Shown: positions 1-64,000, counted from the first letter of the stretch. The stretch is DNA of 64,000 nt from Malacoraja senta (GCA_038087875.1 CM075988.1:16742001-16806000), one strand, 5' to 3'. The notes: generated by a model from the sequence alone, not told the origin. Numbers and translations are program-made.

Positions 1-19
1 GCAACTCGAATCAAAATGT

Positions 20-213
20 ACAGAAAGGAATTGCAGATGCTGGTTCATACCAAAGTTAGACACAACGTGCTGGCTGGAGTGGGTCTCAGGCAGCATCTCT
101 GGAGAAAAAGGATCAGTCTCAGAAAGGGTTTCGACCCGAAACGTCACCTATCCTGTTTCTCCAGAGACGCTGCTGACCCACTGAGTCACTCCAGCACTTT
201 GTGTCTATCTTCA
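20..213. mobile_element. Short PLE-derived unit, inverted pair, degenerate hammerhead motif
   Basis: Family motifs gaattgcagatgctgg / gggtttcgacccgaaacgtcacc / ctgagtcactccagcac; flanked by direct repeat aatcaaaatgt (9-19, 214-224). Confidence 0.75.
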
Positions 214-692
214 AATCAAAATGTCACCTGTTGCGGACAGCAAAACCGCATCTCCTAGGTGGTGGCTTTTTCTGAACTGATTACCGAAGCTTAATCCAAA
301 TCAGACAAAAAAATGGGAGCATGTCCACCAACACAAGCCTCCTGCGAGAGCTTAGGATATAAATGTTACTGGGCCCTGCCTCCGTCTAACCAACAATGAC
401 AGGCAAATCCCCTCAAGCTGCTGTGGCCAGTCCTCCTGTCATCTGCAGGCAGTTGATGGCTCTTTTGGTGTGTCCCTCCTTTGGATCACTCCCCCATGAT
501 GGATGGGGCAACATTTACATTCCACGAGCCTTTCAGACTGATAGGATACAAATTATTCATTTGTCACAGCTGCTGCTCAGGCAAGCAGGCCCATATTCCA
601 CCAGCTGCCACTGCACTCTGCATCTCTGGTGTTCTTTCTGAAGTGCTGGATATTAGACAGTAATTAGATTTAGGAAGAGAAATAAGTCCATC

Positions 693-706
693 ATCGCCAT
701 GGCAAC
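693..706. promoter_or_regulatory. Candidate RFX X-box
   Basis: ATCGCCATGGCAAC versus palindromic consensus GTTGCCATGGCAAC, inside a repeat-free stretch. Confidence 0.3.
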
Positions 707-1668
707 CAGAGGAGGGTTCATAATTCATACGGTCCCTGGGAGAACTAGCGAGCCTGTGAAACCCAGAACCCTGACTCGTACAGAGACATGGAGATGGATA
801 GCGGTCGTGGTGGGAGGTGGGGAGGTGGGGGGGGAGGATATCAGGCTGATTAATAATGATGGGAGGGAGGGAGGGGGGGGGGACAGCAAAATATCTGGAC
901 ATCTCCCTACATTAGGGAGGCAGGGAATGCAATTTCTGATAAGGAACCTCGGCAAGAGGGAGCAGTGAAGGAAATCCTGGCTGCTTTCTCCTGAGCATAC
1001 ATGGGTGATTAGAACAGGTATCTGAATTATAAGGTGGAAAGTTTTTAAAGAATCATCAAGGATGTGACTGTATTGTGAGTGCATATCAATGTTGTTATCT
1101 TTGATGCAACCAAGTCATGAAAACCCCACAGGCAGGGAAACCGTTCTCCTGACACAACATTCCCAGCTGCACGGGAGAAAATTCCTCAGCTATTAAACTG
1201 CTTAAAGTTACACTGAGGAGCACAAAGGGAACCAACAGCCATTTTAGCTTGCCTCCCTCATGTCGTGGGTTTTGCTAACACTAGTGGGCTTCATTGCAGG
1301 CCTATCTCCCCTCCCCCGCCACCCACCAGAGCCATAAATCACCATCATCCACTTTTAGGGGGAAGACCCATGTGTCAATAACCTTTCAACAAACACCTGT
1401 CCCACAATAGCTTTTAAAATTCCTTTCCTCCACCTCGGTCCAAGGATATGGGCTTCAGTCACTGCTGTTCCGTGCGGTACAACTCAGCAGTGGTTCATTT
1501 AGTTTGCTTTAGATTTTACTGAGTCGGACTTGTGTAGGGGAGAGGCCACTCACTCAACATGGTCAAGCACTTTGTGTCCTTTTGTGTAAACCAGCATCTC
1601 CAGTTCTTTGTTTCTACATTTTAACCGCACCCCTGCAAAATCTCCACGAGATACGCTTACTTTGAAGA

Positions 1669-1800
1669 ATCTGAAGAAAGGTCCCAAATCGAAACGTCAC
1701 CTATCCATATTCTCTGGAGTTGCCGCCTGTCCCCCTGAGTTACTCCAGCACTTTCTGTCTTTTTGTGTAAACCCGCATCTGCAGTTCCTTATTTCTACAT
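1669..1800 (+). mobile_element. Short PLE-derived unit (degenerate hammerhead)
   Basis: ctgaagaaaggtcc...gaaacgtcacc...gagttactccagcac...gcatctgcagttcc. Confidence 0.7.
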
Positions 1801-2269
1801 GGTCAGATACTTATTGTTGGACCTTCCACTGAAGTGCATCCTCTCTGCTATCTGCCTTCTGCAATTTTACTTACTCCTAGCTTCAATATTCATGCAGGGA
1901 TTTACCCTTTAAACATGAATAAACAGCAAAGTTGAGAATCTTCCATTCTCCTCAGTAATGCTTAATGCAGTTCACTTCTCTCCCTCTGTTTCTGCCTTGC
2001 CCAAGTCATTAAATGCAACTGGTCTTGGGAACTGTGTTGTCAATGCTCCATGGATCAAAATGAAACATCAAACATAGAAAAGTACGGCTCAGGAACAGGC
2101 CCTTCGGCCCACATTGTCTGTGCTGGCCATAATGCTGAAATAAACCTATCTCATCGGTCTGCACATGATCCATCTCCTCCATTCCATTCTTATCCATGTT
2201 CCTCCTCATATTGTAACATTGCTCTTATCTGTGCCATGACTGGGGTGAAGTATCACCGTAACGTGAGGG

Positions 2270-2358
2270 ACACAAAAAGCTGGAGTAACTCAGTGGGACA
2301 GGCAGCATCTCTGGAGAGAACGAATGGGTGACGTTTCGGTTCAAGACCCTTCTTCAGA
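2270..2358 (-). mobile_element. Short PLE-derived unit
   Basis: gctggagtaactcag...gggtgacgtttcggttcaagacccttcttcag is the reverse complement of the family motif. Confidence 0.7.
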
Positions 2359-3690
2359 TTTGCCCTGTTCTGAGCAAAAAAACACACTGATGGAATCCAC
2401 TTGAGATAGTAGACGGCAACCTGGTTTAATATTTCCCCGGACTCAGTGTTCCTCCCTCAGTACTGCATTGCCGTAGAATGTTGTACTTACATCTCTGGAG
2501 TGGGCCCTGATCATGACGTACTGACTCATATAATTAATGCGTCGACCTATGAAAGCAAGCATAAGACATGCTGTCTTTACCACCCCATCTACTTGCGTTG
2601 CCACTTTTCAGGAAGTTAAAGTTATGGAGTTGGGATGTGGGAGGAAATCCTGGGAAACCAACAAGGGCACAAGGAGAACACGCAAACTCCTCACCAACAG
2701 CGTCTGAGGTCAGAACCAAGACCAGGGTCGCCGAATTAATGGCTGTACAACTCCCCAGAAATGGAGAGGAGTGGAATTACCCTGCGTACAGGTGCCTTGT
2801 GTGAAGTTTAAGGAATATTAATATTGAATGTTCTCTGTATTTGCTACCCAAGGAGATGTCACCTATGCACAACCTATGGACAACTAAGGCAATCAAATGA
2901 ACAGAAATGGACACAGGAATTGGGGACACATAAGACCTCTGGAGGCTGACCATGAATTCTGCCTGCTGATAATTGCACCGCTACAAAACTGGCCACGCCG
3001 TTTCATTTGTGACATTCGTGCAATTTATTCACAGGCTCTATAAATTCCAAGGAATTTTCAGCAGTGCAAGTCAATTTTCTGCCATCTTATTGCAATTTCT
3101 TTACACTGGAAGAGACCTTTCTCTCACCAAGTCCTGCACGGCATATAATACAATTTTCATGTTACAATAAGAGCTTTCCCAATTGCATTTATTAAAACAT
3201 GTAACTTCTTGCATTTAATGTATAAGTGTCTTCACATTCTCCTCTGCTTCTGAAATTCAGCTCCATGGCACAAGCAAACCAAATTTCAGTAGAGTCCAAA
3301 TAATGCACAGCTGTGAGTACATTGAAGATTTAATACAAGCAACTGAGATAAAAGCAGTGAGCTTGCCAGTTCCAATAGAGTCAAGAGTGTTTTATTGTCA
3401 TATGTCCCAGATAGAACAATTAAATTATAACTTGCAACAGCACGACAGAATATGTAAACTTAGTACACTATAACAAATATAATAAACAAGAGAGAAATTT
3501 TAAAAAATGATCAAAGGATAAACATTGTCCATGTTACGCTCTTGCTGATCTCCTAATGTTGACCCGAGAGGGCAGTTGCAAATTGGATTTAACATTACAC
3601 TTGACAGGGATAGAACACGTTGACTGCTGCACTTGTAATGGGTCCACTCTGCATCTTTCTTCCCGGAAAACAAACCAATTGGTGAGGGTG

Positions 3691-3819
3691 TTTAAGAAGG
3701 AGTTGCAGATGCTGGATAATCAAAGGTAGACAAAAATGCTGGAGAAACTCAGCGGGTGCGGCAGCATCTATGGACCGAAGGAAATAGGCAACGTTTTGGG
3801 TCGAAACTCTTGTTCAGAC
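3691..3819 (-). mobile_element. Short PLE-derived unit with 13-bp TSD
   Basis: Family sequence flanked by attggtgagggtg (3678-3690, 3820-3832). Confidence 0.85.
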
Positions 3820-4354
3820 ATTGGTGAGGGTGATATTTGATCCCGGGATGATTTGTCTTCAGGACCTGAATATTTCTACTTGTGTTCACTTTCAGGGATT
3901 TATAGTTATGGACGGGATGTGGAAGGAAATCCAGGGAAACCAACAAGGGTACAAGGAGAACATGCAAACTCTGCACTAACAGCATCTGAGGACAGAACAA
4001 AACCAGGGTCGCTGGGGCTGTGAGACAGCAGAATTGTTGGCTGCACAACTCCCCTGACATGGAGAGGAGCGGAGTTACCCTCAGTACGGGTGCCTTGTAT
4101 AGCAATTTAGAAATAACAGGAGCTATTTGTTCTCTAAAGGCTGATTCGACATTCATCCTCAACTCCAGGTATCTGCCTTTGATCTCCCTGGATGACTACA
4201 CCTAACCCACAAAAGGTCTGACTGACCATCAGTACCCAGACCAGGAGTGCTCCTGCTATTCATTATCCATGGTTGCATGAGGAAAGAATGAACATGATAC
4301 AGGAAGCCACTGATGATGGTGGAACATCAAACCAGCAGGCATTGTTCCAACTAC

Positions 4355-4457
4355 GGACGGCACAGTGGCGCAGCGGTAGAGTTGCTGCCTTACAGCGCCA
4401 GAGACCCGGGTTCGATCCTGACCACGGGCGCTGTCTGTACGGAGTTTGTACGTTCTC
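4355..4457 (+). mobile_element. tRNA-derived V-SINE (HE1-like), 5' half, interrupted
   Basis: A box tggcgcagcgg, B box ggttcgatcc; body resumes at about 5498. Confidence 0.85.
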
Positions 4458-4476
4458 CGTACAAACTCCGTTCTCC

Positions 4477-5500
4477 GTTCCGGAAGTGGCGGCGCTGTCG
4501 TACAGCAGCGGCTCGCCTGCAGTCCGTCTGTTTTTACTTTTTTTGTTGTTTTCTTTTATCCTGTTTCAGCTAAATTTTAGTTTATTGGGTTGTGTATGTG
4601 TGGGGTGGGGGGGGTGGGGGGGTGAAACATGACTTTTGTCTCTTCCTTCGGGGGAATGCGACTTTTTCTTGTCGTGTCCCCCTTCTCTGCCTCCGTCTGC
4701 GCTGAGGCCAAAATGGCGGAGCTGCCGGCCTCCAACTCCAACTGCGAGCGACCGACCGACCTCGAGGCTCCGGAGGCAGAGCCAGGACTTACCAGCGCGA
4801 GGCTGGCCAACTTCGGGGCTGTGGTGGCATTCTGGCGGTGGCGGTGGCGTTCCGGCGGTGGCGACCGAGGACACTGGTGGCGACCTGAATCCGGAGGCTC
4901 GGCCGCGGGCCCGGTGGACGACATCTTCGGGAGCGCGAGGCTGGCCGGCTTCGGGGCTGCGGTGGCGTTCCGGCGGTGGCGGTGGCGTTCCGGCGGTGGC
5001 GACCGAGGACACTGGTGGCGACCTGAATCCGGAGGCTCGGCCGCGGGCCCAGTGGACGACATCGTCGGGAGCGCGCAGGTCACAGGTTGGTGACCTGTTT
5101 TTCTGGGGCTCCCGCAACTACAGCTGCGTCCGCTGGATTGGAGGGCGGCAGCTTCGGCAGCTTCGACCACCCCGGGCCGCGGAGTTTGAACCGGCCCGTC
5201 GCGGAGCACGGATTCGGCCGCTGGACTGGCTTACCGTCGCCCGGCGGGGCCACAGCATCAGAAGCCTGGATCGCCTCAGCGCAGAGGGAGAAGAAAGCGG
5301 GAAGAGACAGAGACTTTAAGACTTTTGCCTCCATCACAGTGAGGAGGTACCTGGTGAAACTGTGGTGGATGTTAATTTGTGTTTATTGTGTGTTTTGTCA
5401 TTTATTGTTATATGTATGACTGCAGGCAACGAAATTTCGTTCAGACCGAAAGGTCTGAATGACAAATAAAGGAATCTCTAAATCTCTAAATCTCTAATCT
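4477..5500 (+). mobile_element. Young GC-rich non-autonomous retroposon inserted into a SINE
   Basis: CpG-rich body; 138-bp tandem repeat; 3' hairpin TTCAGACC-GAAA-GGTCTGAA, AATAAA and (ATCTCTAA)n tail; the host SINE is split around it. Confidence 0.75.
4794..5075 (+). repeat. 138-bp tandem repeat, two copies
   Basis: agcgcg starts at 4794, 4932 and 5070; near-identical units. Confidence 0.9.
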
Positions 5501-5700
5501 CTCCCTGTGATATGCGTGTGTTTTCTCCGGAGTGCTCCGGTTTAACATACTCCAAAGTCGTATAGGTTTCTGGGTTAATTGGCTTCGGTAAAATTGTAAA
5601 TTGTCCCTGGTGTGTGTGGGATAGTGTTAGTGTGCGGGGACTCGGTGTGGCGAAGGGACAGTTTCTGCGCTGGATCTCTAAACTAAACTAAACCAAACTA
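5498..5700 (+). mobile_element. V-SINE 3' half
   Basis: tctccctgtga...gtaaattgtccct...tctctaaactaaactaaa tail. Confidence 0.8.
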
Positions 5701-7369
5701 CGAGGACAATGGAGGCACAAGGAACTGCAGATACTAGAACCTTGCACAGAACACAAAGAACTACAGTCTGAAGAGGTGAACTCCATTGGCTGTGAAGTGT
5801 TCAGCAATGTGCTGAAATGGATGCATATGCCCAGGAACGAAGGGGAATACAAAAAGTGGTGAACACTGCCTGGTCCATTACAAGTGCTGCACTCCCCACT
5901 ATAAAAGGGATCTATGGAAGACACTAACATTGTTCTTTTATTTATTACACTTTTTTTTGGTTTCTTTATTATGTTATCTATTGAGTACAATGTTTACAGA
6001 TCTGTTATGCTGCTACAAGTAAGAACTTCATTGTTCTGTTGCGGTAAATATGACAATTAAACACTTGATTCTTGAAAGATGGAGGTTATGGGCTGATAGA
6101 GTTACAATTGCATGGAAATAGACCCTTCGGCCCCTCATCCATGCCTCCGAACAGATACCGTATAACCCAAACCGCATTTAACGCTTTCCCTGAATACAAA
6201 GGGGAAGGGGAAAAAAAGCCTCAGATGCAACAAATTTTAATTGAGAAAAATCCAATGGAAATCTGACAAAATACTAACTCTCCCCCTCAGATGCTGAATG
6301 ACCTGCAATACCTTTTTCCAATAACCATTTCTGTGGGAGTCTTGCTCATGCGGTTCTCTTGTGTAAATGTAACTACCTGTTTTTAAACAGACACAGCAAG
6401 AAAAATGTTTTTCCTTGGAATGAAATTCACGCTCCCTGGCTTCTACTGCCTTGACTTCTTTCCGCATCTCGTTTTGCTTTGGTCAATGATGCCCTCTTTG
6501 CCATATGACCCTCTCCCGATCGCGCACATACATAATGACTGGCAGTCACGGCATACCACAGCTCTGGCAGCCGTGAATTGCAATTCCTTTGCCAGTAAAG
6601 CATGTAGGGTTATTTTAATCCTCGAATGCTCTGCTTACAAAAGCATTAAAGATGCGATTATAAATATAATGCAGCGGAGCCATCTGAAAATGAGGATTTA
6701 TGTTCCGCTCAAGAGATTGAAAGGGGAATACATTGTAGCCGTGGTGTACCCCAACAAGCAGAGACGCTAACTGTGGGGAGCATTCAGTCTGCATGACATG
6801 CATGCATTGGCATAGTGTTTGTGTCTGTGAATGATACATAACTGATGGAAACACAATCAGATACAAGCTCATAATCATCATCTGCTTAGCATGGAGGCCG
6901 CATACTATGCTGTCGCATTGCATTTGCTCTTCCGCCTCAATGCAATGCAAGGTTTCAGTGACGTTTACTGCAGAGCTTCATGCCTATGCACCGACATGCA
7001 CATTAACTCAGAGCAACTGGGGTTGACATGACAGAGTTCTTGAAGATCATTGAAGGAGTGTGCCGGGCTGGACACAGGCAACGGGTCTCCACATGCAGGA
7101 GGAGGGAGAGGGGGGGGAGGGGGGAAGTCCCAAACCAGGGATCGTCAACCGTAACACAGTCACAAACATGGAGATTAAATGATAAAACAACATAGAGCAG
7201 TTAGAATGTGGATCCGTCTGGAGAAGGGTCCCGATCCCAAACATCACCTATCCATGTTCTCCAGGGATGCTATCTTTCAGGTTGAAGACACTTGGTTTTG
7301 TGAAACATTGGCTCCCTTCCTGTGCAGAAACTTGTGGAAACATGAAATGGCAGCCAAATCCCAAAGAAA

Positions 7370-7728
7370 GAAAGAACTTGCATTCAAATAGCGCCTTTAT
7401 CAGCCTTAGAATGGATCAGAATGCTTGCAGCCTGCGTAAAGTGTGGTTCGAGCTGTAATGTAGGAGACAAAGAAGCTAGTTTGAGCAGGAAGCTTCCATA
7501 AAGGTTAATGTGGTTCTAGTCCGATCATCTGTTATAATGTTGTTAGTAAAGGGATAATTGGTGGCCTGACATTAAGGGGAACTCTCCTGGATTCCTTCAA
7601 ATAATGATATTGGAACCTTTGCTTTCATTCGTGAGAGCAAAAATTATCTCAATTTAACCCCAGATTATCCAACACACACTCAGTGCTACGCTGAAGAGTT
7701 GCTACAATTATGCCCTTGAGCCTCTATG
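7370..7728 (-). mobile_element. Ancient Deu-domain SINE relic
   Basis: Resembles, from memory, DeuSINE/SacSINE1 reverse strand: aacttgcatt..atagcgccttt...ggggaactctcctg..tccttcaaataatg...ctcagtgctacgctgaagagt. Confidence 0.55.
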
Positions 7729-8001
7729 GTTCAGTTTAGTATATTATCGCATGTACCGAGGTACAGTGAAAAGCTTTTGTTGCGTGCTCGCCAGTCAGCG
7801 GAAAGACAATACATGATCACAATTGAGCCATTTATAGATACATGATAAGGGAATAACATTTATTGCAAAGTAAAACAAGAAAAGTCCGATCAATGATAGT
7901 CCGAGGGTCACCAATGAGGTAGATAGTAGTTCAGCACTGCTCTCAAGTTGTAGTAGGATGATTCAGTTGCCTGATAACAGCTGGGAAGAAACTGTCCCTG
8001 A
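7729..8001 (-). mobile_element. Rex/Babar-type LINE 3' end
   Basis: gtaccgaggtacagtgaaaagcttttgttgc...agctgggaagaaactgtccctg; the same 3' end follows Rex-type ORF ends at 46025 and 58235. Confidence 0.7.
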
Positions 8002-8052
8002 CTGATGACAGTTCAATTGCACAAGGCCAAGTCACCCAGCCTGAAATATCTT

Positions 8053-8325
8053 TAGTTTCAGTTTAGTTTAGTTTCGGGAAACAGCACGGAAACAGGCCCT
8101 TCGGCCCACCGAGTCCATGCCGACCAGCGATCTCCGTACACTAGCACAATCCTACACGCTAGGGACAATTTATGATTTTTATTGAAGCCAAATTTGCCTA
8201 CAAACCTGTACATTTTTGAAATGTGAGAGGAAACCCGAGCACCTGGAGAAAACCCACACAGTCACAGGAAGAATGTACAAACTCCGTACAGACAGCAGCT
8301 ATAGTCAGGATCAAACCCGGGTCTG
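8053..8325 (-). mobile_element. V-SINE
   Basis: (TTTAG)n tail, aaacaggcccttcggcccacc, V-domain reverse complement. Confidence 0.85.
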
Positions 8326-9555
8326 TGGGGGTCCTTGGGGTGACCATGGGGAATTGGGGATACTCTGTAAACAGGGTTATCTGCACAATGAGTGAATCGG
8401 GAATCGAGTGTGAGAGTGAGAACACAGACAAAGCAGTTGTGAAATGCAGAGCAGGAAGATTACTGGCAGATCAGGCTGGGCATGTCATCCACTCCCCGTG
8501 GAAAACAAGGAATAACAGGATGGAAAAAACCAAGGTGGGCCTATATCATGGATGGACGACATACAGGCTGGGAAGTTATTCTTGCAATGGGCCTGATTAT
8601 AACAGTGCAGGAAACAGCAGACTGATAGGGAAGAGTGGAAGTGGGATGAATTAAAGAGTCAAGGAACGGGAAGCTTTGGACTGAAAGTTGGTAGTTGGCA
8701 AAGTGATCTGCGTTTGGTACCTTCAACGTAGAAGAGACCACATCTTGAACACCAGGTGATTGGATTCCAACACCATTGGACTGGAAGCAGCTGAACACCC
8801 ATTTTGCTGCCAGGATGGTGAAAAGGGGAGAACAGAAGTCTCGTATCATCCGCAGATGCAGGGCAAAGTGCCACGAGAAGCAAGCGGTAGTGAGAATGCA
8901 AGAGTTGACCGGGGAGTCGCAAAATGAACAGACCTTGCGAATGCTAAAAGGAGAGGAGAGGAGAGGGAAAGAGGTGCCTGGTGTTGGAATCTCTTTCAAT
9001 GTGGTATCAACCGCGGAGAATGATGTGTTGAATGCAGAGCTCGGTGGGGTGGATGATGGATGATGAACGGGGGAACTCTGTTCTTGTTCTGTCACGGAGA
9101 AGAGGAGCCGAGAGCAGTGGTGCAGGAAGAGTTTCGTTAACGATGGTAGAGGAGGAGCTGTTGTCCAGGAAGAAGTTTTGGAACAAATACGACGGAGATT
9201 GAGGAACTGGAAGAATGGAATGGAGTCGTTACAGAAGGAAGGGTGGGAGGTCGAGTGGTTGAGATAGTTGTGGGAGCCAGTGGGCTTATCAGGGTTATTA
9301 GTAGCTAGCCTATCACTTGAAGGTGGAGAAGGTAGAAAGATACAGAAAAAGAAAGAACGATTCTGAGATGTGATGGTGAGGGATGGAACTTGGTAACAAA
9401 GGTAATAAAATCTGTACAGGAGGCAGCACCAAAGTAGTCATTGATATAATGGGAAAAGAGTTGAAAGTGTGTTCCTGAGTAAGACTGAAACAAAGTGTCC
9501 AATATATCCCACAAGAAGACAAGCGGAGCTTGGGCGTATACGAGTGCTGACAACT

Positions 9556-9870
9556 GGCGGCACGGTGGCGCAGCGGTAGAGTTGCTGCCTTACAGTTAAT
9601 GCAGCGCCGGAGACCCGGGTTCAATCCCGACTACGGGTGCTGTCTGTACGGAGTGTGTACGTTCTCCCCGTGACCTGCGTGGGTTTTCTCCGAGATCTTC
9701 AGTTTCCTCCCACACTCCAAAGGCGTACAGGTATGTAGGTTGATTGGCTTGGTAAATGTAAAAATTGTCCCTGGAGTGTGGGGATATGCGGGGATCGCTG
9801 GTCGGCGCAGGCCCGGTGGACGGAAGGACCTGTTTCCTCGCTGCATCTCTAAACTAAACTAAACTAACTA
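9556..9870 (+). mobile_element. V-SINE, full length, nested in PLE
   Basis: A/B boxes, V domain, (CTAAA)n tail. Confidence 0.9.
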
Positions 9871-10131
9871 CACCTCTGATCTGGAGAAAATGACTGGAGT
9901 TGGAGAAGTTGCTCAACGAGTTCATCCAGGTGAATGACTGACTTGGTGGAAGGGAACTGGTTGGGGTTCTGCCTCCAGAAAGAAGGAGAAGGCTCCTCAG
10001 ACTATCCTGATGTGCGATGGAGTATAAACGGATTGTACATCCCTCGTAAAGGTGAGCCTGTTGGAACCAAGTAATCGGGAACAGTCAACGTGGCGGAGGG
10101 CATCAGAGATATCATGGATGACTGTGGAACA

Positions 10132-10357
10132 GCATCCCAATTCCCATCAGAACTGCCCCCTCCATCGACTCCTTTAAGTCTAGACTAAAAACTTATCTGT
10201 ACTCCCAAGCCTTTCCTGACGTCCTCTGAGCGAGGGCTATATGTATATATGTATGTAGTTTGTTTGTTTATACTATTCTTATAACAAATGTAAAGCACTT
10301 TGGTCAACGAGAGTTGTTTTTTAAATGTGCTATATAAATAAATGTGACTTGACTTGA
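10132..10357 (+). mobile_element. L2 LINE 3' end
   Basis: Translates IPIPIRTAPSIDSFKSRLKTYLYSQAF (L2 C-terminal motif); tgtaaagcactttg...gctatataaataaa; (TGACT)n tail. Confidence 0.8.
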
Positions 10358-10529
10358 TGTGATAAAGGACTGGACCAATGCAGAGAGGATAGAATCAGGG
10401 TAGGAGGAAATAAAATTGAGTCTGCAAGATCAGCCTGAAAAGGCTTTGGGGAACCAAACACAGTCTGGGGGTGGGGGGTGACGGCTTTGTGGAATATCAG
10501 CATTAGGCCCACAGGGAGCTTCCCATTCA

Positions 10530-10890
10530 CTGCCATTTCACTTCCCCATCGCTCTCCCACTCTGACCTATTTGCAATGGCCTCCCACATTGTTACAATGA
10601 GATCCAATGCAGGCTTGAGAAACAACATCCCATCATTCACCAGGGTACATTGCAGCCTTTTGGACCCAATATTGAATTCCACAACTTGAGGTAATCTGAT
10701 TTCTCGGTCTGTATCCGCCCTCCATCTGTCATGTTGGCTCAGCTTGCCTCTGTATTTTTCCTTTATTTTCTCTCTGGAGGTGGAGGACACACATATGTGT
10801 GATCTCACTCTCCAAGTGCTCCCATTCACTCATTGCTCTCTTCCTACGGTTGCTGCCTGGCTTGCTGACTATTTCCGATGGTTCTGCGTT
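10530..10890 (+). mobile_element. Inverted PLE terminal segment (GIY-YIG C-terminus and pseudo-LTR relic)
   Basis: ...aatattgaattccacaacttgaggtaa resembles NIEFSQF at the end of the 53436 ORF; opposite orientation to the adjacent PLE body. Confidence 0.55.
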
Positions 10891-11224
10891 TTTATTTTAA
10901 ACTGCTGCTACTTTAGCCTACTTCAATCTGAAGCGAGAGGCACTGATCAAAGGTTTCCGAAATTTTCAGACGAAAGAATGAAGGAGGTGACAAAAACCAC
11001 AGTCGAAGTCCTTGAAAAAAAATAACTGCAGAAAACGTGGCTATTTAGTTCAGACTAGGCTTCAGCACAGAGGTTGAATGAGACTGATATTGTCAGTAAG
11101 TGTTACTTAATCGGTTTGTCAGCAATACTTCCATTGTGGATATGAAATATGAAAAATTTGAAAACAGAAATCAATAGACGTGAATTGACTTTAATGCCAC
11201 CAGTAAAACTATTTTAGCTGATAA

Positions 11225-11790
11225 GATTAAGAGTTTTGATTTGTCATATGCACTGGATATGAATCGGAACAATGAAATTCAGCTCTCTAGGCATATTAAA
11301 GGCATCAATAAACATGAGTAGGAAAGAACTGCAGATGCTGATTTAAATCGAATGTAGACACAAAATGCTGGAGTAACACTGGAGAGAAGGAATGGGTGAA
11401 GTTTGGGCTCGAGACACTTCTTCGGACAATAAACATGAAATAAGTTACCAGTTATTCTCGGTAAACTAGATCATGCTAGAGCAAGTACAAAAATACCTAG
11501 AGCAATCATAGCAATGCAAGGTTCGTAGTAGTTCGGTGCTGAGGTAGGGTTGTGGTTAGGGTTTGTGCAGGGTGGTTCAAGAACCTCGTGTTCAATGGGA
11601 AGAAGCTGTGTTTAAACCTGGAGGCAACAATTCTCAGGCTCCTTCAACTTCTTCCCCATGGTAGTGGCCATGGTGGTGAGGGACTTTGATGACATTAGCT
11701 GCCTTCTTGAGGCAGTGCTTCCTGTAGATCCCTTCGGCGTTGGGGAAGTCAATACCCATGATGAACCAGGAAGTTGCGGCAATCACGCTG
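11225..11790 (-). mobile_element. Rex/Babar LINE 3' fragment containing a PLE unit (11318-11426)
   Basis: ORF fragment DFPNAEGIYRKHCLKKAANVIKVPHH; the PLE unit is flanked by TSD caataaacatga. Confidence 0.7.
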
Positions 11791-12244
11791 CAACTGATGC
11801 TAGCATATTGTGAGTAAAAAATCCTTGGTGGTCGCAGTGGGCAGAGCAACAGTGATTGCGTTAATCCCTGTGTTAATTGCACATGGTCTCACTCCTCTCC
11901 ATCTCTATGACCCCCCCTCTTCCTCTCCAATGCTCCACACTCCTCCAATTATGAACCTTTTCACACCTTGATATACTGGGAGTATCAATTGAGTGTCGTA
12001 CTTTCAGTTATAGAACTGAATCATGCTACCACAACTAAAGAGCAGTCCTGAACTACTATCTACCTCATTGGTAACCCTTGGACTATCTTTGGTTGCACTT
12101 TGCTGGCTTTAACTTGCACTAAATGTTATTCCCTTATCATGTATCTATACACTGTAAATGGCTTTCTGCTGACTAGTTAACACGCAACAAAAGCTTTTCA
12201 CTGTACCTCGGCACACGTGACAATAAGCTAAACTGTACTGAACA

Positions 12245-12500
12245 GAACATAGCACAGTACAGCACAGATATACAGTCGGCCTATTATCCCATAATGTCCA
12301 CGCCAAAAATAAACTAATCTTCTCTGCCTGCATGGGTTTCAAATCCTTGCATCCCCTACCCATGTGCCTATCCAAAAGCCTCTTGAAGGCCATTATTGTA
12401 ACTGCTTCCACAACTGCCCCTGACAGCACATTCCAGGCGCCCACCAGTGTCTGTGTAAAACAATTGTCCCGCACTTCTACTTTAAAGTTTTCCTTAAAGC
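12245..12500 (-). mobile_element. CR1 LINE 3' fragment
   Basis: FTQTLVGAWNVLSGAVVEAVTIMAFKRLLDRHM (CR1 ORF2 C-terminus). Confidence 0.75.
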
Positions 12501-13093
12501 TGAATCCTAAACTGGAGTTCCCATTCCACATCTTCCCAGTACCAGCTTGCAATCTGCTTAAACCTGCCTCTCTGTCCATGCTTTAAATTCACTTCATAGA
12601 CGGTCTTTGTATGGTTAACATCATTCTTACTTGCTGATGCTGTGTGAAACCATGAAGGACCATTCTACTGTGTTAAAGTCATTGTGGCTTAGAGTGGATT
12701 TGCAGTATCTTAAGGTTGGAGAAAGAACATTATGGTTGTCCAATGGCAAACACTGCGTATCGTGCTGGGGTGATTTTAAGACCAAGGAATCTAATTGTTG
12801 GACTGAATCCCAATACTCCATGTCTGGACCTACGTTTGACAAGCAAGGAAAATTATAGTCTATGTGACAAATTGTGCAGAGTATGTTGGTGCCATCTAGG
12901 TCAGCAGATAAACACAACAACACGTTGCTAGAAATTATGTGTCATCCAACATAGCAAGTCTGTGTGTCAGCAGTGAGGCTGCTCAGACACATGTGTGGAC
13001 TGTCAAATATCAATTCCACACAAACCGAGAAGGGGCAATTTAACAAATTGGAACTGCATGTTAATACTTCATATAGAATCGCATATAAGACAA

Positions 13094-13412
13094 AGGGTAG
13101 CACAGCTGGCAGAGCCACTGCCTCACAGTGCCACAAATATGGCTTTGATCTGACTTCAGCTGCTGTCGGTGTGGAGTTTGCGCCTTCTCCCTGTGACCGC
13201 GCGGGTTTCCTCCAGCTGCTTCGGCTTCCTCCTACATCCCACAGACGAGCGGGTTTGCAGATTAATTGGCCATTGTAAATTGGCTCTAGTGGGTAGGGAG
13301 GGAGTGGATGCAAAAGTGGGATAACACAAAACTAGTGTGAACAGGTGATTGATGGTTGGCTCGGTCTCGATGGGATGAAGGCCCTGTTTCCATGCTGTAT
13401 CTTTCAATCAAT
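13094..13412 (+). mobile_element. V-SINE
   Basis: tRNA head, V domain, (TCAA)n tail. Confidence 0.8.
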
Positions 13413-14309
13413 TAATAATTATTAATATAACATATACAAGGCTAAATCTGCTCTAGACTCCAAAGGTTTTGGTTGATTGTGTTGCTATGTTCAGTTATAA
13501 AGAGTGTTAGATACCTCATTGTGACTGTTGATGCAGACTGTGGGCTATTTGTGCATTAGTACAGCTGATGCCTAAATGATTTAATTGGGCTGAGGGGAAA
13601 TCGACCGGAATCAACTGAAATTATGTTGTTGTCACATATCATTGCATCATGTTTTAATTATTATCAAGTCCGCAGTGAACTGCGGTGAGATCTCGTCTCC
13701 CCTCCCCCCTAGAGGTAGGGGTCACTGTTAATCAACAGTAAGCCTATTAATGAGTTTTTTTCAAATCTTTTCATCTCACACCTTATATTTTTTCATCTCT
13801 GCCCCTTCTCCAATCATCTGTCCATCTATCACTCCCTGGACTTTATCCAGCCCCTGCTCTCTTCCAACTTTCTCACCTCACCCCCCCCCCCCCCCCCACC
13901 CACCCACCCCCTCGCAATCAATGTGAAGAAAAGGAGTCCTGACCTGAAACGTCATTTATTAATGTTCTCCAGATATGCTGCCTGACCCGTTGAGTTACTC
14001 CAGCACTCTGTGGCTTTTTCTATTAATCACACTGTTTCACCATCATTTTTATCTGAATGATTCCTCTGGAATTGGATTGTTCCTGCGGTATACAGTTGCT
14101 TCATACATATATCGGATCATGAAAGTTGTTGATATGAGTGTAATCACACAATTAAATGTTGTTTTGTTTCAAATATAGCTTCTATATTATGATAGGCAAG
14201 AGAAAAGATGTCAGCTTCTCAACATCCAAAAAATATTATGTCCATACAATCTGCGGTAAAATCATAATTTTATATGCTTAATGCATGTATAAAGGATATC
14301 TACAAATTC

Positions 14310-14545
14310 AAAGATAGACGCAAAATGGAGGAGTAACTCAATGGGTCTGGTAGCATCTCTGGAGACAAAGCATAGATGATGAATCGGGTTGGGACCCGTC
14401 TTCAGATGCTTCCCAATCTGAAGAAAGGACCCGGCCCGAAACGTCACCTATCCTTTTTCTCCCGAGATGCTGCCTGATCCGCTGAGTTACTCCACCATTT
14501 TGTGTCGACCTTTGGTATAAACCAGCATCTGCAGTTCTTTGTTTC
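14310..14545. mobile_element. PLE-derived inverted pair with hammerhead motif
   Basis: Minus copy 14310-14406 followed by plus copy ctgaagaaaggacccggcccgaaacgtcacc. Confidence 0.8.
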
Positions 14546-16549
14546 GATATCTTCGCATTCATCCTGCTTAGTTAGACTGGAAAAAAAAAAGTAATGCAAT
14601 TGTATTTCTCAACATCTGTGTGATAATGAATGCAACCAGTGTATCATTATGAAGACTCTGCCCTAGTCTAAGAGCAACAAGGATCAGATTGAATTCATGA
14701 TTTGTGTGCCTGCTGGCTAAAGCCTAGCTCCGAACTAACGGCACTTGGGGTGGGCAGGGGGGGGGGGGGGGGGGATCTCTATACTTGCATTCCTGCAAGT
14801 ATAGAGATCAAAATCACCTGAAATTGAACCCTCGTTTGCTTGCCCTCATCAAAGGCTTGATAAAATAATACTGCGGAGTTCTCTGTAACGAGAATGAATG
14901 GCAATTGACAAATGAACTTTGCTACAGGTGAAAAAATCTGTGCTGCCACTGAAATCTCATGCACCAGTGCATAGACGTGGACAAGTATGACTTAATATCA
15001 GCCCACACAAACAAGAGATGAAATAAGCACGTGGCTGCCATGAGATGCCAATATCTGTGATTTTCCAGATCCTTTTAGACAGAGCAATCCAGTGAAAGAA
15101 ATAGGTTCCTCGCCTGAATGAGCTCAATTGATTGTCCCAAACATGTTGTACTTCACATTACAACCTGAGGACTAATTGCAGGTAATTCATTCTGAGGTTT
15201 TACACCAGACTCAGAAACAGTGTGGGGATGTTTTCCTGGTCACCTTCTCTCGGTAGCATTATATGTCCCATATATTCACATCAGTGGATTGTGAAACAAA
15301 CGTCATTCCATTGAAATCACGGCCTGCATTTCAGGATGGTCATAAGAGCCTATGAGGCGGAAGGCCAGCAGGCTCTTCAAGCCTTCTCCTCTGTGAACCA
15401 TGTTCACTGGTCCAATGTTGTTCTCATCACACCTTTCCCCCTCTATCCCTTGACTCCCTTGGATTACAATCAGTCACACCCTCTCAGGAAATACATTTTT
15501 CCACATCTGTGTCTTAAATGTATTGCAATTCCATCATCTAGGAAGCTTTTGGATATGTCGGAAATTGGGGATATGGATCACGTGCAGACAGAGGAGATTA
15601 GTTTAACTTGGCATCAAGTTTAGCACAGACATTGTGGACCAAAGGGCCAGGTCCGGTGATGTGCACTTCTATATTGCATGTTCTAAACTGATGACCCTGT
15701 ATTCTGAAAATATGAGCCCTTGTACTAGTAACCCCAACATCACTGTGAGTATCCATTGTGTTCATTCTCCTTAGAATCTTATGTTTCAGTAAGATCATCT
15801 CTCATACGTTTAGACACCAATAAGTATCGGCCCAACCTACTTAACATCCTTCACACGTCAACCTCTTCATTCTAAGAATCGACCTTGTGAATCTTCTCTG
15901 CATGGCTTCCAATGCAAATAAATCCTTCTTTATTGTTGGAGACCGTACACAGTACTCCACATGCCACCTAAGCTGTGCTGTGTAAAAGTTGCCTGCCAAC
16001 GTACCTACTTTTATACTCCACGCCCCTTACAATGAAGTCCAATGTTCCAGTATTAAGCAATCCTTTAGGAGACCCTCTCTCAGGTTGGTCAGGCAGATCT
16101 GTTGATGAATGATGTTGGTCGCTGTGCGCCCTAACTGTTGAAATTTGATCCATTGGATTTAAGTGAAAACAAACTGCAGGGAGAACTCAGTGGAGCAGGC
16201 AGTATCTGTGAATCGAAATGGACAGACGATGTTTCACATCGGGACTCTTCAGCAGACTAATGGAGCAGAGGGGAGATGGTTGGTAGATTAAAGTGAGGGA
16301 AGAGGTGAGGCAAGAGCTAGCAACTGATGAAGCAAGGTGAGAACGTTTTAATTTCAAGATGAGTCAGGCGGGGGGAAAAGGGTGGAGATGATACCCAAAT
16401 CTGGAGGTGATAAGTGGTTTAAAGCGTGACACTGGTGTCTGGGTCTAAGGAGCACCATTCTTAAGGGACATAAACTAATTTAACACCCACTCTTGGCTCG
16501 ATTGCATTTGTTAAATAGAGCACCAATTATCAAATGAGCCAGGTAAATT

Positions 16550-16865
16550 AAGTGGGAGGGCAGGGGAGTGAGGGTGTAGGGAACTGAGAGAGCGAGGGGC
16601 TGAGAAGGAGAGGAGTTGAGAGACTGAAGGAGTGATGGGATAAGTAGTTGGCCTCGTAATAGGGGAGTGGTTGGGAGCTGAGCTGAGGGAGGGGAAAAGC
16701 AAGAGAGTAAAAGGGTAGATGAGCAAAGGGTGGGAGACAGTGGAGGGAAGGAGTGCTGTGAGGGAGAGAGCAAGGTGGAGAAGGGAGGGAGTGGGTGAGG
16801 GATTGGAGGTGTGGAAGGATAGATGGAGAGGGAAGGAGAGATAGGGTCGGATGAGGAGTGGGTTA
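16550..16865 (+). repeat. GA-rich low-complexity tract
   Basis: Polypurine composition. Confidence 0.7.
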
Positions 16866-17272
16866 GTGAAGTCAAGTCAAGAGTGTTTTATTGTCATATG
16901 TCCCAGATAGAACAATGACATTCTTCCTTGCTGCAGCACAACTGAATATGTAAACATAGTATGATATGATACTGATTACCCAGGAGAGTGCTAGAGGTGA
17001 TAAGTGGGTGAGTGTGAATCAGCGGAAGTGACAAGAAAAGCAATATCAATCTATCCACCAGAGAGTACACATTTTGAGATTATTCGATTAATTTTTTAAA
17101 TGAAAAAGATACTGGTGAGTTTATTTGAAATAAAGACTGTTATTTTCTTTCAGAAGCTTAAAAGAGCGGGGAGCAGGCAAAGAAATCCAGCCACATCTAC
17201 TCAAAGTGCAATTGTCCATCCTGGCAATTGATCATGAGTAGATTTTGATGGTTTAATTTGGAGATGGTAAGC

Positions 17273-17578
17273 TTAGTTTAGTTTAGAGAGCATGGAACAG
17301 GCCATTTGGCCCACCAAGCCCATGCCGACCATTTATCACCCTATGTTATCCACTTTTCACATCCACAACCTACACACTAGGGTCAAGTTACAGAGGGTGA
17401 TTAACCTACAAACTTGCACATCTATGGTGATGTGGGAGGAAACCGGCACACCTGGAGGAAACCCACAGGGTCACAGGGAAAACAGGCAAACTCCACACGG
17501 ACAGCACCTGAGGTCAGGATCGAACCCGGTCTTTGGCGCTGAGAGGTAGCAGCTCTACTAGTTGCGCCACTGTTCCAC
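17273..17578 (-). mobile_element. V-SINE
   Basis: Tail, V domain and tRNA head in reverse complement. Confidence 0.85.
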
Positions 17579-18139
17579 CACTAGTTCCAAACAACTCCCA
17601 CCTGCCACTATACCCCCAGCGTAGGCAAACACAACATTTGGTGTGCAAGACCACGATGAGGCTTTAACATGAGATAGAAAAAGAAAGAGAGTATGTATGT
17701 TAGGGAACAAGAGATGTTAATACGTTTTTCCCAAATGTTATTTTCATATTTCTTTAAAATATATATTATTCAGGCTTCAAGCATTTGACAGATTCCCTGA
17801 GTTTTTTTTATTGGACATATTCCTTTTGAACATTTAAAAATATATATCTCATATAATGCAGGTGCAACTTGGAGATTTCTGACTAAAATCCCTCTCCAAA
17901 AAGTAAAGCTGGGTCCTTACACTCGCATCTAAAGAGGTTGGAGTTTTCATTATCGTGGGATTATGCCATACCCCAGCAATTTGATGTGGCATTCTAGATT
18001 TTGTTCAAAATATGTCCTGCAATATTAATGACCAAGGCTTTGCTAAAGATCATTTCAACAATTAAATAGGATGGTGAAGAAGTTTTTTGTTGAATGTGGT
18101 TGTGCGTCAGGATGAAGAACCCTCCAATACTAAGCCAAA

Positions 18140-18720
18140 AGGTTGTCAGTTCAAATATCATCCAAGAGTCTCAATGTAAGCTTCCAATACCACGTGCGAC
18201 TGCAGGAGTGCCACATTGTTGGAGGAGCCATATTTTTGAATGAATCATTAAATCAAGCCCATATTTACTCCCTAAACATAGACAATCCGAACAACCCTAT
18301 GCCAAAGAAAACTATTAGAGTTAGCCCAGTGATCAGTCAGATATTTATTCTTCATCTAACATCACTTAGCAATGTAGAAACAAGAAACTGCAGATACTTG
18401 TTTACAGAAAGAGATACAAAAGGCTGGAGTAACTCAGCAGGTCAGGCAGCATCCGTGAAGAATATGGATAGGTAACATTTCGGGTCAGGACCCTTCTACA
18501 GTCCGAAGAAGAGTCCTGACCCGGAACGTCACTTATCCATATTCTTCATGGATGCTGCCTGACCTGTTGAATTACTCCAGAACTTTGTATCACTCAGCAA
18601 TGAACTGGTCTTAACATCCATCTGTTGCTAGCATCTCACTGTTCAGAAATACTTCAATGGCCTTAAAGCACACCGGAGTGCCCTGAAGTTGTGAAAGACT
18701 GTGTAGAAATGCAGCTTCTA
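18140..18720 (+). mobile_element. Ancient Deu-domain SINE relic interrupted by a PLE pair
   Basis: ggagtgccacattgttggaggagcc...gatatttattcttcatctaacatcac...gtgaaagactgtgtagaaatgcagc. Confidence 0.5.
18375..18588. mobile_element. PLE-derived inverted pair with TSD
   Basis: Fold-back arms; flanks atcacttagcaatg / atcactcagcaatg. Confidence 0.8.
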
Positions 18721-20620
18721 TATCTCTAATATATCACGACTGGTACCGCCTGCAGCCTATAACTAACCAAAGGGTGAATGATAATCATGCCCGTCTGACT
18801 TTGGACAGATGTTCAGGGTGAGATTTTGAAAGAGGGATTCTACCCTGAAACATATCTGAACAGGGGTGGAACAAAGAGAACCGTGGAGGAGAACAGACAC
18901 ATAGGAAAGATAAAAATGGATGGATTTTCATCGGGTCAGTTGCAATGGGGCAACTCACCTTCCCCCATACATTGAACATGGTGATCCTTTATTATTGCTG
19001 TAGTGGAGAGGGATGGGAGAAGTGAGAAGACCAAAACTGTGAGAGATTCAACCACAGTTCCATATAGCATGTTATGTAGAGGCATTAATGGGGGTCAGAG
19101 AGCAACATCACTCCATTAGGTGTTGGTAGAGTAGTGGAAGAAATCGATTTGAAAAGTCAATCTTCAATCCATTTCAAATGATTTTTCTATCCAATGCTGA
19201 CAGGACCACACTTTGTTTACATACCATGATCAATTACTTGAGCTGCTCAGATTTCCATCAATCAATGGCTCTCTCATTTTGTTTTCTTGTTTCTTGACTT
19301 GAGAATATGATCACAAGCCTTCTCCTCCGCCTTTCAAGCCTTCTGCACTCCCGTATAAAACCATGTCTGCCTCACTCATATCTCTGATCTCCATCTTTTC
19401 TATGATGTCCTTTCAGTTTCCTTCCTGCCCAAAAATCTACTCTCTCTCTTGAATACTTTTAATGAAATCCTAAATGTCTTATCCTTTATTCCAAACCTGT
19501 GACAATACCTTCCTCAGTAACTATGCTGAACCAGTAGAATCATCCATGTAGCACTAACAAGTACCTTAACGGTTTCATGATATCTCTTCTTTCTTCAAAA
19601 CCTGTGGGAATATGGGCCTAGTCTATTTACATTCTCCTCAATGGACAATCCTCTCATTCTAGACATCGGCCGAGTGAATGCTTTAAAGGCCTGTCCCACA
19701 AACACGATTTTTTCGGCAACTTGCCGGCACCCGTCATAGTTGTAGCAGGTCACCGAAACGTGTTGAAAATCCAGCTGCGACCAGAAAAAGGTACGACTCT
19801 TTGGATTACTACTCACGACCATACAGGCGTCTCTCCAAGTAAATCTTTTCTTCTTCAAGAAGGAGTCCAAAACATACAACTTCAAATCAAGATTTTTAAA
19901 TAACATCACTAAGCCTTCTTCACTTTCCTAATCCCATCCTTGTGTAATAAAGGCAAACATATCGCTTCCTTTCTTAAATGCTGTAAATTCCCCGAGAATC
20001 AACGTTTCACAGTCCGTTGCCTTTTCCGCTATTCTGATTTACTTTCCTACTTGCTATGATACAGCTTCAGTGACCCAGGTTCAACTCTGACCTAGGTTGT
20101 GTGGAGTTGGGACATTCTCCCTGTGACTGCATGGGTTTCCTCTGGGTGCTCCATTTTACCTCCCAATATCCCAAAGACTTGCGAGTCGGCAGGTGAATTA
20201 GCCCACAGAAATGACTCTGGTGAGTAGCTGAGTGGTAGAATCTTGGGACGGGAGGGTGGGGGGGAATGTGGGGAGAATAAAATTGGATTAGTAGTTGGCA
20301 CAGGCACGATGGTCTGAAGAGGCTGTTTCCATTCTGTGTGACTCTATAAAATTGTTAATCCTCTGTGCCCCAAAGAAACAAATATTAGCTTATTCAATCT
20401 GTCCTCATTGCTCCAGTTTCTCAGTTCTAGCAATATCTTCCAAAATCTCTGCAGTACAAGCATATCTTTCCCTAAAAGCACTTAGAACCCTGTACAGTAC
20501 TCAAACTGTGGCCAATCTAGTGCTATGCACAGTTCCTGCATAATCACCCTGCTCTCTTACACATGTTATCAAGGAATGTTCCCTATGCCTTGTTTCCCTG
20601 TCCAGCTACCACTAAATACA

Positions 20621-20759
20621 CCTTGCCCTTCCATATCTCTAGTCTCATGCTCTCCTGACTCTCAGTCTGAGGAAGGGTCTCGACCCGAAACGTCACCCAT
20701 TCCTTCTCTCCAGAGATGCTGCCTGTCCCGCTGAGTTACCCCAGCATTTTGCATCTACT
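20621..20759 (+). mobile_element. Short PLE-derived unit with TSD
   Basis: TSD actaaataca (20611-20620, 20760-20769). Confidence 0.8.
20665..20698 (+). ncRNA. Minimal hammerhead ribozyme motif
   Basis: GT-CTGAGGA-A-GGGT(CTCG)ACCC-GAAAC-GTC-AC. Confidence 0.7.
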
Positions 20760-21221
20760 ACTAAATACAGCTCATTACAGTCAACCAACCCGTTTTTGAC
20801 ATGGATATCCCCACTGTCTGTTTTGTATCCATTAACATGTCCTCAATCTATGTCATTACCACAATGGAATGAAATATAATCTTGTTTAATAACCTTGCGT
20901 GGTGTTTCATTAAATGCCTTTTTATGGCCAAATGCACTGCTCCTGTTGCTTTCCTCACATCCACCACACTGGTTACAATCTCAATCAGCTTTTAGAAATT
21001 CATGTTGATTCCATCTGATCATTTTACAATTTACCTGCCTTGTCAATACATCCCAAATAATAGATTCTAAACATGCCCCTGCTACTGACGCTGGCTCACG
21101 CTCCTTCCTTTCTAAAACTAGCTGGGCTCTATATTTTTTTGCCTTCCAAGTATCATTCTAAAATCTAGGGAATGCAGGAAGATCAGATCTAACACAAACA
21201 CTATGTTTCATCTGAAGATGA

Positions 21222-21560
21222 AAGAACCGGGGGTCTTACCTCCCGCGCCTCGAGGTCGGCTGAGGGAGGGGTCTCCCTCGGGGAACGAGGGGTGGAGAGG
21301 GCCGGGCGAGGAGAGGGACGCCAGATCACGGGACGACCAAAATGGAGGCGACGGCTGCAATGGGCCTTTGTGGGACTGTAAAATGGTGCCATATTGGCAC
21401 CCCTTGAATATGGACTCATTGGGCCGTTCAATACATCTGTACTGACCAGGGTGATTGTGTTTATGTACGGGGATAGACTGTTTGCAAAAGATTTATTTCA
21501 CTATGTATTTCACAAGTGTATAGCAGGTACACGTGACAAGAAAGAAACCATTGAACATTG
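21222..21560 (+). mobile_element. GC-rich non-coding retroposon fragment with LINE-like 3' end
   Basis: CpG-rich 5' part; 3' caaaag...tttcact...tacacgtgacaa as in Rex-type tails in this window. Confidence 0.5.
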
Positions 21561-21841
21561 TATGTAGGCCATCAGATTCAGTGGATTAGTTGTGTTTTTT
21601 TTATTCGCATTAGTTTCAACAATTCTATTTTTTTTCTAACACATGCTCTTTCAGTTTTTCATTACCACTCGACTATTTCTGGAATTTATTTTGGTCTGTC
21701 ATGACACAGATAGAAATGCCTAGAAACTGATAGCTTCAATGAATATGAATTTCAGAATCAAGATAAACACAGCCTCTGATATGTATCAGACTCAGTGCTA
21801 TGGATCAGAAGTGAACTTCTAGGCATAATGATATTAACGTT

Positions 21842-21951
21842 TAAGATTAAGATCAATCTGAGGAAGGGTTTCGGCCCGAAACGTCATCTATTTCCTTCGC
21901 TCCATAGATGCTGCCTCACTCGCTGAGTTTCTCCAGCATTTTTGTCTACCT
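21842..21951 (+). mobile_element. Short PLE-derived unit with 14-bp TSD and intact hammerhead core (21856-21887)
   Basis: TSD atgatattaacgtt (21828-21841, 21952-21965); CTGAGGAAGGGTTTCGGCCCGAAACGTC. Confidence 0.85.
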
Positions 21952-22024
21952 ATGATATTAACGTTAGTTGACTCCGTTTCGCTTAATGCCCCATTTATAT
22001 TTCTCCCTGCTTGTTCGTAACATT

Positions 22025-22435
22025 GACTGGAATTTAGAAGGATGAGAAGGGATCTTATAGAAACATATAAAATTCTTAAGGGATTGGAGAGGCTAGAAGA
22101 AAGAAATATGTTCCTGATGTTGGGGGTCCAGAACCAGGGCTCACAGTGTAAGAATAAGGGGTAGGCCATTTAGGGCTGAGATGAGGAAAAACCTTTTCAC
22201 CCTGAGAGTTGTGGATCTGTGGAATTCTCTGCCACAGAAGGTAGTGGAGGCCAATTCACTGGATGTTTTCAAGGGGAAGTTAGATATAGCTCTTAGGGCT
22301 AATGGAAACAAGGAATATGGGGAGAAAGCAGGAATGGGGTACTGACTTTGGATGATCAGCCATGAACATATTGAATGGTGGTGCTGGCTCGAAGGGCCGA
22401 ATGGCCTACTCCTGCACCTATTTTCTATGTTTCAA
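22025..22435 (+). mobile_element. CR1 (HER1-like) LINE 3' end
   Basis: LEFRRMRRDLIETYKIL..., ggctcgaagggccgaatggcctactcctgc 3' UTR. Confidence 0.9.
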
Positions 22436-23049
22436 TGTAACAACATTCAAGAATGTTTTGGTTGATGGTTCTGCTATTTCTTTATTCGTCCATTCTCACC
22501 TCTACCTACCCATGTTCATTTTTGTCAATCTTTAATTTTCTATCTCCAGGGCTTTTTTATAATGTTTTAATCCCTTTGCTTGTATTCTGCTACATTAAAT
22601 TTGGGCTCTTTAACAATTCTTTGATCGCGATTTGATGACTTTCTCCTCATTCACTGGCACTTCTGAACAATGAAACCTTTCTTTTTATTCTGAGCTTCTC
22701 TCATTCACCATTTTTAGACACTTGCCCTGTGGGTTTTGTATTCCTTCAAGTGTACTCATTGGAGATTCTGAATTATTTCTTTATACATTTGCCAATGTTT
22801 ATCCACCATCTAATCTTTTAATCTAGTGTTCCCGGTATGATTATTTTCTTGCCTTGCGGGAACTAACTTCCTTGGAGATCTGAGACTGGGTGCCCCTGGT
22901 ATTATTTTATAGCATTTCCTAACAATTTCCTTAAAAAACAATCATCAGCCAACTAACATATAAGATGCAATAATAAACAAAAATATGAAAGGATATTAAC
23001 TTAATTCAACTTTGTTTCATTCAATGCCCCAATTATATTTTCTCCCTGC

Positions 23050-23298
23050 AAAATACAAAGTGCTGAAGCAACTCAGCGAGTCAATCAGCATGACTGGAGG
23101 TAATGGATGGGAGACTTTTCGGGTCGGGACTTTTCTTCAGAGGCTGAAGAAGTGTCTTGAAAAATCGCCTCTCTCTCTCTGAAGAAGGTCCGACTTGAAA
23201 CGCCGCCAATCTTTTCCCCCCCACAAATGCTGCCTGACCTGCAGTATTACTCCAGCACTCTGTCATAAGACTCCAGCATCTGCAGTCCCTTGTGTCTC
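23050..23298. mobile_element. Degenerate PLE-derived inverted pair
   Basis: Family motifs on both strands. Confidence 0.65.
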
Positions 23299-24319
23299 TA
23301 TAATTCTCCTTGGATATTTTCTAACCACGTTCTTGAAAACAACCTTTCAGTCCAGTGAGCTTCCGTTCCTGGAAATCCTAGCTCGTGTCAATTTCATTTT
23401 CTTGAATAAGAAAGAGGGGATGAGGAAGTATTTCAGAGTCGGGCAAGAACGAAATGAAGATAAATGCTCTGACCATTGATTGCAACCCAGTAAATTTTAA
23501 TTTAACATCAGATACAACCCATGCTAAACTGGCTGGACTGCTAGATACAAGGATTTTTTTTTTAAATGTGCCCGTAACCAGTAACAACATTGAGCACTGT
23601 AAGACAGATAATGTAACTTGTCCAAAAGCCTCAAAGACAAGCCTCCTACTGTTCATTCTGATGGTTTCATTCACTCTATGGCTGCAGTTTGTATTTGAGA
23701 GGCTCAGAAGGCAGCCGCACAGGAAGATGTACAGCTGGAATTCTAAACCGGGATCAACCTGTGACATTTTTATAATCCCAATAGTCTTCTCTCTGCAGAT
23801 GAACAATGTAAGACATGAAATATTGGCATATTCCTATTCTCACTCTCATTACAACCTCTCTGCCACACTAATGCTATTTTTTCCATTACCCAGTGCAGCA
23901 ATGTAGAGACATTCATTAACAGCCTTGTACCTTGATGCACATTTGGAGCCCGCAGTACATCTGTCCTGACACTTCACTGTAATATTATGTTAAATGATAA
24001 CTATCCTCCAGGCTAATATTACCCTGCTTTTTGAATGTGCATAATAAAGACAAATGCAATTGTTCTTTTTCGTTCAGTGCACAGAATTTGTTCATTAGTT
24101 AACAGGTTGGAATGGAGTTTGTATTATTGAAGTCAATCTATAATGATCCGAGCTAATTGTGCTTCTCTGCTAACTACATCTCCACATTTGGGATTAGGAT
24201 GGGCTTCACTGCTCTCAGGCTAATGAGGAAAACATTGCGTTTTTTGCAATCCAGCATGCACACACAATTCCCACAAGGTTGACCAACCCAATGCCTAGAC
24301 TCAATGACCAACCCAATGC

Positions 24320-24715
24320 CAAGAATGAGGGGGATCCAATTGAAACTTGGATACTGAATGGCTTGAATATAGTGGATGTGGAGAGGATGTTAGTGAGAAG
24401 TGAGAGAGTCTAGGACTAAAGGTCATAGCCTCAGCTTTAAAGGACGTTATTTTAGGAAGGAGATGAGGAGGAATTTAGTTAGTCAGAGGGTGGTGAATCT
24501 GTGGAATTCTTTGCCACAGAAGGCTGCGGAGGCCTAGTCAATGGATATTTTTAAGTCAGAGATAGATATATTCTTGATTAGTACGGGTGTCAGGGGTTAT
24601 GGGGAGAAGGTAGGAGAATGGGGTTAGGAGGGGAGAGATAGATCAGCCATGGTTGAATGGCGGAGTAGACTTGATGGGTTGAATGGTCTAAATCTGTTCC
24701 TATCACTTGTGACCT
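24320..24715 (+). mobile_element. CR1 LINE 3' end
   Basis: gagggtggtgaatctgtggaattctttgccacagaaggc; same family as 41900-42340. Confidence 0.85.
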
Positions 24716-24959
24716 GTGGTCAAGGAAAGAGCGTCCATGTCGCGGCCCTGTTTCCACCAATCTTTCCACCACCACGCACAAGAAGCACAAGAAGCGCAAA
24801 ACAGACCCCATTGTAGCCAGATGCTGAGAAGTGTGTTCAACTCTGGCTGAACAACTTCTAATCTTGTATGTGGACTCGATAAGAAGAAGACTTACGACCT
24901 GATGACAGCAGTTGGTTACCTCAGTTCTCTCAGCCCAACACTCCATTACATTTACACAC

Positions 24960-25510
24960 ATGGTTTAGATTTATTATTATATATAAAGTACAGCCAAAAG
25001 CTATCTTTTGCATGCAATACAAACAGATCAGAATATACCAAACATCGATACAATCATGTCAAACTTATGTACAAAAGATGGAGCAAATGGGAAGATACAG
25101 AGTGCAGAATATAGCTCTCAGCATTGTAGCGCATCAGTTGCAAAGACAAAGTCCAATGTCCACAATGAGGTAGAGGTGCATTGGACAGTATCCTAGTTTA
25201 TGGAAGGACCGTTCAGGAGCCTGAATACAGAGAGGACGAGACTATTCCCGAATATGATGATGTGTACTTTCAAGCTTCTGTACTTTCTGCCGGATGGGAG
25301 CAGGGAGAAGAAGGAAGGACCGGGTTGGGACAAGACTTTGATTAACGTCAGCTGCTTTTTTGAGGCTGCATGTCGTGTACATGGAGTCAATGGTGGGAAG
25401 TCTGGTCGGTGATGGACTGGGTACATCTACATCTTTCTAGAATTTATTGCGGTCTTGGGCAAAGCTGTTCCCAAATTAAGCTGTGATCCAATCCGACAGT
25501 ATGCGTTTTA
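24960..25510 (-). mobile_element. Rex/Babar LINE 3' fragment
   Basis: FFSLLPSGRKYRSLKVH...FRLLN motif. Confidence 0.8.
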
Positions 25511-27079
25511 TGTCCTGCGGAGATGCTGCCTGACCCGCAGCACTTTGTGTTCCAAGCCATTATATTTACTGTTTGACCCCTATTAAAGCATTGGCCCTAA
25601 TCTTATTAACTTTCTCTTCAGGATTTGGTTGGGTTAAAGTTCTACCCATTGTCTCAAGTTGAAGTAGTTCACAAGACCCAACCCTACAGGATGGACCATA
25701 AAGTTTTTATGCATAACCTGTTCCCTTTCAAGTTTCACTCATCACCACCACACCCCCCTCCCTGCCCACTCCTCCCATCATCTATTCTATCCCCCCCCTT
25801 CCAATGCTTGAAATAAATCTGGCGATTTCAATCTATGTTCAGATAATTTTCTTTTAATATAATGTAAAAAATAAGTTCCACTGAACTCCGTCCCTAGATA
25901 AACAGTTAAAAATCCCCAAGCATTGACACTTTTTATCAAGCAAACTGATTTCAAGGCTACACCAGACTCTTGTAAAAAATACATTCGAAAATGAAAGAAT
26001 ACCATCTTTGATACAGTATCTATTATGAAATGAATACAGAGAGCTCAAAATGGATTTCAGAATCTAAATGAATCTCAAGGGCTGCAATAATGTCTGTAAG
26101 CTGCTCAAGCTTGGCTCTTGTACTTTTGTGTTGCAATTTAAAACCTATGATTGGATTGCTGTGTTATAATTCAGGGAGGCAACCATTGTCTACCTTGTAA
26201 TGAAAACAGTGGGTGGTACAATGACTAGCTCGGCAATATGTTACCGAGATGTTTAATCTTTGTAGGTGTTGAATTATACTAAATTATGCATATCATAAAG
26301 AGAGTGCCAACATTCACAAAGGGTTCCATAATCTCTGGTTAATCTCTATGTTTTTCACCTCTCACCACCTCTGATCACCAGATCAAATCCTCTTGCACTC
26401 TCCAGGTTGACATCTTGACCACTTGGAGACTAATCTTTCTCTTGTGCCTGTGTGGCTATTTGTGCAACATTACTGCAGACTGGCAAATTCACTTGAAATA
26501 AACCAAGATTCAATGAAAGTAAATTCCTAACTTTCAATGTCGGAACTGCGACATTGAAATAGGGGAAATATGAAGTTTATAAGATTTTGCATCGTGGGGA
26601 CAGACACCACGGGAACAAATACTTTTGCCCATCAAGACCGTGCCCACCATCAACCATCCGTTAAGACAAATGTTCTGTTCTTATTACCATCGAATGCGTG
26701 GTAGAAACCATTCCAGAATGATTGCAGAAGCTCAATAAAGTGGCTCAATATGGGCAATAAATGCTACTCTTGCAATAAAAACAATCTTTTTTCTAGCACT
26801 TCATTATCTTAATTTACAAATAAGCGGGTTGTTGAGAAAAAGTGTAACCGAGAGTGGGACCGCAGGGAACATCTGAAGATTTCTCCACAGGGGCAGGTGT
26901 GGTGATTGAAGTAAGTGTGCACTGTCACTGTTACAGACCGAACCCAGGTGACTGGGAGTGTAGTGCTGCAAGGAGAAGCAAAGAAGACTTTCCAGGCCTA
27001 CAGACGCTATAGTGGCAATGAGTCTTCAAGAAAGTGGTTGGACAGTCAGCCAGCCCAGAGCAACAAGAAATAGGCCACT

Positions 27080-27545
27080 AATGGAAAGGAAGACAAAGGA
27101 GACAGGAGGATGGATGAGATGAAGGGCAAGAGCAAAGGAGATGGGACGAGAACAAGAGGGCTGTGGTGAAGGGTGAAGAGATAAGTGAGGGGGGATAGAG
27201 TGAGCGGGATAGATATGTGAAGTGAGGGGTATCGAGTGAGGAGTAGATATTGGTGCAGAGTGTGAGGGGAACCAAGTGAGGTTCCTGTTAAAGGGAACAG
27301 GCTGGGACCAGGTGGACAGGATGAGGGTGAGGAGGATGGGATGAGACAGCAGGGGGCAGGTTGAGGAGATGGGATGAGGGCAAGAGTGGTAGGATGCGAT
27401 GACAAATGGGGGCAAGGAGCAGAGAGAGTGTGATGTCAGGTTGAGGGAGTTAGTGGGCAAGGATGTGTGAGCACAACATGGAGTGAACAGGGTACAGGTA
27501 GGTACAGATAAAATGTGGACCACTGAGAGAGATGAAGAAAGGAAG
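27080..27545 (+). repeat. GA-rich low-complexity tract
   Basis: Polypurine composition; explains the Pro/Ser/Leu-rich ORFs on the minus strand. Confidence 0.7.
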
Positions 27546-27987
27546 AACACTCAAAAGATTTAACCTGCAGGATTTCTCTCCTGCAGTGTGACGTCACTAT
27601 TCTGTGTATGCCTTTGTACACAGCAACTTGTATCTCTGTTTACCCTGTGAAGCACGTTCACTATTGGAGCTGGCTTGCAATCTAAAAGGTTGAACCATCC
27701 TGTTTTCTATTAACCACAATTTCTCCCAAGCCTCTGAAAGTGGTTGACTAACCTGGCAGCCGTACTGGTCCTCTGACATGCTCCATTATCTTCTATGAAT
27801 TGAATATACAGTCAGGTCCCACACACCTCCTGAAGTTCAGCAGGGCTCACCTCTTGTCTACAGCTCTTGTTTAAAGTTGTGACACAGAGGCAGTGCAAGT
27901 GCTGGAGTGGGCGTCGCTCGTGCGATGGATGTGGCTATTACTGACATGAAGTGTCGACATTATCAAATAAGGTCAAACAAACCTTCA

Positions 27988-28313
27988 GGGCGGTCACGGA
28001 GGCGCAGCAGTAGAGTTGCTGCCTTACAGGAAATGCAGCGCCGGAGACCCGGGTTCGATCCCGACTGCGAGTGCATGTCTGTATGGAGTTTGTACGCTCT
28101 CCCCGTGACCTGCATTGGTTTTCTCCGAGATCTTCGGTTTCCTCCCACACTCAAAAAACGTACAGGTTTGTAGGTGAATTGGCTTGGTAAATGTAAAAAT
28201 TGTCGCTAGTGGGTGTAGGATAGTGTTTATGTGCGGGGATCGCTGGTCGGAGCGGACCCGGTGGGCCGAAGGGCCTGTTTCTGCATTGTATCTCTAAACT
28301 AAACTAAACTAAA
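27988..28313 (+). mobile_element. V-SINE, full length
   Basis: A/B boxes, V domain, (CTAAA)n tail. Confidence 0.9.
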
Positions 28314-28530
28314 CAACACAAAACTCTTCATATCTGTTTGCATCCTTAAGTGGCATTAGAGTGGCACAGTGGTCGAGCTGCTGCCTCACAGTGCCAGAGA
28401 CCTGGGTTTGATCCTGATCAAGGTGCTGGTCCTTGGAAGCACTCTCCATAAGCCAAGGTCAATCCCATCTTGCCAAACTACACAGACAGAGGGGAATTAC
28501 ACGAGCCACCAAGTGGCATCGGATGAGGAA

Positions 28531-28832
28531 TGGATAGAATACACAGGCAGACCTTTTCTCAAGGGTGAAATATCAAAGACTAGAGGGCACAGCTTTGAGA
28601 AGGGAGGGGCAAAGTTTAAAGGAGATGTGCAAGGCAAGTATTTTTTGTACAGAGTGTGCGGAGTGCCTGGAATGTGCTGCCAGGGGTGGTGGTGGAGGCA
28701 GATACGATGGTGGCATTTAAGATGCTTTTCGGTAGACACGAGGATATGCAGGGAATGGAAGCAACGGACAACGTGCAAGCCAGGGAGATTTGTTGAACCT
28801 GGTCTCATATTTGGCATGGACATTGTGGGCTG
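28531..28832 (+). mobile_element. CR1 LINE 3' fragment
   Basis: SKTRGHSFEKGGAKFKGDVQGKYF motif. Confidence 0.75.
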
Positions 28833-29087
28833 AAATTGACTTCTCCAATTTCCGTTAGCCCTTGCTGTCTCCTCCCCTTCTCAGCTCTCCCTCAGCCCTC
28901 TGGCTCCTCCTCTTCCTTTCTTCTTCCCGCCCCCCCCCATCCCCACCCTGCATCAGTCTGAAGAAGGGTTTCAGCCCGAAACGTTGCCTATTTCCTTCGC
29001 TCCATAGATGCTGCCACACCCGCTGAGTTTCTCCAGCAATTTTGTCTACCTTCGATTTTCCAGCATCTGCAGTTCCTTCTTGAACAC
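28831..29087 (+). mobile_element. PLE 3' end with hammerhead motif (28956-28988)
   Basis: IDFSNFR* ORF end, pyrimidine-rich UTR, CTGAAGAAGGGTTTCAGCCCGAAACGTT, family tail. Confidence 0.85.
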
Positions 29088-30759
29088 TTTACTGTTCCGT
29101 GTTCTATATTTTAGGTTATTTCTTTCACGCAAATAGAAGTGGAATCAATACTAATCGATTCCTGTTTACAAAACGTCGCTGTATCATCGAGGTATTCTTC
29201 AAAAACTCATTACTTTCAGATCAGAATGTCTATGGGCTCTAATACAACCAAACAGATTGCTGGTGATTAAATCAAAGTTCACCCTATCACCCAATGCAAG
29301 CTAAACTCAACAAGAGGCACCCAAATGTGAAAAAGGCTCCTAACAAAATTCTATACAAATACTCAAACTTGGTAGTGCAGGGGAGGGAATGAATCAGGAG
29401 ATTACAGGCTCAAATAACCAGGGTAAATGGAGCCATCAAGAGGGTTTTAATTTACTACATTTAATCTGTAGCTATTCTGCAAAGTCAACAAAGTCATAAT
29501 GTTAAAAACTAAAATGCTCTATTTGGAATTGTCTCTATTTAATTTCTCAAAACCTGCCCTTTTTTCAACACCTCTGATTAGAGATCCATTTATTCTTCCT
29601 TTGAGCATCTATTTAAGCAATATTTTGAATGTCAACTCCTCATCCTATCTTCCATGCATCAAGGGTCACTGCCTTCCCTTCAATCCCCACCTTTAATCTG
29701 TGCCATCTCACCCTGCCTTATCAGCTTGCTTGTTCTCTTTATCTTGCAATTCTGGGATCTCCCGATTTTACCTGTCCCAGCATTTTGAGCTGCCGTGAAC
29801 CCAATCTCCAGAATTCACGCTCGGAAACTGTCCACCTCCGAAAAGATGTCCCTTAAAACCTGCGCGTCTCAGCAGGTTGTTAGTCATCTCTCCGTCTACC
29901 TCTCACCCCCAAACTTGAATGTTGCCAATTTCCTGTTGGATTGCCCTCTTTGGGATATTTCATTAAGTTAGACATGCTGTATAAAAGCTCAGTTATTTTG
30001 CTCTGCTTTTTCCCAGATCTCTTCACCTCTTGACCTCTCTTACTCCTTTGAAACGCTTAACAAAGCCGACTTCTTCACTGCAACTCTCAGTGACACCACT
30101 CTTGGCTCCGCGCCAAGATTTCTCCGCAGATACTCTGCAAAATACTTTGGATGGTATTATTTGGTTAAGGCAATGATTAAGTGTATGTTTTATTCTTGTT
30201 TTATTGTGACAGTAAGATCGAGCACTGCACGATTTAGCAGCAAGTCAGCGGTACATTGGAATTCTTTGTAATGAGCTTAACTGCAAAGGCCTTTTATGAG
30301 TTAAGTGGTGAAATGATATTTCCTGTACAGGTGATTCTTCTTTAAATGTGCTTATCAAATGGGAATGGAACCCTTGTTCAATTCAGAGACAGCTTTCAGA
30401 AACAAGCTCTTACATTTTGAAAACACTTATTGTTGGCAAGTTAAAAGAACCGACTGGATTGCTGAATGCAGCAATAGGAGAGAAATCACGAGGAAATATA
30501 CAGGCAGGCTCCAAAGGACTAGGAGATGGATGATATAAGTAGGAGAAGTATTTCTAGTGTAGGTCTGGTAACTTAACCCAAGTAGATCAAGTAGGAGGTG
30601 TGGGTTGGCTAGGATGGCTCAGTTGTATACTTCAATACCAAATTTAAGTTGGATTTGGATCGGTTTATGCTTGGCTCCTTATACCATTTAGAACATAGAA
30701 ACACAGTAAATCGGAGCAGAAGATGGCTATTCATCACTGCCAGCCCATTCTATACCAAG

Positions 30760-31080
30760 CAGCACAATTGTAGCAATGGTAGAGCTGCTGCTTCACAGTG
30801 CCAGAGACCTGGATTCGATCCTGACCTTGGGTGCTGTCTGGGTGGAGTTTGCACATCCTCCCTGTGACTTTGTGCGATTCCTCCGGATGCTCTGGTATCC
30901 TCCCACATCCCAAAGACTTGTAGGTTAATTGGCCTTTGTGAATTGCCCTTAGTGGGTAAAGAGCAGATGTGAAAGTGTGGAAACCTAGAACTAACGTGGA
31001 TGGATGGTCGACGGCCGGCATGGACCCGGTGGGCCGAAGGGCCCGTTTCCATGCTGTATCTCTAAACTAAACTCTAAACT
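30760..31080 (+). mobile_element. V-SINE
   Basis: tRNA head, V domain, tail. Confidence 0.85.
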
Positions 31081-33496
31081 ATAAAAAATATGTTCCCGGC
31101 TGACCATTGAAATTCAGTACCCTGGTCAGTACCCTGTTCCTGCTTTCCCCATATCTTGATATCCTTCCAGCCCTAACAATACCTAAATGATTAAATATAT
31201 TTAATGATTTGGCTTCAACCATTTCCTAATGTGGACCATTCCACAGGTTCACCACTCTCTGAAAGAAGACATTTATTTCACCTCACTCTTGAATAACTCA
31301 CCCGGTTATCCTCAGTGTGTGTCTGCACAAACCCGCCCTGCCCTGCCCTGCCCTGCCCTGCCCTCCCACGTAACATTTTTCCTGAATCTAATCTGTCCTG
31401 TCCTGTTAGAATTTTATATGAGATTCCCTCTCATCATGGGCTACCAACATCACTGCACATCCAAAGTGTAATGGTGCTGAAGTGGAGATGGTCGAGAGCT
31501 TCAAGCTCCAAGGAGTAAATATCACCTTGTCTTAAACAATTGTCCTTTCAGAACACCACTATGGCTTGTGAGAGAGAATAAGTTGCAGAACTATAGGGAA
31601 ATAACAACAGTGATATTGGTACTGATTTATTATTGTCACAAGTATCAAAATGCAGTGATAAAATCTGTTTTGTGTGCTATCCAGGCAAATCATGTCACAA
31701 GTACTTCAAAAGAGAAAATAAACAAAGTGCAGAATATGGTGTTTCAGCTACGAAGAAAGTACAGATTAAAAAAGTGCAAGGGCTGCAAGAAGGTGGCTAG
31801 GAGGAACGTGAATGTTTTGGGGTGGAAGGAAGGCACTGCTAGGAGCTGATATGCATTTGATGGGTTAAGTACTCCTTATGGTTCAAAGTGGAATCTTTAA
31901 AAGAAAATATCCCTAAATGAGCTGCAGTATTGATGAGGTTCAACATGATCTTCAGCAATAACGTGGATATCCAAATGCAGATACCTGCAGTAATAAAATC
32001 ATTGAGGACTGCCAGTGTACCTGCTGAATGCTTACACAATAATCACAACACTAACTAAATTGTGCACCATTACAGTTATTTTTCTAAGAAATCTGCCATC
32101 AAGTTTGTTTGTTGCCATTGAGAAATATGTTAGCACAGTAAAAAAGAACCCTTTGCAATATCTTTTTTGAAAATGTTAACAATCTAACTATCTGAATCCA
32201 TCAAACTCAGACACAATCATCCTGCATTTCCTTGAATTTGATATCATGCTGTGTGCCAAGTTAGAATTCTTTCCTCACTTTCAATTGAATCTTTTTTTTC
32301 CCCCCTTGAGTTAGTGTAGCTGGGAATGATAATGGGACGTCTGGGACTTTGTTCAAAAGTCAATCGACAGTCCATCGTCCTTAAGCAAGAAGATTTAAGG
32401 AAAGGGCAAATGACATCGGAGGGTATAGAGTGAATTGGAATCAAGTTAGATACAGAAACTGAAATAAAGATAGGGAAAGCCATACCGAGAAAAAGAATCT
32501 AAAAATAAAAAGGACAGAAAATATAACATGTTATAAGTGACTAATCTCACAACTCCATATTGTCTGTGAGAATGATTTTTGAAAGATTAAATTGGTGCCT
32601 TCCTGAGTCAGGGACTGGTGCTAGAATTCCATCATTAATGGCAGACTACATTGTGAATCTAGTCTACATTCACAATGTAGACTAGATTGAGTTTGATACT
32701 TAAACCTATTATTTTTTCATGTGTTTGGCCAATGTTATCAGCTGTCATTGCGAAACACCTGGTTTAAATGTAAAATAGAGTGAATGTTTTAAACTCACAG
32801 GAGATCCAGAAGTATTTAAACAAGGTTCATGTTTCAGGAGATATTATGTTGGTCGAACTTTCTCCTTTTTAATTCTGATCCCCATGTTGAATGTGTTTAC
32901 AGTTGCATCTGTTCTGAATTAGATTTGCAAGCACTCCCAGTTGCCTTGTTTATTTCTAACCATTGCTTTGTCCTTGCTGTGACTACTGCCACAACAAATT
33001 CACATTGGACAGTGCGTTGAGGCAGAACCACAGTCTGATCTGACATTATGAATCACTCCACTGACCTATGTATGTTCTTGGCAGAAGTGAAGACATCCTT
33101 GCCAGGGGCATCATTATGAGGAAGCAAAGGATGAATTACACCTTCTCAGACCAATGGACTGAAGAAAAACTTCCCCCATACTTGAAAACAAGTCTCACCA
33201 TACGATTCGATAGTCTCTTGTAGAGCAACAGTGAAGTGATATAGTGCCTCCAGTGGATCTTCACACGAGTACAATCAGACAAAACATGACCCAGCATAAC
33301 CCGATGAAAGAGATAAGAGGGTGAACCCAAAACCTTTGAATGAATCAATTATAAGCAGCATCTTAGGCAAGGATGTAATGTCAAAACTAGGAGGCTGGCA
33401 GCAAGGAAGCCAAGGAAATCCAGCTACATCCTCGCCCAGTAATGGACGGCACAGTGGTGCAGTCGAGCGGTAGAGCCACAGATTAAAGGAACACAG

Positions 33497-33788
33497 GGCG
33501 GCACAGTGGCATAATGCGGGACAGTGGTAGAGTTGCTGCCTTACAGCGCCAGAGTCCCGGGTTTGATCCTGACGATGTGTGCTGTCTGTACGGAGTTTTA
33601 CGTTCTCCCTGTGACTGCACGGGTTTTCTCCAGATACTTCGTTTTCTTCCCACGCTCCTAAGACGTACAGGGTTGTAGGTTAATTGGTCTCTGTAAATTG
33701 TACATTATCCCTAGTATGTGGGATAGAGCTAGTGTATGGGGTGATCACTGGTTGGCGCAGGCTCAGTGGGTCAAAGGGCCTGCTTCCA
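33497..33788 (+). mobile_element. V-SINE
   Basis: tRNA head (with partial duplicated head upstream), V domain. Confidence 0.85.
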
Positions 33789-33953
33789 GATCACACCATG
33801 CAAGTTGGGAAAGTAAAAGTATGAAATAAATATAAATATTTGCAAACAATCAAATTATTATTATAACTCACCTGCTTAACTGATAGGCTACAGGAAAGGA
33901 AATATGCCCAGTTATTTTTTCTGGCATGTGTATACCTCCAGACCCAAATTTAA

Positions 33954-34234
33954 TTTAGAGAAACAGGGTTTTCGGCTCACCGAGTCCGTGATGGCCAGCG
34001 ATCACCAATACATTAGTTCTATCCTATACACAAGGGACAATTTTTACAGAAGCCAATTAACCAACAAACCTGCACATGTTTGGAATGTGGGAGGAAACCA
34101 GAGCACCCGGAGAAAACCCACGCAGTCACAGGGAGAACATACAAACTCCATGCAGACAGCACACGTAGTCAGGATTGAACCCAGATCTCTGGCGCAGTAA
34201 GGCAGCAACTCTACTGCAGCCCCACTGTGCCGCA
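33954..34234 (-). mobile_element. V-SINE
   Basis: Reverse-complement copy; with 33497-33788 forms an inverted SINE pair. Confidence 0.85.
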
Positions 34235-34299
34235 CAGTAATGTTGTCAGCTCTCAGCAATCGCCAGAAACAGCCTTACAAGCTACAGTTTAAAGGCAGG

Positions 34300-34960
34300 T
34301 CGCATCTGTCTCTACAAGAGTCTGGCAATGGCCGACATTTGCACACATTCCATGAATAAAAGCGCGGCAGTTCGGTTAACCGCCTCATTCTTGATTGAGC
34401 TAGCTGGGTCGTGAATCTCCGTCGCACGCTCCACCACAAACCTAAGTAAATTCACTTCAAGAAAAGTACTGGGCGACCGAGGGTTAATTCACCAGTGGCA
34501 CATAAAAAGCACACACGCAGAGACACATACAGTACACGAGAGAGCAGACTGAACTTGCAAGCAGATCACAGTCACGTGGTTCTCTCTTCCGCCTGAGCTG
34601 TGAAGCGTGAATGGATTTACAGATGTAAAATCACATCTTGGTAACCTTCAGAACAAATCCCTGACATCCTTCACACAGCACTGCACTAACAGGTTATACA
34701 TTACCAGGGTGGAAATATCAACTCCTCGACAGCCCATTACACCAAGCGGAACTCCAAACACACGTTTTTATCAGCAATCTTACTTTGATACTATTAACGC
34801 ACAATACTTATTTTATAAACTCCTGCTGAATAGCAAGTTTCATAATGCATAATTTAATGACTGAAATGAAAGAAGTTATCCCACAAGGAATCATAACGTT
34901 AGAATAATCAGATTGGGTGTAGCAACACGGGAGGACGTGGCGTGCAGTCAGACGTGCCAA
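34300..34960. promoter_or_regulatory. Candidate regulatory region (CpG retained, E-box and RCGTG cluster)
   Basis: GTCACGTGG 34571-34579; ACGTG/GCGTG/ACGTG 34935-34956; repeat-free. Confidence 0.3.
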
Positions 34961-35814
34961 ATAGTCTGCTATCATGTACATGTACATCCAATGTAATCAG
35001 GAGAAAAACAACTCGCTCTTATTAAGAGCAAGAAGTTTTTATTGTCCTTATAATTCTCCTCATCTTTGTCCCCTTTACTCATCTGCAAGCAACACTGGAC
35101 GAAAATTCTACGGGAACAAAGTGTGTATTAAACTAGTCAGAAGGTTATTCTACCATTGGAAGCATCACATTCAAAAATAAACTTGTAGTATATATCTTAT
35201 GAAGCTCTGAATGATAGTCCTTGATCTTCAGCTTCTACTTGACAAAGATACAATCAAGAATTTGGTGAGATTGTACACTTTATTGTGACCAACAGCTGTG
35301 AGAGTCCATAGTCTTCAATGGCGCTCTACCCTTTCAGAATCTTCAGGGCTTTTTGATAGACTCAATTTCATTTACTCTACAATGGCAATCCCACTCCACC
35401 ACTCCATTATTTTCAACATGCTCATTTATCCACTGATCCTCATCCACCTCCTCCCTCTCTTCCCCTCCACACATCTTCCACCCTCATGGTGAAGATACCT
35501 TGTTTGCTGGAGTTGTACTGTCATAGTGAATACAGCCTAGTGTCATGAATGGGTGCAGGTCCTCTGGGATCTTATTTCATGCAGCTTAGAGAGGTCTATA
35601 TTGCAAAACTCAAAGCCTTTGTTTGTTTCTGCAGCCTGAGTCTGAAATCACAGAGGCAAACTGTTGGAAGAAATAAAGTGCTGGAGTAACTCAACGGGTC
35701 TGGCAGCATCTATGGAGAACATGGATAGGTGACATTTGGGGTTGGGACTCTTCTTCACCAAAACTGGACACTAAATCAGAGCAACCATATAAGCCACTGA
35801 ACGAAGGAACACAG

Positions 35815-36103
35815 GGCGGCACAGTGGTAGAATTGCTGCCTTACAGCGTAGAGCCTGGTTTCGATCCTGACTATGGGTGCTGTCTATGCAGAGTTTGCAT
35901 GTTCTCCCCGTGACCACGTGGGTTTTCTCCCAGTGCTCCAGTTACCTCCACTTTCCAAAGGCGTGCAGATTTGCAGATTAATTGGCTTCTGTAAACTATC
36001 GCTAGTGTAGGATAGAACTAGTGCATGCGTGATCATTGGTTGGCGTAGACTCGGTGGGTGGATGGGCCTGCTTCCACACTGAATCTCTAAACTAAGCTAA
36101 AAC
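35815..36103 (+). mobile_element. V-SINE
   Basis: tRNA head, V domain, tail. Confidence 0.85.
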
Positions 36104-37217
36104 TATAAACCATGAGTAGAAATGCAAAACTAGTTGGAAATCCGTACCCGGTACTTCATTGCCACTATTTGGGTCATGCCAGCTTCCTCCAGAACTCCTG
36201 TCAAAGCAGTTGCTATATCATACCAGGTGTGAGTCACTGCTAGCATTGGGAGTTGGGCCTTTAGTGTGGTAATTCACAGCGACAGTGCATCATTACAAAG
36301 GTCCTGTGGGAATGGTGAACATCAAAGCACAATCTCCCTCATTGCTGCATATGCTAACTGATAGAATATCCAGACAGGCAGCATTAAGGAGTGCTCCAAT
36401 GAACTGCAAGTTGGGGCCGTGGTTGATCATTCATGATGGGACAAGGAGACACTGAGAACATTTATCATGCAATGTAACCTCTCCTGATCATGAACAGATC
36501 ATTATCAAATACTCTGGAGCATCGGTGTAAATCAGAACTGTGGCAGACTTACCTGTGCCAACACAACATGAAAAATAAAGCATTTCACAACAGTAATTGC
36601 CAGGAGAGAATGCAGCATGCACAGGAGAGATACTGTCATAGAAGAGCCACCTGCACTTTCATCACCAGACCTAGTGTTTGAATTTTAGTGACGGAAGAGA
36701 TAAAAGATTTGAAGCTCGCCTTTTTCCTGGAGTTGAGATGGCAACGATGGTTTAGTTTAGTTTAGTTTAGAGATACAAGCTCTTCGGCCCACCGAGTCTG
36801 TGATCCCCGCACATTACAGTGCTGCAACTCCACCCTGCTGCCTGCAGGTACAGGGCAGGGTCATGTACTGCATCAATGGACCTTCCCTTGCCCAGAACAC
36901 ATGGGACAAGTACCATAAATGATACAAGCCTGAGCTTCAGGACAACATCAAAGATTTCTCAAGAAAGAAGCATCATCTGATGCTAACTGCCAAATTATAA
37001 AATGTCAAGCCTTTGTTTGTCTTCACAGACTTGGATTAAAATCAGATGGGGAATTGGTGAATGTAAATGGGCAGAGTAAGTTATGCATGCAATGGCACAC
37101 CAACATCATGCAAGCTTTCAAATGGACCCAGACACAATCCTCTCCCACTGGGACCTCTCTGGAGGATGGTGTGATGTTACACTTGCAGCTTTAAGGGAGT
37201 GCTCTTTTGGTGGTCAC

Positions 37218-37508
37218 GGGCAGCCATGGTGGCGCAGCGGTAGAGTTGCTGCCTTACAGCGCTTGCAGCGCCGGAGACCCAGGTTCAATCCTGACTACAG
37301 GAGCTGTCTGTACGGAGTATGTATGTTCTCCCCGTGACCATGTGGGTTTTCTCCGAGATCTTTGGTTTCCTCCCACACTCCAAGGGCGTACAGGTATTAG
37401 GTTAATTGGCTTGGTGTATGCGTAAATTGTCCCTAGTGTGTGTAGGATAGTGCGGACTCGGCGGGCCGAAGGGCCTGTTTCCGTGCTGTATCTCTAAACT
37501 AAGCTAAA
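37218..37508 (+). mobile_element. V-SINE
   Basis: tRNA head, V domain, tail. Confidence 0.9.
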
Positions 37509-37768
37509 GGTCAACAAATCGGACCTGCCCCAAAAGCGATAGAGCAAAGGAACACATAATCAGAAATGGAAAAATCACACTTTATTAATATGGTTAGGGA
37601 CCTGTGACAGTTTCTTACGGGTTTCCCGCCAAAGCAGTTTCCACATTATTTGGTCAAGAGTGAAGAGTCAAGATTGTTTTATTGTCACATGTCACGAAAA
37701 AGAATAAGGAAATTCTTACTTGCAGCAGCACAACAGGTATGTAACAATAACCTCAGTACAACCTATAA

Positions 37769-38335
37769 TCTATCTATATATATTGCTAAAACTTTCATCC
37801 TGTTTGTCTGTGCGGGTTTCCTGAAATTACACCAAAACGGTACATGATAGCGCTACAATTTTGCACCACCTTACTCACAATTGCCTTGTGCTGTGTTTTT
37901 ATCAAGTTTCTTTCAGATTGATGTTATATTTTACAAGTTGTTAACATTTTTAACTTTACAAAACCCCAATTTGGTAAAAAAAAGTTACAGTGGTAGTTGC
38001 AGCTATGACATCACAATGAGATTGTAGCCCTGCCCACTACAATGTTGCAAATCCCAGGACACCGAGTCCTGGAAGCAAGTGTAATTGGATTTTTTTTCCT
38101 GACAGCAAGTGCAATTTGATTTTTTTTTTAAGTTTAAAAAGAGGGAGGGTGAATAAGGGGAAGCGAGCCGCTCTGTGCAGTTGAGAGCTATCGGTGAGTG
38201 GTGGAATATTGCATTGGGGAAATGGGTTGCGTTGGGGGAATGGGTGAGTGGTGGAATATTGCGTTGGGGAATGGGTTGCATTAGGGGACCAGGCCTCCCA
38301 TGTGACAGGGACCCAACGGGTCCCACTTGGTCTAG
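37769..38335 (+). mobile_element. Non-autonomous Helitron
   Basis: A|TC 5' end, CTAG|T 3' end, hairpin GGGACCC-AAC-GGGTCCC (38308-38324), no TSD; splits a Rex-type 3' end (37660-38515). Confidence 0.85.
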
Positions 38336-38524
38336 TAAACAACAAAAAAGTAAAATTATGTAGTGCAAAAACAAAACACACAGCACAAAGACTCAAGTGC
38401 AATCAAGGCGGTTTGTAGTTTGGAGTTTAGTTGGAGTTCACAGTGTTCAATAACCTAATGGTAGTTGGGAAGGAACTGTTCCTGAACCAGGACATTACAG
38501 TTTTAAGGCTCCCCCTAAGACATA

Positions 38525-38678
38525 GAAACAAGTAAGTGCAGATGCTGGTTTACACCAAAGATAGACACAAAGTGCTGGAGTAACTCAATAGTTCAGGCAG
38601 CATCTCTGGAGAAAAGGACAGGGACTCTGGAGATGCTGCATGACCCTCTGAATTACTTCAGTTCTTTGAGTCTATACC
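38525..38678. mobile_element. PLE-derived inverted pair (hammerhead core deleted)
   Basis: gctggagtaactca...cagcatctctggag then gagatgctgc...aattacttcag. Confidence 0.6.
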
Positions 38679-40280
38679 CAAAGATTTCTCCCCTTTTGGT
38701 TTCACAGTCTCTGGTATTCCCTTTGTTCTACATATTCCCCCTTCCCCGCTACTGAAAACTAATTTACTTTTTCTCTTTCATAGCTCACGAGGGGTCTCGT
38801 AGCTGAAGCTTTAACTGCTTCTCTTTCTGCTGGTGCAGTCCGACCTGATGACTTTTCCCAGCAAATATTGAAGTAAAGAACAGTTGAAATCTTCTCGCAC
38901 TGTTGTAAAAAAATACCCAAAATACTGGGCTAAATAATCAAGAAATAACACGGTTTCACCTTTCTGAGACTGCTGTAAACAAATGCTCTTCCACAATAGG
39001 AGTCATACAATGAAAATTGCTGCTTTGGTGATATCTAGCCACCTTCCCATGGAGAATGTATATATTTAACTTCAAGCACCCTGCAATGTCCCAGTTTTTA
39101 AATCCACCCCACACAGACTGATGCAGAGAGATTCCATTCACTGTTAGTCATGGGATACAGATGCATCTGCAACCTATTAATCATCTCTTAATGGGAACAC
39201 CTGCAACTTGTTAATGGGCAATTCTCTCTTGCATATTTGTTAATGAATGCAAGCAGCAACTGAATGGAGGGGTCCCACTGATGTCATGAACCGTAGCCAG
39301 CAGTTCTTAGCTTCACCGTGACATCAGGTGTGAACCCACTGGACATTTCCCATCTTGTCAGACTTCACTTCCCAACACACTTGCCCGGGCTTCACTTCTG
39401 CTCTTCAATTGCCAATTGTACATTGAAAGCCAAAATCTGGGCCAACCATGGAGACAAGGTTATTTGGCATTGCTTGGATATACTAGATTTTACAGTGTGA
39501 AGGCCACTGTGGAATATTAAGATGTGTATAACCATTCAATCTCCTGGTGCTCTCTCAGTCAGCATGTGTGTTGGCCATTTCCCTTGGGAAGTTGATGGAG
39601 ATCTCCCATCAGTTACTCTGTGGATATTCATGGAAGCAAGTCTCATGGGAAGAAGGCAGTTGTGTTCACTCTACAGTCCTATCATTGTTGAACTGCATCC
39701 ACACCTCTTTTATAATATTCTCAGCATAGAATGGGCTGAGAGACCTCCTTCCATTCCACGACACATCTGATTATTTTCAACTTAAACCATCTCAATATAT
39801 TAGGTAAATGCAAATTGCACTATTTTTGGAGTGACTTATCATTGGAGAAGAGTGAACATCAGCAAAGCACCCTGACTTGGACAGGTTGCAAATGGAGATC
39901 GGAAGGCTGCCGTTCCTTCAAAGACTGAGGTGAGCAGTAGGGGGCAGTACTGAGCACATAGCCATGTGCATTTACGATCAAAGACACAAAGTGCTGGAGT
40001 AACTCAGTGGAGGAAATCTGTAGAGTGTGTGAAATCTATGAGCGATTAACTCTCGTTGCTGGTGTAGAATACCAGTAAATTAGTGTGGTGTCGGTCCGGT
40101 TCCATGCATGTTGATCCCTTTGATCTGGTCCCAACCTCTGGATTTAGACAGCAATTATACCAGTGAGCTGCATTGCCATGTGTTATCATACTGTTATACA
40201 GTCACAGAGACGTGGAGAGATACAGCAGGGAATCAGGAGCTTCAGTCCACCATGTCTGTCCCGTCAACCATCCCTATATT

Positions 40281-40940
40281 GTTAAAATCTTTTTGTTTGA
40301 ATTTCACAGCAATTTGCATACATACTATGATAACAGACAGTGACAGTCAAGGCATAATTGTGCAACAGTATGTAAGCGACCCTCAAAGCCCTTACCCTTA
40401 CCCACCTTCAACCCACCCATCACTGATAACAGTAAATAAGTAAGTAATTAAATAAATAAGTGTGGGGAGGGGGAGTTAAGGGGAAAGCAGCTGCTGTAGA
40501 GCAAAACAATGGTGGAGAACACTCAGTCCTCTTCCGAGTCCAGGGACAAGTTGAGAGAGTTAACAAGTTCCAAGAAAGGGTTCCATGTATCTAGGAATGT
40601 CTTGGTAGAGCCTTTGAGAGAGAACCTAAGTTTTTCAAGCTTTAAATTGTAAAGCACCTCCTTAATCCAACGGGCGTGTGTCGGGGGACAGGTGAGCCTC
40701 CAGTTAAGCAAGATCAGTCTCCGGGCTAACAAGGTTGTAAAAGCTAGGACCTGTTTCACCACAACAGAGAGGTTGGTGTTGGGAGGGGTACTGAAAATGG
40801 CTGACATTGGGTTTGGAGGAATAGTCTGGCCGTAGGCTCTGCTTATCAAGTCGAAAGCACTCCTCCAGAAGGCTGCTAGCTTGGGGCAAGACCAAAACAT
40901 ATGGCTATGGTTGGCAGGGGATTGATTACATCTGTTGCAG
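40281..40940 (-). mobile_element. 5'-truncated L1-clade LINE with 13-bp TSD, inserted in an old SINE
   Basis: CNRCNQSPANHSHMFWSCPKL zinc knuckle plus ARRLILLNW...LKLEK motif; TSD ccatccctatatt (40268-40280, 40941-40953). Confidence 0.9.
40523..40940 (-). pseudogene. L1 ORF2 C-terminal fragment
   Basis: Open frame HMFWSCP...WNPFL typical of fish L1/Tx1 ORF2. Confidence 0.8.
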
Positions 40941-41173
40941 CCATCCCTATATTAATCCCATGCTCACTCCATTCTATCAACTGCCCCCCCCCCCCCCATA
41001 TTTTACCGCTCATCAGCAAACGAGGACAAATTTGCAATGTCCAACTCAACTATTGATCTGCATATTTTTGGAGTGTGGGATATAACCCGAAGCACCCGGT
41101 GGAAACCCAGGCAGTCACAGGGAGAAGGTGCAAACTTCCCACAGACAGCACCTGAGGTCAGGATTCAACCCTG

Positions 41174-41371
41174 GGGACAACTTACAATTTTACCGAAGCC
41201 AATTTACCTACAAACCTGTACGTCTTTGGAATGTGGGAGGAAACCTGTGACTGCCTGAGCACCCAGAGGAAGCCCACACGGTCACAGGGAGAACGTACAA
41301 ACTCCATACAGTCAGCAAATGTAGTCAGTCTGGGTCTCTGACACTGTAAGGCAGCAACTCTACCGCTGCCC
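41174..41371 (-). mobile_element. V-SINE
   Basis: Reverse-complement head and V domain. Confidence 0.8.
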
Positions 41372-41899
41372 TTGTCAAATGTCAGAAAACAGCACTGGCC
41401 ATAAAACCTAATCCAAACCAGGGCAACATCCTTGCCCCAGCCTCCTGTCACTGAAATACAGAGCAGCTGAGGAGAGGAACTGATTACCACTCAGATCTGA
41501 CCTCAAGGTTTAGATGTGGCTTCTTTCATTTCACATCATTTTCTAAATTTCTTCAATGAATTCCAAGCTCCAGGGTATCCATTATTCTATATATACATCA
41601 AAAAACCCTGCGATTAAATCACTGCCTCTAACTCGCTCATGGGTACTCATTATTTTCCCACTTTGCATATTACAGAGTCAGGACAGCCATGGAGAAAAAA
41701 AATCAATAATAAAATTCTGCCGATGCTGGAGATCTGAAAAGAAAAAATGCTGGAAAACCTCACTTGGTCAGCCAGCATCTGTGGAAGGAGAAACAAATAA
41801 TGTTTCAGAGCCTGGATTCTTTGTCAAAAATGGGAACGAGAGAAAACAAATTATTTTGTTAGATGCAGTGCCTTTTTGTGCATGAAAAGGTAGCATACA

Positions 41900-42340
41900 A
41901 CCTGTGATGAGCGTTTGGCGGCACTGGGCCTGTACTCACTGGAGTTTAGAAGAATGAGGGGGGACCTCATTGAAATATACAGAAGAGTGAAAGGCTTGGA
42001 TAGAGTGGGTGTGGAGAGGATGTTTCCACTAGTGGGAGAGTTTAGGACTAGAGGCCATAGCCTCAGAATTAAAGGATGTTCTTTTAGGAAGAAGATACAA
42101 ATAAATGTCTTTAGTCAGAGGATGGTGAATCTGTGGAATTCTTTGCCACAGAAGGCTGTGGAGGCCAAGTCGGTGGATATTTTTTAGGCAGGGATAGATA
42201 TATTTGTTATTAGTACAGGTGTTAGGGGGAGAAGGCAGGAGAATGGGATTAGGAGGGAGAGATAAATCAGCCATGATTGAATGGGGGAGTATACTTGATG
42301 GGCCGAATGGCCTAATTCCACTCCTATCACTTATGACTTA
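41900..42340 (+). mobile_element. CR1 LINE 3' end
   Basis: LGLYSLEFRRMRGDLIEIY...RTRGHSLRI...VNLWNSLPQKAVEA. Confidence 0.9.
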
Positions 42341-42633
42341 TGGCCTTATGACAACAGTTCATGTGACAATATTAGATGCTATAACTCAATCTAATTTTCA
42401 ACTTATAACTGGTGTCTGTACACCGTACTGGCATGTCCCATCAAAGACAAAAACACTGGTTCGATCTGTAGCATTCACTATTACAATGGAGGAAATCTGG
42501 CAACATCTGGTATACTTTTACACAACTAAACATGGGCATTCACAATTTAGAGTCAGGTACTGTTCCCTGTCTCAGGAAGCATGGTACTATTCCTCACCAA
42601 TAGGCACTGACATTAGTGCAGACCTGTAACCTC

Positions 42634-42906
42634 AAGTTCAAGTTCAAGTTCAAGTGAGTTTATTGTCATGTGTCCCTGATAGGACAATGAAATTCTTGCT
42701 TTGCTTCAGCACAACAGAACATAGAAGGCATTAACTACAAAACAGATCAGTGTGTCCATATATCATTATATAAATATATACACACATGAATAAATAAACT
42801 GATAAAGTGCAAATAACAGATAATGGGCTATTAATGTTCATAGTTTTGTCCGAGCCAAGTTTAATAGCCTGATGGCTGTGGGGAAGTAGCTATTCCTGAA
42901 CCTGGT
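42634..42906 (-). mobile_element. Rex/Babar LINE 3' end, (AAGTTC)n tail family
   Basis: Near-identical to 44468-44636 and to the reverse complement of 59600-59866. Confidence 0.8.
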
Positions 42907-43320
42907 GTTATTCTCTTTCTGGCATCCCATTAAAAATGGCATTTAAAAAAATAGGTCTTGTACATCCACGAATAAGTGCATTTTGATGGTGTGATATCTG
43001 TTAATTACTGTTAGACACCCCCTCTGACCCTGAAAATATTCTGACCCTGACCCTGACTCCTCAAGATATTTTGAAGATTTTTTTTTTTTTTTAACTTTTT
43101 CCTGTCTGTCTCTTTTTAAAACTAATATCTCAGCTACTCCAACCTTTCTGTGTATCTGGAAACCAAATTTATACTTCCTGGGTTTGTCTCTGCAGGACTT
43201 GATTTATCAGTTTGTTAGAGGAAGAATGTCTTGGTCTTTTGTCAACAAAGATGGTCCTGATGCTGAATTAGTAAACCTTCACTGAGAAGCCAAGGAAAAC
43301 ACTGTAAGAAGCTGTTGGTG

Positions 43321-43480
43321 TCATAGAGTCATAGAGTCACAGAGTGATACAGTGTGGAAACAGGCCCTTCGGCCCAACTTGCCCACAACTGGCCAAAATG
43401 TCCCAGATACACTAGTCCCAACTGCCTGCGTTTGGTCCATATCCCTCCAAATCCATGTAGCTGTCCAACTGTTTCTTAGA
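43321..43480 (-). mobile_element. CR1 3' end
   Basis: (TCATAGAG)n tail, aaacaggcccttcggcccaacttgcc; same family as 55021-55281. Confidence 0.75.
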
Positions 43481-43544
43481 TGTTGGAGCGAATGGATCAT
43501 ATGATCAGAGAAAACAGCACAGGAGGCAGCCAAGTGAATTGTTT

Positions 43545-44082
43545 AATTTAGTTTTGGTTATTATCATGTGTACCGAGGTACAGTGAAACGCTTTTGTTGC
43601 ATGTTAACCAGTTAGCAGAAAGACAATACCTGATTACAATCGAGCCCTCCACAGTTGACAGATGCATGCTAAAAGGAATAATGTGAATAACGCTTAGGCA
43701 AGATAAAGTCCAGTACAGTCCGATCAAAGATAGTCCGAGGGTCTCCAATGAGATAGATAGTAGCTCAGAAATGCTCTCTGTTTGTTGGTAGGATGGTTCA
43801 GTTGCCCGATAACAGCTGGGAAGAAACTATCCCTGAATCTGAAGGTTTAAGAAGGAACTGCAGATGCTGGAAAATCGAAGGTAGACAAAAATGCTGGAGA
43901 AACTCAGTGGGTGAGGCAGCATCTATGGAGCGAAGGAAATAGGCAACGTTTTGGGTCTGAAGAAGGGTTTCGATCTGAAACGTTGCCTATTTCCTTCACT
44001 CCATAGATGCTGCCTCACCCACTGAGTTTCTCCAGCATTAATGTCTACCCTGAATCTGAAGGTGTGTGTTTTCACACTTCAT
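43545..44082 (-). mobile_element. Rex/Babar 3' end hosting a PLE insertion
   Basis: Host sequence resumes colinearly after the insertion. Confidence 0.75.
43847..44047. mobile_element. PLE-derived fold-back unit with 16-bp TSD
   Basis: TSD ccctgaatctgaaggt (43831-43846, 44048-44063); about 70-bp inverted arms. Confidence 0.9.
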
Positions 44083-45016
44083 GTGATTGTCATGTCCGAA
44101 TTGGACGTAAAGTCAATTCCTCTTCTCAGCTCATGGTCCACTACTCTGCAAGGCTTGGCTCTTCAAATACATAACAAACATGGTGAGAGTTGCTGCCTTT
44201 CAGGCAGTGATCATCAGACCTCTACCATTCTATAAAAAACATTGTCTTAGTCAGAGATAGAGTCTGCAGGCCCTTCAGCCTGGGGAGTCTGCGTTGCCTT
44301 GGTTCCTGTCTAAATCTTCCAGTAACAGAGCTTGAGTCTATGCCTTCTGGTTACTTATATCTCAGCTAAAGGGTCTAGGTTCTTATCATTTATCCTGTCT
44401 AGACATCCCATTATATTATGCACCTCACTTAAATTTCCCCTCAGCTTTGTTCCAAAGAAAACAGCTGAGTTCAAGTTCAAGTGAGTTCAAGTGAGTTTAT
44501 TGTCATGTGTCATAGGACAATGAAATTCTTGCTTTGCTTCAGCACAACAGAACATAGAAGACATTGACTATAAAACAGATCAGTGTGTCCATATATCATT
44601 ATATAAATATATACACACATGAATAAATAAACTGATATTTTTATATCAGCCAGCCTCTCCCTGTAATTATCCAGCCCGAGAGATATCGCTACAAATCCCT
44701 CTCAAGTACTGTCATGACCTGCAGTGTGGACACCAGAATTATGCACAGGACACCAACGAGACACTTGACTAACGTTTAGTACATTTCTAGCCTGACCCTG
44801 CTGCTCGTAAATTCAATGTCACACTAATAAAGGCATAATTCTGTCATGTCTTCATAAATGCCATATGTTCATGTCCCTGCTACCCTCCAGGATTCCTCTA
44901 CTCCTCTCCACTTCCTCAACTCTGACCATTTATCACGTTTCATTTGCTTTGCTTGCCTTCCCCTAATAAAGCACTTTCTGTGCAAAATCTGAGACCGCCT
45001 TTTCGCACATCAAGTT

Positions 45017-45296
45017 GGTACAGTGGCACAGCGGTAGAGCTCCTGCCTTACATCGCCAGAGGCCTGGATTCGATCCTGACTACGAGTGCTGTCCATACGG
45101 AGTTTGTACATTCTCCCTGTGACCGCGTGGGTTTCCTCCGGGTGCTCTGGTTTCCTCCCACACTCCAAAGGGTTTGTAGGTTGATTGACTTCAGTAAAAT
45201 TATGTAGGATAGGACATTATGGTCGCTAGTCGGCGTGGACTCAGTGGGCCGAAGGGCATGTTTCCTCGCTGTATCTCTAAAGTCTAAAAGCCTAAA
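45017..45296 (+). mobile_element. V-SINE
   Basis: tRNA head, V domain, tail. Confidence 0.85.
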
Positions 45297-46024
45297 CCCA
45301 CACAAGTACACACAGCAAATTTCCTATCATATAGTTCATAAACATAACTATTTATTTCTACACTTCCCTCCCCACCACCAGCCTATTCCACCAACAGATC
45401 ATATTTCTATATTTCTATCTTGCCCACAATTTCATAATAGTCAACACTGGTTGGATTCCATCCATTTCCAGGCCCCGCTGCGTTGACAACTGAATGCAAC
45501 ATATCATGTGTTTTGTTATGATATTTTACAGGAACGGCTCATTATTTCTATTTTATTTGCCAAAAACTGGAGAGGAATAATTGTGAAAAATGCCTAGACG
45601 CGCAGATATTTGCTGCTTGGTTCAAATTTAAATAAACGCAGACAACAGTTTTATAAAAGTAGACTGTCCAGCCAAAAAACCCACAGACGGAATACAATAA
45701 TAATTGTAACATGCCCAGGGAATGCCAATAAAAGGGAAAGATACTACTCCATTCTGCTCTCCAATAATTGGACTGCTTGTTGAAGAGTAATTCCTGGTTT
45801 GTGCCTTGAGAACAGTCTTGCTTCCAACCACATTCTACAAAAATTGTCTTGTTAAGCAGAACATGATTGATTTGAAATGAAAATAGGGAGAGATACGATT
45901 CATCAGCCAGTGGCCCAGCCACAGGCTGGGGCACACAAGCGTAGACAAGTCTAACCTTGTCACCCTGCTCCATCCCACTGTCGTAAAGGCTGCTTGCATC
46001 CAGGTGGGAAACTAATCAGAGCCC

Positions 46025-46370
46025 TTAGTTTAGTTTAGTTTATTGTCACGTGTACTGAGGTGCAGTGAAAAGCTTTTGTTGCGTGCTAACCAGTCAAAGG
46101 GAAAGACAATACATGATTACAATCGAGCCATTTACAGTGTATAGATACATGATAGGGGAATGACGTTTAGTGCAAGGTGAAGCCAGCAAAGTCACCCATG
46201 TAGATAGATAGTAGTTCAGGACTGCTCTCTGGTTGTGATAGGATGACTCATTTGCCTGATAACCATTGGGAAGAAACTGTCCCTGAATCTGGAGGTGTGC
46301 GTTCTCACACTTCTATACCTTTTGCCTGATGGAAGAGGGGAGCACAGGGATTGGCCAGGGTGCGACTCGT
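46025..46370 (-). mobile_element. Rex/Babar LINE 3' end
   Basis: ESHPGQSLCSPLPSGKRYRSVRTHTSRFRDSFFP motif; (TTTAG)n tail. Confidence 0.85.
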
Positions 46371-46803
46371 AAATCTTTCCACAGTTGTTGCCTGGTCTGC
46401 CGAATGCTTTCAGCACTTGGTTTTCATTTCAAGTTTCCAGCATCTATAGTTTCCTTGATATTTATGTATTAGGAAATGGGGCAAAATAATTAATAGATGG
46501 CCTTGCCACCTGTTTGAATGTTGCTAATTAAATGTTCTTCAAATGAGAAGGAAATTTCCTCTGTTCTTCATCTATTGATGGTCATTCCATCGTCTACCTG
46601 TTAATTTTCTTCAGTAACGTACAGAAGGCCGCATAGCTGGCACTGCCACCATTTATTTCCCATTTGTAATTTCCCTTTAGGTAATGCAGTCAGCATCTTC
46701 TGAAATCACTCCTTCTCTGCGGTAGCAGTTCTCCAAAGTTCTGCTTGCTAGTGAAATCCAGGAAGTTAGGCCAAACGGTGGTGAAGGAACAGGTGGCGTT
46801 TAA

Positions 46804-47140
46804 GGGTGGCACGGTGGTGCAGCGGGTAGAGCTGCTGCCTCACAGCGCCAGAGACCCTGGTTTGACCCTGACTGTGGATGTTGTCTATATGGAGTTTCCC
46901 CGTTCTCCCCGTGACCGCGTGCGTTTCCTCCGGGTGCTCCGGTTTCCTCCCACGTCCCATAGACGTGCGGGTTTGTTGGTCAATTGGCCTCTGTGGGAAA
47001 AAAAACAGGCCCTAGTGTGTAGGAAGTGGATGAAAAAGTGGGATAACAAAGCACTAGTGTGAACAGGCGGTCGATGATCGGCGTGGACTCAGTGGGCCAA
47101 TTGGCCTGTTTCCATGCTGTATCCCTCAACTAAAACTAAA
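46804..47140 (+). mobile_element. V-SINE
   Basis: tRNA head, V domain, tail. Confidence 0.85.
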
Positions 47141-47409
47141 GTAAGTCAGGATTAATAACTCACCATGAAGACAGAACCTTCAACAATGCGGAATACATCA
47201 GTGTTTCAATGGAGACTGAGCCTAGATAAGCTTAATCTGACATCCAGCGATCAGAGTGTTTCCATTGAAGAATCACTGGCGTCTTGGGGTATACTGGCTA
47301 AGAAAATATAAAGATAGTTTCTTGATCCATTGCTAACCTTTACCAATAGCAGGGTTTATTCGTCAGGGAGAAGTGGAGGGTGGGAAGGGAGCGGAGGACC
47401 CCAGTGAAG

Positions 47410-47575
47410 GAGTTTTGATATATTCAAGAGATAGTTCGATATAACACTTAGAGCTAACGGAAATCAGAGGATATGGGGAGAAAGCAGGAACAGGGTACTG
47501 ATTCTGGATGATCAGCCATGATCATATGGCTCGAAGGGCCGAATGGCATACTCCTGCACCTATTTTCTATGTTTA
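47410..47575 (+). mobile_element. CR1 3' end
   Basis: ggatatggggagaaagcagg...ggccgaatggcatactcctgcacc. Confidence 0.8.
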
Positions 47576-47712
47576 TAGGTTGGGGACTTGGGTCAGTGTG
47601 GCAGTTTGGGGAATAAGCTGTAGCTCCTACCGTTGATCACCAACAAGGATCTCTAGCGGGCAAATGCGTCATCCAGCCCTACTGCATCTGTTAGTCAATC
47701 TGGGTCAAACAG

Positions 47713-48750
47713 TAGGTATGTTACAAAACTTACCTTCAGTCGCGCTGTAATTCTGCCACTGGCCGTGTGCGCGATTTTGGCGCCTTTAAGGGGGGGCGGG
47801 GTTAAAACGCGGGTTTCTCCTCCCTTGTCCTGGTTAATATTTTGTTGGAGTACAAGCCTTGGCTGACAAATCGTTCCTACCGGCGTTTTGTGAATTTGTT
47901 TTTTTTATTAAATCGTCAATGTCAGCGCTAGAGTAATTTTAAAAGCAGCTCCTGAAGCGTCAACGCCGATAACGGGGACGGATTTCACACACGGGACAGG
48001 TAAACGAAAGTGGTTTCTTTAAATGTATAAAAGTGCTTCTTTAAGAAGCCTTTAATTCACATTTTTTCATGCGACACGGTGATTTTATTCCCCGAATTAA
48101 CGGCTGTATTTTTCATGCCAATACGGGGTTAAATTCATCGCAAATGAACGTTCCAAAAGATCGCGTTCCAGAAATCCTCACTCGCAAGATGAATTAAATC
48201 CCCATTAATTTACAGGTATTAAAAATTCAATTCCTTCCATTTGGCCTGTAAATTCATGAAAATTAGATTTAAAATTTGTTATATTGTGAATTATTGTGTG
48301 AATGTTGTTTGGACACTTAGGCTATTTAAAAATGTTAATCTATTCTTAAGAAATTGATAGATGTTTAGATCTAGTAATTGAATTTTGTAATTAGCTACAA
48401 TTAGGTAACTAACTAATTATATGCTTTACTTTCATGTCTTCGAAGTAAGATTGTTTCATATTTGTTTCAGAATGCTTCAATCTATAATAACTGAAAATTT
48501 CTTTCAGTTATCATAATTTTTAAGAAAGTTATGGACTTTTAACTGTCCTCGATCACAGCTTTTGTGTTGTCAATGGAAAAGCAATAGGGAACTAGATGCT
48601 AATTTCTGAGTATGATAATGGCCATAACTCTTTTAATACTGAAGATATGAAAGTGAATTAAGTGTCAAATTAAACTTCTTTTTATGCTTTATCTGATGGG
48701 ATAAATTGCAGACTTTATTTTTAAAATCTCAAAATTTTGTAACATTGCTA
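47713..48750. mobile_element. Non-autonomous TIR DNA transposon, 1038 bp, 7-bp TSD
   Basis: TIR TAGGTATGTTACAAAA versus TAGCAATGTTACAAAA (14/16); TSD caaacag (47706-47712, 48751-48757). Confidence 0.85.
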
Positions 48751-48954
48751 CAAACAGCCTCCCACTGCATGCCATAGGCCTGGCCCAGGAAATGGAACAG
48801 CTCTAAGTTAGTCCCAAGCACAGCATGTCGCTGTGTGCAACTGCACACGAGCTGATATCGGCAGTTACTTGTTTTTGTTTCTATTTCTTTGAACATTTTT
48901 ATTTTTACTGTAAGAAAAATTGTAGATTTAGGAATAAGAAGGATATTTTATTGA

Positions 48955-49412
48955 CAGACACAAGAAACTGCAGGTGCTGGAATCTTGAACAAACACAGGG
49001 CTTCGTGAACTCAGTGGATTAGGCAGCATCTGTGGAGAAACGATCAGATGATATTTCGGGTTGGGGCCTTTCTTCAGACTCATCATTCCCTCCACAGATG
49101 AAGAGACAAGAAATTGCAGATGCTGGTTAATACATTAAAAAGAGATAGAGTGTGTAGGAAGGAACTGCAGATGCTGGTTTACACAAAGATAGACACGAAA
49201 TGCTGGAGTAACTCAGCGGGACAGGCAGCATCTCTAACGTTTCAGGTCGAGATCCTTCTTCAGACCTTCAGTGATGCTGCCTGTCCTGTTGAGTTACACC
49301 AGCATTTTGTTTCTATCTAAAGGACACAAAGTGCTGGACTAACCCAGCAGGTCAGGCTGCATCTCTGACGAACATGGATTGGTGACGTTCCGGGTCAAGA
49401 CCCTTTTTCAGA
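48955..49412. mobile_element. Cluster of nested PLE-derived short units
   Basis: At least three family copies, one as an inverted pair (49150-49318). Confidence 0.75.
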
Positions 49413-50090
49413 TATACTTGTTGATATCTTTTTCAGATATACTTTAGACATACTCGTATCCAGTTGGCTAACATGAATTCCTTGGACTTCCAGTTGGCGA
49501 TGGGGGTTAGGGAAGGTGGATGTTTCAGACAACCAGTACCCGAGGAGGAGGAGGGACAGGGGACATGTGCTGAAACCTCCGAGACTATCAGTGTCCAAAC
49601 TGTGTGAAAAAATAGTGCTCGCCACTCCGCTCCAGCAGCCATCCACGTGAGAGGGGAGAAAAATATGATAGCTCATGGATTGAAATTCGCTATTTTGAGA
49701 AATAAGAAAGATTCTGAGCAGAATGATAGCAATGCCTATAATTTATGTTGAAATCTATAATCTATAATTAAATGTGTGTAGCTTATTGTTGTTCTCCTCC
49801 AAACCTGATGGGGTCATGGTGTTTTTGGAGGCTTTACTTCTAAACTTCTATTATTATTTTGTTCTTTAGTAGATCCCATTTATTTGCTCTCTGTAAGGAT
49901 GGTATTAACAGGCATGCGCACTCAGCGGGCTTGAGGGAAACAAATAGACCTTCCCAAAAGGTGAAATGGAGCTTCACCTGTTTTAGTACCTGGAAATATA
50001 ACTGGCCTGACAGGTTGATGCAGAGGCTGTTTGCTCTTGTTGGTGAATCTAGACCCAGGGAGACATAGGAACAGTCTGAATACGGGTCCC

Positions 50091-50580
50091 GATTCAGATT
50101 CAGATTCCGATTCAGATTCAACTTTATTGTCATTGTGCAGTGTACAGTACAGAGACAACGAAATGCAGTTAGCATCTCCCTAGAAGAGCGACATAAATAT
50201 GAGCAGTAAATAAATAAATCTAATAAATCCTGGTGGGAGGAGTGTCCGGGGGGGGGGAGGGGGGGGTGTGATTGGCAGTCACCGAGGTACAGTGTTGAGT
50301 AGTGTAACCGCCGCAGGGAAGAAGCTGTTCCTGGACCTGCTGGTCCGGCAACGGAGAGACCTGTAGCGCCTCCCGGATGGTAGGAGGGTAAACAGTCTGT
50401 GGTTGGGGTGAGAGCAGTCCTTGGCGATGCTGAGCGCCCTTCGCAGACAACGCTTGCTTTGGACAGACTCAATGGTGGGGAGTGAGGAACCGGTGATGCG
50501 TTGGGCAATTTTCACCACCCTCTGCAGTGCTTTCCGGTCGGAGACAGAGCAGTTGCCATACCATACTGTGATGCAGTTGG
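50091..50580 (-). mobile_element. Young Rex/Babar LINE 3' fragment inserted into a PLE hammerhead core
   Basis: NCITVWYGNCSVSDRKALQRVVKIAQRITG...LLPSGRRYRSL...NSFFPAAVTLLN; (TGAATC)n tail; host gtctgaatacgggtcccg | gacgtcacc. Confidence 0.9.
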
Positions 50581-50703
50581 GACGTCACCTATCCATGTCC
50601 TCCAGAGACCAGAGATGCTGCCTGAGCCACAGAGTTACTCCAGTACTTTGTATTCTACACTAGGAGGCAGAGTTCCAGAATAAGTGCTCCCCCATTTATA
50701 GTA

Positions 50704-50986
50704 ACACGGTGGCGCAGCGGTAGAGTTGCTGCCTTCCAGCGCCAGAGACCCGGGTTCATTTCTGACTACGGGTGCTGTCTGTACAATTTCCTTATGACCA
50801 TGTGGATTTTCTCTGGGTGCTCCGGTTTCCTCTCACATTCCAAAAAGACACGCAGGTTTGTAGGTTAATTTGCTTCTGTAAAATTGTCCCCAGTGTGTCG
50901 GATAAAAATAGTGCACTGGTGATCGCTGGTCGGTGTGGACTCGGTGGTCAAAGGACCTCTTTCCACACTGTATCTCTAAACTAAAC
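50704..50986 (+). mobile_element. V-SINE
   Basis: tRNA head, V domain, tail. Confidence 0.85.
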
Positions 50987-51979
50987 ATTCAAAATGGACA
51001 TGATAAGGAACCTCTCCTCTGAGGCTGTGAATCAGGAGCCTGCTGTCCTGGAAAAGTCTGGAGACTGGAGCATTGACTATATTCATTAGCGGTAGGTAAG
51101 TCAAGCTCCCATTGAAGTCAGATCAATCACGACCTTATTGGATGGCTGACCAAACTCAGGGGGCTGTGCGCTCTTCTCCTACTCGTGACACAACAAAATT
51201 CCTTAACTTAATGGGTTGAAATGAACTCAGTTATGGAAGGAGGGAGCAGGTTAACAGCTGAAGGACTCAGTCCATCAGCTGGAAGAAGGATTGCAACGAG
51301 AATGAACAGAGACCTGTCACTCAGGCTCTCGACCGTGGACTGGTGGGAGTGTATTCTGCTAAATAAATAAAACTCCAAAATTAACAAGGTAATAGATGCA
51401 GTTTTTGAAACAATCTTTGCCCAAGGAATTTCTCATATCTATCTAAATATGCCCTTACACTGTCCTGGAGGAATTCAAGCTCCAGAATGGCATGTGTGAA
51501 TGGATCAAGGCATTTGAGTGTAACGGTAAAAAATATTGCCTTTGGCTTTCATTCGCATCAATATTTCATAACAAAGTGTGGTCGAATCCATCAACCGTGC
51601 TGAAGGCAAAAAATTCGGGTCAATACTAAGCTAAAACTATTGAGGATCACACTAGTTTTAAAAATGTTTCCAATTTCTTGGCAATTGTTCTTATTAAATG
51701 GGGATGTCTCAGCTGGCTTCTGTTTATCAGGCAAGACACGGAGAAGGGGAGAAATTATTCAGCGCTCCAAACTCATTCCCAATCCAAAATGGTAGAAGGC
51801 AGGTTGTTTCTGATTATAAAACAACATAGGAATTGTTTGCTAATGAGGAATTTGAGAGGTACTGACAGACACAGCTTTTTGGGGGAATCTCGGTAATATC
51901 ACGTTATGCAGGAGGAGTCAGATGATGAAAGGTGGGAGGGAGGAGGCTACTGATAAGCACATAGATTTGTTGCGGTAGA

Positions 51980-52235
51980 ACGTAGAACAGGCCCTTCAGT
52001 CCACAATGTCTATGCCGAACATGATGCCTCCACCAACTCTTATCTGCCTGCACGTAATCCATATCCCTTCATTCCCTGCACATTCATGCGCCTATCCAAA
52101 TCTCACTTAAATGCCACGATTGTATCTGCCTCCATCATCACCCCTGGGAGTGCGTTCCAGGCACTCGCCACCCGCTGTGTAAAAAAAAACTTGCTCCACA
52201 CATCTCCTTTAAACTTTGCTTCCTCTCACCTTAAA
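51980..52235 (-). mobile_element. CR1 3' end
   Basis: aacaggcccttcagtccacaatg...ttccaggcactcgccacc...ctcctttaaactttgc. Confidence 0.75.
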
Positions 52236-52589
52236 TGAAGGAGTTGTTACTGTGTTCTTTGATATCTGCTGTCTCCTCTCATGTACGAATACAGACTAAT
52301 TGGCAGATGGAAAATATACCCCTGCAAGTGTCAATGATCCAGGAATTAATGCCCCTCACTCATCACCTCCTGATTATCTTTCCCACTCATCTACACTGGG
52401 GACAGTTTATAGTCGCCAGTGTGGGATGTGGGAGGAAACAGAGTCCTCATGGGAAACCCAAACATTTACAGGGCGAACATGCAAAGTCCACATTGATAGC
52501 AGCTGAGGTCAGGATCTAACCCATGCCACTGGAACTGTGCAGCAGTACCATTGTAATATATATATAACGCCTTGGACATTACGCAATAC

Positions 52590-53045
52590 AATGCTGCCTG
52601 GATTAGAGTACACTAGTTGTAAGGAGAAGTTGGATAAACATGTTTCTGGAAAGCAAGAGGTTGATAGCAGTATTAAAAATTATGGGAGGCATAGATAGGG
52701 TAGATAGTCAGAACCTTTTTTTCCCCAAGATGGAAATGTCAAAGACTAGAGAACAGTGCTTTGAGATGTTTGGGCAACGTTTAAAGGAGATGTGTGGAAC
52801 ATGTGATTTTACACAGAGAGTGGTGAGTGCCTGGAACATGCTGACATGGATGATGGTGGAGGCAGATACAACAGTGGTGTTTAGGATGCTAGTTGAGCTG
52901 CTGCCTTTCAGGAAATAATGTTGTCCTCATGTATGTCCTAAATGTATTATGTTCTATCATTTTTGGATAAGCACATTCAGGGATGGAGGAATATGGGTAG
53001 TGTGCAGGCAGATTAGATGACTTCCTCTTGGCATTATGTTGGACA
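52590..53045 (+). mobile_element. CR1 3' fragment (degenerate)
   Basis: KIMGGIDRVDSQNLF...FTQRVVSAWNML. Confidence 0.75.
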
Positions 53046-53446
53046 ATTTACAGAGGCCCATTAACCTTCAAACCCGCACGGCTTCGGGATGTGGGAGGAA
53101 ACCAGAGCTTCTCTACGAGTCTAATGGAGGATTCGAAAACACGACCCAAAATGTCACCTATCCATGTTCTCCAAAGATGCTGCCTGACCCGTTGAGTTAT
53201 TCCAGCACCACTTAGTGTCCGTTTAGTGTTTTAACCAATAGTTCTTTGTTACTGGCATTTGATGATGTTGCTGCTTTTCACACAAGTACAACTGTCGTGG
53301 TCAGCTCATCATTATTTTGCTCCCATTGGGCATTCCAGTTTTGCAGTGTGAAAGGCTCGTTGAAGCCTAACCCCACAGTTGTGCTCCATTTTATTCAAAC
53401 TCTCCGTCTGACTCTCCTATTCGATCCAGCCAACTATGATTTTTTT

Positions 53447-53855
53447 CCCTTGCAACCGCAAGAGATGCAACACTTGTCCCTTCACCTCCCCCCTCCACTC
53501 CATTCAAGGACCCAAGCAGTCGTTCCAGGTGCGACAGAGGTTCACCTGCATCTCCTCCAACCTCATCTATTGCATTCGCTGCTCTAGATGCCAGCTGATC
53601 TACATCGGTGAGACCAAGCGGAGGCTTGGCGATCGTTTCGCCGAACACCTCCGGTCAGTCCGCAATAACCAACCTGAACTCCCGGTGGCTCAGCACTTCA
53701 ACTCCCCCTCCCATTCCGTATCTGACCTCTCTGTCCTGGGTCTCCTCCATGGCCACAGCGAGCAACACCGTAAATTGGAGGAAATGCACCTCATATTCCG
53801 CTTGGGCAGTCTACATCCTGGTGGCCTGAACATTGAATTCTCCCAATTCTGCTAG
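53447..53855 (+). pseudogene. PLE Cys-rich linker and GIY-YIG endonuclease domain, uninterrupted frame
   Basis: PCNRKRCNTC...FTCISSNLIYCIRCSRCQLIYIGETKRRLGDRFAEH...VAQHFN...GLNIEF; the apparent ATG at 53436 comes from the TSD. Confidence 0.85.
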
Positions 53856-53969
53856 CCCTGGCTGTCCCCTCCCCTTCATCAGCCATCTGGTTGTCTCCTC
53901 CCCTCCCCCAGCCCTCGGGCTCCTCCTCCGCCTTTTCCTTTTTTCCTTTCTTCTCCCCACCCCCTATCA

Positions 53970-54002
53970 GTCTGAAGAAGGGTTTCGGCCCGAAACGTTA
54001 CC
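53970..54002 (+). ncRNA. Minimal hammerhead ribozyme motif
   Basis: GT-CTGAAGA-A-GGGT(TTCG)GCCC-GAAAC-GTT-AC. Confidence 0.7.
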
Positions 54003-55020
54003 TATTTCCTTCGCTCCATAGATGCTGCTGCACCCACTGAGTTTCTCCAGCATTTTTGTGTACCTATGATTTTTTTATTGACTGTTTTCCCATTACCCCG
54101 GCCTTAATAAGATCATTTATATTGAACGTTGAGTGAATAACCATCTAAACCCCTGGTGATTTGGATGCAGTCGTAGGGACTGTTTATACTTTGATACCTC
54201 TAATTGTCTTCACTTCCAATCAACCACAGCACATTAAAGATCAGCAAGTTGCGTGGTTTTAAATTAGTGAAATTGACTTGAGACCGACCAGTTTGGTGAC
54301 TGTGTAAATACACAGAAACACATTAAGAAGAAGGATTGCCCACGGCTGTGCCCACCTTCCCCCATCTGTATAATTAAAGAACAACACGGAGTGATTTACT
54401 CACTTGTCGTCGTCTTTGGCCTAATATTCTCAGCTTCTACTCATACCTGGAACCCCTCCAATACCACAGGCTGTAGCTGACCTACATACATTTTGCAACA
54501 ACTCTGTCCACTTGGAGATCAGCGGAGGGTGCTTTGAACTGCACAATGTGCCAAAGGCAACCAAGCCGGGAACTGGCCAAACCAGCTGATGCAACTTGCA
54601 AAATGCGACAGACAGTTTTAAAATAATTATCACACGCCGCACTTTCCCCCCAAATATTTCCTTGGACACATCCTTCCAACCACAGAGACACGCGCAGAAA
54701 CTGACTTGGGAAAACAATCAGGAAAAAACTACTGATGACAAAACTGGAAAGGATAACATGTGAGCAAAATATCAGTGGGACGAATGGTTTTAAGGAGCAG
54801 CTGTAAGGAGAAGGAAGTAGGGAGGGGTTAAGGGTAAAGCGGCCAGTTCCAGAATGTAGGTTAATGGTCGATGGCAGCACAGATAGTAAATTGTATTGTC
54901 ACTGAGGGTGCACAAGAACTCTGCTCAGATTTAAGTTAATTGGGAAGTGGTGAAGATGTTATTTTCACCCAATGTAATGATGGGGCTTGTCTGAAAGGGT
55001 GGTGGTGGTCAAGAACCAGA

Positions 55021-55281
55021 GAACATAGGTTTACGGTGAGGGGGGAAAGATTTAATAGGTAACTTTTTCACACAGAGGGTGGTGGGTGTATGGAACGAGC
55101 TGCCGGAGGGGGAGTTGAAGCTGGTAGTATCGCAACGTTTAAGAAACATTTGGAGAAGCACACGAGTAGGACAAGTTTAGAGGGATATGGGCAGGTGGGA
55201 CCTGGTGTGGTCGGGACATGTTGGTCGGTGTGGGCAAGTTGGGCTGAAGGGCCTGTTTCCACGTTGTATGACTGTGACTCT
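55021..55281 (+). mobile_element. CR1 3' end
   Basis: acacagagggtggtgggtgtatggaacgagctgcc...VEAGSIATFKKHL. Confidence 0.8.
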
Positions 55282-56567
55282 AAGTACCAGGGTGAGCACT
55301 TAAAGAGCCATAAAACAGGCCCTTCGGCCCACTGAGCCCACGCTACCACCGATCACCCATTCACACTTGTATTCCCATTTTCATAATGATCGGGCTTTTA
55401 CATCAAGCTGATTGTCTGGGAGAAGATGAGAATCAGCCTGGGCTACTGAACCCGGAAACCATCCCTGGAAAGAGCACAGCTGAGGGCAGTCTGCTCACTT
55501 TAAGAAGTTGTTGTATAATTGAACATGATGTGGGATGTGTGTTCATGGAACTGTTCAACATGACAAAGAGTTGTGGTATCTCAAGTCTCTTCTCACCATT
55601 ACAAAGGCGTCATTAGCACTAATGATAAAGAGTAGGCGGTGGAGGACGATTAACACATTTGGTTCTTTCCTCAACATTGAACAAGGTCAGCTCTTTCTGC
55701 TGCACAAACCAACAACTTATCCACAATATATATATTTTTTAACTGATAGACATAAAAGTGCAATTTATTGCAGAACATCGCAGGTTCTGAAATGTGTAAT
55801 GCTGAGGTGCTGGGGAGTGTACGCCAGGCAGCTTGGAGGGCAGATTGCCTTCTGCTGCCAGTAACCGTGTGATGAGGAGCCGAGGGTAGAAGGGGAGAGG
55901 CTGGAGGTTGGTCGAGTCCCAGTGAAGTCTGATCTAATCCCACGTTCCAGATTGCAATGGGAGGCCAACTAATTCCCCCGTTGCAACTGTCGGTGATATT
56001 GACAGAACAATTATATTTGGAAGAGGCAGCAGGATATGCTATGATACGATAAGCTTTCTTCATCCACGGAGGGAAATCACAACACAAGGTACACAAAAAT
56101 TTGAAATTACAAGTGAAAAAAAAGAAAAGGACACGCGACTGTTGGCTGGCTGCCGTGTGCACAGCGGCTAAACCGGAACGAACGAACAAACAAACAAACA
56201 AGGCAGCAATTCACCCTTGCAAATGGTTCAGGCAATTTTCCTCAGCTATGGAACTAACCACCTCATGGTAATTGTCAGAATACCTGACAACTGCTTTGCT
56301 GCACCAGGGTCAGAACAGAAAATTGTAAATTGTCCATAGTGTGTGTAGGATTGTGTTAGTGTGCGGGGATCGCTGGTCGTTGCGGACTCAGTGGGCCAAA
56401 GGGCCCGTTTCCACCCAGTATCTCTAAAACAAACTAAAAAAGCTAAACCAAAGAGTCCCGACCCAAAACGTCATCTGTCCATTTCCCTCCACAGATGTTG
56501 CCTGATCCGCTGAGTTCTCCCAGCAGTTTGTGGGTGCTTTGATCGGCCTAGAGATAGTTCTGAAGAA

Positions 56568-56855
56568 TCAGTCTGAAGATGGGTCTCGACCCAAAACGTC
56601 ACCCATTCCTTCAGCCACAGGAGTGCCATTCCTTGGCTTCCACGACAGTTATCCCAATAATCCCATTCCCAATCCCTTTATTTCTCTTCATCTGCAACTT
56701 ATTCTCTCTTTATCTCACATGCCCATCAAGAAGGGTCTCGACCCAAAGCGTCACCCATTCCTTCTCTCCAGAGATGCTGCCTGGCCCACTGAGTTACTCC
56801 AGCATTTTGTGTCTATCTTCGATTTAAACCAGCATCTGCAGTTCCTTCCTTCACA
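56568..56855 (+). mobile_element. PLE unit with duplicated hammerhead core and captured filler
   Basis: gggtctcgacccaaa.cgtcacccattcctt occurs twice around a roughly 115-bp filler. Confidence 0.7.
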
Positions 56856-57647
56856 TCCAGCAATGCCTGGCTGAATTACTGGAATGATGTGGAAAAACAT
56901 GGAAAATTGATCGTTACCGTGTTTTCCTTGGGAAGAAGAGAGAAATTGATATTCAATGGCCTAATCCTGAATAAAAGCCACTTGATTGCAATTGCCGGCA
57001 TCCCTTCACAACCTCAGCCATCATTTTGCCTGACGTATCTCATTTACAACTTGGCCTGGTGGCCTGTTCCCATGGGAAGAAAACAAGAAATTGACATCTC
57101 TCGTTTGACACTGAAGGTGTTTTTCACACTGACAACAGTGAGACAGGGAGAGAACAGCGTCAGAATAGAAAAATAATGGACACAAATGCAAAATATCGCA
57201 GATCCTGGTAATCTGAAATGAAAACAGAAAACGCTGAAAAGTCGTCAGTGTCAGGTGGTTTGTGAAGAGAGAGGAACGGAACTGATGTTTAAGAATGATT
57301 TTTTCTTTTCCATTTGAACTATTGAAGATACCGATACTTTGATCAGGTACTGTGCTGACATTCTGCCTGCCCATTTGCATGGTTGAGGAATCAATTTAAG
57401 GACCCCACATGTAGCTCAAAAATCAAGGTATCATGGTAGTCCATCCAATCTTATTCAATGATGCCACCCTGAAAGTGTGATCATTCTTCACATATTGCCC
57501 AGCGAATGTAGCAACTTACATATCCAGGATATGGAGCCAGGTTTTGGTACCAGGAGAATGTCAATTACGGGCAATGCAAGATATCCGAGCTGACAGTCTT
57601 TGACAATATGTTCCATTATTTGATTTTTATTGGCTGAAATCACTGGA

Positions 57648-57942
57648 ACCAGAACCAGGGGGTCACAGTTTAAGAATAAAGGGTAGGCCATTTAGGACTG
57701 AGACGAGGAAACACATTTTTACCCAGAGAGTTGTGAATCTGTGAAATTCTCTGCCACAGAAGGCAGTGGAAGCCAATTCACTGGAAGTCTTCAAGAGAGA
57801 GTTAGATTTAGCTCTTCGGGCTAAAGGAATCATGGGATATGGGGGGGGGAAATAGGAACGGGGTAATGAATTTTGATGATCAGCCATGATTATATGGCCT
57901 ACTTACTCCTGCACCTATTTTTCTATGTTTCTATATTTCTAT
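57648..57942 (+). mobile_element. CR1 3' end
   Basis: Same family as 22025-22435; (TTTCTAT)n tail. Confidence 0.85.
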
Positions 57943-58234
57943 GGGTGTATTGTCCAACTCCAATGTAGTTCAGGACTGTTCATATAATGGTGAAAGAGCA
58001 AGTGTAAAAGCCTTTATATGAGGCATTGTTGTTCCATTGAAACTTCCTTTGTTTCTCACCACTAAACAAGGCCTGATATACCTGATAGACTCCTTATGGT
58101 CCACAATCTTGGCACACCTTCCATTCCGCAGTGGAATCTTCCACAAGCAAGATTTGCATTGTATCTGTACCTCACTGTGTTTGGGCATATGACCATACAC
58201 TCAATTTGACTTGATTTGGTGTAAAATGATTTAT

Positions 58235-58842
58235 TTTAGTTTAGTATTATCATGTGTACCAAGGTACAGTGAAAAGCTTTTTTTGTTGCTTGCTATCCTG
58301 TGTGCGAAAAGACGATATGTGATTACAATCAAGCCTGTACGGATGCAGGATAAGGGGTATAACGTTTAGTGCAAGATAAAGTCCAGTAACGTCCCATTAA
58401 AGATAGCTCGAAGATCTCCAATGAGGTAGATGGGAGGTCAGAACTGCTCTCTGGTTGGTGAGAGGCTGGTTCAGTTGCCTGATTACAACTGAGAAGAAAT
58501 TGTCCCGGAATCTGGAAGCATGTGTTTTCAAATGTCTGTACCTCTTGACTGAAGGGAGAGGGGAGAAGAGGGAGTGACCAGGGTGAGACTCATCCTTGAT
58601 TATGCTGGGGGCGTTGCTGAGGCAGCATGAAGTGTCGATGGAGTCAATGGAAGGCAGGTCGGTGTGTGTGATGCACTGGGCTACGTCCACGACTCTCTGT
58701 CATTTCTTGCGGTCTTGAATGAAGCCGTTTCCAAACCATGCTGTGATGCATCCCGATAAAATACTTTCAACGGCACATCTGTCGAAGTTGGTGAGGGTTG
58801 TTGGGGACATGCCGAACTTCCGAAGCCTTCTAAGGAAGTAGC
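58235..58842 (-). mobile_element. Rex/Babar LINE 3' fragment
   Basis: YFLRRLRKFGMSPTTLTNF...ESILSGCITAWFGN; SHPGHSLFSPLPSVKRYR. Confidence 0.9.
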
Positions 58843-59023
58843 TGACTAAATGGTGTGGAGCAAAGTGGCCACTGAAGGATTCCCTTATAATAATCAGGGA
58901 CAAATGTTCTCCCATATCAGGAGCCAGTCAACAGTTGTTGTCTTTAGTGCGCTACTAATGGCCATGTATCGCTGCACGCCAGCATCTTTGGCATGGCGAT
59001 AACATATCCAAACAAATCATTCA

Positions 59024-59266
59024 AAGGTAGACAAAAATGCTGCAGAAACTCAGCAGGTGAGGCAGCATCTATGGAGCGAAGGAAATAGGTGACATTTTGG
59101 GTTGAGACCCTTCTTCAGACTGATGTGAGGAAGGGTCTGATGAAGGGTCTCGACCCGAAATGTCACCTATTCCTTTGCTCCATAGATGCTGCCTCACCCG
59201 CTGAGTTTCTCCAGCATTTTTGTCTACCTTCAATTTTTCCAGCATCTGCAGTTCTTTCTTAAACAT
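59024..59266. mobile_element. PLE-derived fold-back unit; canonical CTGATGA core at 59137
   Basis: Inverted arms; flanks acaaatcattca / acaaatgattca. Confidence 0.85.
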
Positions 59267-59414
59267 ACAAATGATTCATATCATTGCTTTTACTGAGATC
59301 TTGCTGTTCATATATCCCTCAGTTGGATTATTGGCTTTCAATGCTGCCATTTATAAGGAAAAAAACAAAGGTTTCTCTGACCTAGTATTGAACATTTCGA
59401 GAGTATTGCAATAG

Positions 59415-59866
59415 ACAAAACAAAAATTTGTAACACTGCCCAGTCCATCATCGGCTCTGACCTTCCTTCCATCGAGGGGATTTATCACAGTCGCTGCCTT
59501 AAAAAGGCTGGCAGTATCATCAAGGACCCACACCATCCTGGCCACACACTCATCTCCCTGCTACCTTCAGGTAGAAGGTACAGGAGCCTGAAGACTGCAA
59601 CAACCAGGTTCAGGAATAGCTACTTCCCCACAGCCATCAGGCTATTAAACCTGGCTCGGACAAAACTCTGATCATTAATAACCCATTATCTGTTATTTGC
59701 ACTTTATCAGTCTATTTATTCATGTGTGTGTATATTTATACAATGGTATATGGACACACTGATCTGTTTTGTAGTAACTGCCTACTATGTTCTGTGTGCT
59801 GAAGCAAAGCAAGAATTTCATTGTCCTATCAGGGACACATGACAATAAACTCGAACTTGAACTTGA
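59415..59866 (+). mobile_element. Rex/Babar LINE 3' end
   Basis: AQSIIGSDLPSIEGIYHSRCLKKAGSIIKDPHHPGHTLISLLPSGRRYRSL; (GAACTT)n tail. Confidence 0.9.
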
Positions 59867-59944
59867 AAAATTTAAATTTATTTACCTCCAGATAGTTTCC
59901 ATAGAAATATATAATACCATAAATAATTCACTTTGGACTCATGT

Positions 59945-60137
59945 AGACAATAGACAATAGGTGCAGGAGTAGGCCATTCGGCCCTTCGAGCCAGCACCGC
60001 CATTCAATGTGATCATGGCTGATCATCCACAATCAGTACCCCGTCCCTGCCTTCTCCCCAGATCCCCTGACTCCGCTTTCTTTAAGAGCCCTAGCTCTCT
60101 CTTGAAAACTATCCAGAGAACCGGCCTCCACCACCCT
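59945..60137 (-). mobile_element. CR1 3' end
   Basis: (TAGACAA)n tail, aggagtaggccattcggcccttcgagcc. Confidence 0.85.
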
Positions 60138-60989
60138 CTGAACAAGGGTATCAAATTCAGCTATTTTATTTCAGTAGATTTGGGCCAGTGTAAATGCTTT
60201 CCCTTGACTGCCGCGGGAAAAGTTGCCCACAGCACTGCCTGTGGAAGAGAGTTGAATCACCGAGTCCTGCGGTAAAATATACACATGGGAACATTCAATA
60301 GTTGCTGCCAATTTCATGGATTCATGATGCTGAATGTCAATAGATTCACCATTACCAGCATGAAATACAACCCCATTATATCCACTTTGTAACCTGCCTG
60401 GAAAGAGAGGCAGGCAAGGCAATTCTCTCCCGCTCTCTCTTGTTATATACTTCTAATAGCTATAAGAAAGCCCATGTGTTGTATGGAAGAGGAGGGAGAC
60501 AGTCGTATCATAATAGAGACATGCAGTGAAGAAATGGGTCTTTGGCCCACACATACATAACAACCGTATAGACCATGTACAATGAATCGATTTGCACGCA
60601 TTAGGACTGCATTCTTCCTTATCTTGCCTGTTGAAGGGTCTGTCTAAATACCTCTTAAATTGAGTCATTATACCTGATTCCACCACTTCCCCAGGCAGTG
60701 AATATGACCAAGCAGGACATGTCCTTTAAGAGCACCCACAGATTCTGCTGGGCAATAATTTTCTGCTCTCCAACCACCCAATGCCATGGCTAAGGCTGGC
60801 ACAGTGGCAAGGCAGTAGAGATGCTGCCTCACAGCTCCAATGCAGCATCGATCTCGGACAATCGGGAATTTTCACGTTTTCTCAGTGCCTGCGTGGGTTC
60901 CCTTTCCATGTTTCCAATTCCTAAATGGGTGCTGGTAGGATCATTGACTACTGTAATTTGCCCATGAGTACAGGTTAATAAGTGGAGTT

Positions 60990-61203
60990 TGTGTAAGAAG
61001 GAACTGCAGATGCTGGTTTAAACCGAAGATAGACACAAAAAATTGGAGTAACTCAGCGGGACAGGCAGAATCTCTGGAGAGAAGGAATGGGTGACGTTTC
61101 GGGTCGAGACCCTTCTTCAGTCTTGACCTGAAATGTCACCCATTCCTTCTCTCCAGAGATGCTGCCTGTCCCGCTGAGTTACTCCAGCTTTTTGTGTCTA
61201 CCC
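60990..61203. mobile_element. PLE-derived fold-back unit with TSD, nested in an old SINE (60794-61315)
   Basis: TSD aagtggagtt (60980-60989, 61204-61213). Confidence 0.85.
61089..61122 (-). ncRNA. Minimal hammerhead ribozyme motif
   Basis: Reverse complement reads CTGAAGAAGGGTCTCGACCCGAAACGTCACCC. Confidence 0.65.
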
Positions 61204-61401
61204 AAGTGGAGTTGATGGGCATGTGAGAAAAAGTTGCAGGAGAAGAGAGAAATAAAGGGATTGGGAATGGGGTTGATGGGATAACTGTCGTGGAAGCCAG
61301 CTGTGGGCTGAATGGAATTGTAAATATAAGATAAGGAAATATGTTTAAATTGATGAACAAATCACAAGAACAAACAAAACCTGTAGCTTTATAAATAGTC
61401 A

Positions 61402-61720
61402 TTTAGTTTAAGAGATGCAGCATGGAGTCAGGCCCTTCAGCCCACCAAGTCCACACAGACTACCGATCACCTGTTCATACTGGTTCTGTGTCATCTCACT
61501 TTCACATCCACGCCTACACATTAGGGGCAATGCTTCAGAGGCCAATTAACCCACAAACCCACACGTCTTTGGGGTGTGGGAGGAAACCAGAGCAGCCAAA
61601 GAAATCCACGCGATCACAGGGAGAACATGCAAACTCCACACAGACAGCACCTGAGGTCAGATTGAACCTAGGTCTCTAGCGCTGTGAGACTGAGACTCTA
61701 CCAGCTGTGCCACTGTGCTG
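61402..61720 (-). mobile_element. V-SINE
   Basis: Reverse-complement tail, V domain, head. Confidence 0.85.
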
Positions 61721-62595
61721 GCAAAGATCTAGTTTATTTTAATTTAGGTTATTACTGTCACGTGTACCGAGATACAGTGAAAAGCTTTTGTTGTGTGCTT
61801 TCCAGTCAAAGATAAGACTACATGTTTACATTCAAGCCATCCATAGTGCACAGATAAAGAATAAAGGGTACAGCATTTAACGCAAGATAATTACCAATGG
61901 AAATTTTTCCAAGCAGAGATCTGGGCTGGGAGGCTTGGAAACCTCTCCAGGTGAGAGACCTTTCATCGAGAAGTTAATGTTTTTTCATTGTATCCTCACC
62001 GCAAACATTTGAAAAAAAAATCAATTCTAACTCAAAGGCAATGGTGCAAGTGTTTGAGAAATATGGCAAGCATTCAGACAGCTCCTGGAAGGCAAAAAGG
62101 TGATCAATCTTGTTGTAGTCCATGTTCTAATCAAGTGAGACCAGCCTCTGAGTCTAGCCCCATGCATTCAGCAATACTTCTCAGTCCATTACCTTGTCTT
62201 TCTCCCTGTGTTTTCCCCAAGTCCTGACAGCCACCCAACCAAAATAAACTACCCACCAGCTAAGTCAATTGGCAATCTGCCATCTCCTTCTGCACCAGTT
62301 CAATTTGTTCTAACTCGTGATAGATCCTTCAAGGTCACTTAACCTCAAAAACCATCAACAGTATTTGCTAAATAATTCCTATCATTTTGCAGTTTTGTCA
62401 TCAGCTTTTATGAAATATCCAGACTTGGTACAACATCTGATTTATAAATGACTAAACAGTTGGACGTGGATAGGTGACTTATCTGATTGGAACCTTTCTT
62501 CAAAGTCTGAAGAAAGGTCCTGACCCGAAATGTAGCCAATTCATATCTTCCAGATATGCAGCCTGACCCATTGAGTTATTCCAGCACTTTGTGTC

Positions 62596-62912
62596 AATAG
62601 ACAATAGACAATAGACAATAGACAATAGACAATAGACAATAGGTGCAGGAGTAGGCCATTTGGCCCTTCGTGCCAGCACCGCCATTCAATGTGATCATGG
62701 CTGATCATCCCCAATCAGTACCCCGTTCCTGCCTTCTCCCCATATCCCCTGACTCCGCTATTTTTAAGAGCCCTATCCAGCTCTCTCTTCAAAGCATCCA
62801 GAGAACCTGCCTCCACCGCCCTCTGAGGCAGAGAATTCTACAGACTCACCACTCTCTGTGAGAAAAAGTGTTTCCTTGTCTCCGTTCTAAATGGCTTACT
62901 CCTTATTCTTAA
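62596..62912 (-). mobile_element. CR1 3' end with (ATAGACA)n tail, nested in a PLE unit (62505-62960)
   Basis: Tandem 7-mer tail 62596-62642; host PLE tail resumes at tttttgtaaacctgcatctg. Confidence 0.85.
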
Positions 62913-63138
62913 TGTCATTTTTTATTGTTCTTTTTTTGTAAACCTGCATCTGAAATGTCTTGTGTCTGGCTTTATTATGTGTAATACTGAGAGAATGCTG
63001 CACGATCAGAGATGCATCTTTAAGGCGAGGTATTACACTGAGGCCAAGCCTGCCTTCTGAGATGAGCTTTCAAAGAACAGCAATGACCTGGCTAAGATAG
63101 ACACAAAAAGCTGGAGTAACTCAGTGGGTCAGGCAGCA

Positions 63139-63408
63139 TAGAAACATAGAAAATAGGCCCTTCGAGCCAGCACTGCCACTCAATATCATCATGGCTGATC
63201 ATCCAAAATCAGTACCCCGTTCCTGCTTTTTCCCCATATCCCTTGATTTTGTTAGGCCTAAGAGCTAAATGTCACTCTCTCTTGAAAACATCCAGTGAAT
63301 TGGCCCCCACTGCCTTTTGTGTCAGGGAATTCCACAGATTCACAACTCTCTGGGTTAAAAGGCTTTTCCTCATCTCAGTCCTAAATGGCCTACCCTTATT
63401 CTTAAACT
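63139..63408 (-). mobile_element. CR1 3' end nested in a PLE unit (63095-63462)
   Basis: Host aggcagcat | gcatctc...ggtgacgtttcaagtcgagaccc is split by the CR1 sequence. Confidence 0.8.
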
Positions 63409-64000
63409 GCATCTCAGGATAAAAGGAATAGGTGACGTTTCAAGTCGAGACCCATCTTCAGAATCAGTCACAAAAACAGACTATTTGATCATTTTCACAA
63501 TACTTTTATTGAGAGTTGTCCGTACGTTGACTGCCACATTACCCAACTTATTTCTATCACTTTGAAGGTTCAATGGTGAAAATACAAATCAAGGTCAGGT
63601 CTACGGAGACTGCAGGTGCTGGAATCTTGAGGACAAAACAAAGTTCTAGAACTCAGCAGGCCAGGTAACATCTGCAGAGGGAAATGAACAGATGATGTTT
63701 TGGCTCAGGACCCTTCTTCAGTATGCCCAATGTTTCGTGCCAGACCCTTCTTCAGACTATAGATGGTGGAAGTACGGCTTACATTCAACAGAGTCACATT
63801 GTCCATGCTGACAGAGTTGCATTCTGGAATAGTCCTATTTGCCTTTATTTGGCCCATATCTCTCCAAACCATTCCTAGCCATATATCTGTCTATGTGTCT
63901 TTTGAAAGTCATAATTGTATCCATTTCTACAGGTTCTCTGGTAGTTTGTTCCAGGTATGGACTTCCCTCTGAATGAAAAAGTTGCCCCAGAGGTCCCTCT

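Follow-up and report, generated by a model that had tools for sequence, protein, structure and literature searches.

The short repeats in a 64,000-nucleotide stretch of Malacoraja senta DNA (the window, meaning throughout the whole stretch that was analysed) most probably are copies of the 3′ end of a Penelope-like element (PLE), made one by one through target-primed reverse transcription of uncleaved RNA and carrying a hammerhead motif as a passenger, a reading to which we assign a probability of about 0.7. They are likely to be ordinary truncated insertions and not a new circular-RNA family. A profile search (E≤0.01) recovered 45 arms spanning 3745 bp, or 5.9% of the window, and 0 arms in the reversed window used as a control; the arms group into 33 loci, which bears out the claim of an earlier note that more than 20 copies of a short unit were present. 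There was no strand bias (23 plus, 22 minus), and ten head-to-head inverted pairs were found. The unit corresponds to positions 536–640 of the PLE query, with copies extending further upstream by 46, about 140 and 525 nt in three cases, and most inserts are 110–215 bp long and without an ORF. Subfamilies diverge by 6–23% and are of several different ages. The skate genome measures about 2 Gb, and if the window is typical, 10^5 to 10^6 such stubs per genome are possible by extrapolation. The family may already stand annotated in Repbase or Dfam. Metagenome scans returned 0 DNA-pattern matches and confirmed 0 of 418 protein relatives, and no host gene was identified among the 149 of 216 candidate non-repeat frames scanned, which gave two sub-threshold Pfam matches.

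The repeat unit is the 3′ end of a GIY-YIG PLE, as seen in one longer copy whose parts are given here together with a remnant of a related element:

53447..54063, plus strand: 5′-truncated GIY-YIG PLE copy, 617 bp, with a 13-bp perfect target-site duplication (TSD) at 53434 and 54064
53447..53855, plus strand: open frame with Cys linker (Cx4CxxC) and GIY-YIG endonuclease (PF01541)
53856..53970, plus strand: pyrimidine-rich tract with CAG at its end (from sequence)
53970..54001, plus strand: minimal type I hammerhead motif, C3 at 53972 (published consensus, Cervera and de la Pena 2014)
8590..9551, minus strand: old, broken remnant of a related PLE running from RT to endonuclease (tblastn, queries P0004 and P0011)

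The 53447–54063 copy comprises, in order, the endonuclease end of the ORF, the pyrimidine-rich tract, the hammerhead and a 3′ module, without a tail; it lacks the RT, which lies upstream of the endonuclease in homologues of its ORF. This ORF matches PF01541 at threshold (22.9 bits, cut-off 22.6), and scores 76% to a Leucoraja erinacea protein and 60–66% to three shark or ray RT-EN-like proteins. Its GIY-YIG domain sits at the C-terminus and upstream of the terminal repeat, the arrangement by which an endonuclease-bearing PLE is recognised. The earlier note had rightly linked the unit to the 3′ end of a GIY-YIG PLE, but the copy that it took for the autonomous parent is 5′-truncated and retains only the endonuclease; within the 64-kb window we found neither a full-length RT-bearing parent nor a full-length copy in the partial-tandem pLTR-ORF-pLTR arrangement. 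Judged by its linker, which as Cx4CxxC shows the Cx2-5CxxC feature of the Neptune clade, the copy appears to be Neptune-type; the text available from PMC8557442 gives a Cys linker before the endonuclease as a Neptune rule and groups Naiad endonucleases with those of Neptune, so the linker alone is not exclusive to Neptune. The tract at 53856..53970 is 92% pyrimidine at −30 to −6 and, from its sequence, would resemble a 3′ splice site and also an initiator-like element.

The unit bears a minimal type I hammerhead motif in which helix III is possible only as a dimer, as had been claimed. At 53970–54001 the motif has an extra A, a 4-bp helix II, an ACGT palindrome and a 2-bp helix I, and the cut is predicted between 53999 and 54000. 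A strict core regular expression run over the window (positions reported as C3) matched five times, at 20667+, 21858+, 28958+, 53972+ and 61120− (the last core spanning 61093–61120), recovering all five core sites of the earlier note, the plus-strand ones within 2 nt. Its CTGATGA variant with GAAAT was also found, with C3 at 59137, and a further intact core at 43957 had been overlooked. The minus-strand core that it placed at 61089 and called intact has its C3 at 61120, has no helix I and is contained in a 214-bp inverted pair. With a minimal-hammerhead descriptor that omits helix I, the window yielded eight matches (mean 0.01, maximum 1, in 100 Markov-resampled windows), six of which keep a helix I of at least 2 bp. 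All 11 core bases are present in 14 of the 31 near-full arms, and helix II is also fully paired in seven; the palindrome at 15.2–16.2 reads CG in 18 of the 31 and TG or CA in ten more, the changes expected from CpG decay. With Rfam covariance models, neither the window nor 53900–54100 matched a hammerhead family at E≤10, which is expected since the motif is without helix III. The top Rfam matches were sub-threshold microRNA-type models on inverted pairs; for annotation, about 6% of the window consists of PLE stubs that look like microRNA precursors to Rfam.

Head-to-head pairs, tails and target duplications were overlooked earlier; loci at which they and single copies occur are listed here:

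20..210, both strands: head-to-head inverted pair, tail on minus arm only (TSD 6/211; fold)
3691..3819, minus: single insert, 129 bp with tail, decayed core, start 2 nt before C3 (13-bp perfect TSD 3678/3820)
11318..11426, minus: single insert, 109 bp, tail, internal deletion, start 1–2 nt before C3 (12-bp perfect TSD 11306/11427)
14310..14550, both strands: head-to-head inverted pair, plus-arm tail, end approximate (TSD not found; fold)
18375..18588, both strands: head-to-head inverted pair, 214 bp, degenerate minus-arm tail (TSD 18361/18589; fold)
20621..20751, plus: single insert, 131 bp, start 46 nt before core, intact core C3 20667 (TSD 20603/20752, 18 nt, 2 mismatches)
21842..21951, plus: single untailed insert of 110 bp, intact core C3 21858 (14-bp perfect TSD 21828/21952)
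23055..23295, both strands: old inverted pair, about 35 nt between arms, plus-arm tail, end approximate
28825..29086, plus: longer 5′-truncated copy that has a tail, the pyrimidine tract and an intact core (C3 28958), end approximate
38520..38674, both strands: short inverted pair without hammerhead core, minus-arm tail, start approximate
43847..44047, both strands: young inverted pair, 201 bp, arms 96% alike (16-bp perfect TSD 43831/44048); the plus arm holds the intact core 43957, with a 5-bp helix I made by the junction, predicted to be buried in the hairpin
48960..49415, both strands: four-arm cluster with one inverted pair (49185–49318) and duplicated tail pieces
56450..56855, plus: two subfamilies represented by three arms on the same strand within 400 bp, end approximate; none of the three has an intact hammerhead over a full unit
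59023..59266, both strands: inverted pair, plus arm with CTGATGA variant (C3 59137) and tail, minus arm continuing about 17 nt beyond the core, end approximate (fold)
60990..61203, both strands: inverted pair, 214 bp, minus-arm core C3 61120 without helix I, minus-arm tail (10-bp perfect TSD 60980/61204)
62468..62597, both strands: inverted pair with short minus arm, tail seen on neither arm
63407..63769, minus: decayed arms, short partial tandem of the core at 63723/63755

A TSD score of at least 10 was obtained at nine of the 33 loci (lengths 10–18 bp, four of them inverted pairs), a count that leaves aside two matches that are tail duplications and compares with 6/300 in the null; at the other 24 loci no TSD was found. 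The TSDs fix the PLE fragment at exactly 53447–54063 and the first insert at 20–210. A tail of about 35 nt was detected on 14 of 45 arms by regular expression and on 17 by eye, so both a tailed and an untailed 3′ end exist; by eye, nine of the ten inverted pairs carry it on exactly one arm and one pair on neither. The inversion junction is different at every inverted locus, and several junctions use microhomology in or beside a palindrome that has its centre at the base before C3. The alternative of a palindromic MITE driven by a master of its own was considered and rejected because all junctions differ and the ends carry the PLE tail. The predicted cut site is spanned by 39 of the 45 arms, and none of the 45 starts within 3 nt of it.

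By analogy with published PLE biochemistry, which comes from a Poseidon-clade element and not from Neptune and in which reverse transcription has two internal starts and both strands are cut and extended (PMC11167929), the endonuclease would nick both DNA strands 10–18 bp apart and RT would begin within the RNA, at either of two adjacent sites, making the tail optional. Priming from both nicks, one per start site, would give a head-to-head pair with a tail on a single arm. The RNA may start at the initiator-like element in the pseudo-LTR, and most cDNAs would end 1–4 nt before the core since this is where the template RNA likely begins; run-off copies of 100–140 nt would then arise by priming at the first start sites, and the rarer long copies would be products of read-through RNA. 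Tails, inversions and truncations of PLEs are on record in the text available from PMC8557442 and PMC3846280.

About 28 of the 45 arms start within roughly 6 nt of the first base of the core, which suggests that the template RNA begins just before it. Majority-base identity among the 31 near-full arms is 0.87 at −1, 0.55/0.58 at −2/−3 and about 0.4 at −4 to −6, and about six of these arms run on upstream, although the upstream sequence of old subfamilies was judged by pyrimidine content alone and some arms may extend beyond this count. In polyA reads from a related species, 545 reads turn into unrelated flanking sequence immediately ahead of 53970 (agreement 0.33), 1142 extend into the pyrimidine-rich stretch upstream and 751 go on into the tail. 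Sequencing runs X1, X2 and X5, presumed to be RNA, show presence only. There was no read-start pile-up at the proposed RNA start, a feature that fragmented polyA reads pooled over many loci show poorly. That transcripts might be spliced to the CAG ahead of the core, as in Drosophila virilis, has weak evidence against it: no GT..AG joint to 53971 occurs among the 15 of 50 joints listed, and no upstream exon is shared among the loose ends listed. It is possible, if somewhat unlikely, that the same PLE origin holds and the 5′ hot spot marks an RT stall or template-switch site, the RT pausing at the border of the structured hammerhead and pyrimidine tract, and two cDNA ends annealing through the short palindrome whose centre is the base ahead of C3. 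The microhomology at several inversion junctions and the arms that run on upstream agree with such a stall, and for rotifer PLEs the text available from PMC3846280 describes palindromes where inverted copies join; however, the non-inverted, TSD-flanked inserts at 3691–3819 and 11318–11426 also stop at −1/−2, without any partner arm.

Whether the motif acts as a ribozyme is a separate matter, and we consider it unlikely that it is merely hammerhead-derived, no longer catalytic in this lineage and kept as a promoter, splice or RT-binding signal. Several observations would suit such a loss. Helix I in native copies is 2 bp (GU with AC or GC), the third pair being an A-C mismatch in all five subfamily consensuses, and is longer only where an inversion junction supplies the bases. 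Helix II had been described as varying between subfamilies while staying paired; the variation amounts to one one-sided U-A/U-G change plus loop changes, with no two-sided covariation between the five consensuses. Its predicted probability is at most 0.06 in six of seven folded contexts, 104 of 120 cells are paired for a competing helix and 100 of 124 for helix II, a downstream block is invariant at 26 of 33 positions, and the catalytic dimer lies 13–27 kcal/mol above the free dimer in energy models that leave out Mg, tertiary contacts and protein. The polyA reads show neither a depth dip nor an end pile-up at the predicted cut, which is a weak test. Against these stands the core, invariant at 11 of 11 positions across the five consensuses compared with 53 of the 83 remaining ones (one-sided Fisher p=0.011), an outcome of the core-versus-flank comparison proposed in the earlier note that favours its claim. 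Both common changes displayed in the reads retain pairing with U, 2-bp helices I are on record for Culex, Drosophila virilis and Oikopleura (Cervera and de la Pena 2014, PMC4209133), and, indirectly, read-through in a zebra-shark PLE protein enters a frame compatible with this core. The head-to-head partner was rejected as a means of dimerisation, since it is antisense and a predicted long hairpin buries the core (6/6 folded loci). The hammerhead is likely kept by selection in active parents and would work there only as a dimer, probably with protein help, the scattered genomic copies being predicted to be mostly silent; in the Poseidon system cleavage is dispensable and protein-assisted (PMC11167929).

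A dedicated short master RNA would account equally well for the sharp 5′ peak, which is unlike the outcome of random truncation. We nevertheless regard as doubtful a non-autonomous, SINE-like mini-PLE whose short masters would transcribe only hammerhead and tail and borrow the PLE protein. Read depth in the related species is about 4500–5400 over the unit and at most 640 over the endonuclease, an excess of about 8-fold or more that such masters would explain together with the sharp 5′ boundary, and non-autonomous PLE derivatives are published for Chlamys in the text available from PMC8557442. Yet at least three subfamily groups have copies reaching the pyrimidine-rich upstream sequence, the youngest subfamily connects directly to the ORF, the 5′ ends spread over several bases, and no junction is common to any two inverted loci.

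The retrozyme-like family suggested earlier, in which tandem units would be hammerhead-cut to monomers, circularised and reinserted, draws on the type I motif and PLE link, on five same-strand core-bearing neighbours within 250 bp and on the proposal that such retrozymes are PLE derivatives, present in the one chondrichthyan surveyed (bioRxiv 10.64898/2026.07.22.740005), but it is highly improbable and, as far as this window goes, largely refuted, because tandem arrays are lacking (the unit is covered by 0 of 12 tandem-repeat rows, and no two consecutive head-to-tail units have complete hammerheads), no copy starts or ends at the cut, and 5′ ends and junctions are heterogeneous; moreover, copies are collinear with the PLE end and unpermuted, the close neighbours are decayed and of mixed subfamilies, and the motif is minimal instead of canonical. 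The nearest same-strand intact cores are 1191 bp apart and belong to different subfamilies.

We tentatively sketch a further scheme that is rather unlikely to hold in all its parts: the transcript would start 1–4 nt before the hammerhead, internal priming 100–140 nt downstream would mass-produce run-off stubs, the conserved competing helix would restrain the ribozyme until dimerisation or PLE protein binding, and later cleavage would clip off the capped first 30 nt of the RNA. If true, the start site of a Neptune-type PLE would be preserved in the stubs as a fossil map, and they would rank among the densest hammerhead populations of any vertebrate. What the hammerhead does for PLEs is treated as open in PMC4209133, PMC11167929 and the available text of PMC8557442. 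This family offers natural read-outs in its copies uncleaved at the cut site, its tailed/untailed arm pairs and its fixed stop before the core; these support internal two-site priming beyond the one Poseidon element studied in vitro and make testable the idea that the hammerhead is where the RNA starts.

As a motif, the ribozyme is not new, and most of the copies bear the published minimal form either matching or decayed. The minimal PLE hammerheads of Cervera and de la Pena 2014 (PMC4209133) have the same core (CUGANGAH, G10.1-C11.1), an extra nucleotide after A9, no helix III loop and a CG palindrome after GAAA, and are located downstream of the endonuclease; they too occur mostly as single motifs from truncated PLEs and as opposite-strand pairs, so that the ribozyme features do not retain the novelty first attached to them. 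The closest row listed there, an Acropora digitifera Neptune element, likewise has a 4-bp helix II, a 4-nt loop and a pyrimidine-rich upstream sequence, whereas none of the 56 motifs listed, from 40 species, belongs to a cartilaginous fish. Here helix I measures 2 bp (possibly 2+2 around a 2x2 loop) and there mostly 3–5 bp, and the density of eight motifs in 64 kb compares with about 4,000 and 9,000 per genome in coelacanth and Xenopus. Like animal non-LTR retrozymes (PMC7229834; bioRxiv 10.64898/2026.07.22.740005) the units are short, non-coding and PLE-related with a type I hammerhead, but those are head-to-tail tandems cut to monomers or circles, whereas the present units are dispersed, single or head-to-head and uncut across the site. 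With endonuclease-bearing PLEs (Penelope/Poseidon, Neptune), as described in PMC11167929 and the available text of PMC8557442 and PMC3846280, they share 5′ truncation, an adjacent inverted copy, a 30–40 bp one-end tail, TSDs and, at the C-terminus, GIY-YIG with Cys linker. A 5′ peak just before the hammerhead is not described in the text available from these three sources. The present TSDs are 10–18 bp, compared with 8–10 bp in the rotifer examples given in the text available from PMC3846280, and most inserts here differ from those elements in being ORF-less pieces of 110–215 bp whose 5′ ends peak before the hammerhead.

The short copies of the 3′ end of the GIY-YIG Penelope-like element (PLE), here called units or arms, form a genuine repeat family. 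With a unit profile built from 12 window copies and a threshold of E ≤ 0.01, we detected 45 arms (3745 bp in total) in the window, which were grouped into 33 loci; the same profile found no arms in the reversed window. A minimal-hammerhead descriptor gave eight matches in the window against 0.01 expected. The earlier note had claimed five intact hammerhead cores and one variant, and motif matching recovered all of them where it had placed them. These matches, positioned by the core reference base C3, and the longer PLE copies are as follows:

8590-9551 (-), broken remnant of a related PLE (RT, thumb and endonuclease), its 5′ end interrupted by another repeat
10477-10970 (+), very old PLE remnant in which a GIY-YIG trace is followed by an AG/GT resembling a splice donor where the ORF ends, then by a pyrimidine tract and a degenerate unit
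20667 (+), strict hammerhead motif
21858 (+), strict hammerhead motif
28958 (+), strict hammerhead motif
53447-54063 (+), 617-bp PLE fragment
53972 (+), strict hammerhead motif
59137, variant hammerhead motif
61120 (-), strict hammerhead motif

In alignment, the unit corresponds to the final 100 bases of the 617-bp fragment. The open frame of that fragment encodes a GIY-YIG domain together with a Cys linker; its closest relative is a Leucoraja erinacea protein (76%), with shark and ray proteins next, which makes a skate the likely host. This fragment is 5′-truncated, lacks the RT and carries a 13-bp duplication on both sides. At 10477-10970 the degenerate unit scores under the profile threshold, and its presence together with an ORF trace provides a link between an ORF and an older subfamily.

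Target duplications (TSDs) scoring at least 10 were found at 9 of the 33 loci (null, 6/300), a count that leaves out two further matches representing duplications of the tail, an extension of approximately 35 nt at the 3′ end of some arms. The TSD-bounded inserts measured 109-214 bp, plus one of 617 bp. Ten loci consisted of head-to-head pairs with an arm-to-arm likeness of 70-96%, no two of which had a junction in common. Tails were present on 14/45 arms by regular expression and 17/45 by eye; they were confined to exactly one arm in nine of the ten pairs and absent from both arms in one, a degenerate flank at 38625 being uncertain. Sorted by eye, 31 near-full arms fell into five groups, each diverging by 6-23% from its own consensus. 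By eye, the opening 2-4 bases of the duplication at loci 211, 3691, 18589, 20752, 44048 and 54064 often matched the bases with which the element would be expected to end, which suggests that microhomology may play a part in priming. The word CCAGCA occurs once ahead of the untailed end (54047-54052) and again inside the tail (e.g. 29060-29066); each of the two occurrences could base-pair with one and the same upstream arm, making a switch between two RT start sites possible. For an anole PLE, RT has been shown to initiate at two internal positions that define the tail, with cutting and extension of each of the two DNA strands, and hammerhead cleavage is dispensable and protein-assisted (PMC11167929).

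Arm 5′ ends peak immediately ahead of the core. Approximately 28 of the 45 arms (including four shortened at the 3′ end) start at roughly -6 to +4 relative to C3, and ten start further in. Identity among the 31 near-full arms was 0.87 at -1, 0.55-0.58 at -2/-3 and about 0.4 further upstream, although the drop at -2 may partly reflect a G/A variant; about six of the 31 continue by eye into pyrimidine-rich sequence, of which two pass an 80% cut. The boundary coincides with an initiator-like word, a signal resembling a 3′ splice site, and a short palindrome. In Drosophila virilis, the start site lies within the pseudo-LTR and helix I is where an intron ends (PMC2377424). We favour run-off, in which arm 5′ ends would form where synthesis reaches the 5′ end of the RNA, because non-inverted TSD-flanked copies stop at the boundary too. 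The main rival is stalling or template switching at this point, followed by copying from a dedicated short master; splicing into the boundary found no support among the RNA joints listed.

The earlier note's suggestion of a retrozyme-like family was not borne out. Animal retrozymes are described as head-to-tail tandems cut to monomers (PMC7229834; bioRxiv 10.64898/2026.07.22.740005), the latter survey counting tandem retrozymes in one chondrichthyan. None of the 12 tandem-repeat rows in the window covered the unit, the predicted cleavage site was spanned by 39/45 arms, and no arm (0/45) started within 3 nt of it; absent tandems and arms crossing the site uncut make retrozyme identity very unlikely for this window. 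Among 9526 polyA reads at least 85% alike from a related species (drawn from approximately 6% of the run), a weak test of cleavage, depth did not dip at the site, no pile-up was seen among the starts and ends listed, and the reads over the unit ran about equally in both directions. This pattern is what passive read-through of uncut copies would give. At the 5′ boundary the reads split as the arms do.

Core positions were invariant across the five consensuses (11/11 against 53/83 other positions, p=0.011) and all 11 bases were kept in 14/31 near-full arms, which counts in favour of selection on the hammerhead; the block downstream, invariant at 26/33 positions, counts against it. Indirect support for selection on the core comes from one of 20 proteins, a zebra-shark PLE protein whose frame continues through the 3′ region with a peptide sharing the core's frame. 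The two common changes among those listed in the reads, 53988 G>A (1962/4405) and 54000 A>G (3100/4660), both preserve pairing with U and also speak for selection. Further points against it are the absence of two-sided covariation between arm-group consensuses and a helix I of 2 bp. Pairing of the helix II 5′ strand with bases after the cleavage site was kept in 104/120 cells and helix II itself in 100/124, the predicted helix II probability was at most 0.06 in 6/7 folded contexts, and the catalytic dimer was predicted to lie 13-27 kcal/mol above the free dimer. A long hairpin dominated the predicted fold in all six inverted loci folded. An Rfam scan of the window returned no hammerhead match; the inverted pairs at 43902-44027, 59045-59210 and 61046-61184 gave sub-threshold microRNA-precursor-like matches (E 2e-7 to 5e-5). 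Such pairs probably give rise to spurious microRNA calls and to double-stranded RNA.

Self-repeats occupy 28% of the window. A second abundant family of approximately 300 bp, likely a SINE, has 15-19 self-matches (e.g. 8037-8328, 17257-17580, 33959-34254 and 46800-47143), and a GC-rich 138-bp tandem duplication (95% alike) lies within overlapping long open frames at 4794-5075. Open frames at 40526-40951, 50282-50584 and 59381-59671 presumably resemble LINE retrotransposon C-termini; a Pfam scan of the first two gave no match.

Look-ups by sequence and by place gave no match, and literature on Penelope elements in skates, sharks, chondrichthyans and Leucoraja yielded no description of the family, most matches being judged by listing and Repbase and Dfam lying outside the scope. 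The ribozyme features listed in the earlier note are not new, all being present in PMC4209133: PLE minimal hammerheads lack helix III, have a palindromic 15.2-16.2 and an extra nucleotide after A9, occur as single motifs from truncated elements and as opposite-strand pairs, and show weak cleavage restricted to dimers. The window motif agrees with the consensus reported there, its nearest row being the Acropora Neptune element; the 56 motifs from 40 species listed there include no cartilaginous fish. The window units likewise show the published marks of PLE insertion: copies are truncated, an inverted copy lies alongside, and a tail of 30-40 bp is present on one side (PMC8557442, PMC3846280 and PMC8969392).
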